A stretch of DNA of 63,661 nucleotides, filler included, from Hausera hauseri (taxonomy: Eukaryota): the NCBI GenBank assembly GCA_046269625.1. It is 10 parts of 10 records of this genome, joined end to end, with 100 filler letters (N's around TTAATTAATTAA, not from the genome) between each part and the next. Parts side by side here need not be neighbours in the genome. Positions count along the whole stretch, not along the records: positions 40,157 to 45,310 come from JBJURY010320050.1; positions 45,411 to 49,745 come from JBJURY010630330.1; positions 49,846 to 54,008 come from JBJURY010727213.1; positions 54,109 to 59,506 come from JBJURY010262288.1; positions 59,607 to 63,661 come from JBJURY010790202.1; 5 more parts are not named here. One strand, given 5' to 3'. Below the pieces are notes generated by a model. The model was not told where the DNA came from and did not search any database. It was given only the letters and a program-made list of their open reading frames with translations. Positions 1 to 63,661 of the stretch are shown in pieces (the stretch's first letter is position 1; the number at the start of each line of letters is the position of its first letter). Both the position numbers and the translations under genes were made by a program.

Positions 1-2300
1 ACACACTGCCTAACCCATGCCTGCACATCAGAGCGCATCAACGGTCATACTACTTGGCGTTGTAAGAGTCGAAAAGTGGCCTTGGCACCGGGATGATGCA
101 ACAAATGGATGTTGTTGAATGCTTCTTTTTGAAGAGATTCAGAAAGGATGACTTTAGGATTATTAGGTTTGAAGGTGTCAAAGGCCACAACGTCGATGGT
201 TTTGCACGATTTAAAAGATTTAAGGATGTCAGGAGGTAGCTGGTTCTGTTGAAGTTTGGAATGAGGAAAAATTGATGTAAAATCAATCCAACTGACCAAT
301 CGGGACAAAAGGTCAGATACTAGATTGTCGACTCCCTTTAGGTGCTTAATTTGAAAATTAAATGTAGACAAATACGATATTTGCCTCTCCTGACGTGGAG
401 AAGGCGATTTCGTGGTAAGAATTTAAAGCAGTGGCTTGTGATCCGTTTGTATTGTAAAGATTCGTGCGGTTAGCAGATGCTTAAAGTGTTTTACGGTAAG
501 GACCATTGCAAGCAACTCCCTGTCAAAGGTGGAATATCTTTGCTCTTGTGCCGTGAATTTTCGAAAAACGAATTCTAATGGCTCATGGGATCCATTTTTG
601 ACTTGATGGAGGACAGCACCTGTAGCTGTTGTGGATGCATCAGTGGTTAAGAAGAGTTCTGCATGAGAGTCAGGATAGGCCAGAATTTCCACGGTCTTTA
701 GATTATCTTTGAGGTGATCGAAAGCGTTGATTAGTTTGGCGGTCCATTGAATAGGCTGTTTTTTTTGCCGGAGCTTAGTAATGCAAATGGAGCGATTAGA
801 GTGGATCAGTGTGGAACATACTTATGAATAAAGTGCAAGGTTCCGAGGAAAGAACACATCTCTGTTGATGTATGTGGTAGCTGTATGTTTTTGAGCTGTG
901 TGATGGGCTTTGGCTGAGGTGAATGTCCGGCGGAGCTAATAACATGTCCTAGAAAGTTGACTTTATGTTGAAAAAATAACATTTGGAGAAATTAATTTAC
1001 AAGTTGTCTTGGTGCAAGCGCTGGAAGATTAAACGTAAGTGCTCGGAGTGTTGTTTCGAGGAAGATGATGCAATGAGAATACCATCGATATATGGATAAG
1101 CAAAGTCTAAACCTGAGAGAACTGTATCAATATGCCTTTGGAAAGTTTAGGAATCGCTACGGAGTCCAAAAGGCATGAAAAGGTATTTAAAAAGGCCCAA
1201 AGGTGTAATGACAGCCGTTTTTGGAATGTCTTCTGGGGCCAACGGAATTTGGTGGTATGCTTTGCGTAGATCAATGAAGGAAAAAATGGTCAAACCATGG
1301 AGCCTGTGAAGGATATCGTTGACTAATGGTAGAGGGTAGGCATAAATTGTTATTATGATGTTGAGTTGGCGTAATCACCACATGGGCGAAAGGTACCATC
1401 TTTTTTGGAACCACATGTAGGGGTGAAGGCCAGAGGGATTTGGATCATCTGATTATTCCTGATTGTTCCAATTCCAGAAACTCAGCCTCCATCGCATGTC
1501 TGCGGCGAGGCGATAGCGGGCGGACCTTTTGACGTATTGGTCTTTGATGTGCTGTTACTATGTGATTGAAGGTGGATTGAGGTGGAACGAATGATTTGTC
1601 TTTTTGCAACAGATACGTGCAGGAAGAAAAAATATATTGCTGTAAGTCAGAGGGCAACGATGAAAAGGTTTTAGATGGTGTCGATGAATCGTGACTGGAT
1701 GCAGTTGAGGTTTGAGTTGTAGAAGAGGTGTTGTGACAGGGTGGTATTAGATTCAGGATATTCGTGTTAAAGATGGTGTTGGCAGCTGTACTGTCAGTAA
1801 TAGGTGCCACGCAGTTGGCAATATCATGTTTGATACCATAATAAAAATCTCTATATAATGAATGATTATAAAAATAATTTAAGTCGGAAATCGTTGTCTT
1901 TAGTATTAACTTGCTGGAATTGATCGCCCGGGTGGTCACCGAAATGCTGTTAATTTAATTAAAATTATTTCCGCTCTTTAAGGAATATCGTTTGCAGCCT
2001 GCAAGTAAATTATAGTGGAACAGAAAGTCAGAAACCAATATAGGTGTGCGTAAATTGGCTGCTGTAAATTTTCAAGTGAATGTGTTTGGGAAATTTAAAA
2101 GTGTAAAGGTTAATTTGGTAGCACCAAAAGTTTGTAAAGGTTTACTGAACGCAGTAAACAGTTGCTTTTTTGAAGGGAAATTGTTTTGGATGTGCTGTGT
2201 TGGGGGTAGTAAAGCGATTGCTGTGCCGGTGTCTATAAGAAAGTTAATATTTTGCTTTGTTGGAGTGGCAACTGCTGCTTCTAACGTGAATACAGCAAAA
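1..2300 (-). pseudogene. Gypsy pol (protease, RT, RNase H, integrase N-terminus; disrupted)
   Basis: DTG, YIDG, TDAS, ELLA, TDHKPL, HLKGVDNLVSDLLSR motifs in successive frames. Confidence 0.9.
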
Positions 2301-2399
2301 GAAATGTGTCGGATATCTTTTTGTAGGTTGTTGCCTTTGCTAGAACTTGCCGTGTGTCCTAGCGGCGAAATCAGTTTTTTGTAGCTGGTGAGTTTGGCC

Positions 2400-3453
2400 T
2401 ACTATTTTGTGTGGGTTCAATAGTGTTGATTTTATTGTGCGTGTTGTAGTTACAGCCAGTTAGTCATTTTTGTGCTTTTGTTCCAAATTTTGAGTGATAA
2501 ATGCAAACGATGTTGCTTGTATTATAATTGTGGGAGTAAAATTTACAATGGATGCAGCATTTCTGAGCACTGTTACCGAATTTGTTGTGGTAGTGGCAAA
2601 TAGACGAACGCGCGGGCGAAGGCGAGCGTCTTTGGCGTTGTTCAAATACTTTAGGGCAAGCAGCCCTAGAAAAACCCCGTCGAGGCAGAGTCAACTCATT
2701 TAATTTCTCGTTTATGTTGTTAATTGTCTTTTGCAACATTTCATTATCTGTGCGTAATTGGGCAATTTGTTGCTGCAGCATTGCATTTTGTTGTTGGTAG
2801 TTAGTTGTGAAAGCAGCAGAGACAGTTGATGTTGTGTGTGAGTGCAGCACTTCATAGGCTTTGTCCGCCAGTTCGGCTAACTCTTCCAGTACTGCGGATT
2901 CCTCGACCACGATTAGCAAAGCCCTTATTTGAAGGGGCAATGCATTTAAAAATTAACGACGAAGAAGTTCTGGACTATGCTCATATGTTACGCCAAGGAT
3001 AATGAGATGAGACAAAGACGTGCGCAAAAATTCAGAAGGCTTCTGAAGGCCTATGGCGTTGTAGTTGAAGAACCTTTGAATGATGGAATCGATTGACGGC
3101 TCGGTGAGTTTAAGAACGGCATTATAAAGTTGAGCATATGGATCGGTGTGGTGAAGAATGTCGATGATGTTTGTGATTTTAGTTTTGATAGAAGCAGTTA
3201 AATGAAAAAAAAACAGGCTGTTGGCTTTGGATAAGGGGTCGACAACGTTTTGTGATTGGAGCCAGAATTAATGTAGTTTTACCCATGTTTGGGTAGAATT
3301 TTGGCTATCGAGGAAGTATTCTGTGCAGGGTGAATGAGTAGGGAGTGTGTGCTGTGTCGGAGTGTTTGAAGAAGTTTGTTTGGATAAGTAAGTGATAGAG
3401 ATTGGTGGTTTGGTGGGTTTGTCCGTGGTATCAATAGTGGGTGATGAATCCAT
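2400..3453 (-). pseudogene. Gypsy gag (disrupted)
   Basis: ORFs 3268-3510 and 2464-2940 with LPLQIRALL...LEELAELADKAYE, a coiled coil and Cys/His knuckles typical of Gypsy gag. Confidence 0.75.
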
Positions 3454-4237
3454 GCCACCACGGATGCGGAAGTGTATGTGAAGATATATGTTGGATGACG
3501 AAGATTGCAAATTTCCAACGAGAGGTACCGTGAAGCCGTAATATGTGAGGTAAAAGTCAGGTGAGCGAAGGAAAGTGGAGATGAAGTTATAGATTGCCGC
3601 CGTGTTTAAATGTGTTACTGCATTTGTGCAAGTGTGTGTTATTTAAGAAAAAGGATAAGAAGTAAGGAGAGGTCGTGTGGCCGGTGGCGTGTCGTAGGGC
3701 ATTGAATCGCTTCTATCGATTAACTTTCGTGCTGAAGAGTATTATTGCTCCTATTATGAGACTAACTAAAGTGCGAATATTACCACAGAAGTAGTGTATT
3801 CTAGTATGGATACCAAAGAAAATATTGGCTTGTTTGCTGGTACTGTGAGGTTGGTAGTTGTTTCTGCGTTAGCTTTCTTAATTAGAAATGATGGTATAAG
3901 CATTGCTGCTGCTAAAGTAAAATGTTTGGTCACGAATTCTATAAAATTATTTCTGTTTCGCCCAACTGACCTTCTTTGTGATATTATTCTCTCTCTGATT
4001 TGAAGTTTTCTGCCTTCTCATTTGGTAAAGGTAATGAGCAAAATATTAGGCGATATCGAAGATAGTACTTCCGCGTTTACGTTACAAAATGAGTATATCT
4101 CTTGATAATCCTGTTTAGAGAGTTCTTGATTTAAGTTTCATCTCAAATATTTATTCCATACGATTTTAATTTCCTTTTCTTCAATCATGTATATAGATTC
4201 TTCATCGAGCTTATCTTTTAATGCCATTATTGAGTAG

Positions 4238-4519
<282 letters not shown>

Positions 4520-4869
4520 TGTGGGAAATGATATACTGGTGTTACCAAATATATTGTTACCACGGATTTGCGTTCATGTATATTGATGGCAGTGATAATT
4601 ATTGCTATTTTGTTGCATGTCGATTTTCCACTTTCAGCCTTTCAATTGATTTTTATTGTTTGTTGTGTTTTGCGAGAATCCCGTGAGACATAATTTTTCT
4701 TCGCTTCTTTTTCTGTTTTGTCTTTTAACTGAACTCGCAAATACATAAGGTTTTGTAGGTTTTTAATTTCACTGTTTATTTACCATGGTTAAATTTCCTG
4801 TCAAACAATAATCGTCACTAATATCGATTTTAGCTAACACATGTTAGGGAGGAAATTGAATTAATGACG

Positions 4870-5205
4870 TTCATATTGTACGTTTGCAAAAATTTTAACG
4901 TTTTCGTTAAATTTTCATAACATAACTGTCATTGTCCAAGCAACATCCTTCCACTTCTTCCTTCAAATAATTATTCCTCCATCCTTCACAATTATTGAAT
5001 TATTCATTGGATCCCTTTTGGCTCCAAATGAGCTCCACAACAAGAAAAAGGGCTCGTGTGGAAAATTGCCGATCAAGGCTTAATCGTATTTTGAAACATG
5101 AAGGAATAATTATCTGAAGGACCAATTGGAAGAATGTTGCTTGGACGTTAACGTTAAAACGAAAACGTTAAAATTTTCGCAAACGAAGCCTCAATACAAT
5201 GTGAA
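4870..5205. mobile_element. Foldback/MITE-like inverted repeat element
   Basis: Arms are reverse complements: CGTTTGCAAAAATTTTAACGTTTTCGTT (4881) vs AACGAAAACGTTAAAATTTTCGCAAACG (ends 5185); GTCCAAGCAACATCCTTCCA vs TGGAAGAATGTTGCTTGGAC; CCTTCAAATAATTATTCCT vs AGGAATAATTATCTGAAGG. Confidence 0.7.
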
Positions 5206-6150
5206 GAAAAATTGGTTCCCTTTTAGAAAATTGCCTGCTGTGGAAAAATGCCCATCAAGGATTAATGTTCAACACCTATGCTCCTCAACAATCTCCAGAC
5301 TTCACCAATTCACCAAATCCAATTAAATCAAATAATGACTGACAATAGTTGAAACACATTTTAAAAATAACATTCATCAAATAAATCATAATTGAAAAGT
5401 CAATGAAAATTATATTGTTAATAGTGACGGACGCATTTATCCGAAGAGTCCCAGATTTTCACGAATCATCTGAATAAATCAGTTAAATCTGCTATGGCAA
5501 AATGCGAATTTAAACGGTAAAATGGTATCAGTAATTTAACAGCCACCAATCAGACAGGGAAAGAAGACAATGTGAAATTATGTTCCATAAAAACAAGAAC
5601 TCGCAATTCTTTTTCCATTGTTGATTCATTCTTTGAGCCATCAAACTGTAAAGCTGAATTGAAATGACATTAATGATGCAAATAAATCATAAAAATTAAT
5701 ATTTGATTAACTGTCAGAGAAAAAATTATCATCGATTTTCAGAAGCAGAACTGACTTAATATCATCAGAATACAAAACAAATAAAATTAAGCAAAACAAT
5801 TTAGAATGTACCTTTGAAAATGAGCATAATCCAAATTCCAATTTGTGACAATTTACATCGTTGCTCCTTCCTAAAATACATTTGTCAAATTTGCCTAGTG
5901 TAAATATTATCTAAGAGAACATATGAGACATCAGTATGAAAATGATCACCATCAATCAGACAGGGAAAGAAGACAACATCATGAAATAGAAATAAAAAGA
6001 ATCGAATTGAAACTTACTAAATACTGAAGGTCGAATTTTCAAAGTCACCAATTTTTAACCGAATTTTGCCCAGACAGTGGCCGTTAGGTTTACTCTTTTT
6101 CGAATTCCAGCTGCCAAGGTATTTTTAACACACACGACAAAGTACACGGA

Positions 6151-6250
6151 NNNNNNNNNNNNNNNNNNNNNNNNNNNNNNNNNNNNNNNNNNNNTTAATT
6201 AATTAANNNNNNNNNNNNNNNNNNNNNNNNNNNNNNNNNNNNNNNNNNNN
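6151..6250. other. Artificial scaffold spacer (44 N + TTAATTAATTAA + 44 N); identical spacers at 25610-25709, 31069-31168, 35905-36004, 40057-40156, 45311-45410, 49746-49845, 54009-54108, 59507-59606
   Basis: Identical 100-bp structure repeated nine times; the 12-mer supplies stops in all six frames. Confidence 0.98.
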
Positions 6251-6486
6251 GAAAGCTCGTCCACAATAATCTTCTGCTCCTTCACCTAAAAGATAAACCA
6301 AAAACACGCAGCTGATAGCAGCTTGTGTAAAAGTCATAATATGCATCCAAACCTCAAGCTGCTAATGCTGCTCTATATTAGCCTGTTAGCCGATAGAAAC
6401 CGGTTTTAACGAACCTTTCTGTTCAGTTCCTCCTTCAGCGCTGAACATTCGCTCACATTCTGTCCGCCGGAGTTTGTTTGAGACAT
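6251..6486 (-). CDS. ASDURF: ASNSD1 upstream reading frame protein (ASDURF), exon 1 (6486-6415) and start of exon 2 (6285-6251)
   Basis: The spliced product MSQTNSGGQNVSECSALKEELNRK|VKEQKIIVDELS matches vertebrate ASDURF (human ...KEDLSSKIKEQKIVVDELS...). GT donor at 6414, TCTTTTAG acceptor at 6286, 129-nt phase-0 intron. Not in the ORF track. Confidence 0.85.
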
Positions 6487-6654
6487 TTTGTCCAATCTGC
6501 ATCAGCAGCATTACATGCAACATTAAATCATTTACTTATTTTGACATAGAACAAGAGCAATCTGGGTATGTTGGCGTTTTAACACATTGTATAGATAAAA
6601 TACTGGAATAAACGTCAACAGACAAACGGCGATACAAACGTGATAGCGATGGTT

Positions 6655-9600
6655 AATTTTGTTGTTTTTCTACTTCTTGTTGTTCTTGTTGTTTTAGTTG
6701 TTTTTGTTGTTGTTTTGTTCTGTTGTTCATCTCTTTGTTGTTCTCGTTGTTGTTCTCCTTGTTCTGGTTGTTGATGTTGTTCTTGTTTTTGTTCTTGTTG
6801 ATGATTTTTGTGTTGTTGTTGTTGATCTTGTTGTTTTTGTTTCGTTCTTGTTCCTGTCGACGTTGTTTTTATTGTTGTAGTTGTTGTTTTACTTAATCCT
6901 GATTTTGATCTTGTTCTTTTTCTTGTTGTTCTTGTTATTGTTTTTGTTCTTGTTGTTGCTCTTGTTTTTTTGTTCTTATTCTTGTTCTTGTTCTTATTTT
7001 TCTTGATGTTTATGCTGTTTTTGTAGTTCTTTCCTTCTCGTTGTTGCTTTTGTTTTTGTTGATCTTTAATTGGTGCTGTTGCTCTTGTTGTTATTCTTGT
7101 CGTTGTTGTTGTTCTTTTCGTTGTTTTTGTTCTTGTTTTTTTGTTGATTTTGTTGTTGTTGTCCTTATCATTGTTGCTGTTGTTGTTCTTGTTCTTGTTC
7201 TTGTTCTTGTTCTTGTTCTTTTCTATCTTGTCTTTATTGTTGTTGTTGTTGTTGCTTGCTTTTTGTTGTTATTGTTGTTGTTGTGCTTCTTGTTGTTCTT
7301 CTTCTTGTACTTGTTCATGTTCTTTGCTCTTTTTTGCTCTTTCTTTTTATTGATCTTGTTGTTTCTGTTGTTCTTGTCTTTGTTGTTGTTTTTGTTCTTG
7401 TTGTACATTTTGATATTGTTATTTTTGTTGTTGTTGTTTTTGATGTTTATGTTGTTAATGTTTTTGTTGTTGTTGTTCCTGTTGTTGCTTGTTTTTGTTG
7501 TTATTGTTGTTGCTGTGCTTCTTGTTTTGGTTCTTCTTGTACTTGTTCATGTTCTTGTTTTTCTTATTGCTCTTGTTGTTTCTGTTGTTCTTGTCTTTGT
7601 TGTTTTTGTTATTGTTATTGTTCTTCTTGCTGTACATTTTGATATTGATATTTTTGTTGCTGTTGTTTTTGATGTTTATGTTGTAATGTTTTTGTTGTTG
7701 TTGTTGTTGTTTTGTTCTTGTTGTTCTATTGTTTATTGCTGTTCTTATTGTTGTTGTTTTTTTACTTCTTGTTGTTCTTGTTGTTTTAGTTGTACTTGTT
7801 GCTTTTGTTCTTGTTGTTCTGTTGTTGTTGTTCTTGTTTTTGCTCTTCTTGTTCTTGTTGCACTTGTTGTTGTTTTTGTTCCTGTCGACGTTGTTTTGTT
7901 GTTCTAGTTGTTGTTGTTCTTGATCCTGATCTTGATCTCGCTTTTGTTCTTGTTGTTGTTGTTGCTGCTTTTGTTCTTATTATTCCTTGTTATTGTTTTT
8001 GTTCTTGTTGTTGTTCTTGTTTTTGTTGTTTTTATTCTTGTTCTTTTTCTTATTTTTCATGATGTTTATGTTGTTGTTGTTGTTATTTTGTTGTTGTTGT
8101 TGTTCTTGTTTTTGTTGCTTTTTAATTGATGTTGTTTTTGTTGATCTTTAATTGGTGCTGTTGCTCTTGTTGTTATTCTTGTCGTTGTTGTTGTTGTTTT
8201 CGTTGGTTTTGGTGTTGTTTTTGTTGTTTTTGTATTTGTCCTTTTCATTGTTGCTGTTGTTGTTCTTGTTGTTTTGTTCTTCTTGTTGTTCTTTTATATC
8301 TTGTTTTTATTGTTGTTGTTGTTGTTTATTTTTGTTGTTGTTGTTGTTGCTGTGCATCTTGTTGTTGTTCTTCTTGTTCTTGCTAATGTTCTTGTACTTT
8401 TTGTTGCTCTTGTTGTTTCTTTTGTTTTTGTCTTTGTTGTTGTTGTTGTTCTTGCTGTACATTTTGATATTGTTATTTTTGTTGCTGTTGTTTTTGATGT
8501 TTATGCTGTTAATGTTTTTGTTGTTGCTGTTATTATTCCTATTGTTGTTGTTCTTGTTTTTCTGGTTGTTGATGCTTTTCTTATTTTTGTTGTTGTTGTT
8601 CTTGTTGTAATTGTTGCTGTTCTTCCTCCTGATATTGTTCCGTTCTTGTTCTTGATGTTCTTCTTGTTCTTGTTGTTGTATTTGTCGTTATTTTTGCTGT
8701 TGGTGATGATGATGTTGTTGTTGTTTTTGTTGTTACTGTCTTTGATGTTGTTGTTTTTGTTGTTGTTGATTTTGTTTTTATTCTTCATATTGTTGTTTTT
8801 GTTGTTATTGTTGTTGTTGTTCTTGTTGTTGTTTCTGTTCTTTTCGTTGTTCTCCTTCTCGTTGTTATTGTTCTTCTTCTGTTGTTTTTGTTGTTTTAGT
8901 TTTTGTTGTTTTTGTTCTTGTTGTTTTTGTTGTTCTTGTTGTTCTCTTGTTTATTGCCGTTCGTATTGTTGTTGTTTTTCTACTTCTTGTTGTTCTTGTT
9001 GTTTTAGTTTTTCTTGTTATTGTTTTTTTCTTGTTGTTCTGTTGTTGTTCTTGTTGTTCTTGTTCTTGTTGTACATTTTGATATTGTTATTTTTGTTGTT
9101 GTTGATTTGAAGTTTATGTTGTTAATGTTTTTGTTGTTGTTGTTCGTGTTGTTTGTGTTCTTGTTTTTCTTCTTTCTGTTGTTGTCTTTGTTGTTTTTGT
9201 TTTTCTTTTCCTTGTTCCTGCCGTTGTTGTTCTTCTTGTTCTTTTTGTTGCTGTTTTTATTTTTGTTGTTGTTGTTTCTATTCTTGCTGTTCTTCGTTTT
9301 GATCTTCTTGTTCTTGTTGTTGATGATTTTGTTGTTGCTGTTGTTGTTGCTCCTGTTTTTGTTCTTGGTCTTGTTGTACTTGTTGTTGTGGTACTTGTTG
9401 TTGTTGTTCGTGTTGTTGTTGTTGTTGTTTTTCTTGGTCTTATTCTTCTTGTTGTTCTTTTTTCTCTTATTCTTTGTTCTTTTTGTTTGTTTTTTGTTGT
9501 TATTTATGCTGCTGTTCTTCTTCCTGTTGTTCTCCTTGTTCACGTTCAAGTCTTTTTCTTGTTTTTGTTTTCCTTGCTTTTATTCTTCTTGTCGTTGTTG

Positions 9601-11450
9601 TTGTTGTTGTTTTTGTTTTGTTATTTTTATTGTTGTTTTTGTTGTTTTTATTGTTGTTGTTTTTGTTTTTGTTCTTGTTGTGCTTGTTGCATTTTTTGTT
9701 CTTGTGATTTCTCTTGTTCTTGTTTTTTGTTGCTAATGTTGTTTATGTTGTTGCTGTTGTTCTTTCTGTTGCTGTTGTTTTTGTTTTTGCTGTTGTTGTT
9801 TTTGTTCTTGTGGTTCTTGTTTTTAATCCTGTTGTTCTTGTTTTTGTTATTCTTGTTTTTGTTCTTGTTGTTCTTTTGTTGGTCTTCTTGTTTTTGTTGT
9901 TCTTTTTGTTGTTTTTCTTTTTGCTTTTGTTGTTCTTTTTGTTATTGTTGTTCTGGTTCTTCTTGTTGTTCTGGTTCTTGTTGTTGTTCTTTTTCTTCTT
10001 TATCTTGTTCTTTTGGTTTTAGTTGTTCTTGTTGTGCTTAATTTTGTTGGTGTTGTTGTAATTCTTGTTGATCTTTTTCTTCTTTGTATTGCTGTTTTTA
10101 ATGTTGTTCTTTTTCTTGTATTTGCTCATGTTGTTGTTGTTATTGCTGTTGCTCTTGTTGCTGTTGTTGTTCTTGTATTTGTTGTCCTTGTTGTTGTTCT
10201 TGATGTTCTTGTCGTTGTTGCTGTTGTTGTTGTTCTTATTGTTGTTGTTTTTGTTCTTATTGTTTTTGATGTTGTTGTTATTGTTTGTGTTTTTCTTTTG
10301 TTGTTGTTGTTGTTCTTGTTTTTTTATTGTTGTTTTTGTTCTTCTTGTTTTTGCTTTCGTTGTTCTTGTTTATGTTCTTGTTGTTGTTCATTATGTTATT
10401 GTTGTTATTGATATTGTTCTTGTTGTTCTTCGTGTTGTTGTTGTTTTTGTTGTTGTTGATGCTGTTGTTTTTATTTTTTTTGCTGTTCTTCTTCTTGTTG
10501 TTCTTTTTGTTGTTCTTTTTGATTTTATTTTTCTTGTCGTTGTTGTTGTTGTTGCTTTGTTCTTGTTGTTCTTATTGTTGTTGTTGTTGTTGTTGTTTTT
10601 GTAGTTGTTGTTATTGTTCTGGTTCTTGTTGTGCTTGTTGCACTTTTGTTCTTGTTATTTTTGTTGTTCTTGTTTTTGATGCTAATGTTGTTTATGTTGT
10701 TGCAGTAGTTCTTCCTGTTGTTGTTGTTCTTGCTTTTGCTGTTGTTGTTTTTGTTCTTGTGGTTGTTGTTTTTATCTTTGTGGTTATTGTTCTTAATATT
10801 GTTATTTTTGTTTTTGTTATTCTTATTGTTGTTCTTGTTGTTTTTTTTGTTCTTTTTGTTGTTCTTCTTGTTATTGTTGTTCTTCTTGTAGTTTTTGTTC
10901 TTTTTTATTGTTTGTCTTGTTGTTGTTGTTCTTCTTCATCTTTTTGTTGTTCTTTTTATTTTAGCTGTTCTTGTTGTGCTTAATTTTGTTGGTGTTGGTG
11001 TAATTCTTGTTGATGTTTATCTTCTTTGTGTTGCTGTTTTTGATGTTGTTCTTGTTCATGTACTTCCGCCTGTTGTTATTGTTATTGCTGTTGCTTTTGT
11101 TGTTATTCTTGTTGTTGTTGTTCTTGCATTTGTTGTCCTTGTTGTTGTTCTTGATGTTCTNNNNNNNNNNNNNNNNNNNNNNNNNNNNNNNNNNNNNNNN
11201 NNNNNNNNNNNNNNNNNNNNNNNNNNNNNNNNNNNNNNNNNNNNNNNNNNNNNNNNNNNNNNNNNNNNNNNNNNNNNNNNNNNNNNNNNNNNNNNNNNNN
11301 NNNNNNTCTTCGTATTGTTGCTGTTTTTGTTGTTGTTGTTGCTGTTGTTGTCATTCTTGTTGTTGTTCTTCTTCTTCTTGTTCTTCTTCTTCTTGTTGTT
11401 TTATTGTTTTTGTCGTTGTTTTTGTTGTTGTTTTTGTTCTTGATGTTCTT

Positions 11451-11485
<35 letters not shown>

Positions 11486-25709: not shown

Positions 25710-26800
25710 AAATATCATGCATCGAACCAAGATAATATCCTATACTAAGAGCAAAAAGGAAGAAGAATAATAATTATTCCAAAAGGATTGCGAACCGAAG
25801 TACTCATGGCCGAACATGATTCATATCTAGCCGGACATATGCCTTGGAAGAAAATGTTGGAGAGGATATTAAATAAATACTATTGGCCAAGTATCTATGT
25901 TGACGTGAAGTATTGGGTAGGTGCATGCGAAGTTTGTGTGACAAAACAAAAGAAAACAAAAGGCTGTGTAGCAGAATTAAAACCTATAAATGTACCGGAT
26001 AGGCTTATTCAAGCCATATCTATGGACATAGTAGAACGATTGCCTAAAACGCACAAAGATAACAGATACATTCTAACATTCGTAGATCGGCTAACGCATT
26101 TCGTTGAACTAATGGCACTAGTAGATAAAAAAGCAGAAACTTTAGCTAACGCAGTGGTGAGGAATATCATTTGTAGATATGGACCACCAGAACAAATCTT
26201 AACGGATAGAGGAAGGAACTTTACAAGAGAATTATTCGAGAAAATCAGTAAGATATTCGAAATCGAGCGCTTAACCACTACGGCGTACCATCCCCAATGT
26301 AATGGAATGGTAGAGTGGATGAACGCTAAAGTCATTCGGATCTTATCAACAGTAGTAGCAAAAGACCAAAAGTATTGGGATGAATTCTTAGGAGGAACAC
26401 AATTTGCGATTGATACAACTCCACATCCTGAAACGAGATTTACACCGTTCTTTACAATGTATGTGCGAGAGGCAATCTTACCCACAGATCTAGGTATGAC
26501 ACCACATGAAAAGAATTTCTGATATTTAGAGCAAAACTTCGGCGAAGTGTTACAGACAAGATGGCAAAAGTGTTGGGAAGTTTCAAAAACATTATTACTC
26601 GAATATCAGGAACAATTTAAGAAACAATATAATAAAAAAACCAAACCTCATGCCCTGGAAAAGGGAAATTGGGTTTATATACATTACCCAGTCGCGAAGA
26701 AAGGTACATCCCTGAAATTAACACGTACCGGAAGAGGATCATATTAAATCATTCGCATAACGCCGACCACAATGTATGTTAGCAAAATGAAAAAAAAGAA
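25710..26800 (+). mobile_element. Ty3/Gypsy integrase (HHCC + rve DDE core + GPY/F-like tail), disrupted
   Basis: HDSYLAGH...YYWP...CEVC; SMDIV; LTDRGRNF; AYHPQCNGMVE; tail KL...GRGSY. Stop at 26520-26522 interrupts the frame. Confidence 0.92.
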
Positions 26801-26963
26801 GTCGTATCAATCCAAAGAGTGGTTAAAAGAAACATAAGACCAGCTAAATACTACAATCTAAAACCGCGCGAAAACAAGATTTCGTCGATTATCGCTAGAT
26901 CATTATCTTATGCTCAAATAATAGTAGCTTTATCGCTGATTGCTGCGCTAACGCCCAAGTCTA

Positions 26964-27870
26964 ATGCCCAATGGTGAGTCGATGAAACTTTGTCCAGTGA
27001 CATATTAAATCCGGAGAAGCGGACTGAAACTTGTACCGCCAAAACCAGCAACTCCAGAATACAAATTAAAACAAAAAGCCAAAACCTTTTTACGAGCAAC
27101 AAAATTAGATTATTTTTCACCAGAAGCCCCATGTGTTGGGTTTAGGTTACCTATATCACATGAAGGGCGAATGCAAATGGTATTTCATGATCTATTAAAC
27201 CAAATAGAGTCCAATTGTAAATTCGAACCAGAAGACGACACATATTGTTGCAACGTGGTGTACGGACACTCTTAAACTCTTAGTTATCGTGCATATCTAC
27301 CAAACTGTAATGAAGTACACTTGGAAATAAACCTGAATTCATATTTAATTATACCAAAAACTTATGGAGATTATCTTAATATAGAGTTAGAAGACATGTT
27401 TCAATCCACTGATCCATTAAAGCGAATGTTGAAAGAGAATATAGCGAATGTAAAAGAAAACCAAAAGGATCGTTGTATTTAAATAAACACAAAAGGATGG
27501 TTGATTAAAGGACAAGTAATCACAGTTCAAATCTTGAGAAAAGGCAAACCAATTTCTAACCAACAGTATTGTCAAATCGACATTGAAAGGCCGGACAGAT
27601 GCTGTAAAATACCTCGAACATATGAATATAAGATTCGATTAGACTTATACGAAGTAAGAACCAACCAGTCAAGTATTTTTTTGGAAAGCTATGAATTGAA
27701 AAATTCAGTTTGAGGAATTACACCGAAAATGACTACGAGAAACATTACGACTATAAAAACGAATAAAACTATTACAGCTCTCACAAAATTTCACTAAACG
27801 ACAGGATTACCTCAGAAGGAGATAGAAATGATCCCGATTAAATATTGCAAAACAATATAAAAACGATAAA
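26964..27870 (+). pseudogene. Putative spliced accessory ORF downstream of Gypsy pol, unknown function
   Basis: ATG CCC AAT G|GTGAGT (donor 26974) joins ...TTTTTCACCAG|AA (acceptor 27123) in phase 1 to give MPNEAPCVGFRLP..., a long single frame with few stops that includes the 27501-27713 ORF. Confidence 0.45.
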
Positions 27871-30829
27871 TATTAAATACTAATCAATAATCAATGTTAT
27901 TTACCAAATTTATCCAACAAATATAATAACAATACGTTAGTTGCACATAACGGACATTTTATTCAATCCAATATTCAGTCTAATTCTTTTCCAACTTGAT
28001 GAAAATATTAAATAAATACAACAGTACAGTTCGTTCCTTGAGCGTTAATGGATTATAGAAATAATCTTTGACCGGATAAAATATTCGTTTCTGATAAGCC
28101 ACGAGACACACCGATAAACCACAAAGGAACAGAGTAAACAGCATCAAAAATTTCACTTGACACTAGTCTTACAATTTTTGTACCATCTGATGAACAAGTG
28201 AATATTTTATTCCAATGCCTTAATTCTAAATCGATTGAATTGTCTGACACATAATTCGTTGTTAAGAGTTTGTGCGTGCGTGTGTGCGTTTACGAATTAG
28301 ATTATCGAAATAATTGTAATAATGAATGAACGAAACATTGATGACATAATTTTTATTGAATTTTTCAAATTGGAATTAATACGTATATGGTTATTATAGA
28401 GTCATTGTTTGTATAAGCGTAGCATTTTAACCATTCAGTTTACTCTTGAAATCATCTGTTGAAATGTGTAATGTCTTTTCAAATTGTTTTGAAAAATAAT
28501 CGATTTTTTTAATTATACATGAAATTAAATCATCAGCTGTCATTGAAAATCACAAGGCGTTTATATTAAATACAATTACTGACACTTCTAATGTAGATTT
28601 GATATCGTTATTTATGTGCTTAGGAAGCAGTTGGTTTGTTTTATTTCCGACATGTTAAGCAGTATAATTATTCAGCATTAATAAATCATGAAACACGATA
28701 TATAAAGTTTGTTGTGATTCTTCGGGCGGTACGAAGGTTACTTTATATCAAATACGATTCATTAGTTTCAAGTTACGTACATGCGACAATGTTTACAAAA
28801 CTCACGATTTTACTTCTAAATGCAGATTTTTCTGACATTCTGTACAGGAAGATAATGTTTTATGATGAATTCAGTTGTGCATATTATTTTGCTCTTCGGT
28901 TCTTTTTACATACATGGTGGCTCTGCATAAATTATTTTATATTGAAAAAGTATTTTTGTTCACTTGCACAGTAATTGCATATTTCAAGTTTCATATTGAA
29001 ATTAAAAAAAGCGCTAAATTTGTTTCTATATCTAAATGATTTACTTTACATTACGACACATTTTTCGTCAAATGAAAATGCGTAAAAATGGGAGGCTGTG
29101 TATTTTGCACTGATTGTTTCTTAATGATGATCGAGTATTTTGGTAGTACGGTGTGGATTAGAGAATGGCGTAGCAAATATCGATGGAAAATTGAAAACGA
29201 TAAATTATAGTAGAGTCTTAGATGGTTGTAGTGATTTATTTTTGTAAATGGATTAAATACTGTGAGTAATTTTCAATGCACCAGTGACAAACAGCATTAA
29301 ATATTGATTAATTGATATCTTTTATTTCAGCGTTGGGATAATAACTATCAGTATGAGATTTTTTTGCATTTGTAATTCGGAATAAAATGTATGACATTGT
29401 CTACAATAATATTACGTTATTTCAACGGGAAATCAAATCATTTTATACGTAAATTACTGGATCGAAATGAACTTGTGAAGACCTTCCTTTCATAGGCACT
29501 ACTGTCTTTTTATCCAAACGTAAATATTTAATTTACTGGCTCATTCAAATTACTGAAACCAATTTTTAACAGACAGTCAGTGACGTCATTAATCACTAAA
29601 ACCATTTACCACGTGTTATTTGTGAGTGTTATGAAAAACGGTCACGGATTTGCCAAATTCTTATTGTACAGTAAATTGTGAGTGAATTAGCGTAACGAAT
29701 GATTTTTATTTATTTATATTATGGTGTAACAACGACACTAGATGGATTTATGTTAATATGGAAATTATCGTAATAACAAGTGGGAAACGGGGCTCAATGT
29801 AAAATTAATATACATTAAAGATTTTCATATAGAATTTTGCAAATGGACTCAAAACATTTGAAATGTAGAAATAACTTCATATATTTTCTTATATTTTCTT
29901 TACTTGTAATGTTCTTTCATTCGTATCTGTTATTGTATCTTACCTAATCTCTCTTGTCTCTCCTGTCTGTTCCCGTTATTTTATTTACTCATTTGTTACA
30001 TCTGTTGTAATATTTTGTTATACCTATGCTCATATGTTATGTTTTATTTATTCCTGAATTCTACACATTCCTCATCAAAGTAAGTAGACAACATGGACAT
30101 AATTCTTATACATATTTATTCTCCAACTTCAGATGCTTCACAAAAGAAGAACTAAATATTGTATAAACACATAAACATAGCACTTCAACAAGAGCTGAAG
30201 CTCAGTGATCTAAATCTCCCATAGACTTTTCTCCTTGATAGCCAAGTGCAGCATAAATCTGCCTGTGCTTCTGCTGCTATTGACCCTCCTTGTCAGGATG
30301 GTGTTGGACTCTTCAGTTAAACTAACTTGTAGTTGTACCGTTAAACTAACATGTAGTTACACCGTTTCCACAGTATTCTAAATTGTGTGGTTAGTTCCTC
30401 TGTCCAAAGACATGTGTTATGCCACTTATTTTGCCTCGCGCGTTAGTTCACTAACGCTATAATCTGGTGACAGACACCGCGGTTGACAGAACTCTTGTTT
30501 CCAATTGCGATCGCGAAAGTCCCATGACTACAAAAGAACAAGACTACTTTCACTGACACATCTGTTTACAGCATTTACGCTTTATACTTTGTATTTCAAG
30601 ACGTGCCACACTGTCATGTGTGTCGTATATCAAGTTTCAGCTTATAGCAGCGGTCTTCAAACTTACGCAGCTTGAGACATACTAAATAAACTATAAAATT
30701 AACACCAACATTTAATTACGTTACTGCAAGTTGCTAGTACAAAACTGGACACGAATGACTATCCCCGCTGTATATTCAATATCACGTATGCAATTTACAT
30801 CAATATAATATTGATATATCAGATGTTTA

Positions 30830-31068
30830 TCACGTGGCCTGTTCTTTATAGAACAGCGTCCTCATCAAAACCCGTCTGAAAGATGCTCTGTCTCGAGTCG
30901 GTTCGGTTGCCTCTCTCAAGCTCATATTTAGAGTCTCCTTGATGTCCTGTGTCCAGCGATGTCTTGGTCTTCCCTTGCCCTTTGTACTAGGAACAATACC
31001 TTCCATTACTATTCTCTCCAGGCCATGACGTTTAACGGGGCCAAAATATTTCAGTTCTGGAGACATGA
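30830..31068 (-). mobile_element. RTE-clade LINE 3' end
   Basis: LKYFGxVKRxxLERIVMEGxVxxxKGKGRPRxRWxxDIKE is the characteristic RTE ORF C-terminal motif. Confidence 0.85.
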
Positions 31069-32149
31069 NNNNNNNNNNNNNNNNNNNNNNNNNNNNNNNN
31101 NNNNNNNNNNNNTTAATTAATTAANNNNNNNNNNNNNNNNNNNNNNNNNNNNNNNNNNNNNNNNNNNNCACACCCAGTTTGGTTCAATGATCGCTATTTT
31201 TGTTTGTGATTTTGTAACCAATATGTTTAGCTGCTCCTCATTGAGATCATTGCTTAATTCTAAATTTTGTGACAAAAATACACTCTTTTTGTCTTGTTCA
31301 TTTCAGGATTTAAAATTACTTAACAACACATTGTTCTCAAAAATAGTCTTCAAGTAAAGTGAAGTAAGACCAGATATGAGCAAAATGCTGGAACCAGTAG
31401 AAGTTTAATTAATCAACACAAAACTGGAAGTGTTAGTCATGGAGTGCTGCAAGAANNNNNNNNNNAACTACAAGAGTTCAGAGCACTTACGGACTTGTTC
31501 CTCATGCAACGAAGATGATCTGTCGACTAACTAACACACAGTTAAACAATATTGAGGAAATGCAAAACATTCCAAATCTGATGATTCTCTTTCTAACTCT
31601 GTGCCAAGATAAAAATTAATTGAATTAATTTTCAAGACTGCACCAAAGGAACATAATTTTTCATAAAATTTAAAAAGTAAAATTTCTTATCAGCCATCTC
31701 TCGGTGAACAGGTAAAATCAAAGTAACATTTCACCATATATGGTAGGATCATGCACAAAAGATACCATTAACATGCTTACATCTGCAACATAATGATACA
31801 GACGTATTACAACAGGAAAAAAATGTAAGATTTGTGACTTGTTTTGTCTAAAATGGGTTTACCGTAGCTTCATATATCAAACACATGACATCAATTAAAA
31901 ACTGTCTAACTAGCTGCTAAAAAAATTGTCAAGATAGCAGTTTGTGTGTGTTCACTCCTCAGACTGGCTGTGGAGTGTGAGGTCCAAGGACAAAGCAGAA
32001 AGTCAGCCTGAGGGACAGACAAACAGAGGAACCCAGGCCAAGTGAACACCACTGAAAACAAAAAGATTAAAGTAGAGTGACCTTCACAGATGACTTAACA
32101 TATTGAGTGGCTTCTGGTTTTTATATCTAGTCTCAACCATAGATTCTAT

Positions 32150-33720
32150 ATATTAGTTTAGTTTATTATTTTTTTAAATATATCAAAACAAAACAACAAC
32201 AAACAAACAAAAATACAGCATGAAGCATAATGTCAAAACTTTTTGTTTTACATATTCAAGGGAGTGGGTAGAAGTATAAACTTATCAAATTTCCCACTCC
32301 TTAACCACTTACATAATCTTACACATTTTGCATATATAATCCATACATATAACAAATAAACCCTTATTTAATAGTCAACCCATCAATATAATATATATTT
32401 AATTTTAACTACAGTAGCTGAATAATTATTATTTCTTTAACTTCTTCAAAAACAAAACTAGCATCAATAACAAAACATAAACAATAATTGAATAATAATA
32501 TTATACATTATATCCAGCAATAATCATATGTTTATCTGATAATTTGAACCGTTTTATGTTTGAACATTGTCTAAGTTCAAAACTCAAATTATTCCACAGT
32601 TTGACTCCACTTACTGATACACAAAAGTTTTTTCTAGTAGTTCTGAATTTGCATATTTTAAACTGTGATTCCCCCCTTAACTTATAAATTTGCTCCTTAG
32701 GCTTAAACAAATTTTGAATATTTTCCGGTAATTGTTTATTATTTGCTTTATAAAGAATTAGAGCTGTCTTTACTTTCACTATGTCAATGAACTTTAATAA
32801 TTTAGATTTTACAAATAGTAAATTAGTGCTTTCTAAATATCCCACCTTGTGAATTATTCTTATTGCTCTTTTTTGTAGTATTATTATTGCCTGTAGTGCA
32901 GTTTTATAATTGTTGCCCCAGATTTCTGCACAATAACTTAAATATGGTAAGATTAGTGAACAGTAAAGTACGTGTAAAGCTTTTTGTTCTATGACAGTCT
33001 TGGCTTTGTTTAATAGGGCGATATTTTTTGACATTTTACTTTGAACATATTTGATGTGTGCTTTCCAGTTGAGTTTATCATCAATAATGACACCTAGAAA
33101 TTTGTTTTCATGAACTCTTTCAATATTCACCCCATCTATTTGTATTTGAATTTCTGTATGTGAGTGACAGTTCCCAAATAACATTAATTTTGTTTTGTTT
33201 AGGTTCAAGGACAGCTTATTTTCATCAAACCACATTTTAAGTCTGTTCATTTCATCAGTTACATCCTTTAACAATTGTTTCATGTCATCACCAACACAAA
33301 ACATGTTTGTATCATCGGCAAATAATATACTTTTCATTTTCTCAGGTGCATAACATAGATCATTTATCTAAATTATAAACAGCTTGGGACCCAGAACTGA
33401 CCCTTGAGGAACCCCACAAACAATATCCAAACATCCAGAACAAACATCTCCTAACTTCACATACTGCTGTCTGCCATTCAAATAACTTTGAACCCAGTCT
33501 AGTGCTACTCCCCTTATCCCATAGCGTTCAAGTTTTTTTAATAATAAATTATGATAATTTATTTTTAATATGGATTTCATTAACAGGAAAGTTTTGTAAA
33601 ATATCAGTATATTTTACAGACATGATGGTATTCAGAAATTTATTTTCCTCCATGATTTGTCCAAAAGTCTTAAAAGCAGCAGAAATTAAAATCTCAAAAT
33701 CAGTCACTGTTAAAAAAAGA
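32150..33720 (-). mobile_element. CR1/L2/Crack-group non-LTR retrotransposon, RT C-terminal half plus 3' UTR
   Basis: GVPQGSVLGP, LFADDTN, LNLNKTK, KFLGVIIDDKLNWKAHI, LQKRAIRII motifs; frameshift near 33368; A-rich repeat tail near 32150-32215. Confidence 0.9.
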
Positions 33721-35211
33721 AGGTAAATTGAATAGATTTATCTTTTTAATCATGTGTCCACACTTCCTTCCAGTTGGTGACGGTATTGCGCGTTTCTAGC
33801 TGGTTTGGCACGGCCATAGAATAGAAGAAGAAGCCACAACAAAGCAGCGTTGTAGTGATTCAAATCGGTGTGTGTGAGTAAATAAGGCAAGGTAAATAGT
33901 GTTAGAGCTTGTACAGAAGTGAAGTATTTTTCCCCTTAAAGCTGAAACAGGTGAGTTGCAGTAAATGTAGTTTTATTGTGAAGTATGTTAGTGAGTGAAG
34001 CCCAGGCAGATACAGTATTGCGCAATGACTGTGTGCATAGTTTAAATATCGCCGTTTTCACATTCTATTAGGTTCGGCGAGGCGCTCTAATGTGCACGGT
34101 GTGCGGTAGTATAAACATTAGGTCGTGAGTTCGATTCCAGGTGTCTTCGCTATAAGCACATGGCCCTTTATAATGCTTATCTATCAGATCGCATGATAAA
34201 CAGATCTACAGATAAATTCACAGTGGTCATGCATAAGGCACCTTTGGTAGGTCGGAAGTCGTCGGCAATTTTGCATCTTACCTAACTAAATCTCTTTTCA
34301 CAACATTCAATACAACCTCTGACACCGATCTGTCTGCACAACCATTTCATGTATTACACTCTACCACCATCTCATGGAAATACTTTAACATACACCTGCA
34401 TCAATCCACAAGCTGGGAAACAGTAAGGCTCACTTATGGACAATATAGCTTCTACAACCATCTTCAAACTTACCACATAGTTTTTAAAAACAACAACAAA
34501 TGACTGCAATGTGCTTGTGCCATCAGAAAAACACTACATGTCATGAACACCGCTGATGCTCTGTGGACCAGCCCTCATATCAACCTGGAGCTCATTCTAC
34601 ACTATTAATGTTGGCTTAAAGTAAATGTGGCCTACAGTTAACTTTTAGAATGATCTGTATTTAAAAGATTCAAACAAACTTGGTCTGCTTTGAATGATTA
34701 AAGAAATGAGGGAGATTGAAATATTTTCACACAACTCTTCTTGTGTGTATTAGTGTGTAATTGTCTGAACAAAGTAGGATCCCAGTTGCTTTGACATGAT
34801 GTACATAAATAAATATATTTATTTAGTGAAGAACGACTTCCTCAAATTTGACTGAATCAAGCATGATTATCAACCCCTGTGTGTCATCTTTCAGTAACAC
34901 TTATAGAAACTCTTTGGTAACATTCTGTCTCACAACAACTCTGCCTTCCACACTGGAGAGCTGTATTTAAAATATTCCCACACTTAAACAGTTTGAAAAT
35001 GAATAGTTTACAGGTAAAAAGGTCAGACCTGCTGTGAACTAATAATTGAGTGTTTTAATGACAACAGTTTTTATTTAGGCCTAATTTGTCTTCCAAAGGG
35101 CTGAGGCTGGGAGCAGTGAGGCCTGGAGAGTAGCTGAGGACGACGGGTTCTGGCGCACCGGCGGGGACTGGTGGTGGTTGAAGGACGAGACTGGAGGCAG
35201 CTGACGAGATC

Positions 35212-35904
35212 ATGCCTGGAAGACGGGGCTCTGGTAGAGAAAAAGAACCTGGTGTCGTGGAGAACATGGAGGAGATTAAAAAATCATTAAACTACATGTC
35301 GGCCGAGCTCACTAAACTAGCTTCACAGCAGGAAAAACTGATCGGCCTGATAGAAGAAGTGAAGACATTGAAATTGATGGTGCAGGAGAGAGACAGGAGA
35401 ATATCTGAACTGGAAAGAAGAGTGGATGATCTGGAACAATACTCAAGAAGAGAGGAGGTCATCATAACTGGATTGAAGACGAGACACAGAACATACGCTC
35501 GAGTTGCTTCAGGTGAAATAACAACAGAGGATGCACCACAAGGTGAGATGCAAACACTGGAACAACAAGTAGTGACTTTTTTACAGAGTAAAGACATCAA
35601 TATTCAGAAAGAAACAATATCAATCTGTCACACCCTGCCCAGCAGGACAGAGGAACCAACAATTGTCATCAGATTCATCAGTAGAAAGACAAAAGATGAC
35701 CTCTTAACACAAGCAAGGAAATGAAAAGGAACAAGAGTATAAATTGATGAACATTTAACAAAAAAGAATGCAAACATTGCACAAGAAGCAAGGTTCTTAA
35801 AAAAAACAAAGTGGAAGGATGTATATGTTGACGATGTTAACAGAGCATATGATGTGCTTATTAATATTTTGGGAGTTCTGTATAAAAACATTGTATGCTA
35901 AATA
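35212..35904 (+). mobile_element. CR1/L2/Crack-group LINE ORF1 (coiled coil + RRM-like), joined to an ORF2 linker fragment
   Basis: LERRVDDLEQYSRREEVIITGL...ISICHTLP...IVIRF...EHLTKKNA, typical of ORF1 in fish LINEs of this group; WKDVYVDDVNRAYD (ca. 35812) resembles the EN-RT linker of ORF2. Confidence 0.75.
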
Positions 35905-36005
35905 NNNNNNNNNNNNNNNNNNNNNNNNNNNNNNNNNNNNNNNNNNNNTTAATTAATTAANNNNNNNNNNNNNNNNNNNNNNNNNNNNNNNNNNNNNNNN
36001 NNNNC

Positions 36006-37871
36006 TTCTGGATACTCGTTGCATTAAGTGTTTTATTAGTAATATTAGGTTTACTTCTGCCCCCAGTAATTTATTATTCTAAAGTTAGACGGCGACAACG
36101 TAAAACAAAAGAGATAATAAGACAATTAAAATTGTTAAGGGAAAACTCCCAAGATAGCATAGGCGCGCCTCCCTTAAACAATGAGAATCGGCAAATCGCC
36201 GAACCTGAATTGTTTGATAACGACAATTGTCAAGCCGTAGAATTGACCGAATATAAACGGCAAAACTGTCCGTTAATGCTTACCGATGAGAATCGAACAA
36301 ATAAAAAGATTAAACGACAAGAAAGTCGATCAACTAATATAATTGTATATTATTGCACAGCGGTACAAGATAAGGCCGTTGAAATTTTTACGACCTACCA
36401 AAATTGCAAATTAAATAAACGAATTTATAGTCATAAACTATTTCTAAATCTTTCTTGGCTGATACTAATTTCTTTTTTTTCAGTTCAAGAAGGATCCGAA
36501 TTAGTGGAGAGAACAAAATCGTTTTATTTCAACATTATCAACAACATTAATCAAACAGTCGAGAAAGATTATTTGTATTTCGGTAAAGCCAATCTCATCC
36601 CAAACAACTTGAAAGGCCACTTGGTTGACCAGAGAGCCGGACTGATTATCAAATTGCCAAACGCCTCAACAAAACTTTCAGATCTTATTGATATCTCCAC
36701 GCGAACAACTTCTGTATATATATCTGTAGCAAAAGAAAAGTTGCAGATAAAAAGCAGAGCCCATATAAACGATTTTACTGATACCCTCGAAGTCACACCA
36801 TTCTCAACAGTCAGATTGGACAAGCGACTCTATAAGAATGTTACAATCATACTACGGGCATATGGAGGACAAGCCCCAATTGTCTACATCGAGGTAACTC
36901 GGAGAGAAAACCTTCCTCAGATTGAATGTGAGAAACCCCTTTACCCTGCCAATCTACCAAACCGAGAACAATTGGTATCTGGAATATCCTTCTGTCGATT
37001 ACCAAAAATAAAAGAAAATAGAATATGCGTCTTAGCAGTCAATTCCGCATACCTGTTAACCCCATTACGAAATAAAGAACTGACGTTGGTAGAAATAACC
37101 ATTATGAACTTACAAGGAACCATTATCTTTGATGAAGTTATCACCCCAAGGGAAAGAATCGACAATTATAATAGCCAAATTACCGGACTAAAAGAAACAG
37201 ATATTCAAGGACAGATGGATTCTTATCAGGCCAGATCTTTAATTAGACAAAAATTAAATGGAAGATTAATTGTTGGTATGGATGTATATAACAATAACTT
37301 ACATCTGGATCTGGTTGACACTAATGCCATTCACGGTATCCGAGATTTGTTGTACCATTGTGAAATAAATCCAGAGAAAAAACTTACTCAAAAACAAATT
37401 CTGATGAAGTATAACGAAATAGTATATCCCCTCCGTACCCGAGAAAAGGCTCTTGTAATGCTAAAAATTTACAAATCGATTTGTGAGTATAAAGTGGATA
37501 ATGATGAAATTCATGAACAATCCTCCATTTCAAAAGAAATCTCTCAACAAGCCTTATCAAAAACTACCTCTAACCCAATTTCTGAACCAATGGACATCGA
37601 TAAACCCTTAAAGACCTCCATTCCGGACCAACCAACTACCAGTGAAATGGTTCCTATTATAAACTCAAACGACTCCATTACAATTGACCTTACAAAAACC
37701 AAGAAAAGAAGAACAACTCGTGAAACGGTCACCCTGAAAAAGAAAATCCGGAAGGGCAATCAGTGGTTGCGGTTAGATTCCGCTAATTATCGATATACAA
37801 ATGGAATTCTGGAAACCTACCCTCTGGCGCTGAGGACAACGCCATCTGAGGAGGGAAGTGTTGACAATTAG
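36006..37871 (+). CDS. LTR-element 3' ORF: transmembrane helix + tail + unknown domain + inactive REX4/ISG20-like DEDDh exonuclease fold
   Basis: The frame is open from the contig edge (FWILVALSVLLVILGLLLPPVIYYSKVRRRQRK). Segment VEITIMNLQGTIIFDEVITPRERIDNYNSQITGLKETDI...LNGRLIVG...IRD aligns by eye with REX4-like nucleases, but the acidic catalytic residues are missing. The ORF ends across a polypurine tract. Confidence 0.65.
   Translation, partial: FWILVALSVLLVILGLLLPPVIYYSKVRRRQRKTKEIIRQLKLLRENSQDSIGAPPLNNENRQIAEPELFDNDNCQAVELTEYKRQNCPLMLTDENRTNKKIKRQESRSTNIIVYYCTAVQDKAVEIFTTYQNCKLNKRIYSHKLFLNLSWLILISFFSVQEGSELVERTKSFYFNIINNINQTVEKDYLYFGKANLIPNNLKGHLVDQRAGLIIKLPNASTKLSDLIDISTRTTSVYISVAKEKLQIKSRAHINDFTDTLEVTPFSTVRLDKRLYKNVTIILRAYGGQAPIVYIEVTRRENLPQIECEKPLYPANLPNREQLVSGISFCRLPKIKENRICVLAVNSAYLLTPLRNKELTLVEITIMNLQGTIIFDEVITPRERIDNYNSQITGLKETDIQGQMDSYQARSLIRQKLNGRLIVGMDVYNNNLHLDLVDTNAIHGIRDLLYHCEINPEKKLTQKQILMKYNEIVYPLRTREKALVMLKIYKSICEYKVDNDEIHEQSSISKEISQQALSKTTSNPISEPMDIDKPLKTSIPDQPTTSEMVPIINSNDSITIDLTKTKKRRTTRETVTLKKKIRKGNQWLRLDSANYRYTNGILETYPLALRTTPSEEGSVDN
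37848..37858 (+). promoter_or_regulatory. Polypurine tract of an LTR retrotransposon
   Basis: GAGGAC...GAGGAGGGAAG immediately followed by TGTTGA. Confidence 0.65.
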
Positions 37872-38871
37872 CAGATAACAGATGGTCATAAATTATGTCG
37901 GTGATCCATTTTTAAACGACTGAACATTCACATGTAATTATAAATATTCCAATGTGATTATTTTGAATGCTGTTAAATTCCCATGTGATTTTTCTTCATA
38001 CTCTTAATGTAAATAAACAGTATATAAACCTACTTACTGACCGACTAAATCATAAATCTACTTACTTGCTTATATTATTGTGTATCAACCTCAGACTATT
38101 GTTGCAGTTTCCATGTATTACAATTGTTGTAAGTATCATCTTTATTCTTATTGCGTAATTTTTGTTGTATGTAATTAGTAATACATATTGTACGGTAAAT
38201 TATTTTCTTTTATATATTTTAAGGATAATTAAGGATTTGTTAAACTTAGGGCCCTCTTTTGGTATTCCGCCCATAAGGCGGTTGTCTAAACTCTTATAAC
38301 TAAGGGGATACGACACTAGTGTACCTCCTAGTGATCGTTACACACGCATACACCAAACTAATTGATAAAGCAGACCCCACAGGCTGCTTTTAAGATTGAA
38401 TAACAAGTAGAGTCTTGGGAGCAAATTACCCTAGACTATATTGAGTAGTATTTTATAGTATAAGTTTAGGGTTGAGAAAAACCCAAACTTCCTTTCTAAC
38501 CCATTAAACTTATCACATTTAATTTTAAATATTTTGATACTACTGATTAATTTATCAGTAATACGTAACTATTGTTAATTAATGAAAGTAATTATTTGAT
38601 TCGAACTGAATTCGCGAAAGAGTAACTCGTTGACCTTGGATAATCTTAAGATTCGGTACTTATACAGTATCCTCCCCATAGATATATTACCCTTAATATC
38701 AAATGCATATAATTGATAAGCCAGGGATCAAACGATCCACGAGAAGCTAGTATAACCTCTAAACAAGTGACCAACGAACGAAAAATATGTAAAGCAAATA
38801 TCAAAGTCGGACCATATCACCACTCCCAATTGATATGACATTATTGGTAGCCAAGGTCGGTTTCATCAACA
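37859..38871 (+). mobile_element. Putative 3' LTR (right boundary uncertain)
   Basis: Begins TGTTGA after the PPT. Candidate end TCAACA at 38866-38871 forms a 6-bp terminal inverted repeat; an alternative end is GACA at 38840. Confidence 0.45.
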
Positions 38872-39655
38872 GAAAATGAATGACGTCCGAACATGGCCGT
38901 GTAAATGCTTCGGCTATTTTCACAGCAATTTTGCCATGTTCAAGCCCTGCTAATGGGGAACCATCAACTTCGATAATGATGTCTCCTTCTTCGATTTCAC
39001 CACAAATTCCGGCACAGCTTTCCTTCTACTAACGAAATTTTATCGAAACAATATTTTCATTCAAAACAACGAATTCTAGTTTATTTATTCCCGAAGTGGT
39101 CTCTATCGGCTTCGATACGTTTTTAACATCTTTAGATAGTTACCATCAGCATCTCATTTTGCACTTTCAATAGACTCTTTTCGAGTTTCGAGCTTCGTGC
39201 TAGTTTCTAAGCATTTATTTCGTTATTCCTCTCCCTAAACCTTGACGCCTTTGGTAAAGAGGGTTAACGGGATTTTTTGCGTTCTAAATCGCCCCATCCT
39301 CAGATATAACTTCTTTCTACCTTTTAACAGTGGTTTTCAATTTTGGTTGGTCAATCGGCATTTTGAGCCGTCAAGTAACATTCTTTTGGATTTATTTTAC
39401 GTTTAGGTAGCTTACGAAATAGCAAACTAAGCATGACAAACTTACATCAACTTTAACAATATATGGAAGTATATGAGGTGTATTAATGCCTCCTTCGATC
39501 GACAAACCGAGCTGCGGCATTACTTTGTAAACCGTTACGAATTTCGTAACTTTGTTCTGGGACTTTTTGATTATTTCTGTTTTTGGAATTTCAAATTTTG
39601 GTGGCCCCATCAGAACGGACTTTCTTTTGGGATTTGGTTCCACGTTTGTGTGCAC
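38801..39655 (-). CDS. WHRN: Whirlin/PDZD7-like protein, last two exons encoding the C-terminal PDZ domain (39655-39446, 39025-38801)
   Basis: Spliced product ...VTVYKVMPQLGLSIEGGINTPHILPYIVKVD|KESCAGICGEIEEGDIIIEVDGSPLAGLEHGKIAVKIAEAF...DVIHFL aligns to whirlin PDZ3 (LGIAIEGGANTRQPLPRIVTIQ...VILEVNGLTLRGKEH...IAEAF...DYIDFL). Canonical GTAAGT and AG sites, phase 0. Confidence 0.8.
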
Positions 39656-40156
39656 CTGTTCAAGATAAAACACTGAATTTTGTTCTATTAAACCAAAATT
39701 TAGCTCAGTTTGTTATATAGTATATTTTATGTAGAGTAATTATGCTTTGTATTATATGTTACGTCGCTTTTTACTTCTTCAATTTTCCCCTAACATGCAG
39801 AAGAATTTTGAAATTTCATAAAATTTTCTTTTCATTTTTCAACCAATATTTTACTAAAGTCCAATTTCCAGTTTGTCATTCATGTTATGTCAAAGTACAA
39901 TGTATTCGTTTAATTATCAGTTACATCACTAATATTTCTTTCTATAAAAATATTAAATTTACACATGAATTATAACATAGTAGGTGGAAAATTTATCTTC
40001 GACCTCACCCTCGGGAGTGGGGTTATCGATAGATCGATACTGCACCTGTGCCAATTNNNNNNNNNNNNNNNNNNNNNNNNNNNNNNNNNNNNNNNNNNNN
40101 TTAATTAATTAANNNNNNNNNNNNNNNNNNNNNNNNNNNNNNNNNNNNNNNNNNNN

Positions 40157-40335
40157 GTAGCGTATCGTTCAAATCCAGGTATTCATTGTCCGATGCCATA
40201 ATGTTGAATTGAATGTCAATGTTATCGTCCGTTAGCCAAATCAATGGGGTAGATTTCCTCAAATGCCTCATTGTCAATAACAACTTTTGGCGCCGTTTTG
40301 TCAAATATACACAATTCAGATTTTGCAGATGCCAT
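40157..40335 (-). pseudogene. Major capsid protein N-terminus, copy A
   Basis: MASAKSELCIFDK...IQFNIMASDNEYLDLNDTL, same as copies B and C. Confidence 0.8.
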
Positions 40336-40359
40336 TTGCATATCTGTCAGTCAATCAAT

Positions 40360-40732
40360 CAATCAATTTAAAATCGTACGACGGCGACGACGACGTTTGT
40401 TTATAGCTGATGATCTCGATGATGCACTACGGCTTTTTCTCATCATCAAGCCACTGCCAGCGAATTGGTTTTGACCGATTCAACGACTCCCGGTGCATCA
40501 CTTTTTATTTCGGTCAAGGCTTGTTCCTTCAATGATGGTAAAATCGATTTGTTTTCATGTAGTACGTCCTGTGCCGTATTGCTGCCACGGCATCGATACG
40601 CTTCAACACCGGAAATGCTAAGCGTGCCAATGTACGCAACCATCCAGAGCCATTCTGTTTACAAACAAAATACGGTAGTTCACCGCCCTGCTGAGGTTTA
40701 CTGTAAATAGAAACGATTTCAGAATCAGTCAT
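40360..40732 (-). pseudogene. pVI/PW-like virion protein, copy A
   Basis: QQGG and QxGSG adenain-type cleavage-like motifs followed by amphipathic WLRTLARLAFPVLK and an Arg-rich C-terminus. Confidence 0.65.
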
Positions 40733-40824
40733 ATTGTTGTTGTTGTTGTTGTTGTTGTTGTCGTCGTCGTCGTTGTTGTTGTTGTGGTTGTCGTCGTCGT
40801 TGTTGTTGTTGTTGTTTTTGTTGT
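40733..40824. repeat. (GTT/GTC)n microsatellite in Maverick intergenic spacer
   Basis: Directly visible; only a few GTT units at the same site in copies B and C. Confidence 0.9.
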
Positions 40825-40825
40825 A

Positions 40826-41834
40826 CTCGACAGAAATGAAGCGTTAGACTGGTTGTAGTACGTACAGAAATTCGATAAGGTAGCCCGCGTCACATCGGAT
40901 ATTCACTTCAACATTGTTTACAGATGTAGATACCACAGGTAGGTACATTGGATTATCCAGCTTGACAGTGGCATTGTCGCCGACAGTATACTTGCCGCTT
41001 TTTGGATAAATTGCTCGAAGTAGTGGTACACGTACTCCACCGACCAAAATCGGTTCGGTGACGTTTACGTAAATGTACATTTGACTTAGTTCCCTTTTCA
41101 GTTTGGGTTTAAGTGTTGCAAGTGTTGGCACATTATATCTCAAACCGCTGTTTTTCAAAATCCAATACCATGGCCAAAGCTTTGTCCAATGAAATATCGA
41201 CTATATCCTTATTCAGTTCAAATTTAATGTACCCATTTGTATCTGACTTCAAAACTTTAAATATCGCCTTGTACTTTTTATTAGAAAAAAAACGTGTTGA
41301 CACAGCTGTGCTACAGATTCACAATAGACATAGTCTCCAATCGATACGTATGACGTTAGCACCCTTCCTGTTGTATAGGTAAATTTCACAGTTGTCTGGT
41401 AATATACGGGACTTAACCTTGGAGCAACTATATTTTCACTTTTAATGTGATTGCCTTTGTACTCTGTATTTGTAAATCCAAATTTCTGCGCCATCTCAAA
41501 TGACGGAAAGGTAACGGTAAATTCAAAATTTGCCATGAAAGCTAAGTTTTTCCCTAAAATATAAACACAAATTTTGCCGTGTGAACCGGAACCTGTTTCG
41601 ACCGTGCAAATGGCCGATTCTTCACCAACCGTTATTTTATTGTTAGTAAATGTCAGAGGGCAAGAATGTGTTTTGGTTTCAGTAACGTTCTTGTTGTACG
41701 TTATTTTCATACTACCTTTCAATGTTACCGGTGCGTAGGGAAAGTTAAATTCCGTCAGTGCAACCTCCCATTTTTAGATAAATCAAAAGAATTGTTCCTA
41801 TCTACAACGTATTTACTGACGAAATTGTTCGGAT
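40826..41834 (-). pseudogene. Penton/minor capsid-like paralog 2 (long), copy A, N-terminus deleted
   Basis: WEVALTEFNFPY...MYIYVNVTEPILVGGVRVPLLRAI...NPMYLPV...VEVNIR. Confidence 0.75.
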
Positions 41835-41852
41835 GGTAATGCAGTTTGTTTA

Positions 41853-42515
41853 TTATCCACGACGACGCAAATGTAACGTCAAATGTGGCGTTGACCCAAA
41901 CAGAAATTTAATTGGTTCCCAAAATCCATCAAGCATATACACGGAAGCACTGTTCACAATACTGTGAGGCAGTGATAAGTACATGGGTCTGAGCATATTA
42001 ACGCGAACAGTTTAATTCGATGTTTTGTACTTGTCAGAATCCAGTTCGATAGAAGCCACTAGTTGCTTTAGTTCTCCGCCAACGAGTATTGATTTGGTTG
42101 AGTCCGTTAAAATGTTGATTCTATGAAATGCTGCATAGAGTTTTGGTTTGTATTTGGCAACAATAGATTGTCCAACAGTGTTTTGGTAGAATTCGCGTTT
42201 TTAAAAGTCTGATTCCGAGAAATGTTGTCGCATATAACTGCGAAGTGTATATTGGTTATTGTGTGAGATTGTCCGCAAACGGCTTGAAATATGGTACGTT
42301 TCTTGTCGGATAAAGTGAATACCACTGTTCTGACGTATTTTCATTGATGAAAATGTAAATGTGAATTCCGCCAAAGCCACTTCCCAGACTCTGTTGAGTA
42401 AATCGACCGGTTCGTCCAAATGCATGGTAAACTGTTTAGCGGTATTGTCATTGTCGTCATGTTATAATAATGATCTGTTACTATCAAGTACCAAGTAAAT
42501 GCTGCTGCTGCTCAT
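41853..42515 (-). pseudogene. Penton/minor capsid-like paralog 1 (short), copy A
   Basis: IYLVLDSNRSL...NTAKQFTMHLDEPVDL...WEVALAEF at the start and SILVGG...RPMY...THLTLH at the end. Confidence 0.7.
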
Positions 42516-43588
42516 TAAATCTGTGATGCATAAATCCAACTCAGTGCAGTGTGTCCGTACCACTTGACGAGATATTGTTTATTCGAAACTTTGCCACATG
42601 AACGTAGAATTTCCTGAATACGATATACATCGGGTTTCTGGGGCAGTACTTGCAGTTCCTGTTCGTAGAATTTACCGCACGTTTCCTCGCCGTTTTCATC
42701 CTCTAAAACGTACATGACATGTGTTTGTTTTGTGTTGATTGCCGAAATGCGGAAAACCTCGTCGCTTCAGTTCTGATTGAAATTCTTAATGAATGGCGTC
42801 GTACTTATTTTCGAAATACGTACATAAGCACCGATTTTATATTTTGGGTGACGACGTCCTTCTTGTCGGTTGGTGTTTTTTTGATAAAGCCGCATGTCCA
42901 AATCATCGATTACGTCAACCGGTCGTAATCCATTGATACTGCGATGTGTCGAATGATTGTATGCATGAATAATATCCGGCAGTACACCTATCCAACATTT
43001 GTTGCCCTGCTTCGTAACGAATTTGTTTAGATGACTGCGCAATGTTTGATTAAATCGTTCAACGAGTGCAGCCTTGCATTGGGAAAACACCGAGTAGTGG
43101 TTTACGTCGAACCGTTTCAAGACCGCTGAAACGTGGGTGTTATAAAATTTCTTACCCAAATCCGTTTGTAAGTGCTTCGGTTGTTGTTGTTGTTGTATCA
43201 GCATCTGAACAGTGTCGGCAATCTCTTTACCAGATTAAGATTTCACAGCAATTGCACGTTCAAAACAACTAAACACATCAACACACGTCAGCACGTACCG
43301 ATACCCATTATTGATGCTAGTGTACGGAATCATTTCCATCAGATCCATTTGCCACACATTATTTACACCGGCGTCACGGTATACACGAGTTGGAAACCGC
43401 CATCTTATTGGTTTGTTTAGGCTGTATGCTAACTGTTCCCCGAGTCAACGTTGGGTCTGTTGCCAAGTTTGTTTGACAGTCTTTGCCAGTTTGTCGACGC
43501 GAGTATAGCCGATGGAATGACGCGGGTCGAACTACACATCGCCCATTGTTGTTGCCGCCAATGGTGTCCGTTTTGCTGCTGCTTGCAT
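42515..43588 (-). pseudogene. Maverick rve integrase with C-terminal chromodomain, copy A
   Basis: WQMDL, LQTDLGK, ALVERFNQTL, YNHSTHRSI, KFYEQELQ, YRIQEIL...YLVKWYG...SWI. Confidence 0.9.
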
Positions 43589-43702
43589 TACAACAATTAG
43601 AACAAAACGTAAATGAAAGATTTGGTAAACTGGGACAGAAAGATAAAAACCATATACCCATATCGCCGAATCATCATATACTTACCATCATTGTTTATAC
43701 TA

Positions 43703-44029
43703 TCATGTTGTTGCAGAACCGATGAGTCCACCCACTAATGACACGACAATCGGTAGAATTGTGCCAAGGAATCCACCGTCTTGCTGGTACATAATCTCTC
43801 GTTTCAGTCGTTTACTGCGGGTGTTGGCAAGGCCAATAAGTCGTTTTCGATACTTTAGTAAATTCCGCTTTCCACTACCAATGTCAACGTGACCCACGAC
43901 GATATTGTACAAAATTTCCATCAAATCGTCTACTACAAACTGTGGGAATGATCGTAGCATGTTTCGCTTATGTCTCGTAGGTGCCTTGAGCAAAGCAATA
44001 AAGTACGGCTGACTACGGTTGAATTGCAT
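43703..44029 (-). CDS. Maverick small protein with C-terminal QxGGFL amphipathic peptide (protein X-like), copy A
   Basis: Intact 108-aa ORF ending YQQDGGFLGTILPIVVSLVGGLIG, a motif common next to Maverick ATPases. Confidence 0.7.
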   Translation of the reverse strand: MQFNRSQPYFIALLKAPTRHKRNMLRSFPQFVVDDLMEILYNIVVGHVDIGSGKRNLLKYRKRLIGLANTRSKRLKREIMYQQDGGFLGTILPIVVSLVGGLIGSATT

Positions 44030-44079
44030 GCTTTTTTGTGGATGTATTGATGATGATGATGACGATGAGACTTAGTTGT

Positions 44080-44263
44080 TTATAACCGTTGCCACTTTGA
44101 AGGTAATTTGCGTCTAGGTACTGATGTTGTTGTTCGACAAAACACAGAATTGATTAATCGTTTGACTGTAGCGGTGGTTCGTTTTTATACACGTTTCTTG
44201 CAGCCGGACACCCGCTTTGTAGTAAGTTTACGTTTAACAATTTATTTTTCGGAAATTCTTCAT
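44080..44263 (-). pseudogene. Small Lys/Arg-rich protein (putative DNA-condensing core protein), copy A
   Basis: MKNFRK...KRK...KKRV...RRKLPSKWQRL, homologous to 61439-61607. Confidence 0.45.
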
Positions 44264-44281
44264 TTTGTTTTTTTATCATAA

Positions 44282-44979
44282 TCATGTCGTTGATTTTCGA
44301 ATTTGTTTATAGACACATACACCACCTTTCTGATTGATAATGTCTGTTCGTACACTCATGTCATCGGGACACTGTTGTGTAAAGTCCATGAACAAGTATC
44401 CATTTGGTTCGGTCGTACCATCAAGATATGCATCTATTAAGCAGGCTCGATTGTGAAAAAATGCTTGCCGTGAAACATAATCAATGATAGTTTAATCACG
44501 GGGATTTTTGAACAACACCAAATAGTGTACGTTTATATTTCTTGTTCTATGCTGCCCGCCCTGATGGAACATGTTTTACGTAATGAAAATAAACGTCACA
44601 CCGTGGTGCCGCGCAATCTTCGTGAACAGGTTGTTGAGGTCCGATTGTTTCGCGGCTTCTTGAAATAAATCGGCAATGAAAATAACGTCACCGTTGCGTA
44701 GTCTCTCTGTCCAGTTCTCATCAAACCCATCAATTACCGTTATTGATTTCAGTTTACAAAATTCCCGATTTGTCAAAACATACTCACCATCATCACCAAC
44801 ACCCTGATGCCAGTATATGTGATTGTACCGCGGTTTATGGAACATATCACGGTAGGTCTGCAATAGTTTACACACAAAGTGTGTTGTGCCGCTTCCACTG
44901 GGGCCTACAGTTTGGAAATTGGCATCATTCTGCTGCTTTATCTAATAATAATAGTAATAATGCAACTTTTCCTCACCAT
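44282..44979 (-). pseudogene. FtsK/A32-like packaging ATPase, copy A (35-nt intron after ATG)
   Basis: Walker A VGPSGSGTT (K lost), Walker B VIFIADL, LFTKIARHHGVTFIFIT, NVHYLVLFKNPRD, KPNGYLFMDF. Confidence 0.88.
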
Positions 44980-45044
44980 ATGATTTGTTTATAATCGTGT
45001 TACACGCATATGTAAATAGCTATAGTATAAACACTGTTTCCATA

Positions 45045-45310
45045 ATGTTAACTAATATCAACTATCGCGGACATGTTACCTAGTGTGTCATTAACACACT
45101 ACCTTTTAATCAATGGAAACCGAGGCAGTATGTCCTCCGGTGTCCACTGGATTTTACATGCATCGTATTTCAATCGGGAAAGTGTCGTATTACGGGTTGT
45201 CGCAAACCAATCACAGCTGACAACAGTAAATTATTACCATTCGTAATTGTCATTGACAAAATCAAATCAATAACGGTAACGACTCAGTTAGACTACCACC
45301 AAACAATCAA
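45045..45310 (+). pseudogene. TATA-binding-protein-like gene of the Maverick, copy A (N-terminal part)
   Basis: MLTNINYRGHVT*CVINTLPFNQWKPRQYVLRCPLDFTCIVFQSGKCRITGCRK...IKSITVT; IVFQSGKCRITG matches TBP repeat-1 LIFSSGKMVCTG. Confidence 0.75.
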
Positions 45311-46460
45311 NNNNNNNNNNNNNNNNNNNNNNNNNNNNNNNNNNNNNNNNNNNNTTAATTAATTAANNNNNNNNNNNNNNNNNNNNNNNNNNNNNNNNNN
45401 NNNNNNNNNNCATTGATATGGCTTTATACTAAAATTGAATCCATCAAGATTCTCTTTGTTATATTCTTTGTAACTGATGTTTGTTAAGATTATACTATCA
45501 GAAGTATCCTCACCTAACCACTTCCCAAAAAGTGCTCAGATCGAGCTGGAAACCAGTTTTTTCCACCTATCCCGCAATGCTGAGCATTTCATGTCTGATG
45601 GTCGGAAACCCTCCGCCAGAGACAGAAGAAAATCTGTAAATGGACTTTGAACCGAGACCAATCGTTCCAGCCGGACAAGGTGAACAAATGTTAACAGCGC
45701 CGCGAAGCTGAAAAATGTAACCCGGTGGTACAGGAGACAGAAAAAGAAAAACGGACAATGTGCAACTGACAACGCAACACATGTTGCTGGTATACCCAAA
45801 TTTTGTACAGACGTAAAATTGTTGTTAGCAAGTCGAATGGACACGGTTTCCTCATCGTCCGACCAAGGAAACATGGGGAAAACCGGTTGAGAAAATTTTC
45901 GTCTGGTAAAATTTCCCCACGTTCAAGTCTGCCGATGATAGAAATAGGTCTCAGACATTGCCCGTAAGTTGGGGGAAATTTCATAACCGCCTCACGATCG
46001 GATCAACGGATTCGGGTGAAAAATGCAATCGAAAAACACACTGTTAAAAGTCAAAATCATTATCGTTGTAAATGCATTGGTTTTTTGTAAAAATCGTGAA
46101 TTTTGTATTGTACGACGACGACGACGACGTTTAAAACCGAACGCACAAATTACCACGAGCTCATAATTAAGTACTACTACTACTCACAAGGAGGTGGTGG
46201 TGGTGACACCTAAGACCGTCTGCCTACAAACTAATGAGTACCACCAAATGTGTAACGAAGATATTGTGAAGCTGCATATTCGGACTCACCGCAATGAGTT
46301 GAGGCGGATAAAATTTTGGCCTGACCCAGTTTAGGACACCTGCATATTCGGATTCACCGCAATGAGTTGAGGCGGAAAAAATATAACAAGTTGTATATTT
46401 AATAATCACAATAACACTCTGCCTGTCTATTCAAAAAAGCGGAATACGTTTAGTCAATGT

Positions 46461-46868
46461 TCACAATAATGTATGTAATGTACGTTGCAATAGGTAGTAA
46501 TGTCCACGCAATAGGGTAAGTGGATGTTGATAATGAAGTCGATTATATTCAACACGATGATATGTTTGTCTTTCAATTTGAGAAACTAACGATGACGGTT
46601 AATAATACCCGACCGGATCGAATGCCTTGACGAAGGTCGGATGTACGTACACCACAATCCAATGTTTGCCCGGTAACAATGAACTGTGTGAATTAACGAT
46701 GAAATCTCAGCTACCATTTTGTCTTAATTCACGCGGCACACGGTCCATTGGAAACACACCGCGAAATTTTGCGCCCATGAGTAGTTTTCCATAGTGACCG
46801 TGTTCAGTTGAGCTAAACGTAAAACGTGATTTAATCATAATTGTAATAATGGTAATAAATTACTTCAT
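46461..46868 (-). pseudogene. Adenain-like cysteine protease, copy C (51-nt intron in codon 2)
   Basis: MN|STE...FRGVFPMD...IVNSHSSLLPGKHW...FDP...YQHPLTLL(R)G; catalytic His, Asp and Gln present, Cys codon mutated. Confidence 0.85.
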
Positions 46869-46896
46869 GGTACAAAGAGGAAGAAGAAGGTTTTAT

Positions 46897-48059
46897 TTAT
46901 ACAATGACTGTTCCGTTTTTCGTTATGTCCACCTCGGCATGAAATACACCGTAAAAGTACATCATGGTAGACTGCTCCAACGCTTTAGCAAAGTGATTCT
47001 CCAATCGTATGTTTGCCTGTTTGGGTAGATGAATCTGTTCAAAGACATAACCCGGAGCCAGGACAAAGATGAAGAATGGATATGTGGACCCGACCAAATC
47101 CATCGATATGTCATTGCTGACGTTTTTGCTCAGCAAACCCTTGTTGCGCCCTATGGATATGTGCAAACATAATTATTAAACTGAATGTCTTGTTAGTACG
47201 TCTCAACGAAATCCGCATTCCGACCCAAACTGATGTCATTTACATTGCTAGGCGTAAACGTTTCAGAATCGGTGGTATATCTGCCCGTTTGTTGAGCAGT
47301 CGTTTGAAATGTAACGAGCGCAAATTTCGGCAATCACATGTCGCCAAAGAGTGAGTCCTTGTAAACGTTGTCGAACCTTTTGGTATGGTGTAAAAGAAGG
47401 GTTCTGTGCGTTGTATTGGGTTTTGTGTTTTCAAGCCAAATCGATGTTCCATGAGCACAGATGGTTCTACCTTTACACGACGAACGTATAATCGTGCCTC
47501 GGTAATTTTCAGTATGGATTTGAGATTTGCAACTGCGGTTCTCAAACAAAAGACACTGTTGCTTCGTTTGAGCCGAATAATGGCTTTAACACCGGGTGGT
47601 AGGTATTTCGGCTAATCGAAAAAGTCAAAGTACAGCGGTCCACACATTGTAAGTGCTTTTGATTTTCCAACCCATGCCAGACGGTGTGCTGCCGTGGCGT
47701 CATATCCTATGGTTTTTGCCAAATGAGTCGTTTTCATGTCAGTACTGTAATTCAGAGCCGTTTAGAGTCAGTGAAAACTCTTGGAACAGTGTGAGGCAAA
47801 GGTAATTGGCCGGTGTAACAGTGTTTGTTTCAGCGAGAACCGTTGATGCATCCTTTTTAACAATGACTTTTACATACAGTAGCGTATCGTTCAAATCCAG
47901 GTATTCATTGTCCGATTCCATAACGTTGAATTGAATGTCAATGTTATCGTCCGTTGAAACCGAGTCAACGGGGTAGATTTCTTCAAATGCCGCATTGTCG
48001 ATAACAACTTGTGGTGCGGCTTTGTCGAATATGCACCATTTAAATTTTGCAGATGCCAT
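46897..48059 (-). pseudogene. Major capsid protein (double jelly-roll, PY-type), copy C
   Basis: YLDLNDTLLYVKV, GPLYFDFF...YLPPGVK, LKITEARLYVRRVKV, NIRLENHFAKAL...YGVF, typical of Maverick MCP. Confidence 0.85.
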
Positions 48060-48069
48060 TTGTCTATCA

Positions 48070-48419
48070 ATCAATCGATCGAAAATTGTAAGACGACGAC
48101 GTTTGTTTATAATTGAAAAGCTAGCTGATCTACCACGTTTTCTCAAGCCACTACCAGCGAATCGTTTTTTGACTAATTCAACGACTCCCTGTGCAGCGCT
48201 TTTTATTTCGGACAAGGCATCTTCCTTCAGTGATGGTAAAATCGATTTGTTTTCATATAGTACATCCTGTGCTGTTTTACTACCACGGCTCCAATAGGCT
48301 TCAACACCGGAAATGCTAGACGTGCCAATGTACGCAACCGTCTAGAGCCATACTGTTTACGGTAGTTTACCGCCCTGCTGCAGTTTACTGTAAATGGATA
48401 CGATTTCAGAATCAATCAT
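48070..48419 (-). pseudogene. pVI/PW-like virion protein, copy C
   Basis: KQYGSRRLRTLARLAFPVLK...FAGSGLRKR...INKRRR. Confidence 0.65.
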
Positions 48420-48423
48420 GTTG

Positions 48424-49466
48424 TTAGATTAGACGGAAATGAAAAGTTAGACTGGTTGAGGTACCGTACGGAAAGTCAATAAAGTAGCTTGCGTCATATC
48501 TGATATTGACTTCAACATTGTTTATAGATGTAGTTGCCACAGGTAGGTACATTAAATTATCTAGCTTGACAGTGACATTTTCGCCAGCAGTGTACTTGCT
48601 CCTTTCCGGATAAATTGCACGGAGTAGCGGTACACGTACACCACCAACCAAAAACGGTTCGGTGACGTTCACATTTGACTTAGCCCAGTTTTCAGTTTGT
48701 GTTTAAGTGTTGCAACATGTTCTGTCTTCGTATTCGATGTCTCAAACCGCTGTATTTCAAAACCCAATACCATGGCCAAAGCCTTGTCCAATGAAATGTC
48801 GATATCCTTAGCCAGTTCAAGTTTAATGTACTCACTTGCATCTGACTCGAAAACTTTAAATATCATCTTGCACTTTTGATTTGAAGAAAAGTGTTAACAA
48901 AGATGTGCTACAGATTCGCAATAGACATTGTCTCCTATCGATACGTATGATGTTGACACGATTTCTGCTGTATAGGTAAATTTCACCGTTGTCTGGTAAT
49001 GTAGGGGCTTAATCTTGGAGCAACTGCATATTCACTTTTAATATTTTTATCTTTGTACTCTGTATTTTTGAATCCAAATTTCTGCGCCATCAGAGGACTG
49101 AAAGGTGACAGTAAATTCAAAACCTGCCATAAAATGTAAGTTTTGAACTAAAAACATGGATTTTGCCGTGTAAACCGTAATTTGCTTCGGTCGTGCAAAT
49201 GCCCGATTCTCCAACTGTTATTTTATTGTTAGTAAGTGTCAGAGGACATGAATCAATTTCGGTTTCAGTAACAGTCTTGTCGTACGTTATTTGTATACTA
49301 TCTTTCAATGTCACCGGTGCGTAGGGAAAGTAAAATTCCGTCAGTGCAACCACCCATTTCCAGATAAATCCAAAGGATTGTTCCAATCTACAACGTATTC
49401 ACTGGCTGAATTGTTCGGACGAGTCGTCAGACAACTGCTGCTCGGCAAAACCATGTAAATGCTCAT
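48424..49466 (-). pseudogene. Penton/minor capsid-like paralog 2, copy C
   Basis: MSIYMVLPSSSC...NNSASEY...PLDLS...LVGGVRVPLLRAI...MYLPV...YGTSTSLTFHFR. Confidence 0.78.
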
Positions 49467-49745
49467 GATCTCGATGATATCGATAATCTCGATGATCAAG
49501 ATGATCAAGATGATCAAGATGATCAAGATGATCAAGATGATCAAGATGATCGAGATGATCAAGATGATCAAGATGATCAAGATGATCAAGATGATCTCGA
49601 TGATCTCGATGATCTCGATGATCTCGATGATCTCGATGATCTCGATGATTATGATGATCTCGATGATGATGATGATCTCGATGATGATGATGATCTCGAT
49701 GATGATGATGATCTCGATGATGATGATGATCTCGATGATGATGAT
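49465..49745. repeat. Compound minisatellite (GATGATCAA)n / (GATGATCTC)n / 15-mer
   Basis: Directly visible; runs into the contig end. Confidence 0.95.
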
Positions 49746-49845
49746 NNNNNNNNNNNNNNNNNNNNNNNNNNNNNNNNNNNNNNNNNNNNTTAATTAATTA
49801 ANNNNNNNNNNNNNNNNNNNNNNNNNNNNNNNNNNNNNNNNNNNN

Positions 49846-50420
49846 ATCACTTTTCCAATTACTCCTTCAACAAATGGCATCACTGGTGCTACCATATCTG
49901 GATTCATTATTACCAAAGCCATACTGTTTCGTATTATTTCATAATTTAATTTACGCTCATTCATATTTTTTCTCTGCATAAACTTCTAATCTCTTTCCTT
50001 ACATAGTTGATTAAGAAATCAATCTTATTATCAAAATATTGCGTTAATTTTATATCCTTTTTATTTATCTTTGTCGTTGCTCCAGGTATTTCTTTTGATG
50101 ATAAGAAAATACCTTTATAATTAGTTCTAAATATTTCTTCGTTACATTTGTTTATCGTTCCGGTGACTTTAAATCGCATCATTTCCTCTGGATTTGCCGA
50201 ATACACGATTGTAGCTACTTCCGTCATCTTAACTTCCTTCGTTCTTTTTTTATACGTTGGTGTATCCTTCTCAACCATGCTACCCACTGTCTTATTGAAT
50301 CTTCCTTCTTTCAACAGCGTTAATTGACACTTGTTTATAGGTGCTTCCCATGTCATTTTTGATTCTCCGGTATTGCATTCACCACTGTCATATTCGCATT
50401 CACTTGTTAGATGTAGGGGT
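49846..50420 (-). pseudogene. Env-like glycoprotein remnant resembling chuvirus G / gB-like class III fusogens of LTR elements
   Basis: CEYDSGECNTGESKMTWEAPINKCQLTLL...C...IFRTNYKGIF...DIKLTQYFDNKIDFL...NPDMVA shows the Cys/Trp and helix pattern of this family, recognised by eye. Confidence 0.55.
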
Positions 50421-53400
50421 TATATACCAAGTAAGTACACAACCTTAATAGTACTCCAACATATAAATAATCTAAGTGTTATTCGGTTTTGTGAGTTCTC
50501 CTCTATAGTTTCACCTCTGATTCTTCTAGTTTTCTAACCATTCGATACTTCTGTTATGATTTCAATTATCCACTTAATAAGTTGATATCCAACGAAGGAT
50601 TATTTAAATCTTCAGCATTATTCGGTATCTGTACGTTTCATACGATAACTTTCATCAAATTCGGGATAAAAAAATGGGTTATATGGATATGTCCGTCATT
50701 TCATTCAATATTCTATAATAGTAACATAACTATAGAGTTTTATCTATTATATTATTCCGACTTGTAACTACCCTAATAATCTACGCTACTCCTCAATAAA
50801 ATTAATTATCTCAATATTCATGGTACTATGGGTCATTGAGCTATTATGATACTCGTAACTATTTTTAGGAATCATATTTAGAAATATGGTAGGTTACTTT
50901 AGGTTATCCTATTAATCCTTCTTAATTCGTCCTTTAGTTCTTCAATAGTGTCTTCTTATATCAGCCATTTTAAACTCGTAAGTGTGGAAATGGTATTGAT
51001 CATTTCCATTATACTATCATTTGTCATTGTAGGTGATTTAGCTCCGTATAAATATATTTAGTATTCGTCAGATAAATGATGGTCTAATGATCATAACAGG
51101 CTTGTTGGGCTTATTCATTTAAACAATTATGTAATTCCAATATAATACAGTATTCCAATAATCTCGTTCATATAACTTTGTTTTTCTTTGAAGTTAGTTG
51201 TCCAAACAATTATGGTATCAGGTTGGGTAATCCTCCCATCGGATATTCATAATCAGGTCGTAATATGATTGGGATCTCCAATAGTTCATTTATTGCCTTC
51301 CATTCTAAATCTTTTATATATCTATGATTCGGGGTCTAACTTACTTTTCACGAGAATTTTCCTCGGTTGATTCGTCACACAAAATCAGACTCCACGATTG
51401 ACACTTATTCCATTGACCAGTTGATCCCTATCATGTATTTGTGATCCATACATAGGTGGAATTTGTACAGGTATAATCTTATGAAGTTAATTAAAGGATA
51501 TTTAAATGTTTCAACCACCCCCTAACTTCAATAGCCGAACATTTATATTTCTCATTTCTCGGTTTGCATTCACTGAAACATCTGCGAGATTTTATGCAAA
51601 AATAAAAATTTAATTTTTTCGCAAAAGGTAAAGACTTGAGATAGAACTTTTTATGTGAAAACAATTGAAAATATAGAAATTTTTTAAATTTTAAGTAACA
51701 ATGTTTTAAAACAGTAAATCGAGCTGTTATCTATAAAATCGTACTTTCTATGTCATCATGCAAATTACTCTGACTGCATGTGGGTGTATTTCAATAAAAA
51801 GGTAACTTAGTAAATGGTTCTAATGAATTTTATTATATGCAATATTCCACACGATATAATTTTTATCTGTAACCTTGTAGATACATTCTACGTGTATTCC
51901 AAACTATCAATTAATGCAATTATATCTTACATTAATTAAGAATTTTGTAATCAAATATTTCAATATATGCAACCGAACAATCTAATGTATTTTCAAATAA
52001 ACTGGATCTTATGTCGCGACCTCTGGTAGTTTAATAACTCTCAACTATACTAAACCACACTATTCATCCCCATATTTATTCGAATTTCATGTATAAACAA
52101 TGGATCATTTATAATAGAATCAAAGTTAAATATATTCACGTAAATATATAATGTGGACTCACTACATCCAAATGAGCCTTCTAAACAATTTCGCGAAATG
52201 ATAGATTATTCATAAAATATTATTATACATATAAATGACAATTATTTATAACGGAATTAAAGTCAAACGCATACATACTATAAACTGGTGATATCAAAAT
52301 AACATTTATAATAATTTTTTAAAATGATAAATTATTTGCAATTGATTTATACATAAATAAATCATCACTAGGTCGAATTTAATCGCAATTAAAACGATCG
52401 GATTTCTTACTTTTTAACTTTAAACAGTTTATGCTTCGTTGGTAACATCATTAGGCTTCTGCACTATCACACAATGAACTATACTCCGATACATATCCGG
52501 AGTAGCATGCCGCGTTCCCGATCATCTTGTAAGCCAGCTGACTCGAATCATTGTAACTCACACAATAATTTCCTTTAGAGTACATCCTCAAGGAAAAGAC
52601 CCGACTCATCGGTTAATGCGTGCCGTGAGCTTTACTAATCAGGGCAATTCGGTTGTCACTAATGCATCGATGCACGGTAGAAGATGGTGTGCCACTGAAT
52701 TAATTAATTGCATCGGCTTTAAGTTAACCGATTAGTTCATTGAACGAATGCCATTTAACCGGATATTTTCCACTTCTTTTCGGGATTCATTTGAGTCTTT
52801 TGTTCACTAGACTCCCATTCTTTTTAGTCGAATAAAACATATTCACACCCGACATACACATAACAATTTCCGTCAATTTTTGATAAAAAACATTTATTGT
52901 AATCAAATTACAAAATTATTTAGACAATCGGCTAACGGATAAGAAACAATTAAATATTTACCATTATCATGTAGAGAATTCGTAGAGTCGGGTGTTTGTC
53001 TTTGGGCCATCTCTTTATTTTATTGAATTGCGAAATAGATAAACAAATTATATTTCAGTCGAGAATCTCGATACGAAGATATCAGTTGGAATCACTTCCT
53101 TTCTTTGAATAATCGTGGATACTGAACTTAGATGAATCACTATTGAATTTAAATTAACTTCTAGTCTTAAACAATAATCAACCTACCAAAGGTTTCAGAA
53201 TTATCTTTTCAACTTTAGATCAAAATTTTGTCGTAGAAAAAATTGTTGTTGTTCGTCAAGTTGTCTGTGCTTTTATACTTATTTCTCAATTCTGAAATAT
53301 GATTTTCAAAATCTAATTTCCTGTTATGTGTTAGATTTCTTAATGGATTTTTTAAAATCGATTTCGTTATTTGCAGGGCATGCGTGTCCATTCAATTTAC

Positions 53401-53681
53401 GTTGTCAGATGATTTAGGAAATTGATTTCCTGTTTTCGTCTCGTTTTTGCAATCAATTCTCTTATTGTCGAATTAATAATTCGTATCGTCAGACGTTAAT
53501 TTCCTGTTTTCGGAATTCGTCAGACGTTAATTTCCTATTTGCGGAATGTTTCGTGATTGCCACAAATTAAGAATTTTATTTAATTAAAAGAATTTCTGAA
53601 TTTTATTCAATTAAAAGAATTTCCCATTTATTAACATTCAACCATTCCGCACCGTCAGCCGTTGCCCACAATTCATATACA

Positions 53682-54008
53682 TGTAGCAGTGAAGGAGTGG
53701 ATACCCATCAGAGGGTTTCATATTTCAAAAGAAAGTAAAAGCAGAAGATTTATTCAAGTCGTATTCAAATGTTGTACCAATTAGAATCACATTCAAATGT
53801 TGTTCAATGTACAAACTGTAAATATACAAGATGTTAATAGTGTTAATTCAGGAGGATAATGTAATTCTGAAGTTATAAATTAGAACTTCTCCAACGTTCG
53901 TTATTTAGTCACTCTCAACATTTCTCCCCCCTTTGAAAAGGATTCGGTCCTCCGGATCACACTGAGTACTGACATCGACGAAACTGAGATTTCTGGGTTT
54001 AATCGTCA
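53682..54008 (-). mobile_element. 3' end of an LTR retrotransposon: PPT (53921-53934) + ca. 239-bp LTR (53920-53682)
   Basis: Minus strand reads GAGGAC...AAAGGGGGGAGAAA then TGTTGAGA...AATAAA...CTACA. Confidence 0.65.
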
Positions 54009-55220
54009 NNNNNNNNNNNNNNNNNNNNNNNNNNNNNNNNNNNNNNNNNNNNTTAATTAATTAANNNNNNNNNNNNNNNNNNNNNNNNNNNNNNNNNNNN
54101 NNNNNNNNTTCCCCTTACTCCCATAAGTTGGGGAAAATTTTATATTATAACCGCCTTACGATAAGATCAATGGATCGGGGTGAAAATGTAACCGAACGAA
54201 CAAACGAACGAAAGAAAGCGCAAAGGTAAGTCAAAGTCGTTATAGTATGTAAAAGTGTCAACTCTACCGCACTTCGAAAAAGTACCCAGATCGACTCGGG
54301 ATCAGGTTTTTCCCACCTATCTCGCAATTCTGAGCATTTCATTTTTGCGGTCGGAGACCCCCAGGGGAAGAAGAAGGTCGGGCAATGGACTTCGAACCGA
54401 GACCAATCGGTCGAGCAGAACAAGGCGAGAAAAAATTAACAGCGGCGCAAGGCCGAAAAATGTAACCCGGCGGAACAGGAGGCTGAAGAAGAAAACGGGC
54501 AATGTGCCAGTGCAAAGGCAACACATGTAGTTGGTATACGGAAATTTTGTACAAAGTTAAAATTAATGTTGGCAAGTCTAATGGACACGGTTTCGTCGTC
54601 GTCCGACCAAGGGAGCATGGGGAAAACCGGTTGAGAAAATTTCCGTAGGGTAAAATTTCCCCTGTTCAAGTCTGCCGGTGATGGAAATGGGTCCAGTACA
54701 TTACCCATAAGTTTGGAAAAATTTTACATTATAACCGCCTCACGATCAGATCAATGGATCCGAGTGGAAAACGCACATTTCAGTAAAAACAAAAAAAAAC
54801 AACGTAAAAATCGTCATTTTCGTTTTTTACATTTTTTGTGTTTTTTGTAAAAATCTGTCGCGGACTTTATTTTGTACTACGACGACGGCGAATAAAACCG
54901 AACGGCTAATAGTAATAAATTACAACCGCATTATGAGCATGACAGTATAACTGAGTACTACTCATAAGGAGAACGATTATCATCAAAACTGCAATGCTAG
55001 TAGTAGTAATAGTAGCAAAAGTGACACCTGGAACCGTCTACCACAAATGTAACAAAGGTGATGAAACGATATAACAGTACATGGTGGTAACAACAACAAC
55101 AACAACAACAGCAATATAGCACATAGTGTATTTCAAAATATCAAAAACTCTTTGTCCATCCTCACAAAACAGTCTGACCGTCTGTCTGTCTGTCTGTCCA
55201 ATCAAAAAAGCGGAATACGT

Positions 55221-55629
55221 TCACAATAATGTATGTAATGTAAGCCATAATAGGCAGTAATATCCAAACAATATGGTAAGTGGATGTTGATAATAAAGTC
55301 GAATATACTCAACACAATGATAATGTGATTGTCTTTCAGTTTGAGAAATTAACGATGACGGGTAATAAAACACGAGTGAATCGAATACCTTGACGGCGGT
55401 CGAATGTGCATACACTGAAATCCAATGTTTGCTCGGTAACGATGAACTGTGTGTATTGACGATCAAACCTCCGCCACCATTTTGTCGTAAGTCACGCGAC
55501 ACACGGTCCAGTGGAAACACCGCACAATTTCACACCCAAGCGCAGTTTTCTATAGTGACTGAGTTCAGTTGAGCTAAACGGAAAATATGATTTAATCATA
55601 ATAGTAATAATGGTAATAAATTACTTCAT
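55221..55629 (-). pseudogene. Adenain-like cysteine protease, copy B (51-nt intron 55574-55624)
   Basis: MN|STEL...FPLD...LIVNTHSSSLPSKHW...VFDS...YQHPLTIL(F)GYYCL. Confidence 0.85.
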
Positions 55630-55660
55630 GGTACAAAGACGAGGAAGAAGAAGGTTTTAA

Positions 55661-56882
55661 TTATACAATGACGGTTCCTTTTTTCGTTATTTTAACCTCG
55701 GCATCAAATACACCGTAAATGTACTTCATCGTAGACTGTTCCAACGCTTTAGCAAAGTGAACATCCAGTCGCAGGTTTCCTTGCTGAGGTAGTTGAGCCT
55801 GCTCAATGTAGTAGTCCGGAGCCAGGACAAATGTGAAGAATTGGATAGGTGGACTTGAACAAATCCATCGATATGCCATTGTTGACATTTTTGTTGAGCA
55901 AACCCATGTTGCGCACGATAAATTGCATATATGTGCAAACGTAATAGCCGGTCTCGAAATCCTTCTTGTATGTCTCAACTAAATCTGCATTCAGACGCAA
56001 ACTGATGTAATTCATATTGCTATGGGTAAACGTTTCGAATCGGTGGTATAACTACCCGTTTATTGAACAGTCGTTTGAAGTGTAACGAGCACAAATTTCG
56101 GAAATCGTATGTCGCCAAACAGTGCATCTTTTTAAAACGTTGTCGAACCTTTGGGTATGGTATAAAACCATCGGGTAACAGGCATTTTGCGTTTCCAAGC
56201 CCAATCGATGTCCCATGAGCACGGACGGTTCTACTTTTACACGACGTACGTATAATCGTTTTTAGGAAATTTTCACTATGGGTTTAAGCCATAAAACGTC
56301 GGTTTTCATACAAAAGACATTGTCTCTTTGTTTGAGCCGAATCATAGATTTAACACCGTATATTAGGTATTTCGGCTGATCAAAAAGTCAAAGTACAGAG
56401 GTCCACACATTGTAAGTGCTTTTGATTCTGCCACCCATGCCTGACGGTTTGCCGCTGTGGCATCGTATCCGATGGTTTTCGTCAAATGAGTCGTTTTCGT
56501 CTGCACTGTAATTCAAAGCCGTTTTAATGAGTGTTTTGATACTGTATAGACTAGTGTTGCCTTCGATTTTGACGTTCTTTAGGGTCAGTGAAGCCTCCTG
56601 GAATAGTGTGAGGAAAAGATAACTGGCCTGTGTGACTGTGTCACAGTCTGTTGCAGCCAGAACTGTTGATGCATCCTTTTTAACAATGACGTTTGCATGG
56701 AGTAGTGTATCGTTCAAATTGAGATATTCATTGTCCGATGCCATAATGTTAAATTGAATGTCAATGTTATCCTCCGTTGAAGCCAAATCAACAGGATAGA
56801 TTTCTTCAGTTGCTGCATTGTCAACAACAACTTGTGGAGCGGCTTTGTCAAATATACACAATTCAAATTTTTCAGATGCCAT
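55661..56882 (-). pseudogene. Major capsid protein, copy B
   Basis: About 1.2 kb from MASEKFELCIFDK to GNLRLDVHFAKAL...YGVFDAEVKI; frameshifted. Confidence 0.85.
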
Positions 56883-56889
56883 TTGTCTG

Positions 56890-57249
56890 TCAATCGAAAA
56901 TCGTACGACAACGACATTTGTTTATTGTTGATGAGCTCGATGATGCTCCACGATGTTTTTTCAGGCCACTGCCAGCGAATTATTTTTTGACTTATTCAAC
57001 GATTCCCAGTGCACCGCTTTTTATTTCTGACAAGGCGTGTTCTTTGAATGATGGTAAAATCGATTTGTTTTCATATAGTACATCCTTTTCTGTTTTTGCT
57101 GCCACGGCTGCAACACGCTTCAACACCGAAAATGCTAAACGTGCCAATGTACGCAACCATTCAAAGCCATACTGTTTACCAACGAAATACGGCAGTTCCC
57201 CACCCTTCTGGGGTTTACTGTAAATAGAAACGATTTCAAAATCAATCAT
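56890..57249 (-). pseudogene. pVI/PW-like virion protein, copy B
   Basis: PQKGGELPYFVGKQYGFEWLRTLARLAF. Confidence 0.65.
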
Positions 57250-57255
57250 GTTGTT

Positions 57256-58307
57256 GCTGGATTCGAAGAGAATGAAGAGTTAGACAGGTTGTAATACCCT
57301 ACGAAAATTCAATAAGGTAGTCCGCGTCACATCGGATATTCACTTCAACATTGTTTATAGATGTAGCTACCACAGGTAGGTACATTGGATTATCGATCTT
57401 GACAGTGACATTGTCACTGGCAGCATACTTGCTGCTTTCCGAATAAATTGCTCGGAGTAGCGGTACACGTACTCCACCAACCAAAATCGATTCGGTGACG
57501 TTTACGTAAATGTACATTTGACTTAGTGCCGTTTTCAGTTTGGGTTTGAGTGTAGCAACATATCGATGCCTCAAACCGCTATTTTTCAAAACCCAATGCC
57601 ATAACCAAAGCTTTGTCCAATGAAATGTCGACAATATTCTTTTCCAGTTCAAATTTAATGTACCCATTTGCATCAGACTCGAAAACTTTAAATATCGCAT
57701 TGTACTTTTGATTTGAGAAGTGTTGACAGAGCTGTGCTACAGATTCGCAATAGACATGGTCTCCAATCGATACGTATGACGCTGACACCCTTTCTGTAGT
57801 ATAGGAAAATTTCACAGTTGTTTGGTTATATAAAGGACTAAATCCTGGACCAACTACATATTCACTTTTAATATGTTGACCTTTGTACTCTGTATTTTTA
57901 AATCCAAATTTCTGTGCCATCTCAGAGGACTCAAAGGTAACAGTAAATTCGAAATCTGCCATAAAATGTAAGTTTGGATCTATAATAAAAACACCGATCT
58001 TGCCGAATATGCCGTAATTTGCTTTGGTCGTGCAAATGACCGATTCTTCAACTGTTATTTTATTGCTAGTAAGTGTCAGAGGACAAGAATATGTTTTAGT
58101 TTCAGTAACAGTCTTGCTGTGCGTTATTTTCATACTACCTTTCAATACCACCGGTGCGTAGGGAAAGTTAAATTCCGTCAGTCCAACTTCCCATTTTCCA
58201 GCAGATAAATCCAAAGGATTGTTCCAATCTACAACGTATTCACTGGCGGAATTGTTCGGACGAGTCGTCGAACAACTGTTGCTCGGCAATACCATGTAAA
58301 TACTCAT
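57256..58307 (-). pseudogene. Penton/minor capsid-like paralog 2, copy B
   Basis: ORFs 57579-58307 and 57299-57700 joined by a frameshift. Confidence 0.78.
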
Positions 58308-58309
58308 GA

Positions 58310-58343
<34 letters not shown>

Positions 58344-58376
58344 AATGATGATGATGATGATGACGCAGTTTGTTTA

Positions 58377-59894
58377 TTATCGACGTTGACGACGTTGAAA
58401 ATGTAACGTCAAATGTGTCGTTGACCCAAACAGAAATTTAACGGATTCCCAAAATTCATCAAGCATATACACGGAAATACTGTGTACAGTATTGTGAGAC
58501 AATGGTACGTACATGGGTCTGAACATAATAACGCGAACAGTTTCACCCGATGATGATGTTTGTACGTGTCAGAATCCAGTTCGATAGACGCCAGCAGTTG
58601 TTTACGTTCTCCACCAACGAGTACGGATTCGGTTAAGTCCGTTAAACTGTTGATTCTATGAAATGCTCCATAGAGTTGCGGTTTGTATTTGGCAACAAGA
58701 TTGTCCAACAATGGTTTGATAGAATTGACGTTTTGAAAACCCAGATTTCGAACCAATAATTCATTAAAGGCAAAATATGTAACATTGTCATGTAGTGTAA
58801 GAGAAATATGACCATCTGCGTTTATTTCACGTCTTTACAGCTAATTTAGCTGTTTTCTTGACGTATTCACACAATTCCAGTTCCGTTTCCATTAATAAAT
58901 CGTGTGGTATAATATAAGCGGAAGACTGATTCTGACTTTACTATAATATCGGATTCCGCATTGGATGAAAGGTCCAATTTATGATTACAGTCTATGTACA
59001 CGAATATTTTCACGACTGGAAGTATATCATTGTAAGTACAAGCTATTTGTTATTTAATTGCTGATCAATTAAGATCACGTTTAATAACATAAATAAAAAC
59101 AAATTATTAACCTTCAGACTTCTTAGTTTTTTATAGATTCATTTAACATAAGAACAAATTTTATTTGTAATAATAATCTCTATATCATTAATTATATGTT
59201 CAACTTACAAATTTGATTGCCACTTGTTTATGGATGATTTATGATTGTGTCAGCATCAGACTTTCATTAAACAATTATTCAAATAACCAGCCAAAATAAA
59301 TTACAGTAACCCAATATAAATATATTGAATAACTTTCCTGCCTTCGGCGTTTCCGAGTATTTCAGTTAAAGATATCTATCCATCATACTGAGTCACTTTG
59401 AACAAAAGCTTTCTTAGGTGATTGACGTATCATACTGTTGTTTCAGATTTTCAATATTTAAAATTAAAGGTATAATTTCTGGATAATTAATAAATAGGAA
59501 TTGTCANNNNNNNNNNNNNNNNNNNNNNNNNNNNNNNNNNNNNNNNNNNNTTAATTAATTAANNNNNNNNNNNNNNNNNNNNNNNNNNNNNNNNNNNNNN
59601 NNNNNNCATTTTCTCGCGAATAATTTGAAGAGTATATAGGTTATTGTGTCGGATTGTCCGCAAACCACTTGAAATAAGGTTTGTTTCTTTAAGGGTAAAG
59701 TAAATACCATTGTTCTGACGTATTGCCATTGGTGAAAATGTAAATGTAAATTCAGTCAAAGTCATTTCACAGGCTCCGTGGTGTAAATCGACCGGTTGAT
59801 CCAAGTGCACGGTAAATTGTTTAGCGGTATTGTCGTCATTGTCGTCGTGTTATGATAATGATCCGTTACTGTCAAGTACCAAATAAATGCTCAT
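58377..59894 (-). pseudogene. Penton/minor capsid-like paralog 1, copy B, split by an unrelated insertion (58757-59606)
   Basis: The N-terminal half (59607-59894) and C-terminal half (58377-58756) correspond to adjacent parts of 41853-42515. Confidence 0.7.
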
Positions 59895-60967
59895 CACTCA
59901 ATCTGCGATGCAAAAATCCAACTCGGTGTAGTATATCCGTGCCACTTGACGAGATATTGTTTATTCGAATCTTTGCCACGTGAACGTAGAATTTCCTGAA
60001 TACGATACACATCATGTTTTTCCGGTAGTACCTGCAGTTCCTGTTCGTAAAATTTGCCACGTATTTCGTCACCGTTTTCATCCTCTAAAACGTACATAAC
60101 CGGACTTTGTTTTGTGTTGATTGCTGAAATTCAGAAAACCTCATCGCTCCAGTTCTGACTGAAATTCTTAATGAATGGCGTTGTACTCAGCTTTGAAATA
60201 CGTATATACTCTTCGATTTTATATTTTGGGCGACGTTTAATTGTCTGTCGTCCTCGTTGGGTTCGGTTGTTTTGATAGAGCCACATGTCTAAATCATCGA
60301 CTACGTCAACCGGTCGTAATCCATTAATACCACGATGTGTCGAATGATTGTATGTATGAATAATATCCGGCAATACATCTACCCAGCGTTTGTTGCCTTG
60401 CTTCGTAAAAAATTTGTTTAGGCGACCGAGCAATGTTCGATTAAATCGTTCAACGAGTGCCGCCTTGTATTGGGAAAACACCGAGTAGTGGTTTACGCCG
60501 AACCGTTTCAAGACCGCTGCAACGTGGGCGTTGTAGAATTCCTTACCCAAATCCGTTTGTAAATGCTTCGGTTGTTGTTGTTGCATCAGTGTCTGGACAG
60601 CGTCGGCAATCTTTTTACCGGATTTATATTTCACGACAATTGCACGTACAGAACGACTAAACACATCAAAGCATGTCAGCACGTACCGATACCCTTCGTT
60701 GTTGTTGGCGTATAGAATCATTTCCATCAGATCCATTTGCCATACGTTATTTACGCCGGCAGCACGGTATTCACGAGTTGGAAACCGCCTTCTTATCGGT
60801 TTGTTTAGGCTGTATGGTAACTGTATCCCGAGCCAACGTTTGGTCTGTTTCCAAGTCTGTTTGACAGTTTTTGCCAGATTGTCGACGCCAGTATACCAGA
60901 CGGGATGATGTGGGTCGAAACACACGTCGCCCATCGTTGTCGTCGATGGTGCCGGTTTTGCTTGCAT
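59894..60967 (-). pseudogene. Maverick rve integrase with chromodomain, copy B
   Basis: DDE triad WQMDL / LQTDLGKEF / LVERFNRTL intact; stop at 60131-60133 before the chromodomain. Confidence 0.92.
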
Positions 60968-61078
60968 TACAACAATTAAAAAGAAACGTAAATAAAAGAT
61001 TAGGTAAACTGGGTCAAAATGATAAAAACCATGCACTTATATCGCCGAATCATCATACACTTACCTTTATTGTTTATA

Positions 61079-61402
61079 CTATGCTGAAGAACCAATGAGT
61101 CCACCCAGTAATAACGCGACAATCGGCAGAATTGCATCATGGAACCATCCGTCTTGCTGGTACATGACCTCTTGTTTTAGTCATTTACTACGGGCATTAA
61201 AAAGGCCAATGTGTCGTTTTCGATACTTTAGTAAATTTCGCCTTCCACTACCAATATCAACGTAACCCACAACGATTTTGTATAAAATTACCATCAAATC
61301 GTCTACTATAAACTGTGGGAATGATCGCAGCATGTTTTGCTTATGTCTCGAAGGTGCATTGAGCAAAGCAATAAAGTACTTCTAACTAGGTTTGAATCGC
61401 AT
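61079..61402 (-). pseudogene. Protein X-like, copy B
   Basis: Homologous to 43703-44029, with stops. Confidence 0.7.
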
Positions 61403-61438
61403 TTTTTGGATGTATTGATGTTGATGAGACGTAGTTGT

Positions 61439-61607
61439 TTATAACCGTTGACACTGTGACGGTAATTTGCGTCTAGTTCTGATTGTTGTTCGAAGCATAG
61501 AATTGATTAGTCGGTTAACTGTAGCAGTTCGTTTTGATACACGTTTCTTGCCGGACACCCGCTTGGTAGGTTTACGTTTAACAATTGTTTTTCGGAAATT
61601 CTTCACT
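61439..61607 (-). CDS. Small Lys/Arg-rich protein, copy B
   Basis: KNFRKTIVKRKPTKRVSGKKRVSKR...RTRRKLPSQCQRL. Confidence 0.45.
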
Positions 61608-61619
61608 TTATCACAATTA

Positions 61620-62312
61620 TATCGTCGTCGATTTTCGAATTTGTTTATAGACACACACCACCCTTCTGATTAAAAATGTTTGTTCGCACACGCATGTCAT
61701 TGGGACACTTTTGTTTAAAGTCAATAAACAGATACTCATGCGGTTTGTTCGTAGCTTCGTGATGTGAATCTATCATTTAGGCTCGGTTGTGAGGAAATGC
61801 TTGTCGTGCAACACCATCTATAATAGTCTGATCGAAGGGATTTTTGAGTAACACCAAATAGTGTACGTTTAGATTTCTTGTTCGATTCTGTCCGCCTTGA
61901 TGGAACATGTTTTTCGTAATAAAAATAACCGTCACACCACGGTGTCGTGCAATCTTCGTGAACATGTTGTTGAAGTCAGTTTGTTTCGTTGCTTCCTGAA
62001 ATAAATCGTTGATGACAATAATGTCACCGTTGCGTAATCTTTCAGACCAGTTCTCATCAAACCCATCTATTACCGTTATCAATTTAAGTTTACAAAATTT
62101 CCGATATGTCAAACGGGACTCATCATTATCACCAAAACCTTGATGCCAGTATATGTGATTGTACCGCGGTGAATGGAACATGTCACGGTATTTCTGCAAT
62201 AGTTTACACACACAGTGTGTTTTGCCACTTCCAATGGGGTCTACAATCTGGAAAATTGCATCATTCTGCAGCTTTATCTAATAATAATAATTATACAACC
62301 TTCCCTCACCAC
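61620..62312 (-). pseudogene. Packaging ATPase, copy B (32-nt intron 62278-62309)
   Basis: GSGKT Walker A, IIVINDL Walker B, FTKIARHRG, RTRNLNVHYLVLLKNP. Confidence 0.88.
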
Positions 62313-62318
62313 ATGATT

Positions 62319-62379
62319 TGTTTATAATTGTTTTACACACGCGTATATAAATAGCTATATTATAAACACTGTTTCCATA
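62319..62379. promoter_or_regulatory. Divergent promoter between ATPase (-) and TBP-like gene (+); homolog at 44986-45044
   Basis: Outward-facing TATAAACA motifs (62319-62326 minus, 62361-62368 plus) around a central TATATAAATA. Confidence 0.6.
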
Positions 62380-62796
62380 ATGATAGCTAATATCAGTTAT
62401 CACGGACATGTTGCCATGTGGTGTGACATTAACATACTACCTTTTAATCCGTGAAAGCCGAGGCAGTATGTACTCAAGTGTCCACCGGATTTTACATGCA
62501 TTGTATTTCAGTCGGGCAAGTGTCGTATTATGAACTGTCGCAAACCAATCACAGCTGACGACAGTGACCTACTGCAATTCGGAATTGTCATTGACCAAAT
62601 CCAATGAATAACCGTAACGACTCAGTTAGACTACCGCCAAACAATCAATCCGTACAAATAAGCAATGGCCACTACTGAATGTACGTATGAACCCGAACTG
62701 TTTCCTGCACTAAGACTTATATCGTTTTGCCCACTTTGTGTCAATGTGTTTAGCAGTGGAAAAATTGTTGTACTCGGTATTCGAACGGATTACTAA
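62380..62796 (+). pseudogene. TATA-binding-protein-like gene of the Maverick, copy B (both TBP repeats)
   Basis: Single frame with 3 internal stops: ...CIVFQSGKCRIM...TYEPELFPALRLISFCPLCVNVFSSGKIVVLG, vs TBP [33 protein letters not shown]. Confidence 0.85.
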
Positions 62797-62902
62797 TCAA
62801 ATTAAAAACCACATAAATGTTTTAGTGAATCAAAATAATGTACATTGTACAACAACAACAAACTATAAATACCATTCCCATGCTCATTCAGACATTATTT
62901 CC

Positions 62903-63585
62903 ATGGAAGACGACGATGACAAAACTATTCTACTCAATGATGGTGGTTGTGAGAATGACGAAAGTTTATATTGGTCGTAGTTGTTTGGCTACAAAACGGA
63001 TAATTTTAATGTCAAACTGCTGGAACCTGTCCAACAATTAGAAAATCAGATCGATTGTCTGGAAACGAAACAGGAACTTGCTCAAAAATCAGCAGCAACA
63101 GCAGAAGCAAAACTGACGTTAAAAAGGCGAAACCAATGATTTCAATACTTAAAGGAAAATGAAAACCGTCGGCGCGCCAAACACAGATATTCTTACCGAA
63201 ACGAATTTTTCGCAAGTATGAAATGTATTTTCTGTAAACACCCGTACTGACTTTATTGAATGATCCCGTGTCTCTATGCGCATCCAAGTACAACTATCGT
63301 GTAAAACGGCTGTCGGGTGAAAATTTGGATAAACTTTCTGATGCTCTGCATCAATTAAACGTGGATTTAAAGTTAAACGAAACGACCGTGCAACAGCAAT
63401 TTGTCAATTTACCAGCCCAGAAAACGAAACTGTTTGATTTTATCGGTCGCGAAATGTCTCATGTACCTGATGGCGATGATGATTTAAAGTGTCAACTGAA
63501 TATTGAGTTACAAGGGTACAAGGAAAAGGCTGGTATCAAAAGCCCCATACTGCGTGTAGCTGAAGTACATTTTAATTATCAATAA
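62903..63585 (+). pseudogene. Unknown Maverick ORF(s); C-terminus possibly OB-fold ssDNA-binding-like
   Basis: TATAAATA at 62864-62871, acidic N-terminus MEDDDDK, C-terminal beta-rich TKLFD...CQLNIELQGY...SPILRVAEVHF. Confidence 0.35.
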
Positions 63586-63661
63586 ATTTTGTTGTTTTAC
63601 CGTTCTTCTTTTTTTTCTTCTTTCATTAACCCAATTAACTAGTATAAATATACATTTAATT

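Follow-up and report, generated by a model that had tools for sequence, protein, structure and literature searches.

What does an LTR element make from a long open frame that begins in a membrane helix and runs into a predicted exonuclease fold from which the catalytic residues are gone? The frame lies within a window of 63,661 nucleotides of Hausera hauseri DNA that consists of ten unrelated contigs, joined by N-TTAATTAATTAA-N linkers. Its own contig, JBJURY010792424.1, covers only 36005-40056 of the window (4052 nt).

The last gene of a multicopy element

A sequence-only reading of this locus had described an uninterrupted frame of more than 620 codons in an otherwise decayed neighbourhood. 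The frame exists at that length, and base composition puts the chance of a 621-codon open frame at about 5e-20. The decayed neighbourhood does not belong to it: because the ORF sits at the edge of a 4052-nt contig within a joined stretch, the decay is that of other contigs. The other landmarks of that reading, a transmembrane helix with a basic stop-transfer at the contig edge, an acceptor motif and a purine tract running into TG, are present in the sequence (Table 1). It had passed over the β-helix domain (aa 165-300), the acceptor candidate at 36360, the lack of any in-frame ATG between M91 and M367, and the convergent whirlin-like gene.

Table 1. Features of contig JBJURY010792424.1, in window coordinates
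Feature	Position	Strand	Remarks
Open frame	36006..37871	+	621 aa + stop; 5′-truncated at contig edge
Transmembrane helix (aa 4-22) with basic stop-transfer	36015..36131	+	hydropathy 2.82; 9 K/R among the 20 aa that follow
Cytosolic tail/linker, frame open through to the downstream domains	36132..36483	+	low pLDDT
Further candidate splice acceptor, weaker, phase 1 (branch motif ... CAG)	36334..36360	+	
Candidate splice acceptor (CTAAT, T-tract, CAG), phase 1	36465..36483	+	
Predicted double-stranded β-helix domain, family motif IPNxLK, without HxD/E...H iron triad	36498..36905	+	
Predicted DEDDh (ISG20/REX4-type) pseudo-exonuclease domain, 0/5 catalytic residues	37020..37511	+	phmmer, Foldseek, structure alignment
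C-terminal tail, low confidence, probably disordered	37512..37871	+	pLDDT < 50
Polypurine tract immediately 5′ of TG	37848..37858	+	
Putative 3′ LTR, TG...CA, ~660 bp, right end inferred	37859..38517	+	AATAAA at 38012
Whirlin-like PDZ gene, last two exons, host flank	38801..39655	-	exons 39655-39446 and 39025-38801, GT-AG intron

Contigs of two sequencing runs, X1 (perhaps from the source sample) and X2, gave summed depths of 113-2879 (X1) and 5-81 (X2) over 36005-38588, against 3.5-10 and 0-3.6 over 38589-39676; depth in these runs is not equal to copy number. High cover stops between 38477 (depth 2214) and 38554 (depth 16). An LTR reaching from the TG at 37859 to a CA at 38517, about 660 bp, would be in keeping with this edge. 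The multicopy part comprises the ORF and about 650 bp beyond it, with hundreds of diverged variants across the ORF region in the two runs, and the ORF stop codon lies 13 nt inside the putative LTR. The junction of a purine tract with TGTTG recurs 3′ of the nuclease ORF in two related loci, L002 and L003, and a further contig of the window has it as well; by a strict rule, a purine-tract/TG junction was not found in most other relative loci. Neither gag, pol, env nor a second LTR was detected on the 4-kb contig itself.

Beyond the element, 930 bp past the ORF stop, is the convergent whirlin-like gene, whose two minus-strand exons match whirlin PDZ domains with E 2.7e-6 and 0.13. This gene is host flank. 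We considered the PDZ exons as element cargo and ruled this out by their low cover relative to the element. Other contigs of the window carry a decayed gypsy integrase followed by a signal-like stretch, and a decayed env of the class III type seen in relatives. Judging by these contigs, which are separate from that of the ORF, elements of this kind occur among the sequences examined here.

Within its multicopy element, likely a giant env-before-pol Ty3/gypsy LTR retrotransposon, the ORF is the last gene. Multicopy cover, the PPT/TG junction and relatives that lie inside Ty3/gypsy elements uphold the LTR-element origin first proposed from sequence, and we hold the anatomy and origin set out here to be highly probable.

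Two predicted domains and their protein family

A Pfam search of the 621-aa protein (P0001) gave no curated match. In a phmmer search of PDB sequences it matched ISG20 (E 3e-5), ISG20L2 (0.002) and SDN1 (0.21). An AlphaFold2 model, built from an alignment of 30 rows, was confident at about aa 161-300 and 340-495 and of low confidence elsewhere, except in the first helix. Residues 339-502 of the model aligned with ISG20 (Z 17.1, rmsd 2.5, 159 residues aligned), and Foldseek matched the model to an ISG20-type fold with E 3e-8. The model has an RNase H-like DEDD fold, as anticipated when a REX4/ISG20 DEDDh pattern was first noticed at about 37020-37490. Its best structure matches are DEDDh rather than DEDDy enzymes, and intact relatives have the corresponding H...D. 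Exuperantia matched at Z 10.0, and exonuclease structures of arenaviruses and nidoviruses, which use DEDDh exonucleases against host sensing, occupied lower rows of the same comparison. A structure comparison with BFVD returned only distant exonuclease and AlkB-type matches.

We defined the catalytic columns from intact relatives; none of the five residues is kept in P0001. The D-x-E of ExoI is replaced by N346 and A348 and the acidic residue of ExoII by N430, while the H and D of ExoIII, where the register is uncertain, correspond to L476 and K481. Since there is no H or D anywhere in aa 455-495, the ExoIII loss holds in any register. Replacement at all three motifs had been read from the sequence and stands. 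Residues that bear the fold are kept although all five catalytic sites have changed, and aa 339-502 models as an ISG20/REX4-type DEDDh fold without catalytic residues.

Residues 165-300 were modelled as a double-stranded β-helix of the AlkB/cupin type. Folded alone, this segment aligned with ALKBH6 (Z 10.2, rmsd 5.0, 135 aligned), Ofd2 (Z 10.1, rmsd 2.9, 127 aligned) and ALKBH7 (Z 9.9, rmsd 2.9, 126 aligned), and small cupins tied with these at Z 9.9 and 9.8 over about 93 aligned residues. The HxD/E...H iron triad is absent from the P0001 domain; HxD/E occurs somewhere in 7 of 35 family β-helix domains, never in a conserved column. A β-helix profile found no credible match among PDB sequences or in Pfam. 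On the strength of the model, the domain may at most be called an AlkB-type binding barrel, not a member of the enzyme family.

Searching 1.84 billion representatives with phmmer, we found 74 matches to P0001. The best, P0002 (E 5e-23, 27% identity over 384 columns), is also catalytically dead. After five near-duplicates were dropped, 68 of 84 stored proteins had a nuclease match of at least 120 aa; 17 of these rows were set apart by eye as host REX4-like, leaving 51 of element type. The two types separate at SH-aLRT 99, and the β-helix profile, which was built from family members, matches 0 of the 17 host-type rows. Among the element-type rows, 28 of 51 keep all five catalytic residues, 16 keep two or fewer and are classed as dead, and 7 are incomplete.

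The dead rows are deeply diverged and sit on long branches. When the catalytic columns were included they fell on one side of a branch (SH-aLRT 88); when these columns were left out, a quick tree needed five changes to account for catalytic loss, and a single clade of dead rows was not rejected (p-AU 0.43). One intact homologue, P0010, falls with RNase_T clusters at a score below 0.9, which makes it a lead only. None of 20 family proteins that we looked up has a meaningful name. A word-indexed protein search gave no match to P0001 at near length, and with profile A2 it gave eight matches, all nameless; as weak evidence, the same type of search found no fused membrane-nuclease form among proteins of 1949-5000 aa. 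Scans of IMG/VR confirmed 0 of 26 stretches with P0001 and 0 of 55 with A3. By its sequence, then, P0001 is assigned to an unannotated β-helix plus DEDDh family that has both active-type and dead members.

Relatives' loci and the link to the membrane tail

JGI contigs scanned with 12 intact-type proteins yielded 18 confirmed loci among 283 stretches. All 18 are intact-type because the queries were, so that the gene-context evidence comes from intact-type loci, several of them near-identical in lineage, and none of it from the 15 other dead proteins. In L001 and L004, a single ORF of 3000-3200 aa encodes env, then protease, RT, RNase H and integrase. The env is a Monjiviricetes-type fusion glycoprotein (PF24664, E 1e-84 and 1e-94). 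The polyprotein ends, after the integrase, in a membrane module that consists of a signal-like stretch, an ectodomain and a helix with a basic tail, and the nuclease is a separate ORF behind it. Pfam matched none of eight post-integrase ectodomain pieces. RING, TRAF-like and coiled-coil ORFs lie 5′ of the nuclease in L005, as do a membrane ORF and coiled coils in L009, while in L008 the nuclease is followed by an LTR-like stretch and then by gag. The order gag-pol-env-ORF that had been suggested from the sequence does not hold in the two long relatives, where env is 5′ of protease and RT and another membrane module ends the polyprotein.

This arrangement bears on the helix at the start of our frame. 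In L001 and L004 the env helix has 2-3 K/R among the 20 residues behind it, and 1900-2400 residues follow. The last, post-integrase helices of L001, L004 and L009 have 6 K/R in the same interval, compared with 9 in P0001, and end 61-94 residues before the stop (84-94 in L001 and L004); in L001 and L004 this helix adjoins the accessory ORFs. From these K/R counts and this position, we take the ORF to begin in the C-terminal part of a post-integrase membrane protein. The helix and basic tail of P0001, described earlier as env-like, are thus likely the end of a type I protein of this kind, which they fit better than the relatives' env. L004 offers an existing case of cytosolic domains placed after an internal helix whose tail is basic. 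We rejected aa 145-163 as a further membrane or signal segment: its hydropathy, 1.39, is below the 1.8 used for other segments, and we read it as a translated pyrimidine tract.

The relatives' nuclease ORFs are probably expressed from spliced RNA. The motif TT[TC]AG occurs no more than 7 nt before the first nuclease-ORF ATG in 11 of 18 loci, compared with 2 of 221 internal ATGs; the 18 loci fall into fewer lineages and so are not independent. Spliced subgenomic expression, earlier proposed for this ORF, appears as a habit of the family. Given the ATG gap between M91 and M367, a product starting at acceptor 36483 needs an ATG from an upstream exon. The nuclease has an ORF to itself in all 18 loci, where an in-frame stop precedes the IPN motif by 37-113 codons. 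Fusion to a membrane tail is seen only in P0001, in which the 197 codons before this motif contain no stop.

Is the fused frame under selection? Copy differences were scored on the best-supported 40 of 679 and the best-supported 40 of 107, of which 68 fall in the ORF. Synonymous changes account for 46 of these 68, where 23.3 would be expected, and stops for none (3.2 expected). This supports coding selection, which the sequence-only reading had proposed to check by dN/dS. Within the same scored set, synonymous changes make up 11 of 15 at 36006-36360 (P 0.0005), 14 of 17 in the β-helix segment, 4 of 7 in the nuclease segment (not significant, P 0.23) and 7 of 11 in the C-terminal tail. These counts show that the membrane tail and the β-helix are clearly coding. 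Across the nuclease, X2 record 14 has 51 differences and no gaps over 579 nt. We regard a functional pseudo-nuclease as quite probable.

The synonymous excess is weak in the 41 codons before the acceptor (36361-36483), where 10 of 18 scored differences are synonymous (6.8 expected, P 0.09) and none is a stop. Diverged-contig cover jumps at 36477, from 552 to 2326 in X1 and from 62 to 145 in X2, so that acceptor 36483 marks a step in conservation; a common copy difference at 36481 still leaves a YAG there. Cover also rises at 36367, near the acceptor candidate at 36360.

The strongest alternative, which we consider unlikely but serious, follows from this junction: two genes would merely share a frame, with a functional, soluble pseudo-nuclease made by splicing and its link to the membrane tail an unselected accident of the subfamily. 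The stop in 18 of 18 related loci, the conservation step at the acceptor and the weak synonymous excess just before it all favour this explanation. However, the 33 scored differences in 36006-36483 include no stop, where 2.4 were expected (P 0.08); a 12-nt insertion found in copies at 36151 is in frame; and the single 2-nt gap in copies of this region is confined to a low-depth contig. Moreover, ribosomes translating the upstream gene meet no in-frame stop before the nuclease and so continue into it. The link from tail to module is open in the copies seen, and selection on it is a candidate, not proven.

Possible function, precedents and remaining alternatives

A reading that accommodates these observations, to which we give a probability of roughly 0.6, is that P0001 is a selected accessory protein of an env-before-pol gypsy element, with two predicted domains that both lack catalytic residues, and that it would bind RNA 3′ ends without cutting them. 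RNA 3′ ends are trimmed by ISG20 and SDN1, and intact relatives may act in the same way, the dead form keeping the binding step. Since relatives show the acceptor-plus-ATG pattern, a spliced subgenomic mRNA, in which an ATG-bearing leader is joined to acceptor 36483, could give a soluble two-domain protein. As P0001 lacks the stop by which relatives keep the two genes apart, translation of the post-integrase membrane protein might also run on into this module, which would then form its cytosolic end and be tethered to a membrane. By gripping RNA 3′ ends uncut, P0001 might shield element RNA or hold host small RNAs away. That such shielding or a small-RNA decoy is its job we propose tentatively. 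More speculative, and on balance doubtful, is the further step in which a membrane-tethered, non-cutting pseudo-nuclease would capture 3′ ends of small RNA or genomic RNA at particle assembly and serve as an element-encoded suppressor of RNA silencing.

Several known systems resemble parts of P0001. The Juno and Vesta LTR retrotransposons of bdelloid rotifers carry an ORF3 of the DEDDy (RNase D-like) type with intact catalytic residues, and ORF3s are typically expressed from spliced messages (PMC5408684). The likeness is an accessory ORF with a 3′-5′ exonuclease fold behind pol in Ty3/gypsy elements; in contrast to those ORF3s, which have no TM domain, P0001 is DEDDh and dead, has an extra β-helix domain and is in frame with a membrane tail, and so is not of the intact RNase D-like type. 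The giant Burro gypsy elements of planarians have an in-frame env before protease, along with RING and MATH/TRAF domains; the portions consulted name no exonuclease or AlkB-like domain for Burro, their mentions of DEDD concerning Terminons (PMC6431247). Compared by description only, Burro shares with L001, L004 and L005 the env before protease in a huge polyprotein and the RING and MATH/TRAF domains. GAG-ENV-POL errantiviruses with HSV/gB-type env occur in nematodes, bryozoans and flatworms, in a study whose main text, so far as it was available, does not discuss accessory ORFs, splicing or exonucleases (PMC13524379); they have in common with L001 and L004 the env-before-pol order and a class III, chuvirus-like glycoprotein.

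For the β-helix, the nearest precedent is a Ty3/gypsy AlkB/2-ODD ORF of Phalaenopsis, an active m6A demethylase close to plant AlkB that is linked to host RNA surveillance (PMC9289625). Both would represent a 2OG-oxygenase-type fold as retrotransposon cargo, but in P0001 the fold, known from the model only, has no iron triad and is joined to a nuclease fold. P0001 shares the DEDDh fold and sequence pattern with the cellular enzymes ISG20, ISG20L2, REX4, SDN1 and Pan2 (for ISG20, with the scores given above), and differs from cellular DEDDh exonucleases in having 0/5 catalytic residues, in its separate clade and in a β-helix domain that no host-type row matches. With Exuperantia, Maelstrom and EXD1 it shares a DEDD fold without catalysis; those are host germ-line proteins of other DEDD subfamilies, whereas P0001 is element-encoded and on the REX4/ISG20 branch. 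Among the matches of full-text searches in an open-access library there was no paper on a DEDDh gene, or on a β-helix plus DEDDh gene, in LTR elements. Together, these comparisons suggest that a nuclease of the REX4/ISG20 branch was captured independently, combined with a β-helix domain and retained across a diverse, unannotated family.

It is also conceivable, though less so than an accidental link, that the dead module is a protein decoy or scaffold without RNA binding, for example a dominant-negative form within a host complex of REX4, ISG20 or ERI-1 type, or a particle component. In its favour, catalytic residues are gone from both domains, and the RING, TRAF and coiled-coil genes of relatives are directed at host proteins. 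Against it, Maelstrom and EXD1 are described, in the portions of the rotifer study that treat them, as inactive DEDD proteins that keep RNA binding (PMC5408684), and the best matches of both folds are nucleic-acid-handling families. The decoy and the unselected fusion both concern details and overlap with our main reading.

An env-pseudo-nuclease fusion, in which a gag-pol-env element would anchor its env C-terminally by this helix, seems improbable. In general, a basic tail behind a helix does resemble env, and the sequence upstream of 36006 is off the contig, leaving room for an env ectodomain; yet the env of L001 and L004 precedes the protease, and its helix has fewer K/R behind it than the post-integrase helix and lies far from the end of the polyprotein, whereas the post-integrase helix lies close to the stop and next to the accessory ORFs. 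We give still less weight to a captured exonuclease that is decaying by drift, its frame open only through recent spread of the element. The dead rows do have long branches, and the seven differences scored in the nuclease segment are too few to show selection. Nevertheless, the fold-bearing residues and a confident model persist although all five catalytic sites are replaced, the 16 dead proteins keep long open frames at no more than about 33% identity to P0001 over the domain, and the β-helix differences are mostly synonymous. A single-copy host gene, domesticated or Exuperantia-like and lying tail to tail with the whirlin-like gene, is very improbable: a normal spliced host gene is indeed close by and the contig has no pol, but the difference in X1 cover between the ORF and the whirlin exons in the same run, the many diverged variants and the separation of element-type from host REX4-like proteins largely refute it.

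Accessory exonuclease genes of LTR retrotransposons are already in print from rotifers, where they are active-looking and DEDDy. If the reading of P0001 as a non-cutting RNA-end-binding protein is true, giant env-before-pol gypsy elements would carry a β-helix plus DEDDh weapon against RNA defence, in versions that cut and versions that do not; of the family members sampled, about a third are catalytically dead yet open. The relatives show retrovirus-like complexity, with env before pol, a second membrane protein and probably spliced RING, TRAF and nuclease genes, and element catalogues based on gag, pol and env alone would miss such accessory genes. Natural pairs of active and dead proteins make the counter-defence of animal retrotransposons against RNA surveillance testable in vitro.

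Polyproteins and gypsy remains

The loci L001 and L004, JGI contigs carrying a related nuclease ORF, encode polyproteins of 3000-3200 aa in which env is placed ahead of two protease-like stretches; these also contain one or two additional signal-ectodomain-TM modules, whose fold is unnamed. Decayed gypsy sequence occurs on other window contigs (table). Behind the integrase (38% to L001) come a stretch resembling a signal peptide, a segment rich in Cys and a stalk rich in Thr, a layout matching the post-integrase layout of L001 and L004. The decayed env is of Monjiviricetes type (chuvirus-like), at 28-33% to the env of L001/L004, and the RT-RNase H region, of gypsy type, matches the same loci.

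Accessory domains and unrelated contigs

In two further such loci, L005 and L007, accessory ORFs lie in arrays upstream of the exonuclease gene; their members carry RING (twice), TRAF-like RING/zf-TRAF/MATH and coiled coils. Among the homologues, P0047, a dead nuclease of the same beta-helix + DEDDh family, has a RING-like motif at its C-terminus (read by eye); the tail of P0016 is a long acidic repeat.

Four contigs carry fragments similar to one another (70-90%), with an rve integrase match and a weak Pox_A32 ATPase match, which we infer to be Polinton-like. Another contig is satellite-like, its strand composition skewed to an extreme degree towards T (AT skew about -0.85).

Features of the window and of related loci
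Feature	Location	Strand
RT-RNase H region	3-1552	-
T-rich contig (19 kb)	6251-25609
Integrase and following segments	25710-27900	+
Imperfect palindrome (64 nt, 72%)	38519-38582
Whirlin-like exons	39655-39446, 39025-38801	-
Short repeat	about 39770-39950
Polinton-like fragments	40157-49745, 54109-63661
Region with the env	49846-54008	-
Purine tract/TGTTGA junction, same region	53920	-
Polyproteins	L001 2-9040; L004 1-9624
Accessory arrays	L005 1-6730; L007 54-4655

The neighboring host gene

The palindrome lies immediately beyond the inferred LTR end. A diverged PDZ gene, whirlin-like, is convergent with the element; its last two exons lie here, are low in cover and are therefore host DNA. Upstream of them, a MITE- or SINE-like repeat has extremely high cover (depth of up to 65,000 in run X1, summed over contigs and not a copy number). 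The PDZ gene is evidence that the host is an animal.

Follow-up and report, generated by a model that had tools for sequence, protein, structure and literature searches.

What reads the short AT-rich word that recurs before genes of a decayed transposon? The window, a 63,661-nucleotide stretch of Hausera hauseri DNA (filler included), contains the remains of Maverick elements, in which a first-pass annotation had placed the word (T/A)ATAAACA before almost every viral gene and proposed it as an element-specific promoter or initiator, possibly the target of a TBP-like protein encoded alongside. The interpretation developed here, to which a probability of about two in three is given, is that the word, refined to YATAAACR, would be a variant TATA box read by the element's own mini-TBP to drive the capsid-module genes.

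The word in the window

Two to three decayed Maverick copies, related to each other, are present in the window and display Maverick/Polinton hallmarks (rve integrase, A32-like ATPase, adenain protease and capsid genes; Pfam, tblastn) (Table 1). PolB lies on the same contig in the relatives L013, L024, L057 and L061, and the window copies are cut by gaps. All 21 octamers quoted earlier were recovered in position and strand; they correspond to 11 positions, each occurring in two to three paralogous copies that are 78-85% identical, and five of the sites read AATAAA. The gene labels were upheld by tblastn with intact relatives and by Pfam, the capsid labels being given by homology to clusters of the relatives, with Pfam matches absent. 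The TBP-like gene of copy B has 50 homologues, the best 73% identical, and the ATPase start codon is lost in both window copies.

The whole window contains 41 WATAAACA matches compared with 23.0 ± 4.6 expected (100 shuffles), a count inflated because some matches lie in a degenerate simple repeat (6.6-25 kb) and because the copies are paralogous. The excess over background nevertheless holds on the minus strand of a single copy (54109-63600), with eight motifs against a shuffle mean of 1.29 and a maximum of 6, none of 300 shuffles reaching eight. When offsets are measured to homology-defined starts (tblastn), the short motif-ATG distances reported before (0-8 nt) turn out to be distances to decoy ATGs, and the contention that the motif stands too close for a -30 TATA box falls for all claimed sites except that of the TBP-like gene, where 11 nt separate the two. 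As for TATAAATA, said to replace the motif before the protease and the last plus-strand ORF, the former copy is likely a late-motif variant and the latter (62864) likely belongs to a host-type class, like cluster C10 of the relatives. The intron layout at the protease start is the same in the intact relatives L013 and L024; this conserved GT-AG intron counts for nuclear RNA polymerase II.

Table 1. Maverick features of the window, positions counted along the whole stretch
Feature	Position	Strand	Remarks
TBP-like gene, copy B	62380..62793	+	in-frame stops, read with X; Pfam PF00352 E=2.1e-10, tblastn
TBP-like gene, copy A, 5' part	45045..45310	+	one stop; assembly gap cuts gene
TBP-like gene promoter, host-type	62346..62379	+	canonical TATAAATA at 62346, initiator-like CA 31 nt beyond
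TATAAACA in TBP-like promoter	62361-62368	+	between TATAAATA and CA, 11 nt before ATG; unlike relatives
TATAAACA paralogue inside TBP-like promoter	45026..45033	+	
YATAAACR before ATPase, copy B	62319..62326	-	41 nt to homologous start; divergent promoter, no upstream gene end
YATAAACR before ATPase, copy A	44986..44993	-	44 nt to homologous start
A32-like packaging ATPase	copy B 61660..62277; copy A 44291-44941	-	copy B broken; Pfam, tblastn
Motif before small basic protein	61642..61649; paralogue 44304-44311	-	within ATPase C-terminus (VYKQ)
Motif before gene X	61436..61443; paralogue 44077-44084	-	33 nt; 47 nt
Motif before small Met-Gly ORF	61071..61078; paralogue 43692-43699	-	ORF overlaps integrase start; 30 nt in copy A
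rve integrase	copy B 59915..60967; copy A 42533-43546	-	premature stop in copy B; PF00665 E=8e-12
AATAAACA before penton 1	59958..59965; paralogue 42576-42583	-	within integrase C-terminus (NKQY); 63 nt; 60 nt
AATAAACA before penton 2	58371..58378; paralogue 41847-41854	-	at penton 1 end; ATC repeat lengthens leader
Motif before pVI-like	57352..57359; paralogue 48519-48526	-	within penton 2 C-terminus (SINN); 102 nt; 99 nt
Third copy of pVI-like motif	40915-40922		reads TGTAAACA
Motif before MCP	56919..56926; 48104-48111; 40398-40405	-	in pVI-like C-terminus; 36 nt; 44 nt; 62 nt
Major capsid protein (MCP)	copy B 55664..56882; others 46900-48059, 40158-40335	-	copy B broken; tblastn
TATAAATA across MCP stop codon	46894..46901	-	25 nt before protease ATG (46868); likely late-motif variant
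Predicted short GT-AG intron	46813..46863	-	directly after protease start; read by eye
Adenain-like protease	copy A 46587..46868; copy B ~55305-55629	-	copy A broken; Pfam, tblastn
Canonical TATAAATA before acidic ORF at 62903	62864..62871	+	initiator-like CATT ~31 nt on; offset to ORF 31

Consensus and spacing in intact relatives

Intact relatives refine the word to YATAAACR and reveal the geometry of a TATA box, not of an initiator. Among 250 ATAAACR sites from 54 dereplicated relatives, ORF starts per offset bin number 2 (15-19 nt), 4 (20-24), 43 (25-29) and 24 (30-34). A start lies at offset 24-35 for 60/194 ATAAACA and 15/56 ATAAACG sites, and 19 of the 20 other single-base variants are positioned at 0-6.7%, the exception being ATAAACT (7/58). 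The word has a strict C at position 7 and a C at position 1 in 25% of cases, and the (T/A) consensus gives way to T>C at the first base; with its fixed C, YATAAACR departs from the canonical TATAWAWR.

Out-of-frame ATGs are tolerated at offsets 0-23 (50 compared with 37.5 in shuffles; 138 segments) and depleted from offset 25 (9 compared with 22.6; 87 segments, P=0.0005). Since gene starts peak at 25-31 nt and decoy ATGs are tolerated to +23 and depleted beyond +25, the first base of the motif lies about 31 nt from the likely transcription start. The word is found in one orientation, with no reverse-strand match in any gene class of the relatives, and at a fixed distance to the ATG, the start site being placed purely by decoy-ATG depletion. 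That start would give the modal genes a leader of only 1-8 nt, which counts against the preferred explanation.

Gene classes, codon choice and co-occurrence

In the relatives the word marks one gene class, and its attribution to almost every viral gene was an overstatement. It lies 22-100 nt before the ATPase (21/21), X (16/16), pVI (6/6), MCP (10/10) and penton (10/14) genes; it is often missing before the integrase (8/13), the protease (3/7) and a zinc-finger gene (1/10), which also weighs against the preferred reading. The TBP-like gene, previously counted within the class, has the word 22-50 nt upstream in 0/46 relatives. Its starts are initiator-like in 35/46 and combine TATA and initiator in 18/46, a combination found at none of 21 ATPase, 16 X, 6 pVI, 10 MCP and 14 penton starts. 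In the window itself, the TBP-like promoter does hold the word, contrary to the pattern of the relatives and to the preferred reading.

Selection at the DNA level within coding sequence, suggested earlier from differing peptide contexts, is borne out by retention of the motif via synonymous codons: within the last 45 residues of core genes 35/56 Ile-Asn pairs use ATA AAC R, compared with 12/182 elsewhere, the Tyr-Lys-Gln test by itself being not significant (18/21 compared with 4/7, p=0.14).

The anticipated co-occurrence with the TBP-like gene is also observed. The word marks 86/356 ORFs in TBP-bearing loci compared with 2/473 in 37 loci without a TBP match, most of the latter being distant or partial, and canonical TATA words display no comparable difference between the two sets. 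Two loci chosen by integrase alone, L148 and L151, carry both the TBP-like gene and the word. All TBP-bearing rows fall on one branch of a quick integrase tree (SH-aLRT 89), and the co-occurrence therefore represents about one evolutionary event. Positioned words are lacking in the TBP-bearing loci L007 (0/9), L073 (0/10), L074 (0/9) and L081 (0/4), and the complete element L131, whose gene module is the same but which is TBP-less, carries TATAAACG at 71 nt upstream of X and TATAAACT at 32 nt upstream of the ATPase.

The TBP-like protein

By sequence and predicted fold, the TBP-like gene is genuine. Its product, of about 150 residues, matches the Pfam TBP family PF00352 at 40.7 bits (cut-off 22.9), and the AlphaFold2 model of the homologue P0005 (pLDDT 96.5) adopts a confident TBP fold, the top PDB matches in a fold search being all TBP with TMq about 0.7. 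The C-lobe retains both intercalating Phe, the Pro and the acidic stirrup, with equivalents of the TFIIB-contact glutamates E186/E188 in 57/57 homologues; the N-lobe is shortened and without helices in the model. Equivalents of the intercalating F116, F190 and F207 occur in 57/57, and none was found for F99, so that the protein falls short of a full two-lobe, four-Phe TBP. Following the DNA-contact positions in Table 1 of PMC12529657, the base-facing yeast residues V71, V122, T124, N159 and L205 become N, R, M, S and N, the swaps V122R, T124M and L205N being invariant (57/57 each); in TBPm3, specificity is set by L205/V203/I194 (PMC1636458).

A proposed two-step switch

The gene-class split, the invariant swaps on the DNA face and the co-occurrence favour the TBP-like protein as the likely reader of what is supported as an element-specific promoter word. 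Built on the observed word, its spacing, gene-class restriction, synonymous-codon retention, confinement to the TBP-bearing branch in this sample and the TBP fold, the switch would comprise (i) host TFIID first reading the canonical TATA/initiator promoters that precede the TBP-like gene and its neighbours; (ii) mini-TBP binding YATAAACR in the minor groove and recruiting host TFIIB and RNA polymerase II; and (iii) the polymerase starting about 31 nt from the Y, to yield short, sometimes spliced, largely initiator-less mRNAs. These late mRNAs would encode the ATPase, X, penton, pVI, MCP, protease and some accessory proteins, 'early' and 'late' being labels derived from gene identity, and an intact mini-TBP is predicted to prefer YATAAACR over TATAAAAG. 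In this window the switch is probably a fossil, as the Maverick copies are broken. Slightly favoured is the broader proposal that one 150-residue factor may be enough for a large animal-Maverick branch to run a self-contained early-to-late cascade. This factor would be a pared-down TBP that has lost its host-regulator surfaces, retains its hook for TFIIB and has a saddle changed to read YATAAACR. No published description of such a Maverick TBP/variant-TATA pairing was found in the literature.

Alternative readings

It is unlikely that the word, as the same -30 core element, serves as a weak TATA box for host TBP/TFIID or a host paralogue, the element's protein being a decoy, a repressor of host transcription or a replication aid. 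The positional evidence fits this equally well, the co-occurrence amounts to one branch, L131 has other TATA-like words besides TATAAACG and TATAAACT, and host TBP binds and partly uses TATAAAC: PDB entry 1qn3 is titled as wild-type TBP on the C(-25) variant, and the activity of TATAAACG in plant protoplasts was still 27% (PMC10005294, Table 4). Against it stand the strict C at position 7 and the 25% C at position 1, neither of which suits host TBP well (PMC10005294, Tables 4 and 5). In addition, canonical words are unused at these starts though the same elements employ them elsewhere, and the DNA face of the TBP-like protein has invariant swaps at specificity positions. That a large DNA virus infecting the same cell reads the word in trans is quite improbable: the spliceosomal-type introns of the protease and C10-C3 genes speak against a helper in the cytoplasm and the element has a candidate reader of its own, although many large viruses encode TBP-like factors, mavirus shares the late promoter of CroV, and virophages show a fixed word before virion genes.

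The earlier suggestion of a late initiator, with transcription starting inside the word as in poxvirus TAAAT and baculovirus TAAG, which a viral polymerase reads, is highly improbable. An ORF start lies at most 4 nt away at 10/250 sites, and in some clade-B X genes the ATG follows a second copy by 0-3 nt, but these genes also have a copy at 29-37 nt. The clustering of starts 25-31 nt downstream speaks against the idea, as do the decoy ATGs, which are common at offsets 0-23 and depleted only after 25. That the word is a host forkhead-factor site has a very slight chance: ATAAACA matches the consensus RYAAAYA, which accepts GTAAACA and either orientation, whereas the word is strand-specific at a fixed distance, and GTAAACA (1/52) and ATAAATA (9/169) are rarely positioned compared with the non-forkhead ATAAACG (15/56). 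The probability of a poly(A) signal of the upstream gene, a role once suggested for the AATAAA variants, or of chance in AT-rich duplicated DNA is next to negligible. Many sites lie near an upstream stop codon, and the AATAAA sites and the reduction of 21 sites to 11 positions fit; nevertheless, the word occurs at divergent promoters (the window ATPase; L011 cluster C3), 5% of 76 positioned sites have an A directly before it, of 28 terminal 3' ends 2 contain the word and 13 AATAAA, and chance predicts 1.29 motifs where one copy has eight.

Comparison with known systems and significance

Compared to cellular TBP and the Pol II TATA box, the proposed mini-TBP/YATAAACR pair preserves the fold, the C-lobe YEPELFP stirrup, three of four Phe and the -30 geometry, but differs in the short, helix-less N-lobe, the DNA-face swaps and the C at position 7 and often at position 1 of the word. 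Poxvirus and baculovirus initiators and the late word of mavirus/CroV, TCTA, likewise are short fixed words before virion genes; unlike the initiators, the Maverick start would lie about 23 nt downstream of the word, and a counterpart polymerase gene was not seen in annotated loci. PMC6541308 and PMC12529657 describe a beta/gammaherpesvirus late system, with the TBP mimics ORF24 (KSHV), BcRF1 and UL87 and a TATTWAA late promoter, that resembles the proposed one in its virus-encoded TBP-fold protein, variant TATA word about 30 bp before structural-gene starts and minimal promoters, the mimics also having polar residues at TBP V122 and L205 and a changed T124. ORF24 is a 752-residue, multi-domain protein of a six-protein complex; it makes direct contact with Pol II and has no TFIIB-contact glutamates, whereas the Maverick protein has about 150 residues, keeps the glutamates, is without N-lobe helices or an F99 equivalent, and is paired with YATAAACR instead of a TATT word. 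Convergence with the herpesvirus mimics is likely, as the structural match to BcRF1 is weak (E=4.7e-3).

The window and its relatives share with Mavericks/Polintons (adintoviruses) pPolB, rve integrase, A32 ATPase, adenain protease and major and minor capsid genes. Predicted short introns set this lineage apart from vertebrate Mavericks, which have been described as intronless. The available text of PMC8502044, PMC8097293, PMC11161782 and PMC10748475 makes no mention of a promoter word for Mavericks, and the single occurrence of 'TBP', in PMC8502044, is a label in the legend to Fig. 5.

If binding holds, the herpesvirus-type TBP-mimic strategy would have an independent origin, and a natural TBP of changed specificity could serve studies of TBP-DNA recognition and perhaps be used as an orthogonal Pol II switch. 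If the cascade is real, its factor would be the smallest natural TBP with altered specificity, and would count as evidence for nuclear virion production by these elements without a helper virus. How Maverick capsid genes are timed and whether a helper virus is needed can thereby be put to the test using a single small protein and a site of 8 bases. The word also aids annotation, having revealed a missed small ORF and the spliced protease start.

Upstream Word in the Window and Its Relatives

The window carries decayed Maverick/Polinton copies, 78−85% identical to each other, with linker-filled gaps between. All 21 octamers cited by the first-pass annotation, which had described a (T/A)ATAAACA motif before almost every viral gene, are present where it placed them; because these sites sit in related copies, they amount to 11 positions. 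Taken by itself, copy B has 8 coding-strand occurrences of the word versus 1.29 expected, and 0 of 300 dinucleotide shuffles reach 8. Pfam confirms the integrase, ATPase, protease, and TBP-like genes in the window or its relatives, the TBP-like gene, translated with the letter X in place of three stops, scoring 40.7 bits on PF00352, and tblastn with relatives confirms X, the pentons, the pVI-like gene, and MCP. Where measurable, homology-defined offsets from the word to the ORF start are 25−102 nt at all window sites except the TBP-like one. The word copy inside the window's own TBP-like promoter is an exception to the pattern in relatives; self-repression through it is possible but unsupported.

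The TBP-like protein recovers 50 homologues among 52 candidates of 74−237 residues. In metagenome contigs, an alignment-based scan yielded 128 confirmed loci, and the best 80 of these were kept, the longer ones being intact Mavericks that share the window's gene order; clustering at 80% nucleotide identity reduces these loci to 54 groups, each represented by one contig in the counts. In scans of viral contigs, neither the integrase nor the TBP-like protein of the window, nor the alignments of MCP and ATPase, gave a confirmed locus; with the TBP alignment as query, one giant-virus-like locus (L001) came up, which is excluded from every count. Also removed before counting were (i) controls with weak or bacterial integrase matches (L098, L099, L101−L121, L160−L163) and (ii) six duplicate contigs (L122, L123, L129, L134, L140, L147), while GTDB contigs without known TBP status (L149, L150, L152−L159) were kept apart from the control counts. 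L148−L153 are Maverick contigs within bacterial MAGs of GTDB, likely mis-binned.

Consensus and Gene Classes

Simple repeats aside, no 7-mer in the relative loci is more over-represented than ATAAACA (201 versus 85.5). Across 250 ATAAACR sites, ORF starts are scarce at offsets 10−24 (9 in total) and peak at 25−34 (67). The 76 positioned sites read T68/C25−ATAAAC−A80/G20−A/T, so that YATAAACR replaces the (T/A)ATAAACA consensus; near-variants are barely positioned (GTAAACA 1/52, ATAAAAA 3/202, ATAAATA 9/169).

The word lies 22−100 nt before all ATPase (21/21), X (16/16), pVI (6/6), MCP (10/10), and LRR (5/5) genes, and before penton (10/14), integrase (8/13), protease (3/7), PLA2-like (7/9), and cluster C2 (14/17) genes, being uncommon before C10 (0/4), C3 (1/10), KilA (0/5), and the zinc-finger gene (1/10). 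The TBP-like gene has it in 0/46 cases at 22−50 nt, with loose matches in 3/46 within 100 nt. The claim of a word before almost every viral gene is an overstatement, the word marking one class of genes in the relatives. The promoter of the TBP-like gene displays instead an initiator-like word (35/46), a canonical TATA with the initiator ~30−34 nt further (18/46), and, by eye, often CCAAT. A reverse-strand WWAAACA word before this gene was dropped, since TTAAACA and AAAAACA are not positioned.

Several copies are buried in the upstream gene, and the DNA-level selection suspected there is borne out by codon usage: Ile-Asn is written ATA AAC R in 35 of 56 C-terminal cases versus 12 of 182 elsewhere, the p-values of such codon tests being overstated because homologous sites are not fully independent. 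At the integrase Lys-Gln site, the preceding residue is Asp, His, Tyr, or Asn, yet an NAT codon is retained; the Tyr-Lys-Gln codon test by itself is not significant (p = 0.14).

Inferred Transcription Start

Decoy (out-of-frame) ATGs serve as a proxy for the transcription start. At offsets 0−23 they are not avoided (50 versus 37.5 shuffled; 138 segments), whereas between offset 25 and the true start they are depleted (9 versus 22.6; 87 segments, P = 0.0005). This boundary would place the start ~31−33 nt from the Y, i.e., at TATA-box spacing, which equals the TATA-to-initiator spacing in the TBP-like gene's own promoter. It speaks against the initiator-like role originally suggested, and the short word-to-ATG distances behind that suggestion belong to decoy ATGs rather than true starts. 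That start would leave the modal genes leaders of 1−8 nt, a very short length that counts against it. Overall, the word very probably serves the capsid module as a core promoter element at −30.

In L013 and L024, two relative loci, a predicted GT-AG intron follows straight after the protease start, 25−26 nt past the word, with a like layout, by eye, in the window, which suggests transcription by nuclear Pol II and processing by the spliceosome; Mavericks of vertebrates, by contrast, have been described as intronless. Introns of 37−51 nt are predicted by eye at both of these protease starts, in the window, and, in L013, L018, and L010, between C10 and C3. ATG-GT junctions just past the ATPase and integrase sites were rejected as splice donors, as relatives have plain starts 25−45 nt downstream. 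A small Met-Gly ORF, conserved in 5 loci, overlaps the integrase 5′ end, and its start, not the integrase ATG, sits 24−30 nt past the motif; we take its N-terminus to be a possible myristoylation signal.

TBP-Like Protein as Candidate Reader

The positioned word precedes 86 of 356 ORFs in TBP-bearing loci versus 2 of 473 in 37 loci without a TBP match. GC is alike in the two sets (0.37 and 0.35), and canonical TATA words show no such difference. The TBP-bearing loci were selected by their TBP-like gene; two contigs chosen by integrase alone (L148, L151) have both gene and word. In a quick 46-row tree of the integrase, the TBP-bearing rows, window included, form one moderately supported branch, and the co-occurrence is thus close to one evolutionary event. 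Host TBP could also be the reader, as it binds and partly uses TATAAAC (PDB code, 1qn3; PMC10005294). The best control is L131, a complete TBP-less element of 12,321 nt with the same module and identical ends, which displays no uniform word and mixed TATA-like words, with TATAAACG and TATAAACT at two genes. L131 also encodes a PC4-like ORF (PF02229, E = 0.0034, below cut-off). The positioned word is missing from 4 of 22 TBP-bearing loci >4 kb, namely L007 and L074, with no recognized capsid-module gene, L073, with a different gene order, and L081, where it precedes 0 of 4 ORFs. The Maverick-like contig L081 (MCP, protease) encodes a full-size, cellular-looking 180-aa TBP with both lobes, which may have been captured separately or represent an earlier stage. 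In L083−L091, a TBP-less Maverick group, other upstream words are shared by eye (TTGAC-type, TCAGT), which suggests lineage-specific promoter codes.

The AlphaFold2 model of P0005, a natural homologue of the TBP-like protein, was built from 57 sequences (pLDDT 96.5) and comprises a complete C-lobe and an N-lobe reduced to strands without its helices; all 44 matches shown at E ≤ 0.001 in a PDB fold search are TBPs. The missing N-lobe helices are presumably the TBP surfaces for TAFs, Mot1, and Brf1. Residues were mapped to the yeast DNA-contact list (PMC12529657, Table 1) by spacing from the conserved Phe and by alignments. F116, F190, F207, and two stirrup glutamates are kept in 57/57 and P191 in 55/57, and no F99 equivalent was found among the 57 homologues. 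Changes comprise V71 to N (50/57), V122 to R, T124 to M, and L205 to N (each 57/57), N159 to S (51/57), I194 to R (52/57), and V203 to C (49/57); I194, V203, and L205 are residues that alter TBP specificity in TBPm3 (PMC1636458). The N-proximal TBP lobe touches the box in its 3′ half (PMC1636458), where the fixed C of the word falls. We give the whole account, in which the word is read by the element's own mini-TBP, about two chances in three. Of the first interpretation, an element-specific promoter word with the mini-TBP as likely reader survives; the initiator role and the (T/A) consensus do not.

Comparison with Known Systems

The word and mini-TBP would work like the late system of beta/gammaherpesviruses without belonging to it. 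In that system, the TATTWAA word ~30 bp ahead of late starts is read by a virus-encoded TBP mimic (PMC6541308) via a more polar saddle (PMC12529657). Compared to the mimic ORF24, the Maverick protein is one fifth the size and preserves the TFIIB glutamates absent from ORF24, and its predicted target differs from TATTWAA. The capsid genes of coral polintoviruses, elements not shown to have a TBP-like gene, make up a separate expression cluster (10.1101/2023.10.06.561300), a pattern consistent with two gene classes. The literature covered, including Maverick, PLV, and adintovirus texts, holds no report of the word or of a TBP-promoter pairing, although published gene maps may label the TBP-like gene; in the text of PMC8502044, 'TBP' occurs a single time, in the labelling of a figure.

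Other Features of the Window

Short contigs are apparently strung together in the window, so that the side-by-side placement of the Maverick copies may be an artefact. A long simple repeat contributes many ATAAACA matches on the minus strand that have nothing to do with the element.

Coordinates of features in the window and in relative loci
Feature	Sequence	Position	Remark
Joins (nine)	Window	6151-6250, 25610-25709, 31069-31168, 35905-36004, 40057-40156, 45311-45410, 49746-49845, 54009-54108, 59507-59606	Each 44 N + 12 bases + 44 N; identical TTAATTAATTAA linker in the five joins inspected (40-60 kb)
Simple repeat	Window	6650-25115	~18 kb, degenerate, TTG/TTC-type
Reverse-transcriptase fragment (RVT_1)	Window	32501-33337	E = 2e-4, below cut-off
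Coiled-coil ORF	Window	35212-35724	
Intact 531-aa ORF	Window	36276-37871	No significant Pfam match
Maverick/Polinton copies	Window	40157-49745, 54109-63600	Decayed
Met-Gly ORF	Window	43374-43661	
Predicted GT-AG intron	Window	46813-46863	By eye
ATC-type repeat expansions	Window	49460-49745, 58306-58363	Penton 2 leader, two copies
ORF between Maverick copies	Window	49961-50356	Weak viral fusion glycoprotein match (PF24664, E = 0.0045, below cut-off)
Sequence within penton 1 of copy B	Window	~58.8-59.5 kb	AT-rich, non-viral-looking
Met-Gly ORF	L024	4536-4736	
Cellular-looking TBP	L081	3043-3585
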